From the IMG/VR virus record IMGVR_UViG_2718218402_000002: a stretch of DNA of 21,898 nucleotides; one strand, written 5' to 3'. Both the position numbers and the translations under genes were made by a program. How positions within the stretch are numbered: position 1 is the stretch's first letter; every line of letters begins with the position of its first letter. A model generated the notes under the pieces. It made no database searches. It saw nothing but the letters and a program-made list of their open reading frames with translations, and had not been told where the DNA came from. Shown here in pieces: positions 1-21,898 of this stretch. This DNA is from a virus (taxonomy: Duplodnaviria; Heunggongvirae; Uroviricota; Caudoviricetes).

Positions 1-258
1 ATGAGGGACAAACCCACGAATCATAAACGCGGTAAAAACCCGGTGTGCATCGTTTTTGATTATTCCCGCACACTCGCGCAGAAGGAGTTCCCCGTCGGGC
101 TACGGTCATGGTTAATGCGGGAATACGGCGACGATACAGCGCATGATGTGTCTGGCCTGAATACCTTTATCCGTTAAAAGGGATATCAGTTAAGTTATCC
201 CGTGCAGGGTATAAGCCATTATCAAGCCCACCCGTAGATAGGCTTTGTAATGACATCT

Positions 259-783
259 TCAATTAATCAGCAGTTCAGGCTGTGTCACCTGCAAAATGTA
301 TTCATGCTCGACAGCCAGGACACGCTTCTCTCTCTTCCGTTCGTTCATTAACCGACTGCCGATCGTACCTTTCAGCTTTGAGCGTATTTCTTTGATGGCG
401 TAGCGGTGCTGCATTTCTTCGCCAATTGCCATGCGGCGGCTCAGTTGCTCTGCCATCCAGTTGAATGCTGCGATATAGCTCTCCTTGATTGCCGCAGCAG
501 CTTTCCCGGTGAACCCCATCACAACCATGATCCAGCCATCTTTCGTCAGGCTGTACATCGGGCGAACCTTGCCCTGCTCATCGATATAATCAGCCGACGC
601 AAAATTGCGTTGGCTAAACTCACGCGAGCAATCAGCCTTAACCTGCTCGATTTTCCTGAGAACATCACCGTGTCGCTTGCCGAAGTACTTGGCAATTTTT
701 CTGGATGTGGTAACGACCTCTCCGTTTTTGGCTTGCACCATTTCTCGGAAGTCGAAGGCTGGAATAACTGAATGATTATTCAT
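259..783 (-). CDS. Rha-family phage regulatory protein (antirepressor-like)
   Basis: ORF 259..819; likely start is the ATG at 783 (MNNHSVIPAF...). N-terminal KNGEVVTTSRKIAKYFGKRHGDVLRKI matches the Rha family as I recall it. Lies downstream of the lysis cassette on the late strand. Confidence 0.7.
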   Translation of the reverse strand: MNNHSVIPAFDFREMVQAKNGEVVTTSRKIAKYFGKRHGDVLRKIEQVKADCSREFSQRNFASADYIDEQGKVRPMYSLTKDGWIMVVMGFTGKAAAAIKESYIAAFNWMAEQLSRRMAIGEEMQHRYAIKEIRSKLKGTIGSRLMNERKREKRVLAVEHEYILQVTQPELLIN

Positions 784-924
784 AGCGTCTTTACCTTTTA
801 GAAAGTGAGCCTGTCTCACAGAAAAGCCGCCCGAGAGAGGTCGCCACCTATAACGGCATTTCTCAGGCTCGCTTACTGAAAGGCTCTCGTTAATATGCGC
901 GTGAGATGCGCGTTTACTGCGGAC

Positions 925-948
925 ATAAAAAAGCCCCGCATCGCGAGG
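925..948 (-). terminator. Putative rho-independent terminator after Rz/Rz1
   Basis: On the - strand a GC-rich hairpin (CCTCGC GAT GCGGGG, one G-U pair) is followed by a T6 run (plus-strand A-run 925-932). Confidence 0.45.
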
Positions 949-981
949 CTCATTAAATTGACTTTGTGATTTGCAAAAAAA

Positions 982-1449
982 TTATTTCAGGCATTGCGTC
1001 CTGATGTACTCCTGAAGCGTTCTCAGTGCTGTTTGGTCACGGATAATTCCGTCCCGGATACCGAGAACGTTTCGTCCAGCAACTGGAGAGAGTTCGACGG
1101 TGGCATCATTGCCCATGCCGGAGGCGCTGGAGGTTTCGGCTGAGGATGGCACAGAGCATTTTCCTTTGACGAGCACCCGACCACCATTATCAAGCTTGCG
1201 CCGAAGAGCATCATTTTCAGCTTTCGCATCAGCCAACTCCTTCGTGTATTTAGCATCGAGTACATCAGCAGCACGCTGGCGTTGCTGCATGTCAGTAATG
1301 GTGGCGGTCGCCTGCTTCAGCTCACTGACTTTTTTATCACGCTGCTCTTTGTAGGCGATGGCGTTATCACGGTAATGATTAACAGCCCATGACAGGCAGA
1401 GGATGATGCAAATAACCAGAGCGGAGATAATCGCGGTTACCCTGCTCAT
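982..1449 (-). CDS. Rz: Rz i-spanin
   Basis: [16 protein letters not shown]...[18 protein letters not shown] is near-identical to lambda Rz at the N-terminus and central region. The ATG at 1449 overlaps the endolysin stop (ATGA). Confidence 0.9.
1023..1229 (-). CDS. Rz1: Rz1 o-spanin, embedded in the +1 frame of Rz
   Basis: [21 protein letters not shown] has a lipobox followed by a proline-rich stretch ([11 protein letters not shown]), as in lambda Rz1. Entirely inside Rz in another frame. Confidence 0.8.
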
Positions 1450-1943
1450 TGCTGCCCCCACAAACAGACTTCACGCTCAATATCACGACGGGTCATCAGC
1501 CCTTTCCATTGCTTACCGCCAGCGTATGTCCAGCGACGTAGCTGGTCACATGCGCCTTTGATATCACCCTGGTTTATTTTGCGAAGAAGCGTCGATGTTC
1601 TGAAATTACCAGCGCCCACGTTGTAAACGAGCGAGTAAAGAGCGCCGCGCGTTGTTTCCGGTATATCGACTTTGATGTACGGGTTAATTTGTCTGGCGAC
1701 CATGGCAAGGTCTTTATTCAGGAGGGCTTTGCATTCTGCTTCGGTATACGTTTTACCGGGAATGATGTCTTTTCCGGTGTGTCCGTGACATACAGTCCAT
1801 ACGCCAACGATATCTTCGTATGGTATGTAGCTGACACCTTCCAGGCCATCGTCACCACTCGGACCAGTGATGAGCACAGACGCTATGGCAACAGCCCCAC
1901 CACCAATAGCAGCAGCAACAGCCTTGCGTAATGATGGCGACAT
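1446..1943 (-). CDS. R: SAR endolysin (phage-21 R / DLP12 RrrD-type lysozyme)
   Basis: 165 aa. N-terminal Gly/Ala-rich signal-anchor-release segment ([20 protein letters not shown]), then a lysozyme domain closely matching DLP12 RrrD/YbcS as recalled. Confidence 0.9.
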
Positions 1944-2158
1944 TATTCACCTCTCGCAGCCTTACGCTTATCTTCTTTAATCTTGAAATAAAGGTTTGTC
2001 AGATACGTCAGCAAGCCAAACACCAGGCTACCCAATACGCCTATTGCCACCCACTGGGATGGGGAGACTTTGTCCAGCAACTGCAGTAGCCAGTATCCCG
2101 TCCCCACCGCTGACGTGGTGTATGACACACCTGTTGTTATTTTTTCCATCTGGTACAT
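1943..2158 (-). CDS. S: Class II pinholin (S21/EssD-like) with dual-start motif
   Basis: [26 protein letters not shown]...RKAARGE matches S21/EssD. Two in-frame Met codons (2158 and 2149) fit an antiholin/holin pair. GGGAG lies upstream. Confidence 0.85.
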
Positions 2159-2562
2159 ACCCCGTCTCCCGTTATCCGGAAGCTGACAACAATAAAAAGC
2201 CACCAGTTAATTCCTGATGGCCCTGATGCATAAACGTCATAATACCTGACTGTTATGATTGACAATAATGATAATGTTTATATAGAAAGGTTCCCGATGT
2301 GTGTTACATATCATTTCTCCACGGGGAATATCCCCACGCCAGCGCAGACTCTTTTACCCGTTCTCTTCTGCGCTGGCTCTTTTTTATTATGCTGCTGCAT
2401 TTACCTCTGGCACCAGGCTTTCTATCTCAACACAATACGTGGTACTTCTTGTAACCAATATCATAACGATTAATCGACATAGAATTTCTCCCGTGTACAG
2501 GAACAGAGTTAAAAAGCCGGAACCGGAATCAAATCACAGGATGACCATCTGCCAGTGGCAGG

Positions 2563-2595
2563 TCATAAAAAAAAGGCCGCGCCATGCGCAGCCAG
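2563..2595 (-). terminator. Rho-independent terminator in the Q-S interval
   Basis: On the - strand GGCUGCGC AUG GCGCGGCC (8-bp stem, one G-U) is followed by U8 (plus-strand A8 at 2567-2574). Confidence 0.55.
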
Positions 2596-2779
2596 AACTC
2601 ACAAGGAAAATGATAGAAGGAAATAACATTAGTGATGTACGCATGGCGCCTCCCGCTAAGTTCTGCAATGATCAAACAGAACTCGCTACGTGCCCTTAAA
2701 ACTCGATCATTTAGCCCCTCCAAGGAGGATTCACCATGCGGTTGATTTTTTAATAAACAGTAAACAAAAAAGTCAAGGA

Positions 2780-2890
2780 TTATTCATTCTGTTTTTTCAT
2801 CATCGGCCACAGCAATACCACAATGCCGCAGACCAGAGCGCCATCAGTCAGTACCAACATTATCCTGCTGGTGAAATCCATCATCACCAT
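2780..2890 (-). CDS. Possible small single-TM peptide (36 aa)
   Basis: Not in the ORF track (short). MVMMDFTSRIMLVLTDGALVCGIVVLLWPMMKKQNE has a hydrophobic core and a KK tail. No convincing SD; speculative. Confidence 0.2.
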   Translation of the reverse strand: MVMMDFTSRIMLVLTDGALVCGIVVLLWPMMKKQNE

Positions 2891-3023
2891 CACTAAAAGC
2901 AGGATCACAACAGCAAGCAGACACAGTTTATAAAACAATGTTCAGAAAACGCATTCAGCATGCCTAAGGTTCTATTCCTACGAATAGCCAACTTGCAACT
3001 TAAAATATTATTTATGCAGCCAA

Positions 3024-3740
3024 TTAAATTCTGGTCCTTACAATATCAACCTGAAGATTCTTATCTTGTGCTGATTGATAAATGACAAACCTTTTACTAC
3101 CTGCATTGAAAGAAGTAGACAAAACCAGACAATTATCATAACGAGCAAGAACATAATACCAACCATCATTATAATTAATCATTTCATATTCTTTCTTAAA
3201 CTGCGGTTTGTAATATCCTGTCAGAAATGAAAAAAGCCAGAAATATGCCACAAAAGCAATCATCACAATCTCAAAAAAATGTTTTTTTATAAATGGCTTA
3301 TCATAGAAGCATGATACCGATAAAAATCGCCCATAAGATCTTATCGAAATTGTAACCGCCAGCGCAATCGCTGCTGACAGTAGCAAAAGAGGTACCTGAA
3401 TCTTCTGTCTCAATATAGAAAACTCAATAATTGCCGGCACAAACAATAATTCCACAGCAAAATAAAGGCGAAATACATTTAGCTCTTGCATAGAATGTTT
3501 TCTTTTCACTGCGAAAAAGAATACAACACCAATACCCCAACCGATAAGAAATATAGCAATGACGATAACTGCAAAAAATAAACTTCTGGCAACATCATCA
3601 ACACCTGCACCTACAATCCACCATGGGAAGCCGTAGTAAAAAGAAGTACCCCATCCATAGAAATAAGCACTCCCCCATCCAAGGCATCCCATGTAGGCAA
3701 TAAAAAGTGAAGAACTCCTGAGCAGTGCACCATCCTTCAT
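3024..3740 (-). CDS. Hypothetical polytopic membrane protein (moron between Q and holin)
   Basis: ORF 3024..3782 (252 aa). Preferred start is the ATG at 3740, preceded by GGGGTGG. Several hydrophobic segments N-terminally and a polar C-terminal domain. Markedly AT-rich versus flanking genes. No family recognised. Confidence 0.6.
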   Translation of the reverse strand: MKDGALLRSSSLFIAYMGCLGWGSAYFYGWGTSFYYGFPWWIVGAGVDDVARSLFFAVIVIAIFLIGWGIGVVFFFAVKRKHSMQELNVFRLYFAVELLFVPAIIEFSILRQKIQVPLLLLSAAIALAVTISIRSYGRFLSVSCFYDKPFIKKHFFEIVMIAFVAYFWLFSFLTGYYKPQFKKEYEMINYNDGWYYVLARYDNCLVLSTSFNAGSKRFVIYQSAQDKNLQVDIVRTRI

Positions 3741-3924
3741 AACCACCCCAATACAAGATGATAACATTGGCTTACAACTCATAACAAAAGCAATTCAATG
3801 CCGTCAAGAGGTTACAGGCTAAAAAAACTCTATTACATTGCAGTCAGCATGTTTACTACACAAATACAATTCAGAGCATAAAAACTACTCGGCGGCAGGT
3901 TATTGAGACTCATCAATGACATGT

Positions 3925-3980
3925 AAAAAACGCCCATTATTGGTGTCAAGTTTCCCCAAAGTTATTCAAAAAGTCAATAT
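3925..3980 (-). promoter_or_regulatory. Late promoter pR' / qut-like region
   Basis: The - strand reads TTGACTTTTTGAATAACTTTGGGGAAACTTGACACCAATAATGGG, closely resembling the lambda pR'/qut region as recalled, about 40-90 bp downstream of the Q stop. Confidence 0.55.
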
Positions 3981-4019
3981 TATGCCGTTAATATGTTGCC
4001 ATCCGTGGCAATCATGGCG

Positions 4020-4643
4020 CTAACGTGTGATCGCATTCAAAATGTTGTCTGCGATTGACTCTTCCTTGTGGCATTGCACAACCAGAGCGTCATACAGCGG
4101 CTTAACAGTGCGTGACCAGGTGGGTTGGGTAAGGTTTGGGATTAGCATCGTCACAGCGCGATATGCGGCGCTTGCTGGCATTCTTGAATAACCGACGCCT
4201 TTACATCTTCCGCACTCTTTCTCAGCAACTATCCCCCACTGCTCTGTTTTGGCTATATCAACCGCACGGCCTGTACCGTGGCAATCTCGGCATCTTGCGC
4301 CCGGCGTAGCGGCACTACGGCAATAATCCGCATAAGCGAATGTTGCGAGCACTTGCAGTACCTTTGCCTTAGTATTTCCTTCAAGCTTTGCCACGCCACG
4401 GTATTTCCCCGATACCTTGTGTGCAAATTGCATCAGATAGTTGATAGCCTTTTGTTTGTCGTTCTGGCTGAGTTCGTGCTTACCACAGAATACAGCCATT
4501 CCGAATCCGGCTTGTGATTGCGCCATCCCCATAGCAGCCATCACATCAGTACCGGAAAGAGAGTCAGAAGCCGTGGCCCGTGGTGAGTCGCTCATCATCG
4601 GGCTTTTTGGCGAATGAAATTTAGCTACGCTTTCGAGTCTCAT
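4020..4643 (-). CDS. Q: Late antiterminator Q
   Basis: 207 aa, essentially identical to lambda Q as recalled ([29 protein letters not shown]...NILNAITR). Confidence 0.95.
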
Positions 4644-5305
4644 GCGCCTTCTCCCTGTACCTGAATCAATGTGAGGTTTCCGCAGAACACTGCGCCAGTA
4701 TCGATATACATCTGGTTGGCAAATTTGAGTGGTTTCACTGCTGGCGTATGACCAAAGATGAACGTGTCCGCGCCTTTGATTTCTTTCACGATCCCGTCTT
4801 GTGAGTTGCTGATTCGTTCGCGGTTCCAGATTACCTGCTGATGATCAACTGGCTTTCCAAACTCGTATTTATCACAAGGATAATCGGCGTGGCAGATGAC
4901 ATATTTTTTTCCTTTACTCACCAGTTCGATGATTAACGGAAGTTCATCTGCTTTATGGGCAAGAGCTTTAGCCAGAATTTCTTTGTCGTAATCGAGATTA
5001 AAGAACCAGCCACCGCCATTAAGCAGCCAGTGATTGACGTTTCCACGCTCTGATAAGCCATCAATCATCATTTGCTCATGGTTTCCACGTACAACTCTGA
5101 ACCAGGGGAATGTGATTAATTCCAGGCATTCTACGTTCTCTGTACCGCGATCAACCAAATCGCCCACCGAGATAAGCAGGTCTTTTTTGGTGTCGAATCC
5201 TATCGTCTCCAGTTTTTTCATCAGGTTCGTGTAGCATCCGTGCAGATCGCCAACTACCCAAATATTTCGGTATTTGCTGCCATCAATTCTTTCGTAGATA
5301 TTCAT
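4640..5305 (-). CDS. ninI: Ser/Thr protein phosphatase NinI
   Basis: 221 aa with metallophosphatase motifs GDLHG, GDLVDRG and GNHE; matches lambda NinI (orf221). Overlaps the Q start. Confidence 0.9.
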
Positions 5306-5916
5306 GCAACCTCACTTCTGCTATTTCGCAGGTCTTTGAGTTTCTGTTGGTACTCTGCCTTGATCGCCTTGCACTCTTCGACAGTCCAGCGATGGCGGTT
5401 ATGGTTTGATTCGATTTCGTCTACTGCTTCCTGCCCGATTCGGTTAATCAGTTCGACGCGATACGGAACGAGATTTCCGCTTTTATGCTGGTTGCACACC
5501 ACGCATTGCTTGTGAATATTGCGTTCATCAAATCGGAGTTGAGGTGCCGCAGCAGTTGTCCGGTAATGCCCGGCATCCCACTGAGCAGACGTGAGCGTTC
5601 CGCACGAGATACATGGTAAGTCGCGGTCTCTTTCTCTGATGAAGGCGTTTACGGCTTGTTGGGCTTGTTTAATCCAGTAACTGCGGGGCTTTAAGGCGAG
5701 TTTTCGAATCTTAAGTTTATCTTTCTGTTTCTGATCCTCTCGTCGTCGTTTCTTCTCTGCTGCTTTTTCCGCTTTTTCGCGTTCTTTACTTCGTCGTTCG
5801 AGTGCTATCTTGGTTCCACACTCTGGAGAGCACCACCACTGATTAGCGAATGCAGGGTGAAACCATTCCCGACATTCATCGTTTTTACATCGTCTTCGCG
5901 CTGGTTTAGCCATCAT
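5302..5916 (-). CDS. ninG: NinG (Rap) recombination protein
   Basis: 204 aa, Cys-rich, matches lambda NinG. Its stop overlaps the NinI start, leaving no room for a ninH. Confidence 0.9.
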
Positions 5917-6076
5917 CTTCTTCCTCGTGCATCGAGCTATTCGAATCGCTCATCAGCTCTGCGCAGCAGTGCTCACACACGTGAACTTCCAGCACATGCA
6001 GCTTCTGACCGCAGTTAGCGCACGTTAAAGCTCGCTCGACGCTTTCTTGTTCGTAACTTCGATTTTGGTCAATCAC
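5906..6076 (-). CDS. ninF: NinF-like small protein
   Basis: Track ORF 5906..6118. Probable GTG start at 6076 overlapping the ninE stop (GTGA), with GAGG upstream. Cys-rich (CANCGQ...CEHCC). Confidence 0.65.
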
Positions 6077-6255
6077 CTTGTTTTCCTCGCACAATGTCTT
6101 AGCCACCGGATATCCCACAGGTGAGCCGTGTAGTTGAAGGTTTTTACGTCAGATTCTTTTGGGATTGGCTTGCGTTTATTTCTGGAGCGTTTCGTTGGAA
6201 GGTATTTGCAGTTTTCGCAGATTATGTCGGTGATGCTTCGTCGCTGTCTCGCCAC
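6073..6255 (-). CDS. ninE: NinE
   Basis: 60 aa basic protein ([33 protein letters not shown]...), the size and character of lambda NinE. Confidence 0.8.
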
Positions 6256-6395
6256 ACGTCCTCCTTTTCCTGCGGTAGTGGTAACACCCCTGTTGGTGTT
6301 CTTTCACACCGGAGACACCATCGATTCCAGTAAGGTTGCCCGGGTCGAAAGCGATCGTCTTCCTTTCGCTCTCCACATCGATAACAGTGCTTCAT
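6222..6395 (-). CDS. Small zinc-ribbon protein (NinD-position)
   Basis: Track ORF 6222..6413. An ATG at 6395 overlaps the methyltransferase stop (ATGA). CYRCG...CLRC motif. Confidence 0.4.
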
Positions 6396-6982
6396 GCGAT
6401 CACCATTTTGCATGGTTTAATCGCCATGCCGGGAGCCAGTTCAAAATCGGAGTCGCACTGATTGCCCCACATATCCCACCCGGTCACTTTGTCGCGGCTA
6501 AATAACTCACAGCGCGGCACGTCGCCAAGCAACTTAGCTAACATGTCTCTTACGATCGGTGGTTTTGCACTGTGCTCCATTCTCGGTGCGGTAAAGTGCT
6601 GGCATATTGAAGCGTCCATTCTCTCAGGCAACCGCCCTCGAACAGCAAACAAGCAATCCTCGCTATTTGCCCGGGTCATATGCCCCATTCCGATCGCACT
6701 GTTGCCTTTGTGCTTATTGGTTTTGTGCCAGGTAAAGCCTTTCATAGTCATCAACCTGAATCCCCACGACTCAACTACCTTTAGCGCTTCGGCTGGCTGT
6801 GTCGGCACCCACCACATCGCTAACAAGCAAGATTCTGGATCCGCTAAATCCCATACTGGCAGTCGGCAAATGTCCTGAACATTCATAACATCGTATTTAT
6901 GTCCAGCACCGCGATTGCCATCGTTGGCTTTGTCGCGATATTGCCAAGGCGGATCTGCGTAAATAAGTCGGTATTTGTTCAT
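6392..6982 (-). CDS. DNA N6-adenine methyltransferase (MT-A70-like, DPPW motif)
   Basis: 196 aa starting [15 protein letters not shown], the catalytic motif of N6-adenine methyltransferases. Sits where lambda carries ninC. Confidence 0.8.
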
Positions 6983-7419
6983 GCAGCTTTATCTCCCCAT
7001 CGCGCTTTCCATTCCAGAGCCAGTCTCGCTTCGTCTGACCACTTAACGCCACGCTCTGCACCGAATGCCTGTATAAGCTCTAATAGCTCCGCAAATTCGC
7101 CTACACGCATCCTGCTGGTTGACTGGCCTATTACCACAAAGCCATTCCCGGCAAGGTTAGGAACAACGTCCTGCTGCTTTAATGCTGCGGTAAACACACA
7201 CTTCCAGCTTTCTGCATCCAGCCAGCGACCATGCCATTCAACCTGACGCGAAACGTCACCAAGGCAAGCCCAAAGCTTTCGATTCTGGTCTAAGCTGCGG
7301 TTGCGTTCCTGAATGGTTACTACGATTGGTTTGGTTGGGTCTGGAAGAATTTGCTGTACCGCGTGAATAGCGTTTTGCTGATGTGCTGGAGATCGAATTT
7401 CAAAGGTTAGTTTTTTCAT
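6979..7419 (-). CDS. ninB: NinB (Orf) recombination mediator
   Basis: MKKLTFEIRSPAHQQNAIHAVQQILPDPTKP... matches lambda NinB. Start ATG at 7419 preceded by GGGGGAGAGGG. Confidence 0.9.
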   Translation of the reverse strand: MKKLTFEIRSPAHQQNAIHAVQQILPDPTKPIVVTIQERNRSLDQNRKLWACLGDVSRQVEWHGRWLDAESWKCVFTAALKQQDVVPNLAGNGFVVIGQSTSRMRVGEFAELLELIQAFGAERGVKWSDEARLALEWKARWGDKAA

Positions 7420-7436
7420 GACTTCCCTCTCCCCCA

Positions 7437-7466
7437 AATAAAAAGGCCTGCGATTACCAGCAGGCC
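7437..7466 (-). terminator. tR2-like intrinsic terminator
   Basis: On the - strand GGCCTGC-(8 nt)-GCAGGCC is followed by TTTTTATTT. Lies between ren and ninB, the lambda tR2 position. Confidence 0.65.
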
Positions 7467-7492
7467 TGTTATTAGCTCAGTGATGTAGATGG

Positions 7493-7783
7493 TCATCTTT
7501 TAACTCCATATACCGCCAATACCCGTTTCATCGCGGCACTCTGGCGACACTCCTTAAAAATCAGGTTCGTGCTCATCTTTCCTTCCCGTTCTTCCCTGGT
7601 AGCAAACCGGTAATACACCGTTCGCCAGACCTTACCTTCGATAACCAGAAGACCTGCCCGTGCCATTTTAGCCGCGGCCTGATTTATGCTGGTTACTGTT
7701 GCGCCTGTTAGCGCGGCAACGTCCGGCGCACAGAAGCTATTATGCGTCCCCAGGTAATGAATAATTGCCTCTTTGCCCGTCAT
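7493..7783 (-). CDS. ren: Ren
   Basis: 96 aa, matches lambda Ren in size and position after P. Confidence 0.85.
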   Translation of the reverse strand: MTGKEAIIHYLGTHNSFCAPDVAALTGATVTSINQAAAKMARAGLLVIEGKVWRTVYYRFATREEREGKMSTNLIFKECRQSAAMKRVLAVYGVKR

Positions 7784-8481
7784 ACACTTGCTCCTTTCAG
7801 TCCGAACTTAGCTTTGATTTCTGCGATCTTCGCCAGAGCCTGTGCACGATTTAGAGGTCTACCGCCCATGACAGGAAGTTGTTTTACTGGTTCAGGGATC
7901 GCCTCACCACGGTTAATTCTCGCAGTCATATGGACAAGCTCATCTGCGGCCTTACGGCGTAATTCCGCATCAGTAAGCGCATTGGCCCGCATGTTCTGAT
8001 ACAGGTTGGTAACCAGCCAGTAGTGCGCGTTTGATTTCCACGGATAAGACTCCGCATCCGGATACAGGCCTCGCTTCCGGCAATACTCGTAAACCATATC
8101 AACCAGCTCGCTGACGTTTGGCAGTCCGGCGATAACGGATGCTTCTTCCCGGCACCATGCAACAAACTGCCCGGGTGATGGCAGAAATGGTCGATTCTGC
8201 CGACGGGCTACGCGCATTCCTGCGTTAACCTGTTCCATTGTGGTGATCCCGTTTTCCCGGAAAGCCAGAACCCACTGGCGGCGGATTTCGTTCAGTTCGT
8301 TCTGGTCACGGTTAGCCAGACTCGCCGGGAAAGTTGCCAGTAACTGGCTGAACACACCGTTGATGATCTGCGCTACCTGCTGTACCTGCGGCTTTTCGTC
8401 GTACTGTTCCGGCATGTTGTTGGCGATCCGACGCATCTGCTCACGGTCAAAGTTAACCATCTGTGCGGCGATGTTTTTCAT
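7780..8481 (-). CDS. P: Replication protein P (DnaB loader)
   Basis: 233 aa, near-identical to lambda P as recalled (MKNIAAQMVNFDREQMRRIANNMPEQYDEKPQ...). Confidence 0.95.
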   Translation of the reverse strand: MKNIAAQMVNFDREQMRRIANNMPEQYDEKPQVQQVAQIINGVFSQLLATFPASLANRDQNELNEIRRQWVLAFRENGITTMEQVNAGMRVARRQNRPFLPSPGQFVAWCREEASVIAGLPNVSELVDMVYEYCRKRGLYPDAESYPWKSNAHYWLVTNLYQNMRANALTDAELRRKAADELVHMTARINRGEAIPEPVKQLPVMGGRPLNRAQALAKIAEIKAKFGLKGASV

Positions 8482-9377
8482 AAATCCACCCCGTAAATCC
8501 AGTCAGTGTTTGTCAGGTCGAGTTTTGGTTTGCTGGCTGTCACGCCTGCCTGTTGCTTGTTACGGTTGATTTCGAGCTGGGTCCACTTGTCGCGGAGTTT
8601 GGCCGGGCTCAGCACGTTACCGGACCAGAAGTTGTCCTGGCATGCCCAGCGGAACAGTACGCACATGTCGCGATGGTTACGTCCGTCACGTTCACGCATC
8701 AGGCGGATATCGTTAGCCCACCCTGCAAAATTCGGTTTTCTGGCTGATGGCGCGATGGTCTTCACCATGTCAAACATCCACTCTGCGGCGGTCAGGTCTT
8801 CTGCTGTTCCCCACTTGCTGCCGCTCTGAATTGCAGCATCCGGTTTAACCACAGAAAGATCGTTTTCTGGCTGGTCAGAGGATTCGCCAGAATTCTCTGA
8901 CGAATAATCTTTTCTTTTTTCTTTTGTAATAGTGTCTTTTGTGTCCCCCTGTTTTGAGGGATAGCAATCCCCCAATTTGAGGGATGTTTTATCCCTCGTT
9001 TTAGGGGATTTTCCCTCGTTTTGAGGGATACACCATTCTGAGATGTTTTTATTTGGTCCAAACATGCCGCCTTGCTGCTTGATAATATTCATTCTGACGA
9101 GTTCTAACTTGGCTTCATTGCATCGTTTGACAGGTAACTTTGTAATCTCGCTAAGTTGAGAATCGGTGATTCTGTCCATAGGTTTATTCCACCCATAGGT
9201 TTTACGCAGAATGGCAAGCAGCACTTTAAACTGTCGCTTGGTCAGATCTGCGCCCGAATAAGCCTCAAGCAGCATATTTGATAGTCTGGCGTAACCATCA
9301 TCGAGATCTGCCACATTACGCTCCTGTTCGGCAAAGTTACCTCTGCCGAAGTTGAGTATTTTTGCTGTATTTGTCAT
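8478..9377 (-). CDS. O: Replication initiator O
   Basis: 299 aa, near-identical to lambda O (MTNTAKILNFGRGNFA...). Contains the origin iterons. Confidence 0.95.
   Translation of the reverse strand: MTNTAKILNFGRGNFAEQERNVADLDDGYARLSNMLLEAYSGADLTKRQFKVLLAILRKTYGWNKPMDRITDSQLSEITKLPVKRCNEAKLELVRMNIIKQQGGMFGPNKNISEWCIPQNEGKSPKTRDKTSLKLGDCYPSKQGDTKDTITKEKRKDYSSENSGESSDQPENDLSVVKPDAAIQSGSKWGTAEDLTAAEWMFDMVKTIAPSARKPNFAGWANDIRLMRERDGRNHRDMCVLFRWACQDNFWSGNVLSPAKLRDKWTQLEINRNKQQAGVTASKPKLDLTNTDWIYGVDL
8944..9030. repeat. ori-lambda iterons (four ~19-bp repeats) with adjacent AT-rich tract
   Basis: Four tandem repeats of the form TCCCTC-gtttt-GAGGGA at 8944-8963, 8968-8986, 8991-9009 and 9011-9030; AT-rich stretch at about 8905-8940. 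All inside O. Confidence 0.85.
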
Positions 9378-9409
9378 AATGACTCCTGTGGATTGATCCA
9401 GTAATTCCC

Positions 9410-9706
9410 TCAGAATTGCATATCAATTTGCTTAGAGTCCCCGGCGGCCACCGGGGATTTTTTCTTTGTGATTCCATCAAGCGCATACTTAAAAGCCCTA
9501 CTAATCGGACTGATGTCTGATGCCATTCCGAAAGCACACAAGACCGAAGCAATAAACCTCCAGTCTGTTCTGCTTATCTTCGATTCATGACAGCCAATCA
9601 TCTTTGCCAGACCGCGCTGGGTAAGCGTTGACAGGTTGATGAGTAAATCTGTTTCTGCGCGATCAACGTCGCGCTGTGATAGTTTGCTGTAACTTGTTTG
9701 TGTCAT
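9410..9706 (-). CDS. cII: CII-like transcriptional activator (P22 c1 family)
   Basis: 98 aa, MTQTSYSKLSQRDVDRAETDLLINLSTLTQRGLAKMIGCHESKISR; HTH architecture of the cII family but not the lambda cII sequence. Immediately upstream of O. Confidence 0.75.
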   Translation of the reverse strand: MTQTSYSKLSQRDVDRAETDLLINLSTLTQRGLAKMIGCHESKISRTDWRFIASVLCAFGMASDISPISRAFKYALDGITKKKSPVAAGDSKQIDMQF

Positions 9707-9724
9707 TTCTTACTATTCCCATAG

Positions 9725-9758
9725 GTAAATAATCACTAACACTCATCTTTCGATGAGT
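9725..9758 (-). terminator. Possible tR1-like terminator
   Basis: 7-bp stem (ACTCATC/GATGAGT at 9741-9758) followed on the - strand by a moderately U-rich tract. Between nutR and cII. Confidence 0.35.
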
Positions 9759-9770
9759 GCTTAATTAGTT

Positions 9771-9805
9771 ACCGCGTTGTCGGCGGTGCAGATTGATAAA
9801 GAGCG
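9771..9805 (-). promoter_or_regulatory. nutR (boxA plus boxB)
   Basis: - strand boxA CGCTCTTTAT (plus 9796-9805), then 8 nt, then boxB ACCGCCGACAACGCGGT (plus 9771-9787), which matches the P22 nutR boxB as I recall it. Just downstream of the cro stop. Confidence 0.7.
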
Positions 9806-9812
9806 GTGTTAC

Positions 9813-10040
9813 TTATGCAGCCAGAAGGTTCTTTTTGCTTATTTCAAGCATTTCGCTTGCTTGATATTTGCCACCAGAAATCTCTTCGATTTTTGATGCG
9901 TATTTAGTTTTCCCAAAAAACTCAGTCTTAGGGAGGAAGCCGTTTTTGAGCCACTTATAGACAGCCCTTTCGCTAACTCCACAAGCCTTCGCAACTTCAG
10001 GGATGCCGACACCTTTAATCGGCTCATCAAGATTTTGCAT
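9813..10040 (-). CDS. cro: Cro-like repressor
   Basis: Track ORF 9813..10073; likely ATG at 10040 (75 aa). HTH GIPEVAKACGVSERAVYKWLK. Divergent from cI across the operator region. Confidence 0.75.
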   Translation of the reverse strand: MQNLDEPIKGVGIPEVAKACGVSERAVYKWLKNGFLPKTEFFGKTKYASKIEEISGGKYQASEMLEISKKNLLAA

Positions 10041-10055
10041 AGGAATACCCTTTTT

Positions 10056-10125
10056 CGTACTTTCAGTACGCATTATGATTGAACTGAAAGTTTTTGCAAG
10101 TGCTTTAGTATCGTACTCATGGTTC
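10056..10125. promoter_or_regulatory. OR region: three 13-bp palindromic operators with divergent pR and pRM
   Basis: GTACTTTCAGTAC (10057-10069), GAACTGAAAGTTT (10081-10093), GTACTCATGGTTC (10113-10125, over the cI ATG). Candidate pR on - strand: -35 TTGCAA (10094-10099), -10 CATAAT (revcomp of 10072-10077). Candidate pRM -10 TAGTAT (10106-10111). Confidence 0.55.
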
Positions 10126-10826
10126 AGAATGAAAAAGTGCGCAAAGAATTCGCCCAGCGGCTAGCGCAAGCCTGTAAAGAAGCTGGTCTTGATGAACATG
10201 GTAGGGGAATGGCCATAGCCCGTGCCCTTTCTCTTTCGTCCAAAGGCGTTAGCAAATGGTTTAATGCTGAGTCTTTACCACGCCAGGAAAAAATGAATGC
10301 GCTTGCGAAATTTCTAAACGTTGATGTTGTTTGGCTTCAGCACGGCACTTCGTTAAATGGAGCGAATGATGAAGATACTTTTTCAATTGTTGGCAAATTA
10401 AAAAAAGGGTTAGTGCGCGTGGTTGGTGAGGCAATTCTTGGTGTTGATGGTGCCATCGAGATGACCGAAGAGCGCGATGGGTGGCTCAAGATTTATAGCG
10501 ATGATCCAGATGCCTTTGGTCTTCGTGTAAAAGGAGACAGCATGTGGCCCAGAATTAAATCAGGAGAATATGTACTCATTGAGCCTAACACCAAAGTATT
10601 CCCAGGTGATGAAGTGTTTGTCAGAACCATTGAAGGGCACAACATGATCAAGGTTCTTGGCTATGACAGAGACGGAGAATACCAATTTACAAGCATCAAT
10701 CAAGACCACAGGCCAATAACGTTGCCTTATCATCAAGTAGCAAAGGTGGAGTATGTGGCTGGTATTTTGAAGCAATCTCGCCACCTAGATGACATCGAGG
10801 CAAGGGAATGGATTAAAAGTTCGTGA
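10119..10826 (+). CDS. cI: CI prophage repressor (HTH plus S24 LexA-like autopeptidase domain)
   Basis: 235 aa. C-terminal domain has the GDSM Ser motif and downstream Lys typical of RecA-stimulated autocleaving repressors. The ATG sits inside the third operator, suggesting a leaderless pRM transcript. Confidence 0.9.
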   Translation: MVQNEKVRKEFAQRLAQACKEAGLDEHGRGMAIARALSLSSKGVSKWFNAESLPRQEKMNALAKFLNVDVVWLQHGTSLNGANDEDTFSIVGKLKKGLVRVVGEAILGVDGAIEMTEERDGWLKIYSDDPDAFGLRVKGDSMWPRIKSGEYVLIEPNTKVFPGDEVFVRTIEGHNMIKVLGYDRDGEYQFTSINQDHRPITLPYHQVAKVEYVAGILKQSRHLDDIEAREWIKSS

Positions 10827-10923
10827 CTTCATCGTCACATAGCTGGTAACCAATGGCCTGAAGAGACGTTTGGGTGACAAGAAGCATAGGTATTAACAAT
10901 AACTTTCATGGTGATACGAATCA

Positions 10924-11466
10924 GTGGCTAAAAAAGGCGACTTTAAGCCTACCCAGAAAGAGGTTGACCAAGCTATTACTCGCTTGAAAAAAGTAACTTT
11001 TAGCGGAGTTTCGTGGACCGGAAGTGAGGGACGAACCCCAATCTGGTTTAAATTGGATCTCAAAGCTTTTGATGAAATTGGCAACCCAATCACAGGCATA
11101 AGATTTATGCTTCACTGGCGTTCTCCTATCGTTGAAGGGGTGGATATAGTGAAGCTTTCATTTGTGATGTTTCTTCATGACAGGCGCATTTACGCGCTTG
11201 ACCCGTACCCTGCGCATAACAAGTCACACCGTAATAAATCTATAGTGCACCATCCAGATTTTGTTGAGGTGGCTCGAGGTCCTCACTATCACATGTACTT
11301 CGAATCAGCTGGGGAAGAAATTGCACTCAAGCTTGAAACGAACATCAAGCCAGATGATTTTTTTGGCTACTGGAATTATTTTTGCGAGGCGCTTAATATC
11401 ATATATGAAGGCAGCCCACCTTTACCGAATCAAGATAAATCAGGTCAGCTATCATGGGAAATGTAA
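10924..11466 (+). CDS. Hypothetical protein A of the cI-downstream cassette (rexA-position)
   Basis: 180 aa ORF with GTG start and no obvious SD; the first in-frame ATG would give 119 aa. His-rich segment HNKSHRNKSIVHHPDF...PHYHMY. No family recognised. Lower GC than neighbours. Confidence 0.5.
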   Translation: MAKKGDFKPTQKEVDQAITRLKKVTFSGVSWTGSEGRTPIWFKLDLKAFDEIGNPITGIRFMLHWRSPIVEGVDIVKLSFVMFLHDRRIYALDPYPAHNKSHRNKSIVHHPDFVEVARGPHYHMYFESAGEEIALKLETNIKPDDFFGYWNYFCEALNIIYEGSPPLPNQDKSGQLSWEM

Positions 11467-12230
11467 CGTGTTCAACAGTCATATCTAAGCTCGGGTTTGA
11501 ATGCCACCCAATGAGCGACACGTTGCTGCGCGTTATTAGTCCCTTCACATACTACGATGATTGTGAGCAGATAAGCGTATTCGTTCAAGAGATGAGTGGT
11601 CAGTATAGGGTTACAGACTACTGCGATACATTGATGAATATTGAATCACGCGGCATCCACCTGACTAAAAAGAAAATTGATCTGATCAGGTCATCACTCG
11701 CTTCGCAAGGAATTTCATTAAATGACTCTGGAGAGATATCTGCGTGGGCAGATGAGTCGTCCGTTGGACAGGTAACTGCAAATGTTATTCGTGGTGGGAT
11801 TCTTGCATCCGCCCAAACTGCTGATTGGTATGCTGAGGTCAAAGACGATAAGTTCGAAAAATGTGTAATCAGTTACTTAAAATCAGCAGGGCTTGGGAAG
11901 CGACTAGCCTTAAAGGAAAAAGTGAAAGGTATTAGTGGGCATAACATTACTGTTCCGTTAACGCTAAGGAATGAGTCTCGACTAATACCACCAAAACGCG
12001 GGTTTACGGTAAGCCTTGCCAGCAGTAAAGGATGGAATACTGCCCACTCAACAGTTGGGAAGATTGTTGACTTAAGTCAGGTCGTTCCTGACATAAACAA
12101 TAGATTTGTAATAGTTGACAGCGATGGGTTAACACCTGAGCTACAGCAACTATCACTACTATTTAATGATACCGCACGAGTGTTGCCATTCCATACCAGA
12201 GACTCTTGGATTGACTCTCTGGTAGCCTAG
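11454..12230 (+). CDS. Hypothetical protein B of the cI-downstream cassette (rexB-position)
   Basis: 258 aa. The ATG at 11454 overlaps the stop of protein A by 13 nt (alternative ATG at 11511). Soluble-looking, no family recognised. Confidence 0.55.
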   Translation: MGNVTCSTVISKLGFECHPMSDTLLRVISPFTYYDDCEQISVFVQEMSGQYRVTDYCDTLMNIESRGIHLTKKKIDLIRSSLASQGISLNDSGEISAWADESSVGQVTANVIRGGILASAQTADWYAEVKDDKFEKCVISYLKSAGLGKRLALKEKVKGISGHNITVPLTLRNESRLIPPKRGFTVSLASSKGWNTAHSTVGKIVDLSQVVPDINNRFVIVDSDGLTPELQQLSLLFNDTARVLPFHTRDSWIDSLVA

Positions 12231-12231
12231 A

Positions 12232-12262
12232 AAAACCCGGCCTCTGCGCCGGGTTTTCTTTA
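12232..12262 (+). terminator. Intrinsic terminator ending the cI/cassette transcript
   Basis: AAAAA, then CCCGGCC-tctg-cGCCGGG, then TTTTCTTT, directly after the stop of protein B. Symmetric A/T flanks, so possibly bidirectional. Confidence 0.7.
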
Positions 12263-12430
12263 CCTCACGTTCGCCTCCCCTATTTAACATCCGCATATGT
12301 GCTAACCCACGAACTAACACGCCAGCAATACAGTCCTTTCTCCCCTACAGACCAATCTTCAATCTTTGCAAAAATAAATTTCCTTACATATCAAAAACTT
12401 ATCTAATAAAATTAATGAGTTACAAAATTT

Positions 12431-12476
12431 CGTACTTATAGTTCTTGATAATATCGAACTATTAGTTCATTATTAT
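12431..12476 (+). promoter_or_regulatory. Candidate OL/pL
   Basis: Operator-like palindromes related to OR: GTACTTATAGTTC (12432-12444) and GAACTATTAGTTC (12456-12468). -35 TTGATA (12445-12450) and a -10-like CATTAT/TATTAT about 17 bp downstream. Upstream of nutL and N. Confidence 0.45.
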
Positions 12477-12519
12477 CGCCATCAGCAGGATGCTGGCAGC
12501 CAAACGGAACAGATTGGCA

Positions 12520-12555
12520 GGCTCTTTAACTTCGATGGGGCGCTGACAAAGCGCA
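12520..12555 (+). promoter_or_regulatory. nutL (boxA plus boxB)
   Basis: boxA GCTCTTTAAC (12521-12530), then boxB GCGCT-GACAA-AGCGC (12540-12554), a 5-bp stem with GACAA loop matching the P22 nutL boxB as recalled. Confidence 0.7.
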
Positions 12556-12673
12556 AACAGATACCAAACGAGATGGATTTGGCGGTGATGTGAATTGCAG
12601 CTGCAACGACAGCAACCAGAAGATCAGCATCTGGCACATCACCCCCAAAGCCATTTCACATGAGGAAAACATC

Positions 12674-13009
12674 ATGACGGTAATCGTGTACGGGAAATCA
12701 ACATTTGCAGGAAATGCCAAAACTCGCCGTCATGAGCGGCGCAGAAAGCTGGCTATCGAGCGTGATGCTATATGCAACATCATCGATTCGATCTTCGGCA
12801 CAGACAGTGAGGAACCTGTTCAGGAAGCCCCGAGAAAACGTTTAAGCCTTTCTGAAAAAGCAATATCACTCGGAAGCCTTCGCTGCCAGAAGGCAGAAGA
12901 AGTCGAGCGTAAACAGAACCGTATTTACTACCGCAAGCCACGCAGTGAAATGGGTGTGACTTGTGTTGGTCGCCAGAAAATGAAATTAGGCAGCAAACCA
13001 CTTATTTGA
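12674..13009 (+). CDS. N: Antiterminator N (P22 gene 24-like)
   Basis: Track ORF 12590..13009; ATG at 12674 preceded by GAGGAAAA. N-terminal arginine-rich motif GNAKTRRHERRRKLAIERD matches the P22 N RNA-binding motif as recalled. Confidence 0.85.
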   Translation: MTVIVYGKSTFAGNAKTRRHERRRKLAIERDAICNIIDSIFGTDSEEPVQEAPRKRLSLSEKAISLGSLRCQKAEEVERKQNRIYYRKPRSEMGVTCVGRQKMKLGSKPLI

Positions 13010-13017
13010 GGTGAGAT

Positions 13018-13104
13018 ATGGAAGAAGAATTTGAAGAGTTCGAAGAGCATCCGCAGGATGTGATGGAACAATACCAGGACTATCCGTATGACTACGACTA
13101 TTGA
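13018..13104 (+). CDS. Possible small acidic peptide (28 aa)
   Basis: MEEEFEEFEEHPQDVMEQYQDYPYDYDY, with GAGGTGAG upstream. Overlaps the ral start in another frame. Not in the ORF track. Confidence 0.25.
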   Translation: MEEEFEEFEEHPQDVMEQYQDYPYDYDY

Positions 13105-13288
13105 TAAAAATCAATGGTGTGGACAATTCAAGCGATGCAATGGATGCAAGCTGCAATCGGAATGCATGGTTAAGCCTGAAGAAATGTTTCCTGTAATGGA
13201 AGATGGGAAATATGTCGATAAATGGGCAATACGAACGACGGCAATGATTGCCAGAGAACTTGGTAAACAGAACAACAAGGCTGCCTGA
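13088..13288 (+). CDS. ral: Restriction alleviation protein Ral
   Basis: 66 aa, MTTTIDKNQWCGQFKRCNGCKLQSECM...; matches lambda Ral from memory in sequence, size and position just after N. Confidence 0.6.
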   Translation: MTTTIDKNQWCGQFKRCNGCKLQSECMVKPEEMFPVMEDGKYVDKWAIRTTAMIARELGKQNNKAA

Positions 13289-13324
13289 TGGTGGCCTTTA
13301 TTTTCTTATTTGAGAGGAATTAAT

Positions 13325-13948
13325 ATGTCATCAATCCGCTTAACTACGAGAATGAAAGAGGAAATCGCTCGTAACGCTTTAATTAAGTCTGGGGTTTTCA
13401 CTGAACTTGAAGAAGTAACAAAGTTAAAGAACCAGCTTGCACTTGACGCCAGAGTTATTGCGTTTGGCGGGAAAAAGAAAACCGAAGAAGTGGACCAGCT
13501 GGCATCAAAGTTAATGGCTGCAAGTGAGGAACTTCAAAAGCTTGGATGTTCATTTTACTCATGCGATGTCAGTTCAAGTTCGATTTATCTGACTGTATCT
13601 GGAAGAAGGGTTGGCTGGCATTCATACGGAAAAGACGGCAACGGTGAAGATATATTGCTCCCTACCCCCGACAAAGATAAATGCATGTTTGACGCAGAAC
13701 ACAAAATAACAAAAAGGTTTGATGAAATCTGCGCATTGCAACAAAAACTTGAAGCCAGGAAAAAGGATATCGAATCAAATGTATGGGCTGCTTTGAACTC
13801 AGTCACAACAGTTAAGCGACTTATTGAGGTCTGGCCTGAAAGCAAAGAGTTGCTACCAAAAGAAGCAGATAAAGCAAGTGCAGCACTTCCTGCTTTACGG
13901 GTAGAAGATTTGAATAAGATGATTGGACTTCCTTCCGAGGCCGCATAG
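13325..13948 (+). CDS. Hypothetical early-left protein (207 aa)
   Basis: Track ORF 13310..13948 (TTG); likely ATG at 13325. Predicted coiled-coil N-terminal half. No family recognised. Confidence 0.55.
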   Translation: MSSIRLTTRMKEEIARNALIKSGVFTELEEVTKLKNQLALDARVIAFGGKKKTEEVDQLASKLMAASEELQKLGCSFYSCDVSSSSIYLTVSGRRVGWHSYGKDGNGEDILLPTPDKDKCMFDAEHKITKRFDEICALQQKLEARKKDIESNVWAALNSVTTVKRLIEVWPESKELLPKEADKASAALPALRVEDLNKMIGLPSEAA

Positions 13949-13963
13949 TCGGCCTTTATTTTT
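13939..13963 (+). terminator. Intrinsic terminator
   Basis: GGCCG-catagt-CGGCC followed by TTTATTTTT, overlapping the stop of the 207-aa ORF. Confidence 0.6.
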
Positions 13964-13992
13964 GGCACAAACAACAGAATAAACACTGCACT

Positions 13993-14020
13993 GTGTATTC
14001 ATTCCAACGAGTGAATACAC
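13993..14020. promoter_or_regulatory. Perfect 9-bp inverted repeat (GTGTATTCA-N10-TGAATACAC)
   Basis: Read directly in the intergenic region 13964-14121; candidate protein-binding site or RNA stem. Confidence 0.3.
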
Positions 14021-14081
14021 GGAGCAATGTCGCTCGTAACTAAACAGGAGCCGACTTGTTCTGATTATTTGAAATCTTCTT

Positions 14082-14109
14082 TGCCCTCTAATGTGAGGGC
14101 AGTTTTTTT
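14082..14109 (+). terminator. Strong intrinsic terminator directly upstream of an RBS
   Basis: TGCCCTC-taatgt-GAGGGCA followed by GTTTTTTT; GGAGG and the ATG at 14122 follow within 15 nt. Confidence 0.7.
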
Positions 14110-14121
14110 GACGGAGGAATT

Positions 14122-14538
14122 ATGGAAATTACAGATATTCTGGTTAATCCAGATAATTACGACCAATTCAATATCTCTACTCAATCAGTTGATTTAGGTT
14201 GTGCAACTGTCAGCGCATGGCTACTTAATGGTAAACAGTTGGATAAATGCCTTGATGCACATATGACGGTTAACAGCTTCCTTGCAGAAAAAACACACTG
14301 GCAAGATGCTGGAGGGAAATATGCTGGATGGCTTGAAAGCATGGGATTTGAATATCAATCTGATGAAGGTTGGTGGAGCCTTATAGCTGTAACGCCTGAG
14401 ACAATAGAATGCTTCGTTAAATACTCAAACGACGATGACTATAAACACCAGGTAGATTCTGCGATAGAAAGATACAAAAGAAAATCGTTCAACCACGAAA
14501 TATCATCAGTTCTTGATTTCATAGAAGTCTTCAAATAA
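14122..14538 (+). CDS. Hypothetical protein (138 aa)
   Basis: Good RBS (GGAGG). Acidic, Trp-rich. Same length as lambda Gam but the sequence does not resemble Gam as I recall it. Confidence 0.6.
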   Translation: MEITDILVNPDNYDQFNISTQSVDLGCATVSAWLLNGKQLDKCLDAHMTVNSFLAEKTHWQDAGGKYAGWLESMGFEYQSDEGWWSLIAVTPETIECFVKYSNDDDYKHQVDSAIERYKRKSFNHEISSVLDFIEVFK

Positions 14539-14622
14539 GCCGCCTGAGCGCGGCTTTACCGCATACCAATAATGCTTCACCAGAGGCATTTTCGTTATGC
14601 AATCAAACAGAAGGAGCATCCT

Positions 14623-14793
14623 ATGCAACAGTTCGCTATTGCAGGGGCGGCATCGGTTCGCCCTTTCAACCCGATTTTATCGGTACAGCATTCACGAAAA
14701 AACATTTTAACCGGAGCAGACTTTAAACAACCAAGAATGAAAAGTTTGCTCGAAAAGCTTTGGGATATTTTGAAACAACAAGGCCGTCCATGA
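14623..14793 (+). CDS. cIII: CIII-like protein (FtsH inhibitor family)
   Basis: Track ORF 14572..14793; ATG at 14623 preceded by AAGGAG. MQQFAIAG...KSLLEKLWDILKQQGRP resembles lambda CIII (MQYAIAG...ESLLERITRKLRDGWKRLIDILNQPG). Confidence 0.6.
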   Translation: MQQFAIAGAASVRPFNPILSVQHSRKNILTGADFKQPRMKSLLEKLWDILKQQGRP

Positions 14794-14897
14794 GTTTTAC
14801 AGATAACTGGTCAGACGAAGAATTCATTCGTCAGATGAACAAAATGCTCAATCAGCACAAAGAACAGGAGAAAGATGATGATTCTGACTCTGAATGA
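14790..14897 (+). CDS. Possible small acidic ORF (35 aa) at the kil position
   Basis: The ATG overlaps the cIII stop (ATGA). MSFTDNWSDEEFIRQMNKMLNQHKEQEKDDDSDSE. Not in the track. Confidence 0.3.
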   Translation: MSFTDNWSDEEFIRQMNKMLNQHKEQEKDDDSDSE

Positions 14898-15186
14898 TAA
14901 GCGTGAAATATCGCAAATAATCGCAAGTTTTACTGATGAAGATTACGAGCGAATCAACAGTGAAGTTGATCGCCTCTGCAAACGTTGCGACCCAATAAGC
15001 GAAATGCTTCGCTCATATAAACCAGATGAACACACTAAGGACGCTATCGACTGGCTGGAAGATGATGACTGTAACTATCAGGAAAAAGCCGCTGAATGGT
15101 TCTGGGATGCAATAACCGAAAGAGTTAAGGCTGAATATGCCTTCGCAATATTCAAACGCAGACATATTTATGGAGAAGCTGCATGA
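14875..15186 (+). CDS. Hypothetical protein (103 aa) immediately upstream of recT
   Basis: RBS AGGAG. Its stop overlaps the recT ATG (ATGA). Occupies the gam-equivalent position; no family recognised. Confidence 0.55.
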   Translation: MMILTLNDKREISQIIASFTDEDYERINSEVDRLCKRCDPISEMLRSYKPDEHTKDAIDWLEDDDCNYQEKAAEWFWDAITERVKAEYAFAIFKRRHIYGEAA

Positions 15187-16094
15187 GCAATATCGTTGAA
15201 TTCGTTAAACAGCAAGAGCAGTTATTCTGCGGAGCATTGACTGAACAGACGGTGACATGGGCTAAGGAAAGCCAGTTTGCAATTCAGTATTTCCAGAAAA
15301 ACGATTACCTGGCTAAAACAGCACTGGCAAATCCAACCAGCGCACAGAACGCCATCATCAACGTTGCGGCGATCGGCATCACCTTAAACCCTGCAAGCAA
15401 ACTGGCTTATCTAGTTCCGCGCGATGGCATGGTTTGCCTTGATATCAGCTATATGGGATTGCTTCATATTGCAATGGAGTCTGGTGTTATCTCATGGGGT
15501 CAGGCAAAACTTGTTCATGCTAACGATACCTATGAGTCAAACGGGCTTGATAAAGCACCAACCCATAAATACAACGCCTTCGGTGATCGTGGTGATATCG
15601 TTGGCGTTTACTGCACAGTTAAGACGCCGGCAGGTGATTATCTAACGGAAGAGATGAGTCTGGCTGAAATTGAGGCTGTAAGGAAAACAAGCAAGGCGGC
15701 ATTCAGCGATAAAGGACCATGGGTAAATCACTGGAATGAGATGGCGCGAAAGACGGTCGTAAAGCGTGCAAGCAAGTATTGGCCTAAGGCATCACGTCTT
15801 GATAGTGCTATTCACGTACTAAACGAAGAAGAAGGTGTGTGGACTGAACCAGTTATGCCGCACAAATCAGAGGAAGATATCCGCGAAGATGAACGGAAAC
15901 GCCAGCAGGAAATAATGGATAAAGCACAACTTCTTTGCGATGAAATGGCTCAGGCAGAAAACATGGACGATTTGAAGCGATATTTTGCAGAAGCATATCG
16001 CCTGACATCTGGAATGAAATTGCAGCAGAACGTACAAGCCATTTACGCAGAATGCAAAGCGAAACTGGAGGTTGCCAGTGAGCAAACTATATGA
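15183..16094 (+). CDS. recT: RecT-family single-strand annealing protein
   Basis: 303 aa; ...AQNAIINVAAIGITLNPASKLAYLVPRDG... is characteristic of the RecT/Red-beta superfamily as recalled. Confidence 0.85.
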   Translation: MSNIVEFVKQQEQLFCGALTEQTVTWAKESQFAIQYFQKNDYLAKTALANPTSAQNAIINVAAIGITLNPASKLAYLVPRDGMVCLDISYMGLLHIAMESGVISWGQAKLVHANDTYESNGLDKAPTHKYNAFGDRGDIVGVYCTVKTPAGDYLTEEMSLAEIEAVRKTSKAAFSDKGPWVNHWNEMARKTVVKRASKYWPKASRLDSAIHVLNEEEGVWTEPVMPHKSEEDIREDERKRQQEIMDKAQLLCDEMAQAENMDDLKRYFAEAYRLTSGMKLQQNVQAIYAECKAKLEVASEQTI

Positions 16095-16560
16095 AATTGC
16101 CAATGAATACGCAAAATTGATGGATTCAGATTTAGAACCAGAGATGATTGCTGACACAATAGAAGGCATGGAAGGAGAATTTACCGATAAAATAGAGCAA
16201 CTTCTTTCCATTATTAAAAATGAATCTGGTTATGCCGAACGCCTCAAGGAAGAGGCAAAGTCACTGAATGAGCGAGCCGCAGTAATTCAAAATAAGATTG
16301 ACAGCATCAAATCATATATAGCGTCATCGCTTGAAATGGTTGGCAAGAAAAATATTCGAGCAGGTATTCACCAGGTAACAATCCGCAAACCGTCAGAAAC
16401 TGTAGAAATCATCGACTCAAGCGCCCTTCCTCCTGAATACGTTGAGTTTGAAACGACAATTAAAGCCGACAAACTGGCAATCAAACACCAACTAAAAGCA
16501 GGAATAAATATCCCCGGCGCTCAACTCAAAGTTGGGAAACCTTCACTTCTTATCAAATAA
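16078..16560 (+). CDS. Gp157-like protein
   Basis: Track ORF 16072..16560 (TTG); likely GTG at 16078 with GGAGG seven nt upstream. Family assignment from recalled resemblance to Siphovirus Gp157 proteins, which often neighbour recT/sak genes. Confidence 0.55.
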   Translation: MSKLYEIANEYAKLMDSDLEPEMIADTIEGMEGEFTDKIEQLLSIIKNESGYAERLKEEAKSLNERAAVIQNKIDSIKSYIASSLEMVGKKNIRAGIHQVTIRKPSETVEIIDSSALPPEYVEFETTIKADKLAIKHQLKAGINIPGAQLKVGKPSLLIK

Positions 16561-16571
16561 CGGTATCGCCT

Positions 16572-16886
16572 ATGAAAAAGACTCCATGGGAGAAATGGGA
16601 AGTCGATTTCTTGCGCGAAGTAGCGGCGACAATGCCAGTTGAAGTTATCGCTGAAAAACTGGAAAGGACTGAAAAAGCAGTAATGGCGAAAGCAACAAGG
16701 ATTGGCGCTGACATTGTTAGCCGACTTCGTGGAAGACGCTGGACAAGAGCCGAAGTATCACTTTTCGGTAAGTTCTCCGCAGAAGAAATAGCAATTGCAA
16801 CCTGCCGCTCAATTTATTCAGTAAGAGCTATGCGATACAAGCTAAAAAAACTCGATGAAGAAAGAGAAGGCATACGAATAAATTAA
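16572..16886 (+). CDS. Hypothetical protein (104 aa)
   Basis: ATG start, in the same operon. Internal duplication of a W...EV...L motif. No family recognised. Confidence 0.5.
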   Translation: MKKTPWEKWEVDFLREVAATMPVEVIAEKLERTEKAVMAKATRIGADIVSRLRGRRWTRAEVSLFGKFSAEEIAIATCRSIYSVRAMRYKLKKLDEEREGIRIN

Positions 16887-16902
16887 CATGGAGTAATTAA
16901 CA

Positions 16903-17184
16903 ATGAAGCTAAACATCGACCTAGGCAAATACGTTATTACCGGAACAAAACACGATCTGATTCTTAGTGAAATAGGAGTTATCAAAGAAGGTGATAATGC
17001 AGGGAAAGAAACATTAAGTCGTATCGGTTATTACAGCAAGTTTGAGCATCTGGTAAAAGAGTTATGCAACCGTGAAATCCTGTTATCTCAGGCGCAGACG
17101 CTACAGGATATTCAGCAGCATATCGAGACTTTAGGTGTATCACTTAGCATGGCTATTGACCAGTTCGTGGAGAGTAAATCATGA
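16903..17184 (+). CDS. Hypothetical protein (93 aa)
   Basis: ATG start; stop overlaps the next ORF's ATG. Confidence 0.5.
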
Positions 17185-17345
17185 GAGGACTTGCATACAA
17201 TCCCGGCATTCTTCCGGCAGAAATGATTATTCGCCAGCGCGTAAAGCCAATGCCATCGAGAGAGGAATTGCTTAAGAGAAATTCTTTTCCGTCAGTGAAT
17301 CAAAACAAATATCTGAATGCGATGTTGCGGAGTGGGAAAAAATGA
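17181..17345 (+). CDS. Possible small ORF (54 aa), coupled at both ends
   Basis: [36 protein letters not shown]...; ATGA overlap with the upstream gene at 17181 and with the downstream gene at 17342. Not in the track. Confidence 0.35.
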
Positions 17346-17827
17346 AACAAATGTCACTAATTGAGATGGATGGTTTTCTGAAAGGTAAATGCATCCCACG
17401 AGATTTAAAGGTTAACGAAACAAACGCTGAATATCTGGTGCGTAAATTTGCTGAAGCGGAGGCCAAGTGCGCGGCGCTGGCGGCGGAGAATGCTGGGCTG
17501 AAGTCTGAAGCTCCACTTGGTGCCATCGAGAATGGCAGAGCGTTTGCAGACCGTTTAGAGAATTACCAGTTCGAGTGTGAAGGCGGAAACCTAAACATGT
17601 GCAGTGATTGGCAGGAGTTTCGCCGTTTCTTCGAGTATTTATCTGAATGGGCAATGCATAGCCAGACAGAGCACCCAGCCACCGATGCTTTCCTGGCTGA
17701 AGTACGGGCGCAGGGTGTGGAGATGGCTATGGAGCATATGCAGTCGAGCGGTTCGTTAACATTTGGAGATTGCTACATATCACTTAACGAGTTCGCCGCA
17801 GAGCTTCGCAAAGGAGGTAACCAGTGA
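17342..17827 (+). CDS. Hypothetical protein (161 aa)
   Basis: ATG start; Ala-rich coiled-coil-like segment. Stop overlaps the next gene's GTG start. Confidence 0.55.
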
Positions 17828-18123
17828 GTGTATATCTCATTGATAAACGCCGACGTGGGCAACAAATACCACCTGTAGGAATTCCGAATCACACATGGTT
17901 TTGCGTACTTGATATCGATGGCATGGATAAGTTTGTTGACACTCGTCATTACTGCGATACCGCAACAGCTACTCCGGCGAAAGCAAAGAAAATGGCTGCT
18001 CTGATAGAAAACTGGACTCCACCTGATGGGTGGTGCAATGGGAATGATCGAGATTGGCATGAAAAAATGAAGGGCTATATCTGCGATTTCTTACGTAAAT
18101 GCAACGGCTTCAGGGTGATGTGA
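17824..18123 (+). CDS. Hypothetical protein (99 aa, GTG start)
   Basis: GTG start with a strong SD (AAGGAGGT, 5-nt spacing). Cys/Trp-rich. Confidence 0.5.
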   Translation: MSVYLIDKRRRGQQIPPVGIPNHTWFCVLDIDGMDKFVDTRHYCDTATATPAKAKKMAALIENWTPPDGWCNGNDRDWHEKMKGYICDFLRKCNGFRVM

Positions 18124-18124
18124 C

Positions 18125-18706
18125 ATGAACAAGATTGACTATCAGGCACTGCGTGAGGCAGCAGAAAAAGCAACGTGTGGTGCGTGGTCGCTCGAATATG
18201 GAGAGGAGAGATTTGATGCTGGTGATGCGCTAATTCATCGTGAAGTTGTTGGATATCTTCCCATTTGCAGAATTGAAGGAGCGCATCCTGAAAGCGGTTT
18301 CGATGAAGATTTCCAAATGGAACAGCAGGCCAATGCTGAATTCATCGCCGCAGCCAATCCGGCTACCGTGCTGGCATTACTGGATGAACTGGAAAGAAAC
18401 CAGCAATACATCAAACGCCGCGACCAGGAGAACGAGGATATTGCGCTAACGGTAGGGAAGATGCGTGTTGAGCTGGAAGGCAAAGACAGCAAAATAGCCA
18501 ATCTTACCGCCGAACGCGATGCTCTTCGTGAAGGTGAGATGGGCGACGCTAGGCATAGCAACACACGGGCCGCAGCTGATATCTACTTCCAACTGGTCGA
18601 GGAGTGCGAAATTCCTGCTGGCGGATCTCTGGTCGAGTACGTTGACGATATGCGCGAGAAGCTGGAAGCCGCAGAGAAGCGCATTGCTGAGCTGGAGTTG
18701 CGGTAG
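18125..18706 (+). CDS. Ea22-like protein
   Basis: 193 aa, MNKIDYQALREAAEKAT... with a C-terminal coiled coil; resembles the Ead/Ea22-like family of lambdoid prophages from memory. Confidence 0.5.
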   Translation: MNKIDYQALREAAEKATCGAWSLEYGEERFDAGDALIHREVVGYLPICRIEGAHPESGFDEDFQMEQQANAEFIAAANPATVLALLDELERNQQYIKRRDQENEDIALTVGKMRVELEGKDSKIANLTAERDALREGEMGDARHSNTRAAADIYFQLVEECEIPAGGSLVEYVDDMREKLEAAEKRIAELELR

Positions 18707-18855
18707 GTTGTGCTTCCGCAATGCTATAGCATGTTGCATCGCGTCGATTTTGACGAGCCTTACCACACTGAAATGGTTTACAGGCAGCATCAGGTTCTTG
18801 AGGCACTGCACAACGCTGGAATAAACGTCACCGAAGCAGGTAAAGGAGAGGCATC

Positions 18856-19362
18856 ATGAGCACTATCACAAGAGAATGGCTGCAGCAGGCTATCAACGAT
18901 TATGAAAGCGTTCGTGATGAGCTTCCTTTCGGGCTTGATGATTACCAGGGGAATATCCTGGCTGCCCTGCGTATCGCACTGGCATCGCTGGAAGCAGAGC
19001 CGGTGGCGTGGAAGGTAACATTCACGCAAATTGACCGTGAATATAACACGTTCACTGGTATGTATTCTGACAAAGCAGAAGTCGAACGGTGGGTGCGGCT
19101 GCATAAAGCATGTAATTTTCGGGCAGATATAACACCGCTTTATACCGCCAAGCCAGTGCCGGTAACTCCGGATGGTTGGATAAGCTGTAGTGAGCGAATG
19201 CCGGATAAGTTAATTCCGGTAATGGTCATGTATGAAGACGGTGAGATGTGGTCTGCAATGTGGAATGGCAATCGCTGGGATGATGGCACCGAATATCCGG
19301 ATCCGCACTCAGTTACGCACTGGCGTGAAATGCCAGCAGCACCGCAGCAGGAGGTGAAGTGA
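18856..19362 (+). CDS. DUF551-domain protein
   Basis: 168 aa, RBS AAGGAGAG. C-terminal WISCSERMPDK...VTHWREMP fits the DUF551 pattern as recalled. Confidence 0.55.
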   Translation: MSTITREWLQQAINDYESVRDELPFGLDDYQGNILAALRIALASLEAEPVAWKVTFTQIDREYNTFTGMYSDKAEVERWVRLHKACNFRADITPLYTAKPVPVTPDGWISCSERMPDKLIPVMVMYEDGEMWSAMWNGNRWDDGTEYPDPHSVTHWREMPAAPQQEVK

Positions 19363-19640
19363 TGGACTCCTTCGCGAAATATACGATTATTGACTGGATA
19401 GCATTCCTTCAGGTTTTGCTCATCTGGTTTTATATGGCTTACAGGAGTGGGCAGTGGATTGTCAGTGTAGCCTGTAGCAATGGATGGCGTTGGTGGAACC
19501 GAAAGAATAAAAAAGCACTAGCCTTGGATTCGTTTTACGAAGCATTCAATCTTAACAGCCTTCAGCCTGGTTCTGTCGTTGTAGTCCACACTCAAAGCGG
19601 CATGACCATTCAGATTCATAAACCAAAAGAGGAAAAATGA
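19362..19640 (+). CDS. Hypothetical protein with one TM helix (92 aa)
   Basis: ATG at 19362 overlaps the upstream stop; strong SD GGAGGTG. Hydrophobic segment IAFLQVLLIWFYMAY. Confidence 0.5.
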   Translation: MDSFAKYTIIDWIAFLQVLLIWFYMAYRSGQWIVSVACSNGWRWWNRKNKKALALDSFYEAFNLNSLQPGSVVVVHTQSGMTIQIHKPKEEK

Positions 19641-19726
19641 TGTGGCCTATATGTGTTAATTGCGGACGGATGTGCCTATCTGGATGGTGCCGAAAGTGCG
19701 ACAAATGCACGAAGAAAAGACAATAA
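19637..19726 (+). CDS. Possible small Cys-rich zinc-ribbon peptide (29 aa)
   Basis: MMWPICVNCGRMCLSGWCRKCDKCTKKRQ. ATGA coupling to the upstream gene, SD AGAGGA. Not in the track. Confidence 0.35.
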   Translation: MMWPICVNCGRMCLSGWCRKCDKCTKKRQ

Positions 19727-19797
19727 CAATCCTCGCACTCGCGTGGATTTCTTTTATCTGAACTCGCTACGGCGGGTTTTGTTTTATGGAGATGATA

Positions 19798-19938
19798 AAT
19801 GCACTTCCGAGTCACAGGTGAATGGAATGGAGAACCATTCAACAGGGTTATCGAAGCGGAGAACATCAACGACTGCTATGACCACTGGATGCTATGGGCG
19901 CAGATAGCACATGCAGACGTAACCAATATTCGAATTGA
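19798..19938 (+). CDS. Possible small ORF (46 aa)
   Basis: MHFRVTGEWNGEPFNRVIEAENINDCYDHWMLWAQIAHADVNQYSN, with GGAGA six nt upstream. Not in the track; the overlapping 84-aa track ORF looks spurious. Confidence 0.25.
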
Positions 19939-19955
19939 AGAACTGAAAGAACACC

Positions 19956-19980
19956 AAGCCGCCTGATGGCGGTTTTTTAT
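19956..19980 (+). terminator. Intrinsic terminator
   Basis: GCCGCC-tgat-GGCGG followed by TTTTTT. Confidence 0.6.
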
Positions 19981-19992
19981 TGGAGACAAGAA

Positions 19993-20337
19993 ATGTCAGA
20001 TTTGGCTATGAAGGTTTTGAAATGGCAATCGACTGGCGATGTTGGCATCAGTAGCGCAACTCTTGCCTCAATCGCATGTGGACTGAAAAAGAATATCTAT
20101 GGTCATAGCTTCGGTGCTCCACATGACGCAGCCGATTTCCGACGATGCGTTGCACTTGTTGAGCAGATTCCAGAAATCAGAGATTCATTCAACAAGGTTG
20201 CAAAGCGCGTTCCGGCATTCAAAGGAATCCTCAACGAATGGGATTCCCTCGTTGCTCTGTTGAAGTCTGAAATGAAGATACACGGAAACAAAGCACCAGA
20301 GACTTACAGAAGAATCAGCGAGCTACGCAAGGACTAA
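19993..20337 (+). CDS. Hypothetical protein (114 aa) upstream of xis
   Basis: Track ORF 19966..20337; likely ATG at 19993 with GGAGA six nt upstream, just after a terminator. Confidence 0.5.
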   Translation: MSDLAMKVLKWQSTGDVGISSATLASIACGLKKNIYGHSFGAPHDAADFRRCVALVEQIPEIRDSFNKVAKRVPAFKGILNEWDSLVALLKSEMKIHGNKAPETYRRISELRKD

Positions 20338-20454
20338 CCATGAAATAACACCGCCTCACACTCGATGAGGCCTGTTCATTGCTCAATGATATCCAGACCT
20401 ACCATCGCCGCATCAATGCGGCTTTTTCTTGCGTGTAATTGCGGAGACTTTGCG

Positions 20455-20673
20455 ATGTACTTGACACTTCAGGAGTGGAACGCACGCCAGCGACGCCCAA
20501 GAAGCCTTGAAACAGTTCGTCGATGGGTGCGCGAATGCAGGATATTCCCTCCTCCTGTTAAGGATGGAAGAGAGTATCTGTTCCACGAATCAGCGGTAAA
20601 GGTTGACTTAAATCGACCAGTAACAGGTAGCCTTTTGAAGAGGATCAGAAATGGGAAGAAGGCGAAGTCATGA
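20455..20673 (+). CDS. xis: Excisionase Xis
   Basis: 72 aa, MYLTLQEWNARQRRPRSLETVRRWVRECRIFPPPVKDGREYLF..., near-identical to lambda Xis as recalled. Overlaps the int start. Confidence 0.9.
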   Translation: MYLTLQEWNARQRRPRSLETVRRWVRECRIFPPPVKDGREYLFHESAVKVDLNRPVTGSLLKRIRNGKKAKS

Positions 20674-21724
20674 GCGCCGGGATTTACCCCCTAACCTTTA
20701 TATAAGAAACAATGGATATTACTGCTACAGGGACCCAAGGACGGGTAAAGAGTTTGGATTAGGCCGAGACAGGAGGATAGCAATCACTGAAGCAATACAG
20801 GCCAATATTGAGTTGCTATCCGGGAGCAGGCGTGAGTCACTGATAGACAGAATTAAAGGCGCTGACGCAATCACTCTTCATGCGTGGCTTGACCGATATG
20901 AAACAATCCTCAGCGAGAGGGGTATCAGGCCGAAAACTCTACTCGACTACGCCAGCAAAATCAGGGCAATCCGAAGAAAATTGCCGGACAAACCGCTCGC
21001 TGACATATCAACGAAAGAGGTGGCAGCAATGCTAAACACCTACGTAGCAGAAGGTAAAACGGCTTCCGCAAAATTAATCAGGTCAACCCTTGTTGACGTT
21101 TTTCGTGAGGCAATAGCCGAGGGGCATGTGGCTACGAATCCGGTAACAGCAACCCGCACAGCAAAGTCAGAAGTAAGGCGCTCAAGGCTGACAGCTAATG
21201 AGTATGTCGCGATTCACCATGCAGCCGAACCTCTCCCAATCTGGCTGAGGCTTGCGATGGATTTGGCCGTCGTTACAGGTCAGAGAGTCGGCGATTTGTG
21301 CAAAATGAAATGGTCAGACATAAACGACAACCATCTTCACATTGAACAGGGTAAAACAGGGGCTAAGCTCGCCATTCCGCTGACGCTAACGATTGACGCG
21401 CTCAATATCTCATTGGCTGATATACTACAGAAATGCAGGGAGGCCAGCGGCAGTGACACTATAATTGCATCAACGCATCACGAACCACTTTCCCCGAAAA
21501 CAGTATCGAAGTATTTTACAAAGGCGAGAAATGCATCTGGACTCTCATTTGATGGAGACCCGCCAACATTCCATGAACTGCGTAGCCTGTCGGCGAGACT
21601 ATACCGCAATCAGATTGGCGATAAGTTTGCTCAACGTCTTCTCGGACATAAATCAGATTCAATGGCGGCGCGGTATAGGGACAGCCGAGGGAGAGAATGG
21701 GACAAAATTGAAATCAACAAATGA
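20651..21724 (+). CDS. int: Tyrosine integrase Int (lambda family)
   Basis: 357 aa. The first ~55 aa are identical to lambda Int as recalled; the core-binding region diverges; the C-terminus (HELRSLSARLY...LLGHKSDSMAARYRD) is conserved. Confidence 0.95.
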   Translation: MGRRRSHERRDLPPNLYIRNNGYYCYRDPRTGKEFGLGRDRRIAITEAIQANIELLSGSRRESLIDRIKGADAITLHAWLDRYETILSERGIRPKTLLDYASKIRAIRRKLPDKPLADISTKEVAAMLNTYVAEGKTASAKLIRSTLVDVFREAIAEGHVATNPVTATRTAKSEVRRSRLTANEYVAIHHAAEPLPIWLRLAMDLAVVTGQRVGDLCKMKWSDINDNHLHIEQGKTGAKLAIPLTLTIDALNISLADILQKCREASGSDTIIASTHHEPLSPKTVSKYFTKARNASGLSFDGDPPTFHELRSLSARLYRNQIGDKFAQRLLGHKSDSMAARYRDSRGREWDKIEINK

Positions 21725-21775
21725 TTTTATTTTGACTAATAATGACCTACCCATGGTAATTTGTTGATAATTAAA
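21722..21775. other. attL P' arm: Int arm-type sites and IHF-like site
   Basis: TGATTTTATTTTGACTAATAATGACC aligns with the lambda P' arm (lambda TGATTTTATTTTGACTGATAGTGACC) and overlaps the int stop. TTGTTGATAATTAAAG resembles an IHF site. Similarity to lambda ends after this. Confidence 0.6.
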
Positions 21776-21808
21776 GGAATTTTAAATATGGAACTTACCT
21801 TATTTAAG

Positions 21809-21838
21809 GCCCCTTCCTCGGGAGGGGCTTTCCCGTTT
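21809..21838 (+). terminator. GC-rich hairpin with T-rich tail at the presumed phage-host junction
   Basis: GCCCCTTC-ctcg-GGGAGGGGC (8 bp, one G-U) followed by TTTCCCGTTT. May be a host terminator or part of the att core/B arm. Confidence 0.35.
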
Positions 21839-21898
21839 CAGCGTCCCGCTGAAATCGTCGGCTTACCTCCTTTCGCCCTGAATACAGTCTATCGCTAA

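Follow-up and report, generated by a model that had tools for sequence, protein, structure and literature searches.

Many-source mosaicism is the usual condition among lambdoid phages. The DNA analysed here, a viral stretch of 21,898 nucleotides that we call the window, had been described in a sequence-only reading as a three-way mosaic with a lambda backbone, a P22-type N/nut region, and phage-21-type lysis genes. We find that it is very probably the int-proximal arm of a lambdoid prophage integrated in an Escherichia chromosome, with the standard lambda gene order and a patchwork of modules. It carries the half of a lambda-like prophage that serves regulation, replication, and lysis. The window reads in the reverse sense to the lambda map: a Rha gene adjoining the late region comes first, followed by the lysis genes, Q, nin, the replication and immunity genes, N, the early-left operon, and xis-int, and last by the att junction with the host. 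Because the window holds only half of the prophage, the prophage may be defective.

Uniform similarity to a single described phage was looked for by alignment and was not found. The best single phage covers at most 49% of the window, the best complete E. coli genome at most 62%, and twelve described phages combined 83%, while the whole arrangement is reproduced by none of the complete genomes or IMG/VR loci searched. The idea of a recombinant lambdoid prophage without uniform likeness to one described phage was thus upheld. The lambda backbone was not: lambda alone accounts for 26% of the window at ≥90% nucleotide identity. By sequence comparison, the window holds at least ten already-described phage modules, not three, and their sources are as follows:

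Lambda/21-type: nin genes, replication, and Q
1H12-type: cI, cro, and operators
P22-type: N arginine-rich motif and both nut sites
21-type: N C-terminus
HK022-type: int, xis, and cII
JLK-2012, 2B8, and 434-type: lysis and late cargo
HK140/Kapi1-type: RecT early-left region
Further sources: an MT-A70 methyltransferase, a two-gene cassette in the rex slot, and several small ea patches

A literal three-source model (lambda backbone, P22-type N/nut and phage-21-type lysis inserts, plus unknown immunity genes) is consistent with the many genes that are 92–100% identical to lambda, with the exact P22 arginine-rich motif and boxB, and with lysis genes of the phage 21 pinholin/SAR family. We consider it improbable, and it is already contradicted by the identity map: lambda, P22, and 21 jointly account for just 28% of the window at ≥90% nucleotide identity, the types of int, cII, cI/Cro, and the N C-terminus listed above fall outside the model, and so do the closer relatives of the lysis cassette, the RecT block in place of Red, the replaced ninC, and the missing ninH. 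The preferred reading is that of a many-source patchwork, whose late regulatory and replication genes are:

3933-3977, minus strand: pR' late promoter and qut-like region (-35 TTGACT, 17-nt spacer, -10 GAAACT, then a -10-like AATAAT)
4020-4643, minus strand: Q late antiterminator, lambda type
4343-4356, plus strand: cII site for paQ (TTGCN6TTGC), inside Q
4640-6413, minus strand: NinI, NinG, NinF, NinE, and NinD, lambda/21 type (83–98% amino acid identity to lambda)
6392-6982, minus strand: MT-A70 family N6-adenine DNA methyltransferase (Pfam MT-A70, E 4e-25; PADLOC MTase_II, E 5e-70)
6979-9377, minus strand: NinB, Ren, P, and O, lambda/21-type replication module (98–100% amino acid identity to lambda, 97–100% to phage 21)
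9410-9706, minus strand: cII, HK022/21 type (identity 91% to HK022, 84% to phage 21, 31% to lambda)
9684-9697, plus strand: pRE cII recognition site, TTGCTGTAACTTGT

Several of these genes had been called near-identical to lambda, and amino acid identities agree for all of those: Q (98%), NinI (95%), NinG (98%), NinE (92%), NinB (98%), Ren (99%), P (99%), and O (100%). All four lambda ori iterons are matched exactly (8945-9029), and the ori region differs from lambda by one mismatch in 181 nt. The stretch NinB-ren-P-O-cII (6979-9723) is also 97.4% identical to phage 21, in a run that exceeds the one common to lambda, and on sequence grounds lambda and phage 21 are equivalent as a "backbone" source. 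The lambda segment 16045-16233, which corresponds to ninH, is missing between two blast blocks, and ninH is absent. At the lambda ninC position the window carries the methyltransferase, which showed no similarity in comparisons with lambda, P22, 21, or HK022. The pR'/qut region, also described as near-identical to lambda, is about 80% identical from the -35 element to about +10 but unrelated further on, with lambda homology stopping at 3945; aligned with lambda, P22, HK022, and 2B8, it is identical to 2B8. Its -10 element, GAAACT, is weaker than the TAAATT of lambda. Sites of the cII type (TTGYN6TTGY) stand at the canonical positions of pRE, paQ, and pI.

The antitermination region comprises the following features:

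9771-9805, minus strand: nutR, P22 type (boxA CGCTCTTTA, 9797-9805; boxB ACCGCCGACAACGCGGT, 9771-9787)
12420-12554, plus strand: OL/pL, then nutL, P22 type (boxA GCTCTTTAA, 12521-12529; boxB GCGCTGACAAAGCGC, 12540-12554)
12674-13009, plus strand: N antiterminator, an intragenic chimera with a joint at about nt 12854
13088-13288, plus strand: ral (100% amino acid identity to lambda and 21)

Both boxB hairpins are identical to P22 and carry the GACAA loop, as had been read from the sequence. The nutL boxB folds with a GACAA pentaloop, and its exact P22 sequence occurs once where chance alone would give 0.05; the nutR boxB, aligned with P22 nutR, folds into a 5-bp stem presenting GACAA flanked by C/C. 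The assignment of N to the P22 type stands for residues 1-45 (91% identity), with an arginine-rich motif, GNAKTRRHERRRKLAIER, identical to P22 gp24, but not for residues 61-111, which are of the phage-21/lambda type (90% identity); nucleotide identity to 21 and lambda imm21 begins at 12854, inside N. This exact N is present in 133 collection blocks from many different prophage backgrounds. The adjacent ral acts as a conserved linker.

The lysis and late cargo genes occupy the left end:

259-819, minus strand: Rha-family regulator (Pfam Phage_pRha, E 7e-29)
982-1449, minus strand: Rz i-spanin, chimeric, with a joint at about nt 1202
1023-1229, minus strand: Rz1 o-spanin lipoprotein, embedded in Rz in its +1 frame (lipobox VVGC)
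1446-1943, minus strand: SAR endolysin whose N-terminal signal-arrest-release segment is rich in Gly/Ala; E35, D44, and T50 are present
1943-2158, minus strand: 71-aa class II pinholin, Met4 offering a second start (PF04971 'P21 holin S', Pfam E 1e-32)
2780-3782, minus strand: late-operon cargo of low GC (36–38%)
2780-2938, minus strand: DUF3927/TciB-like membrane peptide (Pfam DUF3927)
3024-3782, minus strand: STM1630/TfpB-family membrane protein (phrog_1521)

The Rha gene occupies the position that lambda gives to bor. The lysis genes are indeed a pinholin plus a SAR endolysin, as had been read, but the nearest cassettes are those of JLK-2012 (97.4% identity), 2B8 (95–99%), and wild-type 434 (93%), with phage 21 at just 86.6%. 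The endolysin matches the PDB entries 4zpu (RrrD) and 3hde (both about E 1e-105) and has identities of 95% to 434 R, 94% to RrrD, and 93% to R21, against 22% for lambda R. The pinholin is identical to its wild-type 434 counterpart at 67 of 68 residues and is less close to EssD (83%) and S21 (75%). The window pinholin is without the Lys2 found in the S21-71 antiholin form, so regulation may differ from that of the model phages. Rz and Rz1 had been taken as lambda-like, which applies to Rz residues 1-83 (lambda/DLP12-like, 83% amino acid identity to lambda) but not to the C-terminal 72 residues, a different allele (33% identical), or to Rz1 (41%), which lies inside a block (1-1449) that is 99.3% identical to 2B8 at the nucleotide level. 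Nucleotide identity to lambda, DLP12, and Rac within Rz (87–88%) starts at 1202 and extends rightwards. Since phage 21 itself has lambda-like Rz/Rz1, the contrast drawn earlier between 21-type lysis and lambda-like Rz is moot. The late cargo is 97.8% identical to wild-type 434, and the 3024-3782 product is annotated in E. coli 22-245 as an STM1630 family protein.

The immunity region and the rex slot contain:

9813-10040, minus strand: cro, 1H12 immunity type (75/75 identical to 1H12 Cro)
10041-10118: OR/pR/pRM region (75/78 identical to the 1H12 OR region)
10119-10826, plus strand: cI repressor with HTH and S24 peptidase domains, 1H12 immunity type (phrog_4)
10924-12230, plus strand: two overlapping genes of 180 and 258 aa (DUF1828, Pfam) in the rexAB slot

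That cI and cro match neither lambda, P22, nor 21 is correct (22–24% identity for cI, 21–32% for Cro), but the immunity module, operators included, is already known from the described phage 1H12: cI is identical to its repressor at 234 of 235 positions, and the OL region, from 12420 on the plus strand, closely resembles that of 1H12. Repeated GTACT-N3-AGTAC-like half-sites in the OR region are putative operators. The rex-slot pair (phrog_2017 and phrog_1960, both uncharacterised) was absent from every described phage compared; with weak, ordered PADLOC matches to PDC-M24A and PDC-M24B, it is a candidate defence cassette expressed in the lysogen.

At the right end lie the integration genes and the host junction:

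20429-20442: pI cII site
20455-20673, plus strand: xis, HK022 type (72/72 identical to HK022, 71/72 to lambda)
20651-21724, plus strand: int, HK022 type (96% to HK022, 75% to lambda)
21785-21898: Int-proximal prophage-host junction, core GAACTTA / CCTTATT (21798-21804) / TAAGGCC

Xis and the Int N-terminus are near-lambda as previously noted, Int residues 1-55 being identical, but both genes are of the HK022 type overall, and 19722-21797 is 95.3% identical to HK022. Homology to HK022 stops at 21797 and that to K-12 begins at 21794 (94%); the final 100 bases belong to the Escherichia host chromosome, where they fall in the sibB-mdtA intergenic region with sibB/ibsB upstream and mdtA downstream.

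The largest non-lambda block, at 13.3-19.9 kb, had gone undiscussed and replaces lambda Red:

13305-19918, plus strand: early-left block of 6.6 kb, HK140/Kapi1 type (94–98% identical in patches to HK140 and Kapi1)
13325-13948, plus strand: Nmad5 (Pfam, E 1e-69)
14122-14538, plus strand: phrog_8967 ORF
14572-14793, plus strand: ORF containing a cIII-like gene (PHROG match)
15183-16094, plus strand: RecT (PHROG match)
16072-16560, plus strand: Gp157/Mu-Gam-like gene (PHROG match, Mu Gam-like)
Other early-left contents: D5-like regulator; Ead/Ea22-like, DUF551-like, and further ea genes

The exact 138-aa ORF is present in 563 collection blocks from many different prophage backgrounds. The nearest relative, L014, is a near-clonal prophage (99.95% identical over 10.6 kb) that differs from the window essentially just at this block, where it carries gam-bet-exo. 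We give next to no credence to an assembly artefact, in which two lambdoid prophages of one strain would have been joined into a chimeric contig across shared repeats such as ral and the lambdap35-like ORF: the block flanks are conserved among many lambdoid prophages, with a median of seven matching places per E. coli genome and no full counterpart of the arrangement in the searches above, but two 35-mers spanning the flanking junctions have exact matches in independent IMG/VR contigs (15 for one, at least 120 for the other), reading frames and gene order are unbroken across every joint, and the remainder is collinear (99.3–99.95%) with L014, an independent assembly at the same integration site.

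The joints of the patchwork lie at gene or domain boundaries or at short conserved linkers (ral, the lambdap35-like ORF). Four proposed earlier are real (about 2.15, 3.95, 9.47, and 12.99 kb), but there is no joint against HK022 at 20.4 kb, which is merely where lambda similarity resumes (76%) within an HK022 match unbroken from 19722. Additional joints are found at 1202, 6397/6979, 12854 (inside N), 13304, 13945, 14108, 19722/19919, and 21797. These module boundaries, like the sequence relationships and motif identities, are observed directly. The mosaic is genuine yet reflects textbook lambdoid modularity, for which "three-way, lambda backbone" is too simple a label.

The position of the joints is what homologous or homeologous recombination would leave once selection for function had acted, and we infer that such recombination took place among co-resident lambdoid phages or prophages and that the exchanged pieces are functional modules. 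Phage Rad52-like recombinases have been demonstrated experimentally to drive homology-dependent mosaic formation in lambdoid phages (PMC3945230). The most recent event can be seen directly: the near-clonal prophage, 99.3–99.95% identical elsewhere, has lambda Red at the place of the 6.6-kb RecT/Gp157/Nmad5/ea block. Several sets of interacting elements co-occur: P22-type boxB at both nut sites with the N arginine-rich motif of the same type, a lambda-family pR'/qut with lambda-type Q, the four iterons and P with lambda/21-type O, 1H12-type cI/Cro with their operators, HK022-type Int with Xis, the pinholin with the SAR endolysin, the non-lambda Rz C-terminus with a matching non-lambda Rz1, and cII with its sites at pRE, paQ, and pI. 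The window is assembled from interchangeable modules, each with a close counterpart (93–100%) in a different described phage, and the members of each interacting set were inherited jointly.

The window is a lambdoid prophage arm in the orientation opposite to the lambda map, as the ORF map, the annotation transferred from the closest E. coli genome and per-gene comparisons agree. By the ORF map and the transferred annotation, its modules follow a lambda-like order (int-xis, early-left recombination, N, cI, cro, cII, replication, nin, Q, lysis). An Rfam gathering-threshold scan and a tRNA scan found no RNA genes in the window; phage 21, in contrast, has tRNAs downstream of Q, a position where the tRNA scan found none here.

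Features of the window (coordinates, strand, feature)
259-819, minus, Rha-family regulator
982-1449, minus, Rz with embedded Rz1
1446-1943, minus, SAR endolysin
1943-2158, minus, pinholin
2780-3782, minus, low-GC late cargo
about 3933-3977, minus, pR'/qut
4020-4643, minus, Q
4640-6413, minus, NinI, G, F, E and D
6392-6982, minus, MT-A70 methyltransferase
6979-9377, minus, NinB, Ren, P and O
9410-9706, minus, cII
9771-9805, minus, nutR
9813-10040, minus, cro
10119-10826, plus, cI
10924-12230, plus, two-gene cassette
12420-12554, plus, OL/pL and nutL
12674-13009, plus, N
13088-13288, plus, ral
13305-19918, plus, early-left block
20455-20673, plus, xis
20651-21724, plus, int
right end of the window, after int, att junction

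A single-phage origin was rejected, since whole-window megablast matches covered at most 49% of the window among phages and at most 62% among 5,426 complete E. coli genomes. The sequence-only reading had proposed a three-way mosaic of a lambda backbone, P22-type N and nut sites and phage-21-type lysis genes, and had named uniform similarity to one described phage as the observation that would speak against it; such similarity was absent. The three named sources, however, explain little of the window. At 90% nucleotide identity or more, lambda covers 26% of it, P22 9% and phage 21 20%, or 28% for the three combined, and it took twelve described phages to reach 83%. The segments at least 95% identical to lambda are 3945-5296, 5302-6397, 6979-9471, 12993-13304, 13945-14108 and 19723-19982. 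In total, 793 phage records match the window, and its high-identity patches, of a kind that permits recombination, are common to other lambdoid phages. Thus, many genes are near-lambda as claimed, but the lambda backbone does not hold as a description of the whole, and judging from these alignments the label could equally be applied to phage 21: the run from NinB to cII (6979-9723) is 97.4% identical to that phage, with P and Ren at 100%. Rac was rejected as a source, its similarity being limited to 228 nt in Rz.

The best single described phage was 2B8 (Alegriavirus, NC_049952), with matches over 49% of the window. Identity between the two is 99.3% for Rha, Rz and Rz1, 95% for the holin-endolysin pair and 97-97.5% for the late cargo, Q, nin and O-P, and pR'/qut is identical. 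2B8 differs in having its own cI and cro, an NYN-domain gene in the rex slot (the position downstream of cI where lambda has rexAB), another N, a Red-type early-left region, a lambda-type int, and an esterase and IS insertion upstream of the holin. Lambda (NC_001416) shares the gene order and near-identical Q, NinI/G/F/E/B, Ren, P, O with its iterons, Ral and Xis. It differs in immunity, N/nut specificity, cII, the recombination module, the int body, the holin-endolysin type, the Rz C-terminus, Rz1, ninC and ninH. The species Lambdavirus lambda is delimited by the ICTV at a genome-wide nucleotide identity of about 95%, and with just 26% of the window at 90% identity or more to lambda this prophage falls outside it. 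P22 (NC_002371) differs in the N C-terminus, c2, cro, replication (gp18/gp12), recombination (erf/abc), lysis and int. Phage 21 (OL657228, an accession taken from PMC9119081) shares the N C-terminus, cII (84%) and NinB-ren-P-O (97.4% of nucleotides) but differs in the N arginine-rich motif, nut sites, cI, cro, Q, which is its own, and int/att (icd site).

From Q through the replication genes the likeness to lambda is close, as the sequence-only reading had claimed. Amino acid identities to lambda are 98% for Q, 95% for NinI, 98% for NinG, 92% for NinE, 98% for NinB, 99% for Ren and P, and 100% for O. All four lambda iterons are present unchanged, and the 181 nt of the ori region contain a single mismatch. 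The replication origin is of the lambda type: the O gene holds the four 18-bp iterons together with an AT-rich stretch, and P follows it. Within the nin region, the ninC position is occupied by an MT-A70 N6-adenine methyltransferase (6392-6982, minus strand), and ninH is cleanly missing between NinG and NinI (about 5296-5302). cII is of the HK022/21 type (91% to HK022, 84% to phage 21 and just 31% to lambda). Sites of the cII type (TTGYN6TTGY) occupy the canonical places: 9684-9697 for pRE, 4343-4356 for paQ, inside Q and antisense to it, and 20429-20442 for pI. The pR'/qut region (3933-3977, minus strand), also described as near-lambda, has kept its -35 element and its Q-binding region. Its -10 element, however, is GAAACT instead of lambda TAAATT, its downstream -10-like pause element is AATAAT instead of AACGAT, and beyond about +10 it diverges from lambda completely. 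The leader transcribed downstream of pR' is unrelated to lambda 6S RNA.

The lysis genes have the pinholin and SAR endolysin architecture ascribed to phage 21 and DLP12 (R 93-94% and S 75-83% identical), but their closest relatives are other phages. Taken as a whole, the cassette shows 97.4% identity to JLK-2012 and 93-99% to 2B8 and wild-type 434, compared with just 86.6-88% to phage 21 and DLP12. The pinholin matches Pfam PF04971 (P21 holin S, E = 1e-32), is 75% identical to S21 and agrees with the 434 pinholin at 67 of 68 residues, and has the two transmembrane segments of class II. Identity of the endolysin to R21 is 93% across its full 165 residues and to RrrD 94%, and the protein also matches PDB 3hde and 4zpu (E about 1e-105). 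Its alignment with R21 shows the SAR segment and E35/D44/T50, the catalytic residues of R21. In lysis of the phage 21 type, such an endolysin would be released and activated by membrane depolarization. Rz, described as lambda-like together with Rz1, is so over residues 1-83 (83%), but its C-terminus (33%) and Rz1 (41%) are not; these represent another allele, 99.3% identical to phage 2B8. Such a pattern fits co-inheritance of the mutually interacting regions of Rz and Rz1. 

The pinholin (1943-2158, minus strand) begins MYQM..., and its longer form is without Lys2 of the S21-71 antiholin (MKSM...); its dual-start regulation may differ from that of phage 21. A segment of 300 nt that separates the holin from the DUF3927 gene (2153-2455) had no match in the described phages compared. 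In E. coli, a hypothetical ORF of 132 aa is annotated here on the other strand (2301-2699, plus), for which family support is absent, and terminator-like hairpins lie on the minus strand at 2196-2224 and 2575-2593.

At the other end of the window, Xis agrees with lambda at 71 of 72 residues and Int residues 1-55 are identical to lambda, as had been proposed, but int and xis are overall of the HK022 type. Int is 96% identical to HK022 (NC_002166) and 75% to lambda, Xis agrees with HK022 at 72 of 72 residues, and 19722-21797 is 95.3% identical in nucleotides. The lambda likeness of Xis and the Int N-terminus is simply what HK022 and lambda have in common. D99, P282, K283, K287 and R319 reportedly set HK022 versus lambda Int core specificity (work of Dorgai et al. 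in 1995), and at the aligned positions the HK022-type residues are present. The att overlap differs, however: the window junction reads GAACTTA-CCTTATT-TAAGGCC, HK022 attP CAACTTA-TTCACCT-AAAGGAT and the K-12 site ACCCTTT-CCTTATT-TATGGCC. Homology to HK022 ends at 21797, and a 94% match to K-12, downstream of sibB/ibsB and upstream of mdtA, runs from 21794, which makes the last 100 bases of the window host chromosome. Relatives hold their prophage at the same sibB-mdtA site. Core-site recognition may thus be HK022-like, with the different 7-bp overlap (CCTTATT in place of TTCACCT) redirecting integration to the sibB-mdtA intergenic region. Sequence similar to this att region (21785-21898) also follows sibA. 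HK022 uses Nun and put in place of N and nut, and it differs from the window in its replication and recombination modules as well; its cII, at 91%, is a further likeness.

The P22 character of the N/nut system was upheld for its RNA-binding parts. The arginine-rich motif of N, GNAKTRRHERRRKLAIER, is identical to that of P22 gp24. Peptide and RNA are the same as those in PDB 1A4T, the P22 N-boxB structure that PMC11480772 quotes. Both boxB elements, GCGCTGACAAAGCGC of nutL (12540-12554) and ACCGCCGACAACGCGGT of nutR (9771-9787), are identical to P22; each has upstream of it a boxA that likewise matches P22, and each is predicted to form the expected hairpin, and both hairpins carry the GACAA loop of the P22 specificity class. 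Orthology to P22 gp24 does not extend to the whole protein. Residues 1-45 align with P22 at 91% identity, while for the C-terminal 51 residues (61-111) identity is 90% to the C-terminus of phage 21 N and only 29% to P22, and the joint falls at about nt 12854, inside the conserved stretch KA(I/A)SLGSLR. These alignments show N (12674-13009, plus strand) to be an intragenic chimera of a P22-type N-terminus and a phage-21-type C-terminus. Phage 1H12 has an N whose N-terminal two-thirds are as in the window but whose C-terminus is P22-type, and HK140 pairs yet another arginine-rich motif with a P22-type C-terminus. The N-terminal and C-terminal types are thus each found in more than one pairing. 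An N identical to that of the window was recorded in 133 collection blocks from many different prophage backgrounds, in which the adjoining replication, recombination and integration modules are very different.

The immunity region had been said to match none of the phages considered. This was true of lambda, P22 and phage 21 (cI and Cro 21-32% identical), but the region is the same as that of a described phage, 1H12 (Jouyvirus, NC_049947), with 234 of 235 cI and 75 of 75 Cro residues identical and near-identical OR and OL. Because of these identities, the window prophage and 1H12 should be homoimmune. The nutR site and the N-terminal 70 residues of N are also near-identical; 1H12 departs from the window in the P22-type C-terminus of its N, in a different gene in the rex slot (299 aa), and in carrying both sieB and a Red module. 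Immunity regions of the 1H12 type (cI, Cro, OR and OL) also occur in Lambda_2E9-like and Stx2a-converting phages.

Directly downstream of cI, the rex slot of the window holds two overlapping genes of 180 and 258 aa, the latter with DUF1828 (10924-12230, plus strand). In other prophages with the same N and immunity type the slot holds HipA_2 and DUF3037, an NYN-domain gene or other cargo. The two proteins match PHROGs of unknown function and, in order, the components of the PADLOC candidate PDC-M24. These latter matches are weak and partial (A, E = 1.5e-3; B, E = 6e-7), and the genes are only distantly related to that candidate. NCBIfam gave zero matches for the ten cargo ORFs queried, the rex-slot genes among them, and a literature search on DUF1828, PDC-M24 and DUF6978 found nothing relevant. 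It is possible, if on balance somewhat doubtful, that the cassette is an uncharacterized, lysogen-expressed anti-phage defense or exclusion system.

The early-left block (13305-19918), which the sequence-only reading left out of its discussion, stands in place of lambda Red. It encodes Nmad5 (Pfam E = 1e-69), a phrog_8967 ORF, a cIII-like peptide, RecT, a Gp157/Mu-Gam-like protein, a D5-like regulator and several Ead/Ea22-like and DUF551-like ea genes. Patches of 0.15-3 kb are 94-98% identical to HK140, Kapi1 and Gally, in which RecT, the Gp157/Mu-Gam-like gene, the D5-like regulator and DUF2737 reach 97-98%; the Kapi1 Nmad5 is 94% identical. These phages are without the ea-gene patches at 14117-14560, 17456-18125 and 18996-19340 and differ in immunity, int and virion types. 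The full arrangement was not found in complete E. coli genomes or in the retrieved IMG/VR loci, and the best E. coli genome covered 70% of 12600-20700. Look-ups of the exact N and of the exact 138-aa ORF gave many unrelated prophage backgrounds and a single near-clonal relative. Nmad5 is bracketed by a direct repeat, GGCCTTTATTTT, at 13293-13304 and 13950-13961; GGCCTTTATTTT is the tail of the ral terminator, and lambda has a single copy.

The comparison that isolates this block is with a near-clonal prophage in assembly GCA_053174855.1 (L014), which is 99.95% identical to the window over 2674-13304 and 99.3% over 19919-21898. L014 and similar E. coli prophages (e.g., in strain 22-245) share the integration site, immunity, N, replication, the nin genes with the MT-A70 methyltransferase and the rex-slot cassette. 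Where the window has 13305-19918, L014 has lambda-type ral-cIII-kil-gam-bet-exo and other ea genes (L014 10632-15622). This looks like a recent, single-event replacement of a whole module between two conserved linkers, ral and the lambdap35-like ORF. In an IMG/VR scan, the two junction 35-mers were present in 15 and at least 120 independent viral contigs; since they recur there, the joints are not peculiar to the assembly of the window.

The phenomenon itself is textbook. Close counterparts of every module have already been described, and N, the lysis cassette and the immunity type are each widespread; this particular set of modules was not found elsewhere, which makes the prophage a further member of a familiar kind. 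All sets of interacting parts are internally matched, as would be expected if exchange at shared sequences were followed by selection that lets only working combinations survive. That the modules are functional is something we infer from their sequences. Experiments have shown that lambdoid mosaics arise mainly by divergence-tolerant, homology-driven exchange with phage Rad52-like recombinases as catalysts (PMC3945230).

Beyond annotation the significance is small: the window adds one more case of lambdoid modular evolution. The window and L014 together capture one recent swap of a Red for a RecT/Gp157 module with defined flanks, and so provide a clear-cut instance in nature of the homology-driven exchange shown experimentally in PMC3945230. 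The least ordinary items, the rex-slot cassette and the natural N chimera, are peripheral to the mosaic finding. The cassette is a defense candidate open to testing. The chimera is a case of domain-level exchange inside a regulatory protein, and would mean that in nature the part of N that binds RNA and the part that engages RNA polymerase are exchanged independently of each other.

Follow-up and report, generated by a model that had tools for sequence, protein, structure and literature searches.

An MT-A70 family methyltransferase cassette, probably Dam-like, in the ninB–ninD slot of a lambdoid prophage

Small orphan methyltransferases of the MT-A70 family are carried on mobile elements, among them PhiBZS1_p32 of a Serratia phage with its 75%-identical relative, HK639 gp35, and M.EfaBMDam of Tn1549. 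In a dam− host, DNA methylated by PhiBZS1_p32 is resistant to MboI and sensitive to DpnI (PMC7556043), and M.EfaBMDam has been reported to be GATC-specific (as cited in PMC7556043). A third member of the same family, M.EcoPA8orf6770P/M.EcoGV of Stx2 phages, is disputed, with reports of a GATC DNA methylase on one side and of a PNB-2-dependent 16S rRNA methylase on the other. M.EcoGV methylated GATC in vivo only on over-expression, in the account that PMC10810198 gives of Fang 2012; PMC6602927 also gives GATC as its specificity. In vitro, the activity of purified M.EcoPA8orf6770P on dam− DNA was near background (Gong, Chakraborty and Koudelka, 2023, PMC10810198); it binds PNB-2 1:1, and the complex prefers 16S rRNA and 30S subunits (PMC10810198).

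Other points of comparison come from the nin region of lambdoid phages. Between ninB and ninD, lambda carries ninC, whose product is a PAPS-reductase-like protein of 290 aa and not a methyltransferase. Phages 434, SfI and HK140 have a methyltransferase in this slot, and in phage 21 the slot is empty, with ninB adjoining ninE. The enzyme of the 434, SfI, HK140 and VT2-Sa type (PF05869, 'Dam' phage N-6-adenine methyltransferase) is also an orphan encoded directly after ninB, but it belongs to a sequence family unrelated to MT-A70, has an NPPY motif and a length of 175 aa, and is followed by ninE without ninD.

We analysed a stretch of 21,898 nucleotides from a Caudoviricetes virus (IMG/VR record IMGVR_UViG_2718218402_000002), referred to here as the 21.9-kb window. 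In its nin region, an MT-A70 family gene occupies the place that ninC has in lambda:

6392..6982, minus strand: orphan MT-A70 family methyltransferase gene, with an ATG start and 196 aa, stop codon counted in (ORF listing)
6944..6955, minus strand: DPPW codons (catalytic motif IV, residues 10–13); the reverse complement reads GATCCGCCTTGG, that is, D P P W
6979..6982, minus strand: ATGA overlap of the ninB stop (TGA) with the methyltransferase start (ATG), seen in the sequence
6392..6395, minus strand: ATGA overlap of the methyltransferase stop (TGA) with the ninD start (ATG); the minus-strand reading is ...ATCGCATGAAGCACTGT
6993..6996, minus strand: GGAG, a putative Shine-Dalgarno-like element within the 3' end of ninB; minus-strand reading ATGGGGAGATAAAGCTGCATGA, 10 nt to the ATG
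6398..6978, minus strand: cassette-specific DNA without lambda homology, in place of lambda ninC (blastn against lambda, 434 and 21)

An initial annotation, made from the letters of the window, had described a 196-aa DPPW-motif N6-adenine methyltransferase at 6392–6982 and had left its assignment between the MT-A70 and Dam families to an HMM search. The coordinates are exact, the strand, which it did not give, is minus, and the family is MT-A70 and not Dam. The Pfam profile PF05063 (MT-A70) is covered over positions 1–172 of 172 (E = 3.8e-25; 89.2 bits, cut-off 23.9) and is the sole Pfam match of the protein. The protein also matched phrog_359 'DNA methyltransferase' (E = 1.8e-106) and the PADLOC model MTase_II (Type II methyltransferase, E = 5.4e-70); a search of NCBIfam matched no model. 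PF05869, to which the 434 enzyme belongs, was not among the Pfam matches of the protein, and tblastn with the 434 enzyme gave no match in the window.

The motifs stand in permuted order, with DPPW near the N terminus followed by S138-x-K140-P141 and E159-L-F161-x-R163. In an alignment of 41 homologues (members 68–98% identical), 58 columns show no variation, among them D10, P11, W13, S138, K140, P141, E159, F161 and R163, and P12 of DPPW is conserved at 90% or more. Among solved structures, the best sequence matches are ciliate MTA1 (5e-11) and human METTL3 (2e-6), and the DPPW, S-x-K-P and E-[LI]-F-x-R motifs align with those of MTA1. Foldseek against the PDB likewise returned METTL3 and MTA1 chains (E ~5e-11, probability 1.00, TM 0.61–0.68); the query, an AlphaFold model built from 41 close homologues, has a low mean pLDDT of 60 and served for the fold-level search only, not for the active site. 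We saw no obvious separate target-recognition domain in the 196 aa. From these motifs and matches, the protein is predicted to be a small stand-alone MT-A70 family enzyme of the N6-adenine type, with beta-class motif order and SAM dependence. Since the nearest folds are those of an RNA enzyme, METTL3, and a DNA enzyme, MTA1, the fold leaves the substrate undecided.

The gene is under purifying selection. Compared with its allele in Cronobacter sakazakii (92% aa and 85% nt identity), dN is 0.055 and dS is 0.85, giving a dN/dS of 0.065; the ratio is usable for this allele only, synonymous sites being saturated for the Erwinia, Hafnia, Salmonella, Stx and Pantoea comparisons. The 6392..6982 ORF is a real, intact gene, neither a remnant nor a chance frame.

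The borders of the cassette are sharp. In blastn, ~96% nucleotide identity to lambda runs up to position 6397 and resumes at 6979, the DNA in between having no match, and over 6979–7600, ninB included, identity is 96.6%. Because lambda homology breaks at 6397 and 6979 and ninC fills the gap in lambda, the methyltransferase gene is an exact junction-to-junction replacement of ninC, flanked by the same ninB and ninD. Together with the Pfam matches to NinB and NinD, these breaks bear out the earlier placement of the gene where lambda has ninC. The GGAG element sits in DNA shared with lambda, so the ribosome-binding site would be supplied by the slot.

Around the slot, the window has the layout of the lambda early-right operon, all on the minus strand:

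8478–9377, minus strand: replication protein O
7780–8481, minus strand: replication protein P
7493–7783, minus strand: ren-like gene, 96 aa; no Pfam match, named from the lambda annotation of homologous DNA
7444..7467, minus strand: tR2-like intrinsic terminator hairpin between ren and ninB; by scan, a stem of 8 pairs, 6 of them GC, then TTTTATTT
6979..7419, minus strand: ninB (Orf-type recombination mediator), the upstream gene; PF05772, E = 1.8e-54
6222..6395, minus strand: ninD, the downstream gene; PF17466, E = 5e-39, and NinD in the annotation of RefSeq relatives
6073–6255, minus strand: NinE
downstream of NinE and before NinG, minus strand: NinF
5302–5916, minus strand: NinG
4640–5305, minus strand: NinI-type phosphatase
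4020–4643, minus strand: antiterminator Q

The neighbours of the methyltransferase gene are thus NinB, NinD, NinE, NinF and NinG, with no adjacent nuclease gene, and the enzyme is an orphan, as first described. A terminator is annotated at the position of the tR2-like hairpin in phages 434 and 21, and by position it is the counterpart of lambda tR2. Our promoter scan found no minus-strand promoter-like site upstream of the gene; its only minus-strand site, at 6250–6221, lies downstream. With a tR2-like terminator upstream and no promoter-like site of its own, the gene would depend on pR and on N antitermination for its transcription, and such N-dependent readthrough would make it delayed-early and silent in a lysogen. 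A pR transcript that crosses the terminator by means of N would give methyltransferase during lytic replication and none in the lysogen. The initial annotation had put the gene in the delayed-early operon, which agrees with its position downstream of the tR2-like terminator and makes N-dependent expression a reasonable expectation. It had also called the gene translationally coupled to ninB. The ATGA overlap is there and is compatible with coupling, but an overlap is no proof of it; through it, translation of the methyltransferase is probably coupled to that of ninB.

We compared the slot across 5,426 complete E. coli genomes, of which 1,286 have lambda-type ninB (at least 80% coverage). Among the same 5,426, the 434-type Dam gene has 1,540 carriers, lambda-type ninC 149 and the MT-A70 gene 38, so that PF05869 Dam is ~40 times commoner than the MT-A70 gene (1,540 versus 38); in the places shown, the PF05869 gene lies directly after ninB. 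By these counts, ninB is usually followed by a methyltransferase, of which the MT-A70 version is the uncommon kind. This suggests that the slot serves to carry a DNA adenine methyltransferase, from one family or another.

All 38 E. coli copies (at least 80% coverage and at least 98.5% identity) are annotated as MT-A70 family methyltransferase; strains NCTC8623 and AR_0058 are among the carriers. RefSeq WP_073514669.1, 'MT-A70 family methyltransferase', from E. coli 382634_2f is identical over 591 of 591 nt, and the gene order there is 'recombination protein NinB', MT-A70, 'protein NinD'. The gene is identical in that prophage, but the prophage mosaic differs, matching at 99.7% over 5800–7496 only of the 5800–7600 compared. 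No evidence of a linkage to Nmad5 emerged: with 210 genomes carrying Nmad5 and 38 the methyltransferase, ~1.5 would have both by chance, and at least 2 do among the matches listed (60 of 211 Nmad5 records).

Outside E. coli, Erwinia phage vB_EhrS_59 encodes a '6N-adenine methylase' (AXH43583.1) of ~195 aa, 80–82% identical to the window protein, directly after a NinB-like gene. The NinB-then-MT-A70 pair, joined by a 4-base ATGA overlap as in the window, recurs in prophages of Cronobacter sakazakii and Pantoea cypripedii. The Erwinia, Cronobacter and Pantoea orthologues are 80–92% identical in amino acid sequence, whereas the neighbouring NinB proteins are 26–67% identical and the downstream genes differ. 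That the methyltransferase is better kept than the adjacent NinB suggests that the cassette travels independently into the same slot. The window gene and these orthologues form a nin-region MT-A70 group, all after NinB and mostly ATGA-overlapping.

More distant relatives lie elsewhere. Those at 64–75% identity (in Stx2 phages, SPNIS2, a Salmonella prophage and Hafnia phage yong1) adjoin int at the opposite end of the early region; SPNIS2 is a Salmonella epsilon15-like phage. Identity to the window protein is ~64% for the Stx-phage enzyme, 49% for the HK639 enzyme and 42% for the Tn1549-type enzyme, an ordering by identity alone in which the 42% is for the Tn1549-type protein on pMG2200, whose identity with M.EfaBMDam is assumed from its context. 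HK639 gp35 has a 24-residue insertion and is encoded near int, and the Tn1549-type enzyme lies inside a conjugation module; neither is in a nin region.

The comparison with the Stx2-phage enzyme, M.EcoPA8orf6770P/M.EcoGV, shows both a shared core and a different setting. The two proteins are 63.6% identical over 187 aa and share DPPW, S-x-K-P and ELF-x-R, and a primer in PMC10810198 encodes 13 residues that match the Stx-phage protein compared here. The Stx enzyme has 208 aa and a distinct C-terminal tail (its last 27 aa), whereas the window protein ends 12 residues earlier; the alignment diverges past a conserved PG, and the window protein has no match to FLEKTNERKNDVDKGITS. The Stx gene lies 1–2 kb from int, near int/xis at the pL operon end, and is co-transcribed with PNB-2 upstream of it, whereas the window gene, in the nin region, lies beyond tR2 and directly follows NinB. 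Tblastn with phi191 PNB-2 found no homologue in the 21.9-kb window (best E = 0.59), the same search with the phi191 antirepressor and downstream ORF returned nothing in the window, and no PNB-2-like neighbour was present at the non-Stx loci examined. We rejected the idea that the Stx-phage homologues are M.EcoGII, which has a DPPY motif and 349 aa and comes from a different family (PMC5778455); the window protein has DPPW and matches MT-A70 only.

By homology, the window protein falls among the Dam-like MT-A70 subgroup of M.EfaBMDam, PhiBZS1_p32 and M.EcoGV. Since these three GATC-specific relatives span the subgroup that holds it, parsimony favours GATC, and so does the analogy with the PF05869 Dam enzymes of the slot. 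We infer that DNA is the substrate, and the most likely activity, judged from homology and analogy, is probably a Dam-like adenine methylation of GATC in double-stranded phage DNA. The full reading, an MT-A70 enzyme in a ninB–ninD cassette that is expressed lytically under N control and methylates GATC in phage DNA, is the one that we favour, with moderate confidence. GATC itself is depleted in the window, at 45 sites observed against ~103 expected (0.44), so that the enzyme would have fewer sites to protect, a point against a GATC role. Similar depletion is found in E. coli prophage regions generally (PMC6602927), and we dropped it as a clue to specificity because it does not discriminate.

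Methyltransferases that are 60–70% identical can differ in specificity. Such shifts are frequent at this level of identity (an example is in PMC6602927), and the enzyme could instead be a DNA adenine methyltransferase with a non-GATC motif or with relaxed specificity, giving broader anti-restriction cover. Non-specific enzymes do exist, such as M.EcoGII of an E. coli prophage (PMC5778455) and PhiOS31_p25 of a Serratia phage (PMC7556043), and the window protein, at 196 aa, is very small and shows no evident recognition domain of its own. However, those enzymes come from a different family (M.EcoGII is a DPPY protein of 349 aa), and the three characterized prokaryotic MT-A70 relatives that our literature search found are all reported as GATC-specific (PMC7556043, PMC10810198). 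We consider a departure from GATC unlikely, though a credible alternative.

A methyltransferase acting on RNA is, in our estimate, quite improbable. Like the holoenzyme of M.EcoPA8orf6770P and PNB-2 in Stx phages, such an enzyme would modify 16S rRNA or other host RNA and tune translation during phage growth. In its favour, the closest characterized relative (63.6% over 187 aa) is reported to prefer 16S rRNA and 30S subunits (PMC10810198; follow-up preprint 10.1101/2023.09.20.558713), and the solved neighbours METTL3 and MTA1 are divided between RNA and DNA. However, targeting of rRNA in that system needs PNB-2, of which the window has no homologue, and the window protein is without the C-terminal tail that the authors tied to PNB-2 binding (PMC10810198). 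The Stx system is also reported to be active from the prophage in lysogeny, whereas the window gene stands behind tR2 in a lytic operon. The missing partner, the missing tail and the lack of PNB-2-like neighbours at the other, non-Stx loci make rRNA methylation a minority rival to the DNA reading.

For the nin-region group as a whole, a broader proposal is that these partner-less MT-A70 enzymes are not simple Dam mimics but have RNA as their substrate, or else the single-stranded DNA or recombination intermediates of phage replication. METTL3-METTL14 has been reported to prefer ssDNA over ssRNA (PMC7544214), and this preference and the rRNA preference of the Stx relative would both fit, but we hold the proposal to be very doubtful. 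Least probable by far is a decayed or non-catalytic remnant without methyltransferase activity, the outcome that the initial annotation had set against its own proposal: the gene is rare (38 of 5,426 genomes) and prophage genes can be dispensable, but the frame is intact with a full-length Pfam match, the catalytic and SAM-pocket motifs are all invariant, dN/dS is 0.065, the protein is 80–92% conserved across genera against 26–67% for NinB, and 38 of 38 E. coli copies reach at least 80% coverage and at least 98.5% identity.

If the enzyme is a GATC methylase, its use in a Dam-positive host calls for an explanation. Host Dam can be limiting for fast-replicating DNA, and hemimethylated GATC is a substrate of MutH and SeqA; these two facts would give a phage reason to have a GATC methylase of its own, although the benefit of a second one beside host Dam is an argument. 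Replicating phage genomes would stay fully GATC-methylated while host Dam is limiting, and the fully methylated DNA would escape the action of MutH and SeqA on hemimethylated sites. Restriction systems whose target is unmethylated GATC may also be unable to cut the progeny DNA. For orphan methyltransferases of phages, protection against restriction is the usual hypothesis, and it is plausible here. The initial annotation had extended this protection to modification-dependent defence, which does not follow because m6A is what such systems detect, so that added m6A would expose the DNA.

As a discovery, the gene carries little weight. It had been picked out as notable, but as phage adenine methyltransferase genes go it is ordinary: E. 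coli lambdoid prophages most often have a methyltransferase behind ninB, public annotation already covers this exact gene with its family and placement, and orphan enzymes of this kind are common in phages. Its interest lies in comparison. As an MT-A70 enzyme without a partner, it is a natural counterpart for the disputed Stx-phage relative, and it adds to a picture of the lambdoid slot downstream of ninB as a site of interchangeable cargo, which may be filled by methyltransferases of unrelated families, by NinC, or by nothing.

GATC is strongly depleted across the whole window, with 45 sites found against approximately 103 expected under a maximal-order Markov model (ratio 0.44). Among 4-base palindromes, only CTAG ranked ahead of GATC in depletion. 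One of the GATC sites (6952–6955) falls within the codons for the DPPW motif of the methyltransferase, and another (6398) lies at the junction between the methyltransferase gene and ninD.

The pL operon contains a gene with a predicted role in nucleotide modification a short distance downstream of N:

12590–13009, N gene
13310–13948, + strand, Nmad5 protein gene (212 aa; PF18757, E = 1.3e-69)

Nmad5 is predicted to function in nucleotide modification; Dhillonvirus phages evade Tmn defence through a point mutation in this protein (PMC11846954). We found Nmad5 in 210 of the 5,426 E. coli genomes. Nmad5 and the MT-A70 methyltransferase shared one prophage, approximately 6–7 kb apart, in at least two genomes among the matches listed (382634_2f and JNE131328), which is about the level expected by chance; 151 of the 211 Nmad5 records fall outside those matches.

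Two overlapping genes lie directly 3’ of the cI-like repressor gene:

10119–10826, cI-like repressor gene
10924–11466, + strand, first gene of the pair (180 aa; weak DUF6978 match)
11454–12230, + strand, second gene of the pair (258 aa; DUF1828, E = 2.6e-10; PADLOC candidate-defence PDC-M24B, 6e-7)

In lambda, this position is occupied by rexA and rexB. The pair may constitute a prophage-encoded defence cassette.

The interval between Q and the lysis genes, a site of cargo genes in many lambdoid phages, contains two further ORFs:

3024–3782, − strand, 252-aa ORF
2301–2699, + strand, 132-aa ORF

Searches of Pfam and PADLOC returned no match for either ORF. Their apparent counterparts in the prophage of E. 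coli 382634_2f, matched by position and similar length alone, are annotated in RefSeq as ‘hypothetical proteins’.

Relatives of the methyltransferase are present at the following loci of two phages:

L005 2428–4304, MT-A70 enzyme and preceding gene of the epsilon15-like Salmonella phage VB_ST_SPNIS2
L006 4368–5432, nin-region locus of Erwinia phage vB_EhrS_59

The SPNIS2 enzyme has 75–78% identity to that of the window and carries approximately 80 additional amino acids at its C-terminal end. The preceding gene, which overlaps it, encodes a 355-aa DGQHR-domain (DndB-like) protein, and the two may form a two-gene modification module, unlike the arrangement in the window. In the nin region of vB_EhrS_59, an MT-A70 adenine methylase is followed approximately 0.8 kb downstream by a cytosine-C5 methyltransferase; several orphan methyltransferases can therefore gather in one nin region.

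Follow-up and report, generated by a model that had tools for sequence, protein, structure and literature searches.

A lambdoid Escherichia coli prophage with the 933W right operator and a probable leaderless cI mRNA

Three related palindromes lie across the divergent cro–cI region of a lambdoid prophage, the third of them over the cI start codon, and they raise the questions of which immunity system they belong to and where the cI mRNA begins. A first-pass annotation, made from the sequence alone, described them as 13-bp operators of the GTACT-N3-AGTAC type with related sites at the presumed OL, proposed that the cI mRNA is leaderless as at lambda PRM, and suggested that the locus could represent a distinct immunity type. 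We conclude that the region is very probably the right operator of a lambdoid E. coli prophage with the 933W immunity module, whose cI would be translated from a leaderless mRNA. The element has been described before: the 933W operators, their number, and the promoters are on record, and the cI start can be read from published Cappable-seq tables.

The cro–cI operators and their counterparts in phage 933W

The window, by which we mean the whole 21.9-kb stretch (21,898 nucleotides) that was analyzed, contains an early region with the lambdoid gene order in reverse: P, O, cII, cro, cI, two plus-strand ORFs, and N (Table 1). The gap between cro and cI is 78 bp, and three related dyads span this gap together with the first cI codons. 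The remainder of the window is similar to lambda-like phages (e.g., 2B8, 434, and HK140), which places the 933W immunity module described below on a lambda-like backbone, and no stx gene was found in the window.

Table 1. Features of the immunity region in the window, with coordinates of their 933W counterparts
Feature	Window position	Strand	Sequence	933W position	Description and basis
P	7780-8481	-			ORF list and Pfam
O	8478-9377	-			ORF list and Pfam
cII	9410-9706	-			Phage_CII family member (Pfam)
cro	9813-10040	-			75 aa; ORF; 100% identity to 933W Cro; HTH families (Pfam)
OR1	10056-10070		CGTACTTTCAGTACG	12831-12845	Perfect 6-N3-6 palindrome; over the PR start; identical to 933W oR1
PR +1	10064	-			24-nt cro leader; by homology to EDL933 1346320(+)
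PR promoter	10072-10099	-		12802-12829	-35 TTGCAA (10099-10094), 16-nt spacer, -10 CATAAT (10077-10072); promoter scan, 9/12
OR2	10080-10094		TGAACTGAAAGTTTT	12807-12821	Identical to 933W oR2; contains the sole half-site without G at position 2
PRM promoter	10084-10111	+		12790-12817	Putative -35 CTGAAA (10084-10089), 16-nt spacer, -10 TAGTAT (10106-10111)
OR3	10112-10126		CGTACTCATGGTTCA	12775-12789	Central base is the A of the cI ATG; identical to 933W oR3
PRM +1	10119	+			Predicted by homology to EDL933 1346265(-)
cI	10119-10826	+			235 aa; HTH and Peptidase_S24 (Pfam); 98% identity to 933W CI
Two cargo ORFs	10924-11466, 11454-12230	+			Overlapping; in the rexAB position; Pfam DUF6978 (weak), DUF1828
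tM-like terminator	12234-12257	+			Intrinsic terminator at the end of the cI operon; homologous to 933W tM
OL2	12431-12445		CGTACTTATAGTTCT	9727-9741	Promoter-distal; 933W counterpart CGTACCAATAGTTCT
PL promoter	12445-12473	+			-35 TTGATA, 17-nt spacer, -10 CATTAT; predicted +1 12481; promoter scan
OL1	12455-12469		CGAACTATTAGTTCA	9703-9717	Inside the PL spacer; 933W counterpart CGAACTATTGGTTCA
nutL boxB	12540-12554		GCGCTGACAAAGCGC
N	12674-13009	+			ORF list and Pfam

Comparison with phage 933W accounted for both regulators and for all three palindromes. Cro is identical to 933W Cro at 75/75 residues, and CI matches 933W CI at 231/235 residues (98%) with residues 1-87 unchanged, including S41, K42, and K46 of the recognition helix (the residue numbering agrees with PMC3317979). 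An alignment of the right operator over 121 bp revealed three substitutions between the window and 933W (at window positions 10048, 10071, and 10078), all outside the operators, the promoter hexamers, and the ATG. The 933W GenBank record (AF125520) annotates oR3, pM, pR, oR2, and oR1 in its cI–cro gap, and these features map exactly onto OR3, PRM, PR, OR2, and OR1 of Table 1, with the operators separated by the same 24 and 32 bp.

The 933W repressor is described as having five natural sites of 15 bp each, with A and C fixed at positions 4 and 5 and with G at position 2 of every half-site but one in OR2; position 6 is T in 7/10 half-sites and C in 3/10, and OR1, the tightest of the five, deviates from the consensus at 3, 3′, and 7′ (Bullwinkle et al. 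2012, PMC3317979). The five sites that we took from the 933W sequence agree with every one of these counts, which identifies them as the characterized operators. Footprinting of the 933W sites and assignment of PRM are reportedly due to Koudelka 2004, Tyler 2004, and Bullwinkle 2011, and Plunkett 1999 is said to be among the sources for the phage 933W immunity region. The proposal that the palindromes are CI/Cro operators thus holds, since they are identical to the annotated 933W oR1-oR3 and fit the published five-site description. Their sites were placed correctly, but the accepted length is 15 bp, not 13 bp, and half-site position 3 can be T or A. On this basis, CI of the window prophage would bind the OR and OL sites, with Cro expected to use the same sites, and the prophage is predicted to be homo-immune with 933W, given the identical CI DNA-binding domain and OR operators.

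The motif as originally written is not enriched in the window: when GTACT-N3-AGTAC is relaxed to three mismatches, which is what inclusion of OR2 takes, there are 48 matches against 48.9 expected. A degenerate version, GWACTNNNRGTW, gives 8 strand-hits that fall on exactly the five OR and OL sites (0.67 expected in 21.9 kb; reached in 0/100 shuffles), and it has no match elsewhere in the 21.9 kb. This motif was chosen post hoc, with the sites already seen and with the W and Y/R degeneracy required, so we place the weight on identity with the annotated 933W operators and on conservation across genera. The core of OR1 (10059-10067, ACTTTCAGT) and that of OR2 (10083-10091, ACTGAAAGT) are exact reverse complements, i.e., one 9-mer in two orientations.

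The cI start and its conservation in relatives

The −10-like hexamer that had been noted upstream of cI is TAGTAT, which ends 7 nt before the ATG, and neither a Shine-Dalgarno-like sequence nor a purine-rich run was found between the two. Combined with CTGAAA across a 16-nt spacer, it forms a putative PRM that scores 8/12 and coincides with 933W pM. A consensus promoter scan called PR and PL and left PRM uncalled because it is too weak; lambda PRM also scores 8/12.

A direct indication of where cI transcription begins comes from genome-wide Cappable-seq of the 933W lysogen EDL933 under eight growth conditions (PMC10469882, Table S5). In the EDL933 record (NZ_CP008957), cI occupies 1345558-1346265(-) and cro 1346344-1346571(+). 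A single start site is associated with cI, at 1346265(-), and was recorded in 8/8 conditions with a strong signal (57-252), while the cro start at 1346320(+) and the leftward (PL) start at 1343173(-) were likewise recorded in 8/8 conditions (PMC10469882). Checking these positions on the sequence, we found that 1346265 corresponds to the A of the cI ATG, that 1346320 lies one base off the OR1 center and leaves a cro leader of 24 nt, and that 1343173 lies 8 nt past the homologous PL CATTAT. We carried the starts over to the window by homology (PRM +1 at 10119, PR +1 at 10064(-), and PL +1 at 12481), the PRM transfer being based on sequence identity across the −10, OR3, and the cI start (window 10079-10140). 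The leaderless reading is therefore backed by experiment on a near-identical prophage, and the EDL933 data support a cI mRNA in the window that would begin on the A of the ATG. We found no accessible paper stating that 933W cI is leaderless.

We consider it somewhat probable that cI is also transcribed from a CII-dependent PRE located in the start of cII, which would supply cI mRNA with a long leader during establishment and would complement, and be compatible with, a leaderless PRM transcript. Downstream of the block TTGC-N6-TTGT (9684-9697(+)) come the cII start codon (9704-9706) and then TACTAT (9711-9716, 17 nt after the N6 block), the cII product belongs to the Phage_CII family, and lambda PRE has the same layout. 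Against this, TTGC-N6-TTGC with one mismatch occurs in the window at the chance rate (33 vs 33.3 expected), which leaves the positional argument alone. The EDL933 lysogen tables list no PRE start in the homologous 60 bp, and since CII is absent in a lysogen this is the expected result and is uninformative. The same tables contain an antisense start just downstream of cII (EDL933 record position 1347028 (-), two conditions), whose position fits a lambda oop-RNA-like promoter.

Relatives of the switch retain the arrangement around the cI start. Scanning one genome per species for full-length relatives (44-97% protein identity) and placing the sites using known cI starts, we found them in seven genera (E. 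albertii, Pectobacterium, Photorhabdus, Salmonella, Cedecea, Serratia, and Dryocola); another relative, from Salmonella phage Si3, shows 87% identity. Site centers at 0, −32, and −56 from the A of the cI ATG are kept in these relatives, with a 1-nt insertion shifting the two upstream centers to −33 and −57 in E. albertii, and in each of them the OR3 center lies at position 0 of the ATG. The right half of OR3 thus coincides with the first cI codons (ATG GTW CA) in every relative, and K42 and K46 of the recognition helix are kept. The hexamer 7 nt before the ATG reads TAnTAT in 9/10 aligned relatives (TAGTAT, TACTAT, TAATAT, or TATTAT) and TATAGT in the tenth, so that five positions of TAnTAT are fixed while all four bases occur at the third, and the 4 nt upstream of TTTAnTAT vary freely. 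The exception is a Salmonella chromosomal relative (strain s1), where TATAGT lies 8 nt before the ATG and where OR2 was not found at one mismatch or fewer. No Shine-Dalgarno sequence precedes the cI ATG in the relatives.

We also weighed whether cI might not be leaderless at all, with transcription starting either near 10130, from TTGCAA (10094-10099) and CATGGT across an 18-nt spacer, or at an upstream site that leaves a leader. A start near 10130 would put OR2 at a lambda-like −43, as compared with −32, which is odd for an activator; TTGCAA reads alike on both strands, the scan does not call PRM, and the record of Stx2 converting phage I annotates another putative cI promoter. Yet the only cI start in EDL933 falls on the A of the ATG in all eight conditions, an mRNA begun near 10130 would lack the cI ATG and its first ATG would open an 11-codon out-of-frame ORF, TAnTAT 7 nt ahead of the ATG is maintained from genus to genus amid variable neighbors, and CTGAAA-16-TAGTAT equals lambda PRM in score. 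We consider a cI mRNA with a leader or a downstream start highly unlikely, and the specific alternative PRM with a start near 10130 is ruled out by the start-site data together with the loss of the ATG from the mRNA. Stx2 converting phage I is annotated with "putative operators" of 17 bp and with a cI promoter located within the cI ORF; this annotation clashes with the start-site data, and we judged it less reliable than AF125520. The favored reading remains a cI mRNA that begins on its own start codon.

The left operator, cargo genes, and immunity specificity

Related sites had also been expected at OL, and we found two of them rather than three. OL2 adjoins the PL −35 and OL1 fills the PL spacer, the two being 24 bp apart as in 933W. 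No third OL site was found in the window, where the sequence 32 bp upstream deviates from the 13-mer at 5 bases. A third OL site with one mismatch lies 32-33 bp upstream of OL2 in the relatives from Salmonella phage Si3 (record position 3270-3282), Pectobacterium, and Photorhabdus; it mirrors the 32 + 24 bp spacing of OR, and the window and 933W are without such a site.

Three bases differ between the OL sites of the window and those of 933W: T replaces C at position 6 of OL2 and at position 6′ of OL1, and position 7 of OL2 is changed. In published mutagenesis, sites with C at position 6 were bound over 2.5-fold more tightly (PMC3317979), and since the window has T there, CI may bind its OL sites slightly more weakly and hence may repress PL slightly less.

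Between cI and OL, the gene content is not that of 933W. The two ORFs in this interval are probably co-transcribed with cI, judging from their position. The hairpin of the tM-like terminator (−17 kcal/mol, z = −4.5) is followed by UUUUCUUU. The two ORFs gave weak PADLOC matches to PDC-M24, a candidate defense system (A, E = 1.5e-3; B, E = 6e-7), and may be lysogen-expressed defense cargo. N carries a P22-type arginine-rich motif, GNAKTRRHERRRKLAIERD, and differs from 933W N.

In sum, the window shares with 933W its Cro, the CI DNA-binding domain, the three OR operators, the PR, PRM, and PL hexamers, the presence of two OL sites, tM, and the nutL boxB. It differs in the genes between cI and OL (stk and three others in 933W; DUF6978-like and DUF1828 ORFs here), the N gene, the OL bases, the three OR point differences, and its lambda-like backbone without stx in the window.

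The module is widespread. A megablast search with the cro–cI region returned 150 phage records, about 140 of them at 95-99% identity and mostly from Stx-converting phages, and OR plus the N-terminal coding region of cI is present at ≥95% identity in 426/5426 complete E. coli genomes, with strains 13E0767, C7, and C3 among those at 100%; the exact cI-cargo-OL arrangement occurs in 22 genomes. H-19B, BP-4795, and Stx1a phages share only the C-terminal part of CI (residues 104-235, 98.5% identical) and have a different N-terminal DNA-binding domain, a domain-level repressor mosaic.

These comparisons bear on the suggestion of a distinct immunity type, i.e., a repressor and operators of an undescribed type. 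The half-site is unlike those of 434 and P22, as had been noted. It is likewise unlike the lambda half-site (TATCACC..., quoted in PMC5977221), and the OL sites carry the three substitutions relative to 933W. The suggestion nevertheless fails on the regulators themselves, since Cro, CI residues 1-87, and all three OR operators are identical to those of 933W, while the OL substitutions affect positions 6 and 7, where changes are tolerated, and the module recurs at ≥95% identity in the 426 E. coli genomes as well as in the roughly 140 phage records. We therefore give a new immunity specificity almost no credence.

That the palindromes are chance occurrences, or RNA hairpin or terminator elements and not protein-binding sites, is weaker still and in our judgment practically negligible: GTACT-N3-AGTAC is not enriched at up to three mismatches and a terminator scan flagged a short hairpin at OR1 with a T-rich stretch behind it, but the refined motif occurs only at OR and OL, position and sequence are conserved across genera and identical to experimentally characterized operators, and PR starts within OR1, so that its hairpin is not transcribed intact from PR and the flag is a false positive due to the palindrome. 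The palindromes are best read as the 933W operators.

Switch geometry compared with known systems

The operators and promoters suggest how the switch would work. Dimers of CI, and by extension of Cro, would bind 15-bp dyads of the form xG(T/A)AC(T/C)-N3-(A/G)GT(T/A)Cx. With OR1 over the PR start and OR2 within the PR spacer, joint occupancy of these two sites would shut off cro and the lytic genes. Since OR3 is centered on the PRM start, its occupancy would autorepress cI, and transcription from PRM on the A of the cI ATG would yield a cI message translated leaderless, as at lambda PRM. The two sites at the PL −35 and spacer would repress N and the leftward operon. The OR1 center lies at PR +2 and the OR3 center at PRM +1, in agreement with the proposal that the third operator spans the cI ATG.

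For 933W, the affinities, activation from OR2, repression from OR3, lack of cooperativity, and lack of OL3 are taken from the literature. The relative affinities are 1 for OR1, 13.6 for OR2, and 26.4 for OR3, the repressor binds non-cooperatively, and there is no OL3. The low repressor level and the "hair-trigger" induction of 933W lysogens have been explained in the literature by partial OR3 occupancy that limits cI transcription.

OR2 (center 10087) lies at −23 of PR and at −32 of PRM, over the putative PRM −35, and the palindromic TTGCAA (10094-10099) that serves as the PR −35 falls inside the PRM spacer. This makes −32 an awkward position for the reported OR2-dependent activation of PRM. 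It is conceivable, although we think it improbable, that OR2-bound activation of PRM in the 933W/HK022 family differs from the lambda contact with sigma region 4 at −42. Activation may proceed by direct contact, by the repressor substituting for −35 recognition, or by relief of RNA polymerase occupancy at PR.

Phage HK022 follows the same plan with different specificity. Its CI is 33% identical over 177 aligned residues, starts with MVQ, and has the recognition helix ...K..SKWFN, which places it in the same repressor family, and its Cro is 46% identical to that of the window. The half-site core GAAC(T/C) is the same as in the window. The HK022 OR sites are TGAACTTATGGTTCA, GGAACTGATAGTACA, and TGAACTTATGGTTCA, with centers 24 and 33 bp apart; the third spans the cI ATG, which TATAGT precedes by 7 nt. 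The operator sequences and the CI C-terminal domain differ, and with operators and proteins diverged in this way HK022 constitutes a separate immunity. Since HK022 shares the plan, the 0/−32/−56-type architecture is, judged from sequence comparison, a family trait of 933W/HK022-type repressors.

The resemblance to lambda is one of logic: cI and cro diverge, the operator has three parts, PRM is weak and repressor-dependent with its +1 at the A of the cI AUG, and cI is autorepressed through OR3. Lambda sites are 17 bp and unrelated in sequence, with OR3 in the PRM spacer. Here OR3 is centered on +1 and OR2 at −32, whereas the lambda centers are at about −20 and about −42, and 55 bp separate the PR start from the PRM start, in contrast to about 82 bp in lambda. 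Lambda also has OL3, cooperative binding, and OL-OR looping, all three of which are lacking in 933W according to the literature. Set against a lambda-type switch, with OR2 near −42 and a third OL site, the window has OR2 at −32 and no OL3.

A leaderless regulator mRNA also occurs in the PaaR2/YdaS switch of CP-933P, where a PRM-like promoter within a short divergent region drives a cI-like regulator (PMC8630535). The leaderless mRNA was demonstrated there by 5′-RACE and N-terminal sequencing (PMC8630535). The proteins and operators are unrelated to those described here, and the switch is part of a toxin-antitoxin locus.

The locus adds no new biology, and its value lies in annotation, as it provides exact coordinates for OR1-3, OL1-2, PR, PRM, PL, and tM. 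The prophage combines the 933W immunity module with a lambda-like backbone, no stx in the window, and other cargo between cI and OL. About 8% of complete E. coli genomes contain this module, which governs Stx2 expression in EHEC.

Follow-up and report, generated by a model that had tools for sequence, protein, structure and literature searches.

What is the function of the two genes that occupy, in this 21,898-nt stretch of phage DNA (the window), the place between the cI repressor gene and OL/pL where lambda carries rexA and rexB? An earlier note, made from the letters alone, had read them as a lysogen-expressed exclusion or abortive-infection module, and our analysis supports this reading in part and by indirect evidence, namely through the slot, the synteny and prior associations with defence, but not through the low GC content that had been brought forward as a further argument. 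We give a probability of about 40% to the reading that the two genes, here called A and B, form a lysogen-expressed, two-protein superinfection-exclusion or abortive-infection module, built as a promoter-less and terminator-capped extension of the repressor operon. A role in defence is probable; as to the mechanism, we infer one in which protein B would be the effector.

Architecture of the repressor-downstream locus

The coordinates of the genes, domains and flanking elements are collected in Table 1. Genes A and B lie on the strand of cI and overlap by 13 nt as open reading frames of the window, as had been described, and RefSeq annotates both coding sequences identically in genomes with identical DNA. 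The earlier note had let the cassette begin at 10827, the base right after the cI stop codon. The strong terminator that it had placed before OL/pL was found by folding, with UUUUCUUU directly 3' of the hairpin, and was not picked up by a consensus terminator scan. Beyond the cassette, OL, pL, nutL and an N-like gene are present as claimed. The operator motif GWACTnnnAGTWC has nine matches, against 1.4 expected by chance, and these are clustered at OR and OL. The string GCGCTGACAAAGCGC is presumably the boxB-left of P22, and the N-like gene contains an arginine-rich motif, AKTRRHERRRKLA, which we take to resemble that of P22 N.

Table 1. Features of the repressor-downstream cassette and its surroundings (positions in the window)
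Feature	Position	Strand	Evidence and remarks
OR operators	10057-10069, 10081-10093, 10113-10125	.	Between cro and cI; GWACTnnnAGTWC search
cI-type repressor gene (HTH + S24 peptidase)	10119-10826	+	Pfam Peptidase_S24 (3.5e-16), HTH_3; RefSeq "S24 family peptidase"
cI-A spacer/leader	10827-10923	+	blastn boundary mapping, promoter scan
Gene A, 180 aa, GTG start	10924-11466	+	Soluble, beta-rich; distantly DUF6978/PDC-M24A-like; phrog_2017
Putative metal/active-site codons of A, H102-x-N104	11227-11235	+	Conservation
Putative metal/active-site codons of A, H121-x-H123	11284-11292	+	Conservation
C-terminal tail of A (P168...S173-G174-Q175...)	11427-11463	+	Conserved, low-confidence; overlaps start of B
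Gene B, 258 aa, ATG start	11454-12230	+	ORF list; DUF1828(+DUF1829) protein
N-terminal domain of B, aa 1-125	11454-11828	+	Pfam DUF1828; predicted T3SS-chaperone/YbjN-like fold
C-terminal domain of B, aa 130-258	11841-12230	+	Predicted DUF1829-type PD-(D/E)xK fold
Intrinsic terminator, hairpin + U-tract	12229-12259	+	dG -17 kcal/mol, z = -3.0; closes the cassette
OL operators	12432-12444, 12456-12468	+	GWACTnnnAGTWC search
pL-like promoter	12445-12473	+	TTGATA, 17-nt spacer, CATTAT; promoter scan
nutL boxB, P22-type, GCGCTGACAAAGCGC	12540-12554	+	Exact string match at 12540
N-like antiterminator gene, far border of the slot	12674-13009	+	ORF; RefSeq CDS at identical position

The assignment to a rexAB-type slot holds, as the spacings mirror those of lambda cI-rexA-rexB-OL: 97 nt separate cI from the first gene (lambda, 112 nt), 201 nt separate the last gene from OL (lambda, 173 nt), and in both cases two genes in the orientation of cI are followed by a terminator. 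A promoter scan of the 97-nt spacer between cI and A found no consensus promoter, and an Rfam search of positions 9700-13100 gave nothing credible. It is presumed that cI is the first gene of a lysogenic operon that includes A and B.

The claim that the cassette is visibly lower in GC than its neighbours was wrong: it has 43.6% GC, compared with 44.8% in cI, 42.1% in cro, 42.9% in the spacer to N, 47.6% in N, 41.2% in positions 13010-15000 and 46.1% in the whole window. The suggestion that the cassette is acquired cargo thus loses its original argument, but is borne out by the swapping of modules described in the next section.

Conservation and mobility of the A-B module

Gene A is found directly upstream of B and in the same orientation in 93 of the 94 B loci, and a repressor-like ORF stands upstream on the same strand in 91 loci, within 150 nt in 71 of these, so that 91/94 loci have the order repressor, A, B. 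Clustered at 60% identity, the repressors that precede the pair form at least 18 groups. Pseudomonas phPA-G and a Helicobacter prophage show this gene order too, which extends it over phages of gamma- and epsilon-proteobacteria, and in Burkholderia phi644-2 the pair lies beside cII, with no repressor recognised there.

Behind unrelated repressors, blastn homology of the cassette begins at 10851 in close relatives or at 10893-10896 in relatives of about 80%, and it ends at 12257-12268 in every context, which delimits a shared module of leader, A, B and terminator. Given this terminator and a leader of at most 30-73 nt, the module most likely relies on transcription from the repressor operon. 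The same cI is followed elsewhere by other cargo, including a HigB toxin-antitoxin pair and DUF3024/PDC-S43, and the alternative cargo ORFs of the slot are unrelated to A or B; conversely, O104:H4 carries the same cassette behind a different cI.

The two genes have a shared history, with an A-B junction that overlaps by 13 nt or by ATGA and a correlation of r = 0.99 between the divergence of A and that of B from the window copy. At dS >= 1, A has an omega of 0.06-0.09 and B one of 0.02; A diverges faster in every comparison, and identity between the two cassette types is 39% for A and 51% for B. The low omega, homologs that reach down to about 20% identity and mean AlphaFold pLDDT values of 86.8 (A) and 82.1 (B) identify both ORFs as real genes, and they are under strong purifying selection.

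Among 5426 complete E. coli genomes, type 1 is present in 65 and type 2 in 241, and relatives of the cassette occur in about 5%. Carriers include the O104:H4 strain of the 2011 outbreak, the probiotic Nissle 1917 (EcN) and the E. coli type strain, that is, pathogens and commensals alike, and the cassette has been kept in the defective prophage 3 of EcN, where the pair corresponds to CIW80_RS24100-24095 (EcN_1291/1292). Plasmids contained no B homolog, and the family was seen solely in prophage or viral contexts.

Protein A combines an invariant HxH motif with a conserved tail

Structure prediction and structural search, which the earlier note had suggested, returned for A a confident, beta-rich model with no recognisable fold. 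The family is very small, numbering only some 40 clusters in a set of 1.8 billion representative proteins. Its profile links are weak: A reaches 21.1 bits against Pfam DUF6978, below the gathering score of 29.6, and an E value of 1.5e-3 against PADLOC PDC-M24A, and of 35 family members only five match PDC-M24A and three match DUF6978 at 1e-3. No kinase or other enzyme domain was found in Pfam or NCBIfam.

A His-rich stretch of A had been proposed to coordinate metal, and conservation singles out part of it. H121 and H123 do not vary in any of 35 sequences, the most distant of which has 17% identity, and R88 is likewise invariant. H102 and N104 are invariant in the 34 closer relatives and predominate at their positions in the deep alignment; H98 and H109, in contrast, are not conserved, and H110 is kept in close relatives only. 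The HxH motif recurs as HPHLHM in a Pseudomonas phage ORF and as CHEHI in a Helicobacter prophage ORF.

The C-terminal tail of A is predicted with low confidence (pLDDT < 50 for residues 172-180), and in the deep alignment its P168 and Q175 hardly vary. The codons of its G-Q pair precede the B start by 17-22 nt, a distance at which a ribosome-binding site would not explain them. The tail is a candidate docking peptide. The start codon of A is GTG or TTG in eight of nine diverse homologs. A paralogous relation between A and B was rejected, with an hhalign probability of only 0.2%.

Protein B is predicted to join a chaperone-like domain to a degenerate PD-(D/E)xK fold

For B, structure prediction gave two domains. 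That neither protein belongs to a recognised family proved correct with respect to RexA/RexB but not in general: B is a Pfam DUF1828 protein (40.9 bits, gathering score 22), both proteins belong to PHROGs (phrog_2017 and phrog_1960), and both weakly match the PADLOC pair PDC-M24A/B. Within the N-terminal domain, C6, C17, D36, D55, D58 and G93-E94-I95 are invariant, and the acidic cluster of this domain is the best-conserved part of B.

The predicted core of the C-terminal domain, alpha-beta-beta-beta-alpha-beta-alpha-beta-alpha, contains the PD-(D/E)xK core fold. Across the deep alignment, conservation in this domain is confined to G159, S161, H163 and D206, with K203 in eight of nine sequences, and neither the catalytic D...(D/E)xK, which goes with an E on helix 1, nor a (D/E)xK on strand 3 is conserved. 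Since this motif is lacking, nuclease activity of B is doubtful as judged from its sequence. DUF1829 exceeds the Pfam cut-off of 22.2 in phi644-2 gp47 (23.4 bits) and in the Helicobacter protein (29.1 bits), and it has been assigned by HHsearch to WP_000968518 (Table S5, PMC13092281). It was not reported for B of the window, whose C-terminal domain aligns throughout with these homologs.

Against PDC-M24B, the B of the window scores E values of 6.3e-7 and 7e-7 over its N-terminal ~110 residues only, and the ev207-type, phi644-2 and Helicobacter homologs score 7e-10 to 4.5e-13 over nearly their full length. Sequence searches of the PDB with A, B and the deep B profile gave chance matches only, NCBIfam gave no match, and the sole match in BFVD was one uncharacterised siphovirus protein.

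Comparison with known systems

The closest positional counterpart is lambda RexAB, with which A-B presumably also shares expression in the lysogen together with the repressor and a role in exclusion. As the earlier note had stated, there is no likeness to RexA or RexB in sequence: homology was rejected at blastp E > 1 and with negative A5 and A4 profile scores. RexB has four transmembrane segments, and RexAB aborts infection via loss of membrane potential. In line with this, the maximum 19-residue Kyte-Doolittle hydropathy (KD19) of the polytopic RexB is 2.39, whereas A and B, at 1.22 and 0.79, are soluble, and hydropathy revealed no signal peptide or transmembrane segment in either. The folds differ as well, A being beta-rich without a recognisable fold and B combining chaperone-like and PD-(D/E)xK domains. 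Membrane depolarisation is therefore unlikely, and a membrane mechanism was rejected for want of a hydrophobic segment in A or B.

The rexAB slot is a highly transcribed mosaic hotspot that also holds bstA, and BstA of the Salmonella prophage BTP1 and its relatives is, like A-B, kept just downstream of the prophage repressor (PMC8585504). However, BstA consists of one protein and is paired with a cognate DNA element for self-immunity (aba), whereas A-B comprises two proteins and no aba-like element was identified here.

In PADLOC and Pfam, the only matches of A and B at E <= 1 are PDC-M24, DUF1828 and DUF6978. PDC-M24 has the gene order of A-B, and Pfam DUF1828, DUF1829 and, marginally, DUF6978 agree with it; PDC-M24B is matched by B and relatives at 6e-7 to 4.5e-13, PDC-M24A weakly by A and relatives. 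The cassettes from which PDC-M24 was defined lie within RM, BREX, DISARM or Hma loci, which differ from prophage immunity regions, and A and B of the window are distant members; PADLOC PDCs are guilt-by-embedding candidates only.

HipAD/DS-6, from DefensePredictor, is a validated two-gene defence system of E. coli whose second protein has a DUF1829 domain, the type predicted for the C-terminal part of B. This protein is predicted to bind its partner and DNA and is presumed to be the non-toxic partner. The first gene of HipAD/DS-6 encodes a HipA-family kinase, whereas A has no kinase domain, and its DUF1829 is fused to DUF3037, whereas that of B is fused to DUF1828. Can2/Card1, NucC and Shedu-type proteins share with B an N-terminal regulatory and a C-terminal PD-(D/E)xK-fold domain, but the locus has no CARF, SAVED or DUF4263 domain and no cyclic-nucleotide synthase, B is without the canonical catalytic motif, and a separate small partner, A, is needed. 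A paper on "overlapping exclusion genes" of Pseudomonas phage Fc02 concerns an unrelated Mu-like system.

Defence reading and proposed mechanism

Besides the slot and the synteny, two prediction approaches point to defence. In addition to the PADLOC link, DefensePredictor lists WP_000968518, a B homolog of the ev207 type, as a "Predicted novel defense gene" with log-odds of 5.6-6.3; of the DefensePredictor predictions that were put to the test, however, only 45% gave a phenotype. Other defence candidates are inserted into the same slot. The A and B families do not appear in DefensePredictor Tables S6-S8, and no functional test of them was found in the literature on DUF1828, DUF1829, DUF6978, PDC-M24, HipAD and Nissle prophage 3. 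The commensals SE15 and IAI1, which are without EcN homologs, yet resist lambda and stx phages, and this counts against.

In the mechanism that we propose, A and B would be made in the lysogen by read-through from pRM/pRE, with little A produced from its weak GTG start and translation of B coupled to that of A. Both proteins may join in a cytosolic complex, in which the disordered but conserved tail of A would dock on the chaperone-like DUF1828 domain of B. As the faster-evolving subunit with an invariant HxH (+H/N) putative metal site, A may act as the infection sensor or regulator, and the DUF1829 domain of B, with its PD-(D/E)xK fold, would be a nucleic-acid-directed effector. Here we speculate that B relies on a non-canonical set of conserved residues, in which H163 takes the place of the catalytic Asp and the next helix contributes K203 and D206. 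In this B would parallel enzymes of the NgoMIV/Cfr10I class, whose acidic residue comes from that helix. Upon prophage induction, transcription of the repressor operon would stop, and the phage's own lytic growth would be spared.

A further-reaching reading, which we hold only tentatively, is that A-B is a mechanistically new immune module hard-wired to repressor operons, with a new chemistry for killing or arrest on superinfection. In it, A would be an HxH metalloprotein of new fold, B would combine the chaperone-like domain with a catalytically re-wired PD-(D/E)xK fold, and the phage would be protected from its own module by the invariable position behind the repressor, as the module switches off at induction.

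Alternative explanations

The same proteins could serve with their roles reversed, which we think rather unlikely. The pair would then be a toxin-antitoxin-like defence system with A as the HxH metalloenzyme effector and B as sensor or antitoxin, whose DUF1828 domain sequesters A and whose degenerate DUF1829 domain binds phage DNA or its own operator, until infection frees A. The non-toxic role presumed for the DUF1829 protein of HipAD favours such a model, as this sole validated DUF1829 protein (DS-6B) is the partner of a toxin kinase, a predicted DNA binder and, like B, the product of a second gene. The missing nuclease motif of B and its T3SS-chaperone fold, which is a partner-holding fold, point the same way, the conserved residues of A (R88, the HxH pair and H102/N104) form an enzyme-like pattern, and the weak A start together with coupling to B would keep A from exceeding B in amount. 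Reversal would leave unexplained, however, why A is the faster-evolving protein, which is unusual for a catalytic toxin compared with its antitoxin, and a pure chaperone role does not account for the acidic cluster of the N-terminal domain of B.

That A-B serves its own prophage, as a maintenance or addiction module acting by post-segregational killing or as an accessory regulator of lysis-lysogeny or induction that has to be produced along with the repressor, and not against other phages, appears distinctly unlikely. The linkage to repressors is indeed very tight, spanning numerous immunity types and three proteobacterial classes, the operon is laid out like that of a toxin-antitoxin system, a genuine toxin-antitoxin pair (HigB) sits in this slot of another prophage, and the cassette is retained in the defective EcN prophage 3. 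Nevertheless, the same cI works with wholly different cargo, which makes A and B dispensable for the genetic switch, every characterised occupant of the slot (RexAB, BstA) is an exclusion system (PMC8585504), and two independent approaches to defence prediction single the family out. Prophage toxin-antitoxin modules often act as abortive infection, so that this explanation overlaps with the defence readings.

Host-directed lysogenic-conversion cargo for stress tolerance or virulence modulation is very improbable: the slot is a highly transcribed, mosaic site that such cargo could use and bstA was initially tied to virulence phenotypes (PMC8585504), and the cassette occurs in pathogens as well as commensals, but A and B are without signal peptide or transmembrane segment, Pfam and NCBIfam revealed no metabolic or virulence domain, all finds of the family come from prophage or viral contexts and none from plasmids, and its PDC-M24 relatives were defined inside RM, BREX or DISARM loci.

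Significance

Defence cassettes downstream of the repressor, such as RexAB and BstA, protect lysogens and shape the spread of phages, including Stx-converting and therapeutic ones. The A-B pair is common in E. coli, including medically relevant strains, and is kept in the same place across proteobacterial classes, and it consists of a protein without a recognisable fold and a pair of DUF domains without assigned biochemistry. If the further-reaching reading of a mechanistically new immune module is true, A-B could also be the missing prophage-3 factor behind the complete resistance of EcN to lambda and Stx phages. A negative phenotype would provide a calibration point for two defence-prediction methods, and a positive one would establish a new two-component system, give a function to DUF1828, DUF1829 and DUF6978-like proteins and perhaps account for the unexplained phage resistance of EcN.

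Layout of the cassette and its slot

The window belongs to an E. coli lambdoid prophage that is inverted relative to the lambda map, and its gene order follows from ORF calling and from RefSeq, which annotates identical DNA in strain D1. The 13-bp palindromic operator GWACTnnnAGTWC has nine matches in the window versus 1.4 expected, among them three between cro and cI and two at OL. Gene order, operators, promoter and boxB string place the cassette of genes A and B between cI and OL/pL-nutL-N, the slot of lambda rexAB, as an earlier note had proposed. Spacings are near those of lambda, with 97 nt from cI to the first gene (112 nt in lambda) and 201 nt from the last gene to OL (173 nt in lambda).

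Features of the cassette and its surroundings in the window
Feature	Position	Strand	Basis or remark
O	8478-9377	-	ORF call, RefSeq (strain D1)
cII	9410-9706	-	ORF call, RefSeq (strain D1)
cro-like	9813-10040	-	ORF call, RefSeq (strain D1)
cI	10119-10826	+	ORF call, RefSeq; HTH and S24 peptidase domains
Small hairpin GTGAC-N6-GTCAC	10822-10839		Across cI stop codon; terminator-like on minus strand only, no U-tract after it on plus strand
ORF A	10924-11466	+	GTG start, 180 aa
ORF B	11454-12230	+	ATG start, 258 aa
12-nt inverted repeat, TACCAGAGACTC / GACTCTCTGGTA	12194-12224		7-nt spacer; within last B codons, just 5' of terminator hairpin
GC-rich hairpin and U-tract after B	12229-12259		dG -17 kcal/mol, z = -3.0 vs shuffled sequences
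Two OL operator copies	12432-12468		GWACTnnnAGTWC
Promoter TTGATA-17-CATTAT			Promoter scan; flanked by the two OL operator copies
GCGCTGACAAAGCGC	12540		Presumably P22-type boxB
23-nt inverted repeat	12570-12657		87% complementarity, 42-nt spacer; between nutL boxB and N start codon
N-like gene	12674-13009	+	ORF call, RefSeq (strain D1)
Ral antirestriction gene	13088-13288		Annotation of comparison locus L001
Nmad5-family putative nucleotide-modification protein	13310-13948		L001 annotation
138-aa ORF, no assigned function	14122-14538		L001 annotation

The two same-strand ORFs of that note were called again, with an overlap of 13 nt, and the terminator it had seen at the cassette end corresponds to the GC-rich hairpin and U-tract; a simple consensus scan did not flag this hairpin. 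Its claim of a visibly lower GC content has to be dropped, as the cassette (43.6%) lies within the range of cI (44.8%), cro (42.1%), the spacer to N (42.9%) and the next 2 kb (41.2%), the whole window having 46.1%. An MT-A70 methyltransferase is annotated between ninB and ninD in the nin region of L001.

Conservation of the two genes

By the joint indication of conservation and structure models, both ORFs are real genes. Full-length homologs of A and B occur in Enterobacter, Klebsiella, Salmonella, Cronobacter, Kosakonia, Yersinia, Pantoea, Providencia, Xenorhabdus, Serratia and others, and against relatives of about 87-91% identity omega was 0.06-0.09 for A and 0.02 for B (dS at least 1). The AlphaFold models are confident, with pLDDT 86.8 and pTM 0.83 for A, and 82.1 and 0.68 for B. 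The N-terminus MAK is conserved; of nine diverse homologs of A, seven start with GTG and one each with TTG and ATG, and the A stop overlaps the B start, by 13 nt or as ATGA, in 9/9 junctions examined. Among 52 haplotypes, the identities of A and B to the window copy covary (r = 0.99), with A diverging faster than B in every case.

Neither protein showed resemblance to RexA or RexB when compared with both, in agreement with the earlier note, and hydropathy comparison found no hydrophobic segment in A or B, in contrast to RexB. Both are uncharacterised, and the fold of A is not recognisable. Searched exhaustively with a profile, 1.84 billion representative proteins yielded a small A family of only 43 clusters (E <= 1e-3), almost all of them standalone and about 165-185 aa long, or else shorter fragments. 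In 35 members, whose identity goes down to 17%, R88, H121, H123 and F153 are invariant and K22, W31, P168 and Q175 near-invariant, while H102-x-N104 is the majority pattern. The His-rich stretch for which metal coordination had been suggested as possible thus narrows, by conservation across the family, to H-x-N ... H-x-H on predicted strands, compatible with a putative metal or active site. The HxH motif also occurs in a Helicobacter prophage gene and in an unannotated 194-aa ORF of Pseudomonas phage VB_PaD_phPA-G (PP083311; locus L011:2920-3504; A-family E 1.4e-10, HPHLHM), 5' of a DUF1828 gene; CDS0028 (L011:2180-2830), just before this ORF, resembles PADLOC PDC-S48. The last ~10 residues of A are modelled with low confidence and yet conserved (P168, G174-Q175), and a ribosome-binding site as the cause was ruled out by the position of the G-Q codons, so that this tail may be a docking peptide.

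B passes Pfam DUF1828, and its distant homologs also pass DUF1829, which belongs to the Pfam PDDEXK clan (Table S5, PMC13092281). In the AlphaFold model, residues 132-258 run alpha-beta-beta-beta-alpha-beta-alpha-beta-alpha, the same order as in the nuclease fold. From this order and the DUF1829 clan we infer a PD-(D/E)xK nuclease fold for the C-domain, and a chaperone-like fold for DUF1828, both assignments being provisional. A nine-sequence alignment, including Pseudomonas, Burkholderia and Helicobacter homologs at 20-27% identity, retains C6, C17, D36, D55, D58 and G93-E94-I95 in the N-domain and G159, S161, H163 and D206 in the C-domain (K203 in 8/9). A conserved D...(D/E)xK was absent from this alignment; H163 occupies the usual position of the catalytic Asp, and K203 and D206 sit on the helix following strand 3, which in the NgoMIV/Cfr10I class provides the acidic residue. 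The C-domain, with its non-canonical residues, may therefore or may not be catalytically competent.

Distribution and exchange at the slot

Of 5426 complete E. coli genomes, 65 carry the exact cassette and 241, including Nissle 1917 (EcN) and the type strain, carry a second type, gp49/gp48 of phage ev207 (about 40% identical in A and 51% in B); a search of plasmids found no B homolog. In 94 B loci pooled from genomes, phages and IMG/VR, an A-like ORF lies immediately upstream of B in 93, and a same-strand repressor-like ORF upstream in 91 (71 within 150 nt), the repressors forming 18 clusters at 60% identity and 10 at 40%. The order repressor, A, B recurs in phPA-G and the Helicobacter prophage; in Burkholderia phi644-2 the pair adjoins cII, with no repressor recognised upstream.

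The slot after cI is a cargo hotspot, for which the direct evidence is two cargoes behind one repressor, cI WP_000428098, in E. coli prophages (L098:1701-3164, L099:1834-3175): either DUF3024 (PDC-S43) with a 162-aa ORF and a 206-aa ORF with hydrophobic C-terminus, or a HigB toxin-antitoxin pair (HigB toxin and HTH protein) with a 134-aa ORF. The window's own cI, with one residue changed, is followed in E. coli MSB1_7A and MZ1211 (L014:1808-2707, L016:1808-2707) by an unrelated 299-aa ORF (hypothetical WP_000076839/840), which replaces A and B in the cI-N slot and gave no PADLOC match and no relation to either. Conversely, in O104:H4 2011C-3493, the 2011 outbreak strain (L015:2915-4221), the cassette (98.6% nucleotide identity) follows another cI and cro. 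Prophages of Providencia and Izhakiella have a DUF3024 gene (PDC-S43, E 5.7e-37; L004:3052-3393, L005:3053-3394, L008:3044-3385) between repressor and A, and so stack two candidate systems in one operon.

The left boundary of homology falls at 10851 (10893-10896 for the class with ~80% identity) and the right one at 12257-12268, so that the mobile unit consists of a short leader, A, B and terminator. This unit has at most minimal space for a promoter, and a scan found no consensus promoter in the leader between cI and A. Most parsimoniously, A and B would be co-transcribed with the repressor from pRM/pRE.

Discussion

The best-supported reading is a lysogen-expressed, two-protein anti-phage module, and we put a defence role at a probability of roughly 0.65, based on the slot, repressor-operon dependence, hotspot behaviour, strong purifying selection, a nuclease-superfamily domain and two independent computational defence predictions. 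PADLOC matched A weakly to PDC-M24A (1.5e-3) and B to PDC-M24B (6e-7; up to 4.5e-13 for more distant B homologs), the two halves of a candidate system; such PDCs are 'guilt-by-embedding' candidates, drawn from cassettes that lie inside RM, BREX, DISARM or Hma loci (bioRxiv 10.1101/2024.01.29.577857). DefensePredictor, with an overall validation rate of 45%, gives the label 'Predicted novel defense gene' to WP_000968518 and WP_000968517, B proteins of the ev207 type (log-odds 5.6-6.3); they are not in its tables of tested and validated proteins (PMC13092281). Non-defence roles, whether prophage addiction or regulation, or lysogenic conversion, are together somewhat unlikely.

As to the mechanism of the anti-phage module, we tentatively favour, with low confidence and at somewhat less than even odds for the proposal as a whole, an A-B complex in which A would act as sensor or regulator and the PD-(D/E)xK-fold domain of B as nucleic-acid-directed effector, a proposal weakened by the missing canonical motif in B. 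The same absence would suit the main rival, in which the roles of A and B are swapped in a toxin-antitoxin-like manner, by analogy with DS-6B/HipAD, the only system in which PMC13092281 validates DUF1829; there the domain is fused to DUF3037 and predicted to be DNA-binding, and its partner is a HipA-like kinase. However, the faster evolution of A speaks against this reversal, which we consider unlikely.

Defence cassettes carried on the repressor operon at the cI-N hotspot are already known as a kind. This region is a recognised mosaic hotspot that is home to rexAB and bstA (PMC8585504). The general idea of the earlier note is what a specialist would expect here, and relatives are already listed elsewhere as candidates; the A/B family has so far been flagged only computationally. 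A 100% identical copy of the ev207-type cassette lies in defective lambdoid prophage 3 of EcN (CIW80_RS24100/24095; L100:3001-4307). Its two 'hypothetical' genes stand between sieB and cI, are absent from SE15, IAI1 and MG1655 and, matched by gene order only, are probably EcN_1291/1292. A 2018 study of EcN concluded that 'pr' alone does not account for the complete resistance of this strain to lambda and Stx phages and that another factor of prophage 3 must be involved (PMC5987069). The cassette is a common, clinically relevant and directly testable candidate.

Follow-up and report, generated by a model that had tools for sequence, protein, structure and literature searches.

What are the genes that surround ral in the early-left operon of this lambdoid prophage, and could any of them act against host defences? 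The question is posed by a 21,898-nt stretch of DNA from a tailed-phage record (IMG/VR IMGVR_UViG_2718218402_000002), here termed the window, whose + strand is the pL (early-left) direction. The original prediction was that four open reading frames follow the antiterminator gene N, that only Ral among them can be assigned, and that proximity to Ral makes the other three candidate counter-defence genes. All four are real genes, and every one matches a phage protein family. The region from N to cIII is laid out as follows:

12674..13009, + strand: N, the antiterminator (PF25694, E 3.6e-26)
13018..13104, + strand: orf28, encoding an acidic and aromatic product of 28 aa (phrog_16060, 7e-19)
13088..13288, + strand: ral (PF11058, E 1.6e-48)
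13325..13948, + strand: gene for an Nmad5-family protein of 207 aa (PF18757, 1.2e-69; phrog_1965, 1e-81)
14122..14538, + strand: gene for an acidic protein of 138 aa (phrog_8967, 2.7e-87)
14623..14793, + strand: cIII, the right border of the accessory region (phrog_550, 1e-22)

The interval is probably a ‘Ral accessory region’ in the N-antiterminated pL operon of a lambdoid prophage, composed of three exchangeable units. These units are the lambda orf28–ral pair, an Nmad5 cassette, and a cassette carrying the 138-aa gene (PHROG 8967) with its own structured leader. The label ‘unrecognised’ thus falls away for most of the interval: that Ral alone could be assigned stands with respect to the 138-aa protein, but not for the small ORF, which is lambda orf28, nor for the 207-aa protein, which belongs to a Pfam family and has a PGAP name.

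The orf28 translation (MEEEFEEFEEHPQDVMEQYQDYPYDYDY; net charge -12, pI 4.05) is 100% identical to the protein of the lambda imm434 CDS 34271-34357. Ral matches PF11058 over its full length (162.5 bits, cut-off 25) and is identical to lambda Ral at 66/66 residues (BLASTP). Lambda Ral alleviates type I restriction by boosting the modification of unmodified DNA, and because the two proteins are identical, Ral here would be expected to act as lambda Ral does. The pair also resembles its lambda counterpart (lambdap47/lambdap46) in operon, orientation and overlap, the 3′ end of orf28 running 17 nt into the start of ral in a different frame. In lambda, orf28, ral and ea10 are nonessential, and ral is conditionally essential (PMC10695390). 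The surroundings differ on both sides. No gene intervenes between N and the pair in the window, N7 or ST64T, a position taken by sieB in lambda, P22 and HK140; on the downstream side, Nmad5 and the 138-aa gene stand in place of lambda ea10. The N stop codon, the next Shine-Dalgarno sequence and an ATGGAAG start form a joint common to phages with other N-proximal cassettes; this junction is kept in mEp213, HK97 and Stx phages, where orf184-type genes replace orf28.

Nmad5 and the 138-aa gene are independent, sporadic cassettes, bounded by terminator-like hairpins that double as recombination joints. The elements concerned are:

13277..13304, + strand: terminator-like hairpin with T-run closing off ral; left joint of the Nmad5 cassette (terminator scan)
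13937..13962, + strand: terminator-like hairpin and T-run over the Nmad5 stop codon, right joint of the Nmad5 cassette (terminator scan)
13984..14121, + strand: structured leader of the 138-aa cassette (fold z-score -6.2; conservation)
14571..14597, + strand: weak terminator-like hairpin between the 138-aa gene and cIII (terminator scan)

Terminator-like sites are not enriched in number (4 vs 3.0 +/- 1.8 in shuffled sequence), and it is their placement alone that is telling. The 12-mer GGCCTTTATTTT ends the ral hairpin and recurs in the hairpin over the Nmad5 stop, and Escherichia coli R18 presents an ‘empty site’ in which the ral-end hairpin is fused straight to the sequence found after Nmad5 here. 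The leader of the 138-aa gene consists of a long hairpin (13991-14022) and a terminator-like hairpin (14081-14102) followed by T7 and then by the GGAGG Shine-Dalgarno sequence of the gene. Three E. coli prophages that differ in the genes preceding the cassette all retain this leader ahead of the 138-aa gene; Rfam gave no family match in the window, leader included.

Of 5426 complete E. coli genomes, 210 carry Nmad5 and 36 carry the 138-aa gene, while a single match spans both in at most 13 (12 among the matches listed); obligate pairing of the two genes is rejected on these counts. Other prophages have the same cassettes either singly or in different company. In all prophages with a readable downstream side, cIII immediately follows the 138-aa gene, which has five different upstream partners and is accompanied by three different recombinase modules (RecT, Erf, Rad52-like). 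A hairpin at each gene end, conserved joints, and occurrence both with and without the neighbours are the marks of moron-like or mosaic cassettes. Purifying selection acts on every coding sequence of the interval. Computed pairwise against other prophage alleles, dN/dS is 0.21-0.30 for Nmad5; for the 138-aa gene it is 0-0.24 in five E. coli prophage comparisons and 0.48 in a sixth, which rests on only three differences. Positive selection, sought as an arms-race signature, was not seen at the whole-gene level. Given the hairpins, expression of the genes would depend on N and be confined to the delayed-early phase that follows infection or induction; by analogy with lambda orf28, ral and ea10, the genes would be dispensable for plaque formation.

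The argument from location is supported. The N–cIII interval is a hypervariable slot for counter-defence genes and defence triggers (Silas et al.; P22 gene 17), and ‘Ral’ regions are among the top-scoring phage accessory regions of Silas et al. Co-localisation with Ral likewise stands, the genes being ral-adjacent, patchy (the 210 and 36 genomes above) and independently assorting, as accessory cargo would be. Known accessory genes of such regions (orf184; P22 gene 17, orf78 and orf87; lambda ea10) occupy the same slot and are small, often acidic, patchy, terminator-bounded cassettes. Roles are on record for some of them: Silas et al. found the gop-beta-cII abortive system to be triggered by orf184, which comes from a ral region; the record of P22 gene 17, whose slot adjoins c3 on the upstream side, states that it ‘allows growth on Fels2 lysogen’; and Ea10 is annotated as binding ssDNA. 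Orf184, gp17 and Ea10 nevertheless have no sequence or profile similarity to the genes here.

HMM and structure searches, proposed with the prediction as its check, yielded no known anti-defence relative; the Nmad5 family has a published genetic link to the Tmn defence (PMC11846954). Orf28, Nmad5 and the 138-aa protein showed no sequence, profile or fold likeness to DNA mimics of the Ocr/ArdA type, to Gam/Abc2 or to other named inhibitors; PADLOC gave no match for any of the three genes, and NCBIfam none either. Motif searches of the sequence table of Silas et al. place all three outside the 200 accessory genes of that screen. An anti-defence role for these proteins is a reasonable guess as a candidate, and the stronger proposal, that at least one of them is a true new counter-defence factor, is possible but doubtful.

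The 138-aa protein is strongly acidic (pI 4.51, net charge -12), and its family has the conserved core D62-x-G-G-x-Y67-A-x-W70-L71 ... G83-W84-W85-S86 ... A89 ... F98. PHROG 8967 comes with no function, Pfam family or solved relative, and a weak structure model gave no recognisable fold. A Pfam scan of 53 family members returned three scattered single-member matches and none that was family-wide, and PDB profile searches with this family and with Nmad5 gave nothing below E 0.1. A scan of genome contigs gave two loci only. Lambda Ea10, tried as a relative of the protein since it holds the same slot, shows no similarity to it, and Silas orf184, P22 gp17 and a 103-aa neighbour were rejected at hhalign probabilities of at most ∼1% each. 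Every phage homologue comes from a virulent, rV5-like phage. These Vequintavirinae proteins (e.g. bas56_0086 of phage AlexBoehm) are likewise 138 aa long, 66-67% identical and colinear, with a hairpin and T-run just upstream there too; they are, however, encoded within a long run of small early genes in virulent ∼136-kb myophages, not in a temperate pL operon. The protein is most likely a small acidic binder of a host protein that moves between temperate and virulent coliphages. As a candidate, it may inhibit an E. coli defence, to the benefit of temperate lambdoid and virulent rV5-like phages alike.

Homology to recombination or replication proteins, named beforehand as the finding that would count against an anti-defence role, was looked for, and no match was found by sequence. 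Genomic context nonetheless raises the alternative that the 138-aa protein, and possibly Nmad5, is a recombination or replication accessory, one that modulates single-strand annealing, for example, or inhibits a host nuclease, a reading we hold to be unlikely. In other phages, genes for recombination, replication or nucleotide metabolism are frequent neighbours of both families. Of the remote homologues of the 138-aa protein, one overlaps an ERF gene at its start (L013), another is encoded 2-4 kb from YqaJ and RecT (L011), a third near YqaJ (L015), and a fourth precedes an AAA_24 ATPase gene by ∼3.4 kb (L017). The gene precedes cIII and the recombinase module here and in the E. coli and Dryocola prophages whose downstream side is readable, and the same slot is held in lambda by Ea10, annotated as an ssDNA-binding protein. 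Yet one and the same 138-aa allele (98-100% protein identity) accompanies RecT/Gp157, Erf/Abc2 and Rad52-like/SSB modules and therefore has no fixed partner; stable linkage to one recombinase type was not found. The rV5-like phages have no annotated or called recombinase within 4-6 kb of the homologue, and the protein is unrelated in sequence to Ea10, P22 gp17, orf184 and the 103-aa neighbour. Proximity to recombinases is in any case weak evidence, because temperate phages have recombinase genes in their early operons as a matter of course.

Nmad5, whose ORF is preceded by a GAGAGGA Shine-Dalgarno sequence, matches PF18757 at 234.9 bits (cut-off 27) across model positions 1-206 of 206, and NCBI/PGAP already names it in E. 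coli prophages as a ‘putative nucleotide modification protein’. Its conserved C-terminal motif is K164-R165-x4-W170-P171-E172 ... LPAL.V.DLN..IGLP. A confident structure model shows a helical bundle with a beta-hairpin, coiled-coil-like in character, with no match to an enzyme-like fold; its structural neighbours in BFVD are themselves Nmad5 proteins. The most likely reading of these features is a non-enzymatic, helical binding or adaptor protein, in which the C-terminal segment with the conserved basic-WPE motif would provide the functional surface.

PF18757 also includes nmad5 of Dhillonvirus (Yamashita et al. 2025), which has in common with Nmad5 here a helix near the N terminus (RLT...I..NAL) and the C-terminal motifs (K/R-x4-WPE ... 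L.V..LN..G.P). It differs in having insertions of ∼50 residues that are absent here, and in lying beside capsid genes, whereas Nmad5 here is in the early-left operon without DNA-modification genes nearby. The change K296E in the Dhillonvirus Nmad5 lets the phage escape Tmn defence while deletion of nmad5 gives no escape, and the gene is toxic to clone (PMC11846954). Lysine 296 aligns with the nearly invariant R165 here, adjoining the invariant WPE. The Tmn result concerns a distant Nmad5; a tblastn comparison with another Dhillonvirus homologue aligned only about half of the protein, at ∼33% identity. Moreover, escape came from a gain-of-function missense allele and loss of the gene had no effect, so wild-type Nmad5 may be irrelevant to Tmn. 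In phage T2, Tmn senses RIIB, an early replisome-associated protein, and Nmad5 in other phages adjoins replication and nucleotide-metabolism genes. Since the basic-WPE surface decides the Tmn outcome in Dhillonvirus, we read Nmad5 as a putative early protein at the phage–host immunity interface, which defences would sense or which would need only a single mutation to evade them. As a candidate activity, it may engage Tmn-type (YobI/KAP NTPase) immunity through this surface.

The Dhillonvirus study assumes that Nmad5 is a DNA modification enzyme (PMC11846954), and the PGAP name points the same way. The corresponding alternative for the window, that Nmad5 is an accessory part of a base-modification pathway acting on prophage DNA, perhaps together with the MT-A70 methyltransferase encoded at 6395-6982, appears to us quite improbable. 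Some Nmad5 genes do keep such company: in Yuavirus the gene directly follows a 5-hmdU DNA kinase and precedes a dUMP hydroxymethylase, and in an N4-like phage it directly follows ThyX. Lambdoid Nmad5, in contrast, stands alone between N or ral and cIII, the methylase of the window being ∼6 kb away in another operon, and Nmad5 of Dhillonvirus and SPN3UB has capsid or nin genes as neighbours. The window ORFs that were scanned include no thymidylate-synthase homologue, 5-hmdU kinase or glycosyl/aminoacyl transferase, and the helical, coiled-coil-like model described above speaks against an enzyme. For lambdoid prophages, the family name ‘nucleotide modification’ is probably misleading, and the binding or adaptor reading of Nmad5 is the one we prefer.

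That some of these ORFs, chiefly the 28-aa one, are chance frames or remnants kept as a leader and ribosome-binding site for ral is very improbable: orf28 is indeed very short and of low-complexity composition, its overlap with the Shine-Dalgarno sequence and start codon of ral could by itself conserve part of its DNA, and P22, ST64T and N7 carry no orf28 annotation, but the variation among six phages sits at third codon positions of the orf28 frame, the gene has a strong Shine-Dalgarno sequence (GAGGTGA) and belongs to a PHROG family, and Nmad5 and the 138-aa gene match their families over full length with dN/dS below 0.5. The changes in orf28 across the six phages are five synonymous, third-position ones (CCG/CCT/CCC, TAT/TAC, CCG/CCA/CCT) against two non-synonymous, and the protein is the same in five of the six. 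Taken as a gene, orf28 likely encodes a co-translated acidic peptide that would act with or beside Ral. A candidate role is that it may mimic DNA or an SSB tail and help Ral to counter type I restriction enzymes.

Most of this is ordinary, and the main gain for now is in annotation: lambda genes account for two of the four ‘unknowns’, and a third belongs to a named family. Should Nmad5 and the 138-aa protein prove to be counter-defence factors, two phage gene families would acquire a function, Nmad5 among them being widespread across phage groups. It would also explain why the basic-WPE motif of Nmad5 controls Tmn sensitivity, and it would provide a natural set of cassette combinations for study, beside the classic, mechanistically thin Ral/orf28 pair.

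The window is a lambdoid prophage segment. The original prediction had assumed that its plus strand is the early-left direction, which is borne out because cI and a pL operon ending in xis and int lie on that strand. Checks of ORFs, families and ribosome-binding sites confirmed all four claimed genes, which lie between N and cIII, in the following layout.

Minus strand: Rha, Rz, lysozyme, holin, Q, NinI-like phosphatase, NinG, MT-A70 methylase, NinB, Ren, P and O
9410-9706 and 9813-10073, minus strand: ORFs of cII and cro, assigned from position only
Plus strand: cI, two rex-slot genes, then the pL operon through xis and int
13009, plus strand: stop of N
13018, plus strand: start of a 28-codon ORF (orf28), with a GAGGTGA ribosome-binding site in front and overlapping the ral start
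13088-13288, plus strand: ral
13277-13304, plus strand: terminator-like hairpin at the end of ral
13325-13948, plus strand: 207-codon ORF (Nmad5), good Shine-Dalgarno sequence
13937-13962, plus strand: terminator-like hairpin at the end of Nmad5
13984-14121, plus strand: structured leader, 140 nt (fold z = -6.2), with a long hairpin at 13991-14022 and the T7-tailed hairpin of the next line
14081, plus strand: terminator-like hairpin just 5′ of the 138-aa gene
14122-14538, plus strand: 138-codon ORF (PHROG 8967), good Shine-Dalgarno sequence
14571, plus strand: terminator-like hairpin 3′ of the 138-aa gene
14623, plus strand: start of cIII
14790-14897, plus strand: very acidic peptide, ~35 aa (phrog_17766)
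14875-15186, plus strand: 103-aa acidic protein (phrog_3486)

The four genes are two lambda genes, one member of a named family and one true orphan. The original prediction, that the ORFs flanking Ral are unrecognised and are candidate counter-defence cargo, is partly supported: the 138-aa protein is indeed an orphan, but the small ORF is lambda orf28 and the 207-aa protein is an Nmad5. The small peptide and the 138-aa protein are acidic as described (pI 4.05 and 4.51, net charge -12 each). The HMM and structure searches proposed with the prediction yielded a family for the 207-aa protein (PF18757) but a solved structure for neither family. The top full-length match to the DNA of 13000-14600 in complete E. 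coli genomes reaches only 95.6%.

The small ORF encodes MEEEFEEFEEHPQDVMEQYQDYPYDYDY, the same peptide as lambda orf28 (annotated CDS 34271-34357), and the window Ral matches lambda Ral at 66 of 66 residues. A total of 254 phage records contain orf28-ral DNA, among them those of lambda, P22, ST64T, N7 and HK140. In a six-phage alignment, orf28 varies at third codon positions of its own frame (Pro CCG/CCT/CCC, Tyr TAT/TAC, Pro CCG/CCA/CCT), the only two amino-acid changes are both in ST64T, and the DNA 5′ of the ribosome-binding site is unrelated from phage to phage; this pattern argues for a peptide that is translated and selected, with the caveat that part of orf28 overlaps the ral ribosome-binding site. 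The gene is intact and lacks annotation in the records of P22 (locus L025, 1525-1611; protein identical to the lambda form) and ST64T (two substitutions). None of orf28, ral and ea10 is essential in lambda; ral is conditionally essential on type I restriction hosts (PMC10695390). No function for orf28 was found in the literature searched.

The 207-aa protein belongs at full length to Pfam PF18757 (Nmad5; 234.9 bits, model positions 1-206 of 206), and it also falls in PHROG 1965. RefSeq names its homologues ‘Nmad5 family putative nucleotide modification protein’; across Enterobacterales they make up 71 clusters. tblastn finds relatives at full length in Stx phages, HK542, SPN3UB, Vibrio phages and N4-like phages; in Yuavirus/M6-like, Bordetella and Dhillonvirus phages it recognises only the C-terminal 85-100 residues. 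Conservation peaks at the C-terminus (A155, N158-S159-V160, T162, K164-R165, W170-P171-E172, P189, L196-N197, P203). AF2 gives a confident model (pLDDT 84) that starts with three N-terminal helices and continues through a beta-hairpin, a long helix and two short helices lying over the WPE motif to a flexible tail. It shows no fold like that of an enzyme; a profile search of PDB sequences gave no match, and Foldseek against viral models gave other Nmad5 proteins only. The gene is frameshifted in E. coli 23CRST025 (locus L031, 3826-4450) and split in two in many Stx2a phages of O157, and is therefore readily lost.

The ‘nucleotide modification’ name derives from gene neighbourhood, and such a neighbourhood exists in Yuavirus, where the gene comes after the 5-hmdU DNA kinase and before a dUMP hydroxymethylase, and in an N4-like Salmonella phage, where it comes after ThyX. 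Elsewhere the gene lies in the nin region (SPN3UB), among small early genes (Hungariovirus) or between head genes on the opposite strand (Dhillonvirus SM_S22). Because Nmad5 stands alone in lambdoid prophages, 3′ of N or ral, and no thymidylate-synthase homologue, kinase or transferase was found among the window ORFs scanned, the label is unproven for the window protein and, as a description of an enzyme, probably wrong; a rival reading, in which Nmad5 would be a DNA-modification helper, is weakened. The MT-A70 family DNA methyltransferase in the nin region (6395-6982, minus strand), a possible self-protection methylase, is unlinked to Nmad5.

The only concrete lead on the uncharacterised genes is a link between Nmad5 and the bacterial defence system Tmn. 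Dhillonvirus mutants escaping Tmn carry a causal nmad5 change, K296E in SM_S22 or K216E in SM_A8; deletion of nmad5 gave no escape, and the gene was not clonable, apparently through toxicity (Yamashita et al., PMC11846954). In the SM_S22 protein (CDS0006 of PP627283), NTDK-K296-LIKAWPE aligns with TTVK164-R165-LIEVWPE of the window, and K216 of another Dhillonvirus takes the same position as K296. The basic residue hit by the escape change is almost invariant and precedes the invariant WPE by five positions, which points to the basic-WPE surface as a putative functional interface of the family. Tmn is also directly activated by T2 RIIB, described as an early replisome component (2026 preprint, PMC13001434), which, with the replication-module neighbourhoods of Nmad5, suggests by analogy an early protein that defences may ‘see’. 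As annotated, the SM_S22 protein (locus L028, 5005-6009; 334 aa) carries 80 extra N-terminal residues, overlapping the scaffold gene of the opposite strand, that are missing from homologues; its true start is probably M81, matching the ‘truncated’ SM_A8 form.

The 138-aa protein belongs to PHROG 8967, a family without assigned function; neither Pfam nor NCBIfam gave a match. Its close relatives form only 10 clusters, and the family profile, run with HMMER against all 1.8 billion representatives, picks up 62 proteins, most of ~85-160 residues, with the core D-W-G-G-x-Y-A-x-W-L ... G-W-W-S ... A ... P-x-N-I-x-x-F. No Pfam family is common to the 53 members scanned (three isolated single-member matches), and a profile search found no solved structure. 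Homologues occur in 115 GenBank phage records, all at 60-80% identity; every phage match listed comes from a virulent myophage of the rV5-like group (Vequintavirinae), at 66-67% among the listed rows, where the gene lies within long runs of small unannotated genes. In the GTDB scan, the only near-identical alleles were on a contig of Escherichia sp., and Dryocola had one at 75% identity. The gene is under clear purifying selection: dN/dS is 0-0.24 in five of the six comparisons among E. coli prophages, and with a homologue of 64% identity it is 0.08. A role as an accessory of recombination or replication could be read from remote relatives in phage early regions, several near YqaJ, RecT, ERF or AAA_24 ATPase; in prophages the gene, found in 36 of 5426 E. 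coli genomes, is directly 5′ of cIII wherever that side is readable and has five different 5′ partners, the modules 3′ of it vary (RecT/Gp157, Erf/Abc2 or Rad52-like/SSB), and such a role is weakened.

The genes appear in exchangeable units (cassettes) bounded by terminator-like hairpins. The four hairpins are not above chance in number and are exactly intergenic in position, and the exact 12-mer GGCCTTTATTTT ends those of both ral and Nmad5. In E. coli R18 (locus L007, 2308-2400) a ral-type hairpin is joined directly to the sequence that follows Nmad5 in the window, which would look like an empty site for an Nmad5 cassette. The structured leader, which matches no Rfam family, is kept with the 138-aa gene regardless of the upstream gene; possible roles are an attenuator, a small RNA or no more than a recombination joint. 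The junction of N stop, Shine-Dalgarno and ATGGAAG is common to phages with an orf184-type gene in place of orf28. Nmad5 and the 138-aa gene are not an obligate pair, since they occur in 210 and 36 genomes, respectively, with a single match spanning both in at most 13.

Neighbouring parts of the segment also carry accessory genes. The rexAB slot between cI and N (10924-12230, plus strand) holds two overlapping genes, phrog_2017 and a DUF1828 protein of phrog_1960, with weak PADLOC matches to candidate defence system PDC-M24A/B (E 1.5e-3 and 6e-7), and may be a prophage-encoded defence pair. The Q-holin interval is the slot of Stx and other morons; here it holds a 252-aa ORF of PHROG 1521 without a Pfam family (3024-3782, minus strand) in an island of 33-39% GC. 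Lambda has kil and gam after cIII, where the window phage has, just before RecT, the two genes of phrog_17766 and phrog_3486, of no assigned function; the latter stays beside RecT in Dryocola, Kapi1 and HK140.

In the survey and screen of 200 phage accessory genes by Silas et al. (bioRxiv 10.1101/2023.04.06.535777), ‘Ral’ regions are among the highest-scoring accessory regions (slides 2, 11, 14), Ral is a positive control, and the gop-beta-cII abortive system is triggered by orf184, which in mEp213 lies just after N and encodes 107 aa; motif searches of the 200-gene sequence table found none of orf28, Nmad5 and the 138-aa gene. In P22 the slot before c3 is taken by gene 17, whose annotation says that it allows growth on Fels-2 lysogens. 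The idea of host-interference genes beside Ral is therefore already established for this region; orf28, Nmad5 and the 138-aa gene are candidates for such a role. The N-cIII interval is best read as a mosaic accessory region that depends on N, with a probable role of its uncharacterised members at the phage-host interface.

Follow-up and report, generated by a model that had tools for sequence, protein, structure and literature searches.

The window, by which is meant the whole 21,898-nucleotide stretch of DNA that was analysed, comes from a lambdoid E. coli prophage, and in the early-left operon of this element lies a recombination module of four tightly packed genes, which encode in order a Gam-like protein of 102 aa, RecT, a Gp157/MuGam-like protein and an Abc1-like protein of 104 aa (Table 1). 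The phrog_550 match to cIII covers residues 18-73 of an ORF at 14572-14793, the version of the gene annotated in phage HK140 being of 56 aa. For the first gene of the module the second ATG, at 14878, is a likelier start than that at 14875, since the relatives of the protein open with 'M-x-L-T', and a GGAG is present upstream at 14866-14869. The first-pass annotation had described a 103-aa acidic protein translationally coupled to recT. Apart from the likelier 102-aa start this holds good: the ORF at 14875-15186 encodes a protein with a net charge of -9 and a pI of 4.65, and the predicted coupling is confirmed at a GGAG-N7-ATGA junction, in which the upstream stop overlaps the recT start. The Gp157-like gene that had been reported to overlap the 3' end of recT does so, probably by 17 nt. 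Its frame is open from 16072 to 16560, with a GGAGG at 16067-16071 placed 6 nt ahead of a GTG at 16078, and since the Gp157 homologs are all of 160 aa this spacing makes that GTG the probable start. Chi sites were uninformative, there being none in the window against an expectation of 0.56.

Table 1. Genes and domains in and next to the recombination module (window positions)
Feature	Position	Strand	Assignment and remarks
cIII gene	14623..14793	+	Upstream edge of the module; phrog_550 'CIII anti-termination', 2.3e-22
35-aa ORF	14790..14897	+	Start coupled through ATGA to the cIII stop; runs into the beginning of the Gam-like gene
102-aa protein (103 aa from ATG 14875)	14878..15186	+	Acidic, all-helical; divergent lambda-Gam-like, in the gam slot; putative RecBCD inhibitor
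RecT, single-strand annealing protein (SAP type 4 in PMC12315714)	15183..16094	+	PF03837, phrog_148; core approximately residues 1-220
RecT C-terminal domain, residues 221-303	15843..16091	+	Candidate partner-specific module co-varying with Gp157
Gp157-family protein, 160 aa	16078..16560	+	PF05565, phrog_253; Mu-Gam-like putative dsDNA-end binder/protector
104-aa basic HTH-like protein	16572..16886	+	Abc1-like putative accessory; phrog_323 4.5e-20; phrog_11492

The annealase was correctly placed by the first-pass annotation. By its profile matches the protein belongs to the RecT family (PF03837, 3.7e-32, 111.9 bits against a cut-off of 24, residues 31-217; phrog_148, 2.8e-92, residues 3-302), annealing activity is predicted for it, and its counterparts in phages HK140, mEpX1 and Gally share 99-100% identity with it. 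It had further been claimed that the neighbours of recT are not nucleases, and an HMM search of the neighbouring ORFs for PD-(D/E)xK or exonuclease folds had been proposed. Such searches, run with Pfam and PHROGs profiles on every plus-strand ORF from N to int, found no PD-(D/E)XK, YqaJ, RecE or other nuclease domain, in agreement with the claim, and on the opposite strand the only recombination-related products are NinB (Orf) and NinG (Rap). The window is thus genuinely without an exonuclease, and the pL operon contains no SynExo, that is, no annealase with an adjoining cognate 5'-3' exonuclease, be it YqaJ/lambda Exo, RecE/DUF3799 or other; relatives, by contrast, do have a YqaJ or DUF3799 nuclease inside the module.

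Phages HK140, mEpX1, Gally and Kapi1 carry modules of about 98% identity, and so do 221 of 5426 E. coli genomes. In the four phages the DNA is all but the same (97-98% identity over 14500-17200), the genes follow in the same order and nothing of substance differs; in their records, as in a 2025 survey of recombination modules (PMC12315714), the gene ahead of recT stands as 'hypothetical' and does not figure among the recombination or anti-RecBCD functions. The survey lists HK140 as having RecT (SAP-4) and "MuGam" with neither a nuclease nor an SSB, and reports 84 of 246 such modules to be without a nuclease (PMC12315714). RecT modules without an exonuclease form a class already on record, with HK140 as the named example, and therefore the missing exonuclease is in itself no discovery; the exonuclease-free module proposed by the first-pass annotation stands, but it is less unusual than was implied there. 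What is new is the Gam-like label for the family of the 102-aa protein, the covariation of the RecT C-terminal domain with its partner and the Abc1-like character of the gene that follows.

The 102-aa protein belongs to phrog_3486, a family of some 54 clusters at 50% identity from Enterobacterales phages and prophages, the members of which are uniformly about 100 aa long and acidic, with a mean net charge of -8.9 as compared with -10 for GamS and -7/-8 for GamL. It had been suggested that this ORF sits in the position of lambda gam and could be a nuclease inhibitor, and the suggestion has gained computational support both from the slot and from a distant homology to lambda Gam. BLASTP aligned the protein with Gam at an E of 0.004, on a DDDxx(F/Y)QE motif. 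Comparison of the family with lambda Gam by hhalign gave a score of 22.9 (E 1.1e-3), or 24.8 (E 4.9e-4) with a widened Gam profile, where 240 column shuffles reached at most 19.1 and reversed profiles gave 11.4 and 11.8; the associated probability was 20-32% and the confident alignment comprised 28 columns. An HMM of the family matched a divergent Gam at 22.1 bits over 75 co-linear positions, the maximum from 2000 shuffles being 11.0, and when 451 ORFs were ranked with it four Gam proteins came right behind five true members. The similarity is weak and lies mainly in the C-terminal half, and the family has diverged beyond the reach of the Pfam Gam model, PF06064 matching none of 35 members even at E <= 10. 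A Foldseek search of BFVD with a model of the 102-aa protein gave no significant match and did not retrieve lambda Gam. Conservation of the helix at the N-terminus by which lambda Gam plugs the RecB channel is not demonstrable in the 102-aa protein, and the AF2 model, which was built on five sequences only, splits that helix in two.

A comparison with the GamL proteins of phi80 and HK639 gave a different picture, in that the hhalign score was 9.9 and 120 of 200 shuffles scored as high or higher, whereas lambda Gam and GamL are related at an E of 5.8e-7 by the same method. A resemblance between the N-termini of the family ('MxLTxxDxxEI'), lambda GamS and phi80 GamL ('MNAYLTYDRIEE') was dropped because the family and GamL could not be told apart from shuffles in this way, and the C-terminal similarity to lambda Gam is the sole surviving Gam link at the level of sequence. 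Judged against its controls, that similarity gives statistical support to lambda Gam as a distant homologue of the 102-aa protein. Lambda Gam is a dimer that mimics DNA and, in binding RecBCD, inhibits it (PMC5218532); the acidity of the 102-aa protein is the one property seen here that fits such a mechanism, and the protein may be regarded as a putative RecBCD inhibitor of the Gam type. Phage Edno5, which is without an anti-RecBCD function in the 2025 survey (PMC12315714), was considered as a further carrier of the family on the strength of a weak Foldseek match (TM 0.53) but is not claimed as one, tblastn having found no member in it whether the query was the window protein or the family consensus.

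The genetic context of the family was surveyed by tblastn of phages and through Gp157 loci. Members of the family invariably open the recombination module, directly ahead of the annealase or nuclease and after cIII/kil, and the genes that follow vary between RecT-YqaJ, RecE-RecT, RecE-p189 and RecT-Gp157. In the 17 enterobacterial RecT-Gp157 loci surveyed the gam slot is always occupied; lambda Gam is found there in four cases, GamL in five and the 102-aa family in five, and at this one slot the 102-aa gene, lambda Gam and phi80 GamL replace one another.

At the other end of the module, Gp157 matches PF05565 at 2e-37 (129.1 bits, cut-off 28.6) across all of profile positions 1-162 of 162, and phrog_253 'Mu Gam-like end protection' at 7.6e-54. 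The similarity to the Mu Gam profile itself is weak (hhalign score 23.2, E 0.0074, 61 co-linear columns), although above 160 shuffles, and Mu Gam (PF07352) and Gp157 fall into separate PHROGs and Pfam families; a PDB profile search with Gp157 yielded nothing meaningful. The HK140 protein has been labelled 'MuGam' (PMC12315714), and Gp157 is regarded here as a putative end-protection, anti-RecBCD protein of the Mu Gam type, a role for Gp157 that the first-pass annotation did not recognise. Two anti-RecBCD functions in one module, which the present reading would entail, speak against it, as the 2025 survey would treat such a pair as rare and names HK639 alone (PMC12315714). The gene for Gp157 takes the slot that an exonuclease has in related modules, and the RecT proteins differ accordingly in their C-terminal domains. 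That of the RecT studied here is 48% identical to its counterpart in HK639, where the partner is likewise Gp157, and only 14% identical to those of phi80, ENT47670 and Midgardsormr38, where the partner is an exonuclease, whilst the cores of the latter are 49-60% identical to it. All of the RecTs that adjoin Gp157 in the 17 enterobacterial loci have this type of C-terminal domain. The domain thus co-varies with the partner, Gp157 or exonuclease, which suggests a RecT-Gp157 pairing; the covariation is essentially one evolutionary swap and not many independent events. The 104-aa protein is called Abc1-like from its PHROG co-membership and its slot only: phrog_323 is also matched by P22 Abc1 (1.3e-23) and Mu gp9 (5.2e-29), and in one locus of the survey (L024) the same slot is taken by a true Abc1 homolog (51% identity). 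BLASTP of the 104-aa protein against Abc1 returned nothing.

Among better known systems, the kil-GamL-RecT-MuGam(Gp157) arrangement of HK639 is identical in architecture: a small acidic protein is followed by a RecT whose C-terminal domain is of the type seen here and then by a 160-aa Gp157; the two RecTs are 68% identical overall and 75% in the core, but the first gene of HK639 is a GamL of the phi80 type without detectable sequence similarity to the 102-aa protein. In lambda (cIII-kil-gam-bet-exo) the corresponding genes also lie behind cIII in the pL operon and have the same order of inhibitor, annealase and partner, and Gam is likewise a first protein of about 100 aa, acidic and helical, to which the 102-aa protein has detectable homology (GamS); the lambda annealase, however, is Beta rather than RecT and the third gene encodes the Exo nuclease rather than Gp157. 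Phi80, ENT47670 and Midgardsormr38 have either GamL or a member of the 102-aa family (the latter in ENT47670 and Midgardsormr38, in the same slot as here), followed by a RecT with a homologous core and an unrelated C-terminal domain, and then a nuclease of the YqaJ/lambda Exo type. The arf-erf-abc1-abc2 module of P22 is also free of a nuclease and works by manipulating RecBCD, and its Abc1 shares a PHROG with the 104-aa protein, but its annealase is Erf, RecBCD is modulated there by the basic Abc2, which does not block the enzyme but hijacks it, and neither Abc2 nor Arf has a homolog in the module described here. In phage Mu (gp9-Gam) an end binder of the Mu Gam type adjoins a small phrog_323 HTH protein, as here, but the two genes stand in the opposite order and no annealase accompanies them.

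The reading that we consider probable is that of a general recombination module of a nuclease-free 'HK140 type', read from pL and made up of the Gam-like, RecT, MuGam-like Gp157 and Abc1-like genes. The acidic 102-aa protein would act in the manner of lambda Gam, and Gp157, as a Mu-Gam/Ku-like end binder, would cap double-strand ends as a second layer of protection. RecT would anneal single-stranded DNA that is not made by the phage, its source being replication-fork gaps or host resection, for instance by RecQ/RecJ. The C-terminal domain of RecT, which would contact the nuclease in exonuclease-linked relatives, may here be specialised for Gp157, and the delivery of RecT to DNA ends would fall to an end-binding protein in place of an exonuclease. 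A bolder form of this, which we put forward tentatively, is that Gp157 is the true partner of RecT, with the swapped C-terminal domain docking on a Ku/Mu-Gam-like dimer at the DNA end, so that the annealase is loaded by an end binder and not by an exonuclease. The module would then amount to a two-component recombinase without a nuclease, working behind a lambda-Gam-like RecBCD inhibitor of a third sequence type not recognised before.

An important consideration is whether the 102-aa protein might, instead of inhibiting a nuclease, assist or regulate recombination, be it as an annealase helper like Arf or Abc1 or as a modifier of another protein of the module, the Gam likeness being that of a shared small helical fold only. 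The failure of the Pfam Gam HMM and of Foldseek against BFVD, and the confinement of the alignment to the C-terminal half, are what such a protein might be expected to give; one putative anti-RecBCD protein, Gp157, is present in the module already, and in P22 a small accessory gene, arf, stands directly ahead of the annealase. We nevertheless judge this unlikely, as the Gam sequence signal exceeds all of the controls in a protein that is acidic and of Gam size, and the family alternates in its slot with two known RecBCD inhibitors and is paired with such varied downstream partners, RecT or a RecE-like nuclease, that it is not tied to one annealase. BLASTP against Abc2 and Arf found nothing significant, the 102-aa protein is without similarity to Abc1, and its acidity sets it apart from Abc2, which is basic. 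Gp157 could also be supposed to replace the exonuclease, either as an unrecognised nuclease or as an adaptor recruiting a host 5'-3' exonuclease, which would make the module a disguised two-component 'nuclease + annealase' system. Its location exactly in the YqaJ position of phi80, ENT47670 and Midgardsormr38, with the same overlap with recT, and the exchange of the RecT C-terminal domain along with it fit such a replacement well enough, but Pfam and PHROGs reveal no nuclease domain or motif, the modelled fold (a 68-residue long helix and a small C-terminal beta domain) is neither PD-(D/E)XK nor DnaQ, and profile similarity and annotation favour the Mu Gam end-binding family, all of which makes the proposal decidedly improbable.

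It might be argued, lastly, that the module is a decaying remnant from which the exonuclease has been lost, with RecT kept by chance or for oligo-type annealing at forks and the small flanking genes being unrelated morons. Against this, which we regard as very improbable, the four-gene arrangement is intact at about 98% identity in several plaque-forming phages as well as in the 221 E. coli genomes, and it recurs at 57-80% protein identity in Citrobacter, Enterobacter, Yokenella, Siccibacter and Lonsdalea; moreover the genes are translationally coupled, RecT is of full length and the gam slot is never empty. Besides the absent exonuclease, the remnant interpretation can draw on disrupted versions of the module, with an IS3 insertion in one surveyed locus (L022) and HNH insertions in another (L015) and in Louie, and on the description of small modules as 'somewhat suspect' in the survey (PMC12315714).

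The 'hypothetical' proteins of about 100 aa in phrog_3486 can now be labelled probable host-nuclease inhibitors of the Gam type. Such a label would alter the scoring of recombination modules for anti-RecBCD functions, and would add candidates for recombineering toolkits and for work on RecBCD inhibitors in antibiotic potentiation. The joint swap of the RecT C-terminal domain and of exonuclease for Gp157 offers a testable hypothesis for how the annealase may act in the many phage modules without a nuclease.

Between cIII and the recombination genes, the 35-aa ORF has its counterpart in Kapi1, where the annotation places the same gene after kil and ahead of that for the 102-aa protein. A weak Arf-like motif can be seen in its product, 'WSDEEFIRQM' as compared with 'FSDEEFIALI' in P22 Arf (E = 0.043).

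The recombination module of the window is of a type already known. In a 2.7-kb stretch around recT, phages HK140, mEpX1, Gally, Kapi1, 611R6 and others share 97-98% identity with the window, and of 5426 complete E. coli genomes 221 carry the module at a coverage of at least 80%. HK140 serves, in a 2025 survey covering 325 lambdoid phages, as an example of a RecT ("SAP type 4") working "with no phage-encoded nuclease"; no SSB accompanies it, "MuGam" is given as the anti-RecBCD protein, and no nuclease gene was found in 84 of 246 Enterobacteriales Rec modules (PMC12315714). The first-pass annotation of a RecT with no recognisable exonuclease beside it was therefore correct, but it describes a member of a documented class, of which P22 provides the classical nuclease-free precedent. 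Domain and profile searches of all ORFs of the pL operon detected no nuclease domain, and the only other recombination genes within the window are NinB and NinG. The lambda Gam family probably gains a new and divergent member here, and a testable partnership between RecT and Gp157 is proposed.

The three ORFs originally described, with a Gp157-like protein overlapping the 3' end of recT, were all recovered. The upstream gene probably starts at the second ATG, at 14878, since related proteins open with M-x-L-T and GGAG is found at 14866-14869; this gives an acidic 102-aa product (net charge -9, pI 4.65). The stop of the gene overlaps the recT start in the junction GGAG-N7-ATGA. RecT matches PF03837 (3.7e-32) and, over its full length, phrog_148 (2.8e-92), and the Gp157 ORF matches PF05565 from end to end (2e-37). 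All Gp157 homologs have 160 aa, and 6 nt upstream of the GTG at 16078 there is a GGAGG, so gp157 most likely starts at this GTG and overlaps recT by 17 nt.

The 102-aa protein belongs to phrog_3486 and matches no Pfam family. A word-indexed search retrieved only 27 clusters, and when all 1.8 billion representatives were scanned with a profile, 54 matched at E <= 0.001, nearly all of about 100 aa. E-(A/V)-A is the C-terminus of almost every member; in the DNA it corresponds to GAGG plus the ATGA overlap, and coupling to the downstream gene is thus conserved across the family. Divergent members in phages invariably open the Rec module, which is the position of lambda gam and bears out the placement first proposed, whatever gene comes next: RecT and a YqaJ exonuclease in ENT47670 and Midgardsormr38, a RecE-like protein (DUF3799) and RecT in phiEt88, and, in SEN22, where cIII precedes a 96% identical member, a RecE-like protein, a 189-aa protein and the same 104-aa gene as in the window. 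With such varied downstream genes the 102-aa gene is not tied to one particular annealase. In SEN22 the DUF3799 RecE-like nuclease and the 189-aa protein occupy the place of RecT-Gp157 between the same flanking genes; the latter belongs to phrog_11517, has no Pfam match and presumably acts as an annealase or partner that has escaped recognition.

The strongest functional argument concerning the 102-aa protein comes from 28 Gp157 loci, taken from one genome per species, 17 of them enterobacterial and with an intact or recognisable recT. The order [~100-aa gene]-RecT-Gp157 was found in all 17, and the first slot alternates between lambda Gam, a structurally characterised RecBCD inhibitor (L013, L018, L020, L029), phi80-type GamL (L014, L021, L025, L027, L030) and the 102-aa family (L015, L017, L019, L024, L026), with a 107-aa gene outside these three types in L028. 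Locus L016 is truncated upstream of recT, and L022, in which recT is disrupted by an IS3 insertion, lies outside the 17. Phage HK639 has kil-GamL-RecT-Gp157, and phi80 GamL is annotated and cited as a RecBCD/SbcCD inhibitor. The only anti-RecBCD types named in the 2025 survey are Gam, GamL, Abc2 and MuGam; HK140 is credited with MuGam alone, and the section on unrecognised Rec genes does not include the 102-aa family (PMC12315714). The contigs of three loci (L016, L019, L026) are 1.9-5 kb long and bear the labels Actinomycetes MAG, Micromonospora and Streptomyces; their enterobacterial RecT-Gp157 module shows about 70% protein identity, and assembly contamination is a more likely source than genuine actinobacterial prophages.

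A number of comparisons point to a relationship with lambda Gam itself. BLASTP aligned 'TKDAIDWLEDDDCNYQEKAAE' of the 102-aa protein with lambda Gam (E 0.004), and profile-profile comparison (hhalign) of 35 family members with 20 Gam sequences scored 22.9 (E 1.1e-3, 28 co-linear columns), against a mean of 11.3 (sd 2.2, maximum 19.1) for 240 column-shuffled Gam profiles and 11.4 and 11.8 for reversed profiles; with divergent Gams added the score rose to 24.8 (E 4.9e-4). The survey of Gp157 loci yielded a divergent lambda-Gam-type protein from Yokenella (L018; 56% identity to lambda Gam), on which the family HMM scored 22.1 bits over 75 co-linear positions, compared to a maximum of 11.0 in 2000 shuffles and 1.8 for the reversed sequence. 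When the 451 ORFs of these loci were ranked by the same HMM, four lambda-Gam proteins (22.1, 13.1, 12.8 and 11.0; next ORF 9.8) directly followed the five true members, a ranking that is descriptive and not a probability as the four are mutually related. The family is uniformly acidic (mean net charge -8.9), as are GamS (-10) and GamL (-7 to -8), P22 Abc2 being basic. Against the relationship, PF06064 detected none of the 35 members, a Foldseek search of BFVD with the 102-aa model did not retrieve Gam, the hhalign probability stayed at 20-32%, the signal falls in the C-terminal half of Gam and not in the N-terminal helix, the part that enters the RecB channel (PMC5218532), and profile comparison with phi80 GamL gave no similarity, lambda Gam and GamL being clearly related at their N-termini (E 5.8e-7). 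On balance, homology of the 102-aa protein to lambda Gam is probable, and we hold it with considerable confidence.

In its core (residues 1-220) RecT shares 49-60% identity with the RecTs of phi80, ENT47670 and Midgardsormr38, each of which is followed by a YqaJ exonuclease, whereas residues 221-303 are unrelated (14% identity) to the different C-terminal domain common to those three. HK639 RecT, which is followed by Gp157, is 48% identical in this domain, and all RecTs beside Gp157 in the genome survey have the window's type (53-84% identity). In lambda Beta and RecT the C-terminal domain contacts the partner exonuclease. We infer that residues 221-303 contact Gp157, a proposal behind which stands essentially one swap event; "shuffling of partner interaction domains" has been suggested (PMC12315714). 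Gp157 is itself called MuGam in that survey, its family is labelled "Mu Gam-like end protection" in PHROGs, and in Firmicutes phages Mu-gam-like and sipho_gp157 genes occupy equivalent positions beside erf and sak4 (PMC8093625). Wide Gp157 and Mu Gam profiles share 61 co-linear beta-domain columns and the motif (V/I)-R-x-P-S-x-S-(V/I), and their score of 23.2 (E 0.0074) exceeds both the highest of 160 shuffles (20.6) and the reversed profile (14.4). A Mu-Gam-like nature is probable but not proven.

It can be envisaged that the 102-aa protein would block RecBCD by DNA mimicry, that Gp157 would cap DNA ends and that RecT, reaching the ends through Gp157, would anneal single-stranded DNA from replication or host resection. 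This scheme is favoured, though with some reserve. Its first step had been raised in the first-pass annotation, where the upstream ORF was a possible nuclease inhibitor; the probable Gam homology and slot alternation lend support, and RecBCD inhibition is plausible and somewhat better than an even prospect. The possibility that the 102-aa protein is an accessory factor and no inhibitor is an unlikely one when set beside its alternation with two inhibitors. That Gp157 stands in for the missing exonuclease, whether by a hidden nuclease activity of its own or as an adaptor, is more doubtful still, given the resemblance to Mu Gam and the lack of any nuclease domain in its Pfam and PHROGs matches. 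Least probable is a decaying remnant, which the absence of a nuclease might suggest and which is contradicted by conservation of the module across genera and in viable phages.

The gene after gp157 is called Abc1-like by Gally's annotators. BLASTP of its 104-aa product against P22 Abc1 was negative, but both fall with Mu gp9 in phrog_323, the Mu gp9 gene adjoins Mu gam, and a true Abc1 homolog fills the same slot in L024. Abc1 is an aid to P22 recombination. The recurrence in Mu, the window and L024 of an end-binding Gam-like protein paired with a small phrog_323 HTH protein suggests that Abc1-type proteins work together with end-binding proteins. Distant Gp157 homologs (31-35% identity) in Proteus and E. 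whittamii lie immediately after large genes (655-737 aa), with which they overlap; these large genes have no Pfam match and might be the nuclease-less "RecE-2" of PMC12315714 or another partner type. Mobile elements also enter such modules: in Candidatus Erwinia dacicola the recT-gp157 junction is the precise site of an inserted HNH homing-type endonuclease gene (HNH_3, 9.6e-23), with a similar one annotated in phage Louie, cases to which a published caution on mobile HNH genes within Rec modules applies (PMC12315714), and in Pseudenterobacter timonensis an IS3-family insertion (HTH_Tnp_1 and rve) replaces or disrupts recT and leaves gp157 intact.

Positions of features in the window and in comparison loci
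Feature	Position	Strand
Low-GC island	3001-4000	
252-aa ORF	3024-3782	-
Q	4020-4643	-
MT-A70-family methyltransferase gene	6392-6982	-
cro, cII, O, P, nin region (including NinB, NinG/Rap)		-
cI	10119-10826	+
Rex-position pair (between cI and N)	10924-11466; 11454-12230	+
N	ends 13009	+
ral	13088-13288	+
Nmad5 gene	13310-13948	+
phrog_8967 gene	between Nmad5 gene and cIII	+
cIII	14623-14793	+
35-aa ORF	14790-14897	+
103-aa ORF (102 aa from 14878)	14875-15186	+
recT	15183-16094	+
gp157	16078-16560	+
104-aa gene	16572-16886	+
Ea-type gene run	between Rec module genes and xis	+
xis	20365-20673	+
int	20651-21724	+
SEN22 (L004), 189-aa gene	3945-4514	
Mu (L010), gp9 and Gam	1983-2826	
L024, Gp157 and Abc1 homolog	4001-4795	
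Erwinia (L015), HNH gene	3537-4004	
Pseudenterobacter (L022), IS3 insertion	2738-3942	
Proteus (L033-L035, L040), large gene	2010-3977	
E. whittamii (L036), large gene	1791-4004	

Relative to the lambda map, the window shows a lambdoid E. coli prophage in reversed orientation. The two overlapping genes in the rexA/rexB position give weak, ordered matches to both components of PDC-M24, a candidate defence system in PADLOC (A 1.5e-3, B 6.3e-7), and further matches to DUF6978 (weak), DUF1828, phrog_2017 and phrog_1960, and may together serve the prophage in exclusion or defence. Between ral and cIII the pL operon carries a full-length Nmad5 gene ("nucleotide modification associated domain 5", PF18757, 1.3e-69), also found in Kapi1. 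The ATG of the 35-aa ORF overlaps the cIII stop (ATGA) and its 3' end the start of the Gam-like gene; the Kapi1 annotation gives the ORF as a separate hypothetical gene downstream of kil, and one motif weakly resembles P22 Arf ("WSDEEFIRQM" and "FSDEEFIALI", E 0.043). The slot directly downstream of Q, a site of morons such as stx in lambdoid phages, holds a 252-aa ORF that has no match in Pfam or PADLOC and lies in a low-GC island (0.36, about 0.48 elsewhere). In the nin region the MT-A70-family DNA methyltransferase gene adjoins NinB, and a NinI-like phosphatase, NinG/Rap and NinF are also present.

Follow-up and report, generated by a model that had tools for sequence, protein, structure and literature searches.

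Positions 21718-21898 of the window, the 21,898-nucleotide stretch of viral DNA that we analysed as a whole, very probably form the attL (B-O-P') of a lambdoid prophage with an HK022-type site-specific recombination module. The target is a sib/ibs repeat in the yegL-mdtA intergenic region of E. coli, and the 7-bp overlap at which phage and host DNA meet is CCTTATT. The boundary of the prophage is thus set to the base, with phage DNA through 21797 and the crossover at 21798-21804. The term attL fits lambda nomenclature and is the correct label, since the int-proximal junction is the one that carries P'.

An earlier note on this DNA had proposed an integrase with lambda arm recognition and a different core specificity, integrated at a non-lambda attB, and both parts agree with what we found. 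The N-terminal 55 residues of Int are those of lambda and the arm sites are kept, the core-binding and catalytic domains are of the HK022 type, and the flank is the yegL-mdtA sib/ibs repeat, not gal-bio. This combination of lambda arms with a non-lambda core is the long-established HK022 situation and is already known. What is new is the CCTTATT overlap allele with its sib/ibs target, a modest addition to the lambda/HK022 paradigm of arms versus core. We also put forward a wider proposal, to which we give about even chances: a natural HK022-type lineage was retargeted by swapping the 7-bp attP overlap alone, onto a tandem type I toxin-antitoxin sRNA locus, and the insertion rewires that locus.

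The integrase and its neighbour

The right end of the window carries two genes of the recombination module, with the Int domains given in lambda numbering:

20455-20673, plus strand: xis, excisionase, 72 aa (ATG at 20455, stop at 20673); its 3' end overlaps int
20651-21724, plus strand: int, heterobivalent tyrosine integrase of the HK022 type, 357 aa (open reading frame with stop codon at 21722-21724)
Int residues 1-64: arm-binding domain, 90.6% identical to lambda (residues 1-55 identical) and 98.4% to HK022
Int residues 65-169: core-binding domain, 68.6% identical to lambda and 99.0% to HK022
Int residues 170-356: catalytic domain, 72.7% identical to lambda and 94.1% to HK022

The xis gene has the length (219 nt) and the position of the annotated excisionase of HK022 and related prophages, the order xis-int-P' arm is that of HK022, and 174 non-coding bases lie between int and the end of the window. 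As a protein, Int is 96.4% identical to its counterpart in HK022 and 74.7% to that in lambda. It shares the heterobivalent architecture of lambda Int and has all six catalytic residues (R212, K235, H308, R311, H333 and Y342). The core-binding region had been described as divergent from the letters of the window, with the suggestion that it be compared with both HK022 and lambda; set beside the arm-binding domain, it is indeed the part in which lambda identity drops and HK022 identity is nearly complete.

Residues 282, 283, 287 and 319 are said to have been placed by Dorgai and Yagil, in 1995, among the determinants of lambda-to-HK022 specificity. The window Int has D99, P282, K283, K287 and R319, and also R329, all as in HK022 and unlike lambda. 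The changes N99D and H329R are documented as lambda/HK022 switch residues (PMC10863862). At the DNA level, the xis-int-P' segment is 95.6% identical to HK022, with a match that stops at 21797, 94-97% identical to mEp235, mEp506, Gally, H19J and several Stx1a-converting phages, and only ~77% identical to the 434/HK97 group.

Arm-type sites and the lambda core

Downstream of int, and in part within its last codons, stand the P' arm sites and an IHF site:

21718-21726, minus strand: P'3 arm-type Int site AATCATTTG, 7 of 9 bases as in lambda AATCATTAT, identical to HK022, overlapping the int stop codon
21729-21737, minus strand: P'2 arm-type Int site AGTCAAAAT, identical to lambda and HK022
21739-21747, minus strand: P'1 arm-type Int site GGTCATTAT, 8 of 9 bases as in lambda GGTCACTAT, identical to HK022
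21757-21769, minus strand: IHF site H' TATCAACAAATTA, a pattern match to WATCAANNNNTTR that aligns with the H' region of lambda and HK022

The close match of these sites to lambda, noticed earlier, holds at every base of P'2 and at all but one and two bases of P'1 and P'3, respectively, and the IHF site is in place as in lambda. The segment tgattttattttgactaataatgacct, directly 3' of the int stop codon, is the same as in HK022 and two bases off lambda. Judged by the alignment, the likeness of the arm region to lambda and HK022 is homology and not chance. A difference from HK022 lies in the spacer between P'1 and C', which is only ~80% identical (estimated by eye from the alignment).

The lambda core GCTTTTTTATACTAA, with its overlap TTTATAC, is absent. 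A search of the whole window with up to 3 mismatches gave a single match, at 19502, which is at chance level (0.84 expected), and none near the end of the window; the earlier statement that no lambda core stands downstream of the arm sites is therefore borne out.

The crossover and its half-sites

We defined the junction from the attL of the window, the attR of two lysogens, the unoccupied attB of E. coli strain S1, and the attP and attB of HK022. The two attR sequences come from strain MFDS1001074 and from an independent, complete prophage of ~49 kb in strain 22-245, accession NZ_AP038810. The attL of MFDS1001074 is 98.5% identical to the window over 21700-21898 (199 bp), and its Int is identical to that of the window. 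The elements around the crossover are as follows:

21791-21797: C' core-type half-site gaactta (caactta in HK022 and lambda), the last phage-specific bases
21798-21804: 7-bp overlap CCTTATT, the crossover, common to attL, attR and the unoccupied attB
21805-21811: B core-type half-site taaggcc, with which the host-specific sequence begins; strain S1 has it in its unoccupied site, and it fits (A/T)AAG(G/T)

The aligned sites, written on the plus strand of the window with the overlap in capitals, read:

lambda attP: caactta GTATAAA aaagctg
HK022 attP: caactta TTCACCT aaaggat
HK022 attB, K-12, upstream of torS: aaccttt TTCACCT aaagtgc
window attL, 21791-21811: gaactta CCTTATT taaggcc
attR, both lysogens: acccttt CCTTATT aaaggat
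unoccupied attB, strain S1: acccttt CCTTATT taaggcc

The matching attR and direct repeat that the earlier note had hoped to see are thus in hand, the former in two lysogens and the latter as the 7 bp CCTTATT, which lies at 34239-34245 of the attR sequence L003, in the attR sequence L018, and at 705-711 of the unoccupied attB sequence L015. The segment common to phage and host is exactly 7 bp long, with mismatches on both flanks, and it falls column for column on TTCACCT of HK022 and GTATAAA of lambda. Similarity to HK022-type phages ends at 21797 for every such phage. In both lysogens, the sequence that follows aaaggat at attR is a P arm homologous to those of HK022 and lambda.

In recombination by the lambda mechanism, each edge of the overlap is the exchange point of one strand, top or bottom. 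If the overlaps of phage and host were unequal, one junction would therefore end up with that of the phage and the other with that of the host. Because CCTTATT stands at both attL and attR, the overlap of the phage attP must have been CCTTATT, the same as the host's. The sequence of this putative attP is deduced from the junctions alone, with an expected core of gaactta (or caactta) CCTTATT aaaggat; as reconstructed, it keeps the P-arm sites and the tI-like terminator of lambda. No free phage or contig carrying it was found in INPHARED, in IMG/VR or in two metagenome scans. Its best matches in INPHARED were HK022 and mEp235, at 81.5%, and a relaxed pattern search of IMG/VR returned two attL copies that derive from prophages, besides two chance matches.

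Written from the overlap outward, the half-sites of the sib-type system are TAAGTTC (C'), AAAGGAT (C), TAAGGCC (B) and AAAGGGT (B'), and those of HK022 are TAAGTTG (C'), AAAGGAT (C), AAAGTGC (B; TAAGTGC in the torS site of STEC) and AAAGGTT (B'). The C half-site is therefore identical in the two systems and C' is one base off, while B differs from its HK022 counterpart at 3 of 7 positions. All of these half-sites fit (A/T)AAG(G/T), with G or T at the fifth position outward from the overlap, where lambda has C (its C site is AAAGC). By its sequence, the sib attB is an HK022-type core with a different overlap: CCTTATT at sib/ibs between yegL and mdtA, in place of TTCACCT (AGGTGAA on the other strand) upstream of torS.

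Everything that can be tested of a lambda-family attL is present at the junction, namely int, the arm and IHF sites, and the overlap. Both hallmarks of lambda's own att, the core and the gal-bio flank, are absent, and the junction agrees with HK022 in protein and half-sites and departs from it in overlap and chromosomal location. We suggest that recombination would proceed as in these relatives. The N-terminal domain of Int, the same as lambda's, would bind the lambda-type arm sites P'1-P'3, the HK022-type core-binding and catalytic domains would bind the (A/T)AAG(G/T) core half-sites, and strands would be exchanged within the 7-bp CCTTATT common to phage attP and host attB. Int would then be active on the sib-type site; for integration and excision there that depend on Int, IHF and Xis, the occurrence in 84 genomes and the use of two repeat copies give indirect support.

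The host locus

The DNA beyond the crossover has the following parts:

21805-21898: host flank, continuous with the unoccupied site; it is the distal portion of a sib/ibs repeat between yegL and mdtA
21806-21831, plus strand: GC-rich hairpin with a fold of -19.8 kcal/mol (z = -2.6); it is the terminator that belongs to the interrupted Sib antitoxin RNA gene

The last 101 bp (21798-21898) agree at 100 of 101 positions with the unoccupied site of E. coli strain S1 and at 101 of 101 with the flank in MFDS1001074. The suspicion that the final ~90 bp may be host DNA, and that they hold a GC-rich hairpin, was well placed, and the E. coli locus that remained to be named is the yegL-mdtA sib/ibs repeat. 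In related genomes, mdtA lies within about 350-700 bp past the junction. The opposite possibilities, that phage DNA continues through the terminal ~100 bp or that the junction is a diverged lambda attL at gal-bio, have a probability close to nil. The flank is continuous with the chromosome in unoccupied genomes and K-12 sibA and sibB are homologous to it, the lambda core is missing, and the neighbouring gene is mdtA; with nothing found in their favour, we regard both as refuted.

Between yegL and mdtA, K-12 has the type I toxin-antitoxin pairs ibsA/sibA and ibsB/sibB. At attR, the interrupted copy matches the Rfam family SIB_RNA (RF00113) from end to end with 142 bits (gathering threshold 56), and an ibs ORF is annotated there on the strand opposite Sib. 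CCTTATT corresponds to positions 141-147 of the SIB_RNA model, the last seven (CCUUAUU), in matches of 142-150 bits. The Sib identity was established on the intact and attR copies; of the repeat, the window retains no more than the overlap, the terminator and the distal part, and Rfam searches of the window end alone gave only chance-level matches below threshold (L31 leader, sok).

The annotated sibA and sibB RNAs of K-12 end at a hairpin of the 21806-21831 type. A simple terminator scan did not call the hairpin in the window because of its short T-run. The crossover thus falls between the body of the Sib antitoxin RNA and its terminator hairpin. On the opposite strand, CCTTATT is part of the 5' leader of the ibs toxin, with the ibs start codon 8 nt further downstream, and the purine-rich stretch AAGGAAAGGG that it overlaps is probably the ibs ribosome-binding site.

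Occurrence of the sib-type junction

The sib-type junction is present in 84 of 5426 complete E. coli genomes, and the canonical torS-type junction in 195. A query running from int to mdtA was matched by 82 of the 84, and among the matches listed, 60 of 60 carry both int and mdtA annotations. In 13 genomes, one further ibs copy stands between the junction and mdtA, so that at least two different repeat copies have been used as attB: the upstream copy in the window and MFDS1001074, and the copy adjoining mdtA in 22-245. K-12 has five sib copies. The exact overlap occurs in sibA and sibB; of the other three, sibE has 1 mismatch, sibD 2 and sibC several.

Closely related phage backbones are found with either type of att. 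Strain OkiPb01675, for example, is 98.4% identical to the window as far as 21797, beyond which its sequence runs into torS. Several of the occupants are degraded remnants with a truncated int. The attL was absent from the GTDB species-representative genomes in two scans, and in a search of the complete E. coli genomes with the whole window, none covered more than 62% of it.

A change in att DNA or in the enzyme

Of the 13 Ints that we compared, six belong to sib-type junctions and seven to torS-type sites or attPs. A single fixed difference separates the two groups, D356N, with D356 in HK022 Int and N356 in the window Int; it affects the penultimate residue, whose codon is beside the P'3 site. 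Because D356N alone tracks site type among the 13, the retargeting appears to reside in att DNA, and a new overlap between compatible half-sites, with the enzyme as it was, appears to be the most economical reading. No amino-acid change would be needed for the new target. Given the canonical HK022 overlap TTCACCT, a phage with CCTTATT would be unable to use the site upstream of torS.

A contrasting view, to which we assign a low probability, is that Int itself evolved a core specificity different from that of HK022 and that the new overlap makes up just one part of what changed. Between the window Int and HK022 Int there are indeed 13 substitutions, of which 11 fall in the catalytic domain, among them S234G beside the catalytic K235, and the divergence of the B half-site points the same way. 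These substitutions, however, do not follow att type: S234G, S267G, K275T, D278E and N303D occur in torS-type phages too, and the torS-type Ints of Stx1a_NIID112183 and Gally carry G234, G267, T275, E278 and D303. Moreover, every base of the new half-sites is found in naturally used half-sites of the HK022 type, TAAGT in C' and in the STEC torS B, and AAAGG in C and B'. With no substitution other than D356N following att type, we largely reject a protein-level change of specificity, although subtle, non-fixed adaptation of Int may have accompanied the divergence at B. Far less probable still is a single aberrant insertion, at a secondary site, of a phage with the canonical TTCACCT attP, followed by vertical inheritance of the junction. 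Insertion at secondary sites is known for lambda-family integrases, and an Int so close to that of HK022 would suit this scenario. It is rejected because the same overlap stands at both junctions, contrary to the outcome of unequal overlaps. It also fits poorly with a junction found in 84 genomes of varied sources, with Ints ~96-100% identical among the five sib-type lysogens compared, with occupants that range from a 15-kb remnant to a prophage of ~49 kb, and with two different repeat copies as attB. A natural exchange of the overlap within att DNA remains the reading that we prefer.

Possible consequences for sib/ibs

The position of the crossover suggests how integration would divide the repeat. 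The Sib body and the ibs ORF with its presumed ribosome-binding site would remain at attR, and the Sib terminator would remain at attL beside int, together with everything upstream of ibs on its strand, including the ibs promoter. By geometry, the only basis for this placement, the ibs promoter would lie on the minus strand within the host flank (21805-21898), which would leave the interrupted ibs ORF and ribosome-binding site at attR without a promoter of their own. The Sib RNA body at attR would be parted from its terminator, now 82 bp downstream of int at attL, and the transcript could extend through the phage P arm up to a tI-like terminator, which is present in that arm in the attR sequences. 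An effect on the Ibs/Sib toxin-antitoxin pair is a possible consequence of integration.

Discussion

In engineered retargeting of HK022 and lambda Int, the overlap is free as long as the partners match, and human 'attB' sites are used with a matched attP (PMC7736782, PMC4846993). The principle is the same here, in that a new overlap between acceptable half-sites defines a new target, but the sib-type change occurs naturally and has become established in a population (84 of 5426 genomes, versus 195 of the torS type). The integration of prophages at sRNA genes, such as ryeB and ryeE, is likewise recognised (cited by Bobay et al., 2013; PMC3603311). As in those cases, the prophage has entered the 3' end of an sRNA gene beside its terminator hairpin, with one side of the gene regenerated. 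The sib target differs in being a type I antitoxin RNA, in tandem copies, with the crossover in the 5' leader of the toxin. No literature was found on sib/ibs, mdtA or yegL as a lambdoid attB, in a search that stopped short of the supplementary table of PMC3603311, where such a site might be listed.

The main value of the finding lies in annotation and in the evolution of integration specificity. The yegL-mdtA sib/ibs repeats are a lambdoid attachment site in ~1.5% of complete E. coli genomes, and at least two overlap alleles of the HK022 recombination module, each aimed at a locus of its own, exist in nature with no corresponding change in the protein. This illustrates the ease with which lambda-family phages switch integration sites and is relevant to HK022 Int as a programmable tool. 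If the lineage was indeed retargeted through its overlap alone, it would be a natural counterpart to engineered overlap reprogramming, and it would exemplify a prophage that alters a toxin-antitoxin module of its host by the attB it uses.

Variation at the host locus

Strains differ in how many sib/ibs copies they carry between yegL and mdtA (L003 33768-34245 in MFDS1001074, L001 4099-4530, and L015 600-1100 in strain S1, where attB is unoccupied). K-12 has two copies and MFDS1001074 has three, including the interrupted one; in strain S1, an IS4-family (IS421) element cuts the upstream part of the locus. We also found that, in IMG/VR contig L010 (IMGVR_UViG_2648501235_000001, 112-129), the attL flank stops within the Sib terminator hairpin, reading …ggccccttcctcggg up to the break and ctgtctcttgatcagatct… beyond it. 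The sequence past the break looks like the inverted-repeat end of an IS or transposon inserted just after the junction.

The attR side

A lambda tI/sib-like terminator (gcgcaaggtgatttt..cttgcgctaatttttt) is kept in the P arm of the sib-type phage, and type III secretion effector genes adjoin attR in prophages at the sib site, in the place of the lambda b region.

Features at attR
L003 (NZ_CP106929) 34395-34432: tI/sib-like terminator, P arm
L018 (NZ_AP038810) about 22610-22650: tI/sib-like terminator, P arm
L003 34650-38600: effector genes
L018 20050-22200: effector genes

In the lysogen, this terminator lies on the same strand as the truncated Sib RNA gene of the host, ~190 nt 3´ of it, and thus could serve as the end point for an extended Sib transcript. 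The effector sets comprise espJ, nleG and cif in one strain, and nleA with a DUF1076 gene in the other. The MFDS1001074 occupant is a remnant of ~15 kb, broken by an IS66-family element.

Backbone and att module

Within the window, a series of ORFs of 99-193 aa each (17342-19362) separates the recombination genes from xis.

ORFs upstream of xis
17342-17827: ORF
17824-18123: ORF
18125-18706: ORF
18856-19362: ORF

When window 35-21797 was compared with L005 (NZ_AP042478) and L006 (NZ_AP038810), ~60% of the window was held in common at ~98% identity. Complete E. coli genomes cover 62% of the window at most, so the prophage is a mosaic. Closely related lambdoid backbones were found with either a sib-type or a torS-type (HK022) att module, which suggests that the int-att module, or the core alone, has been swapped among phages.
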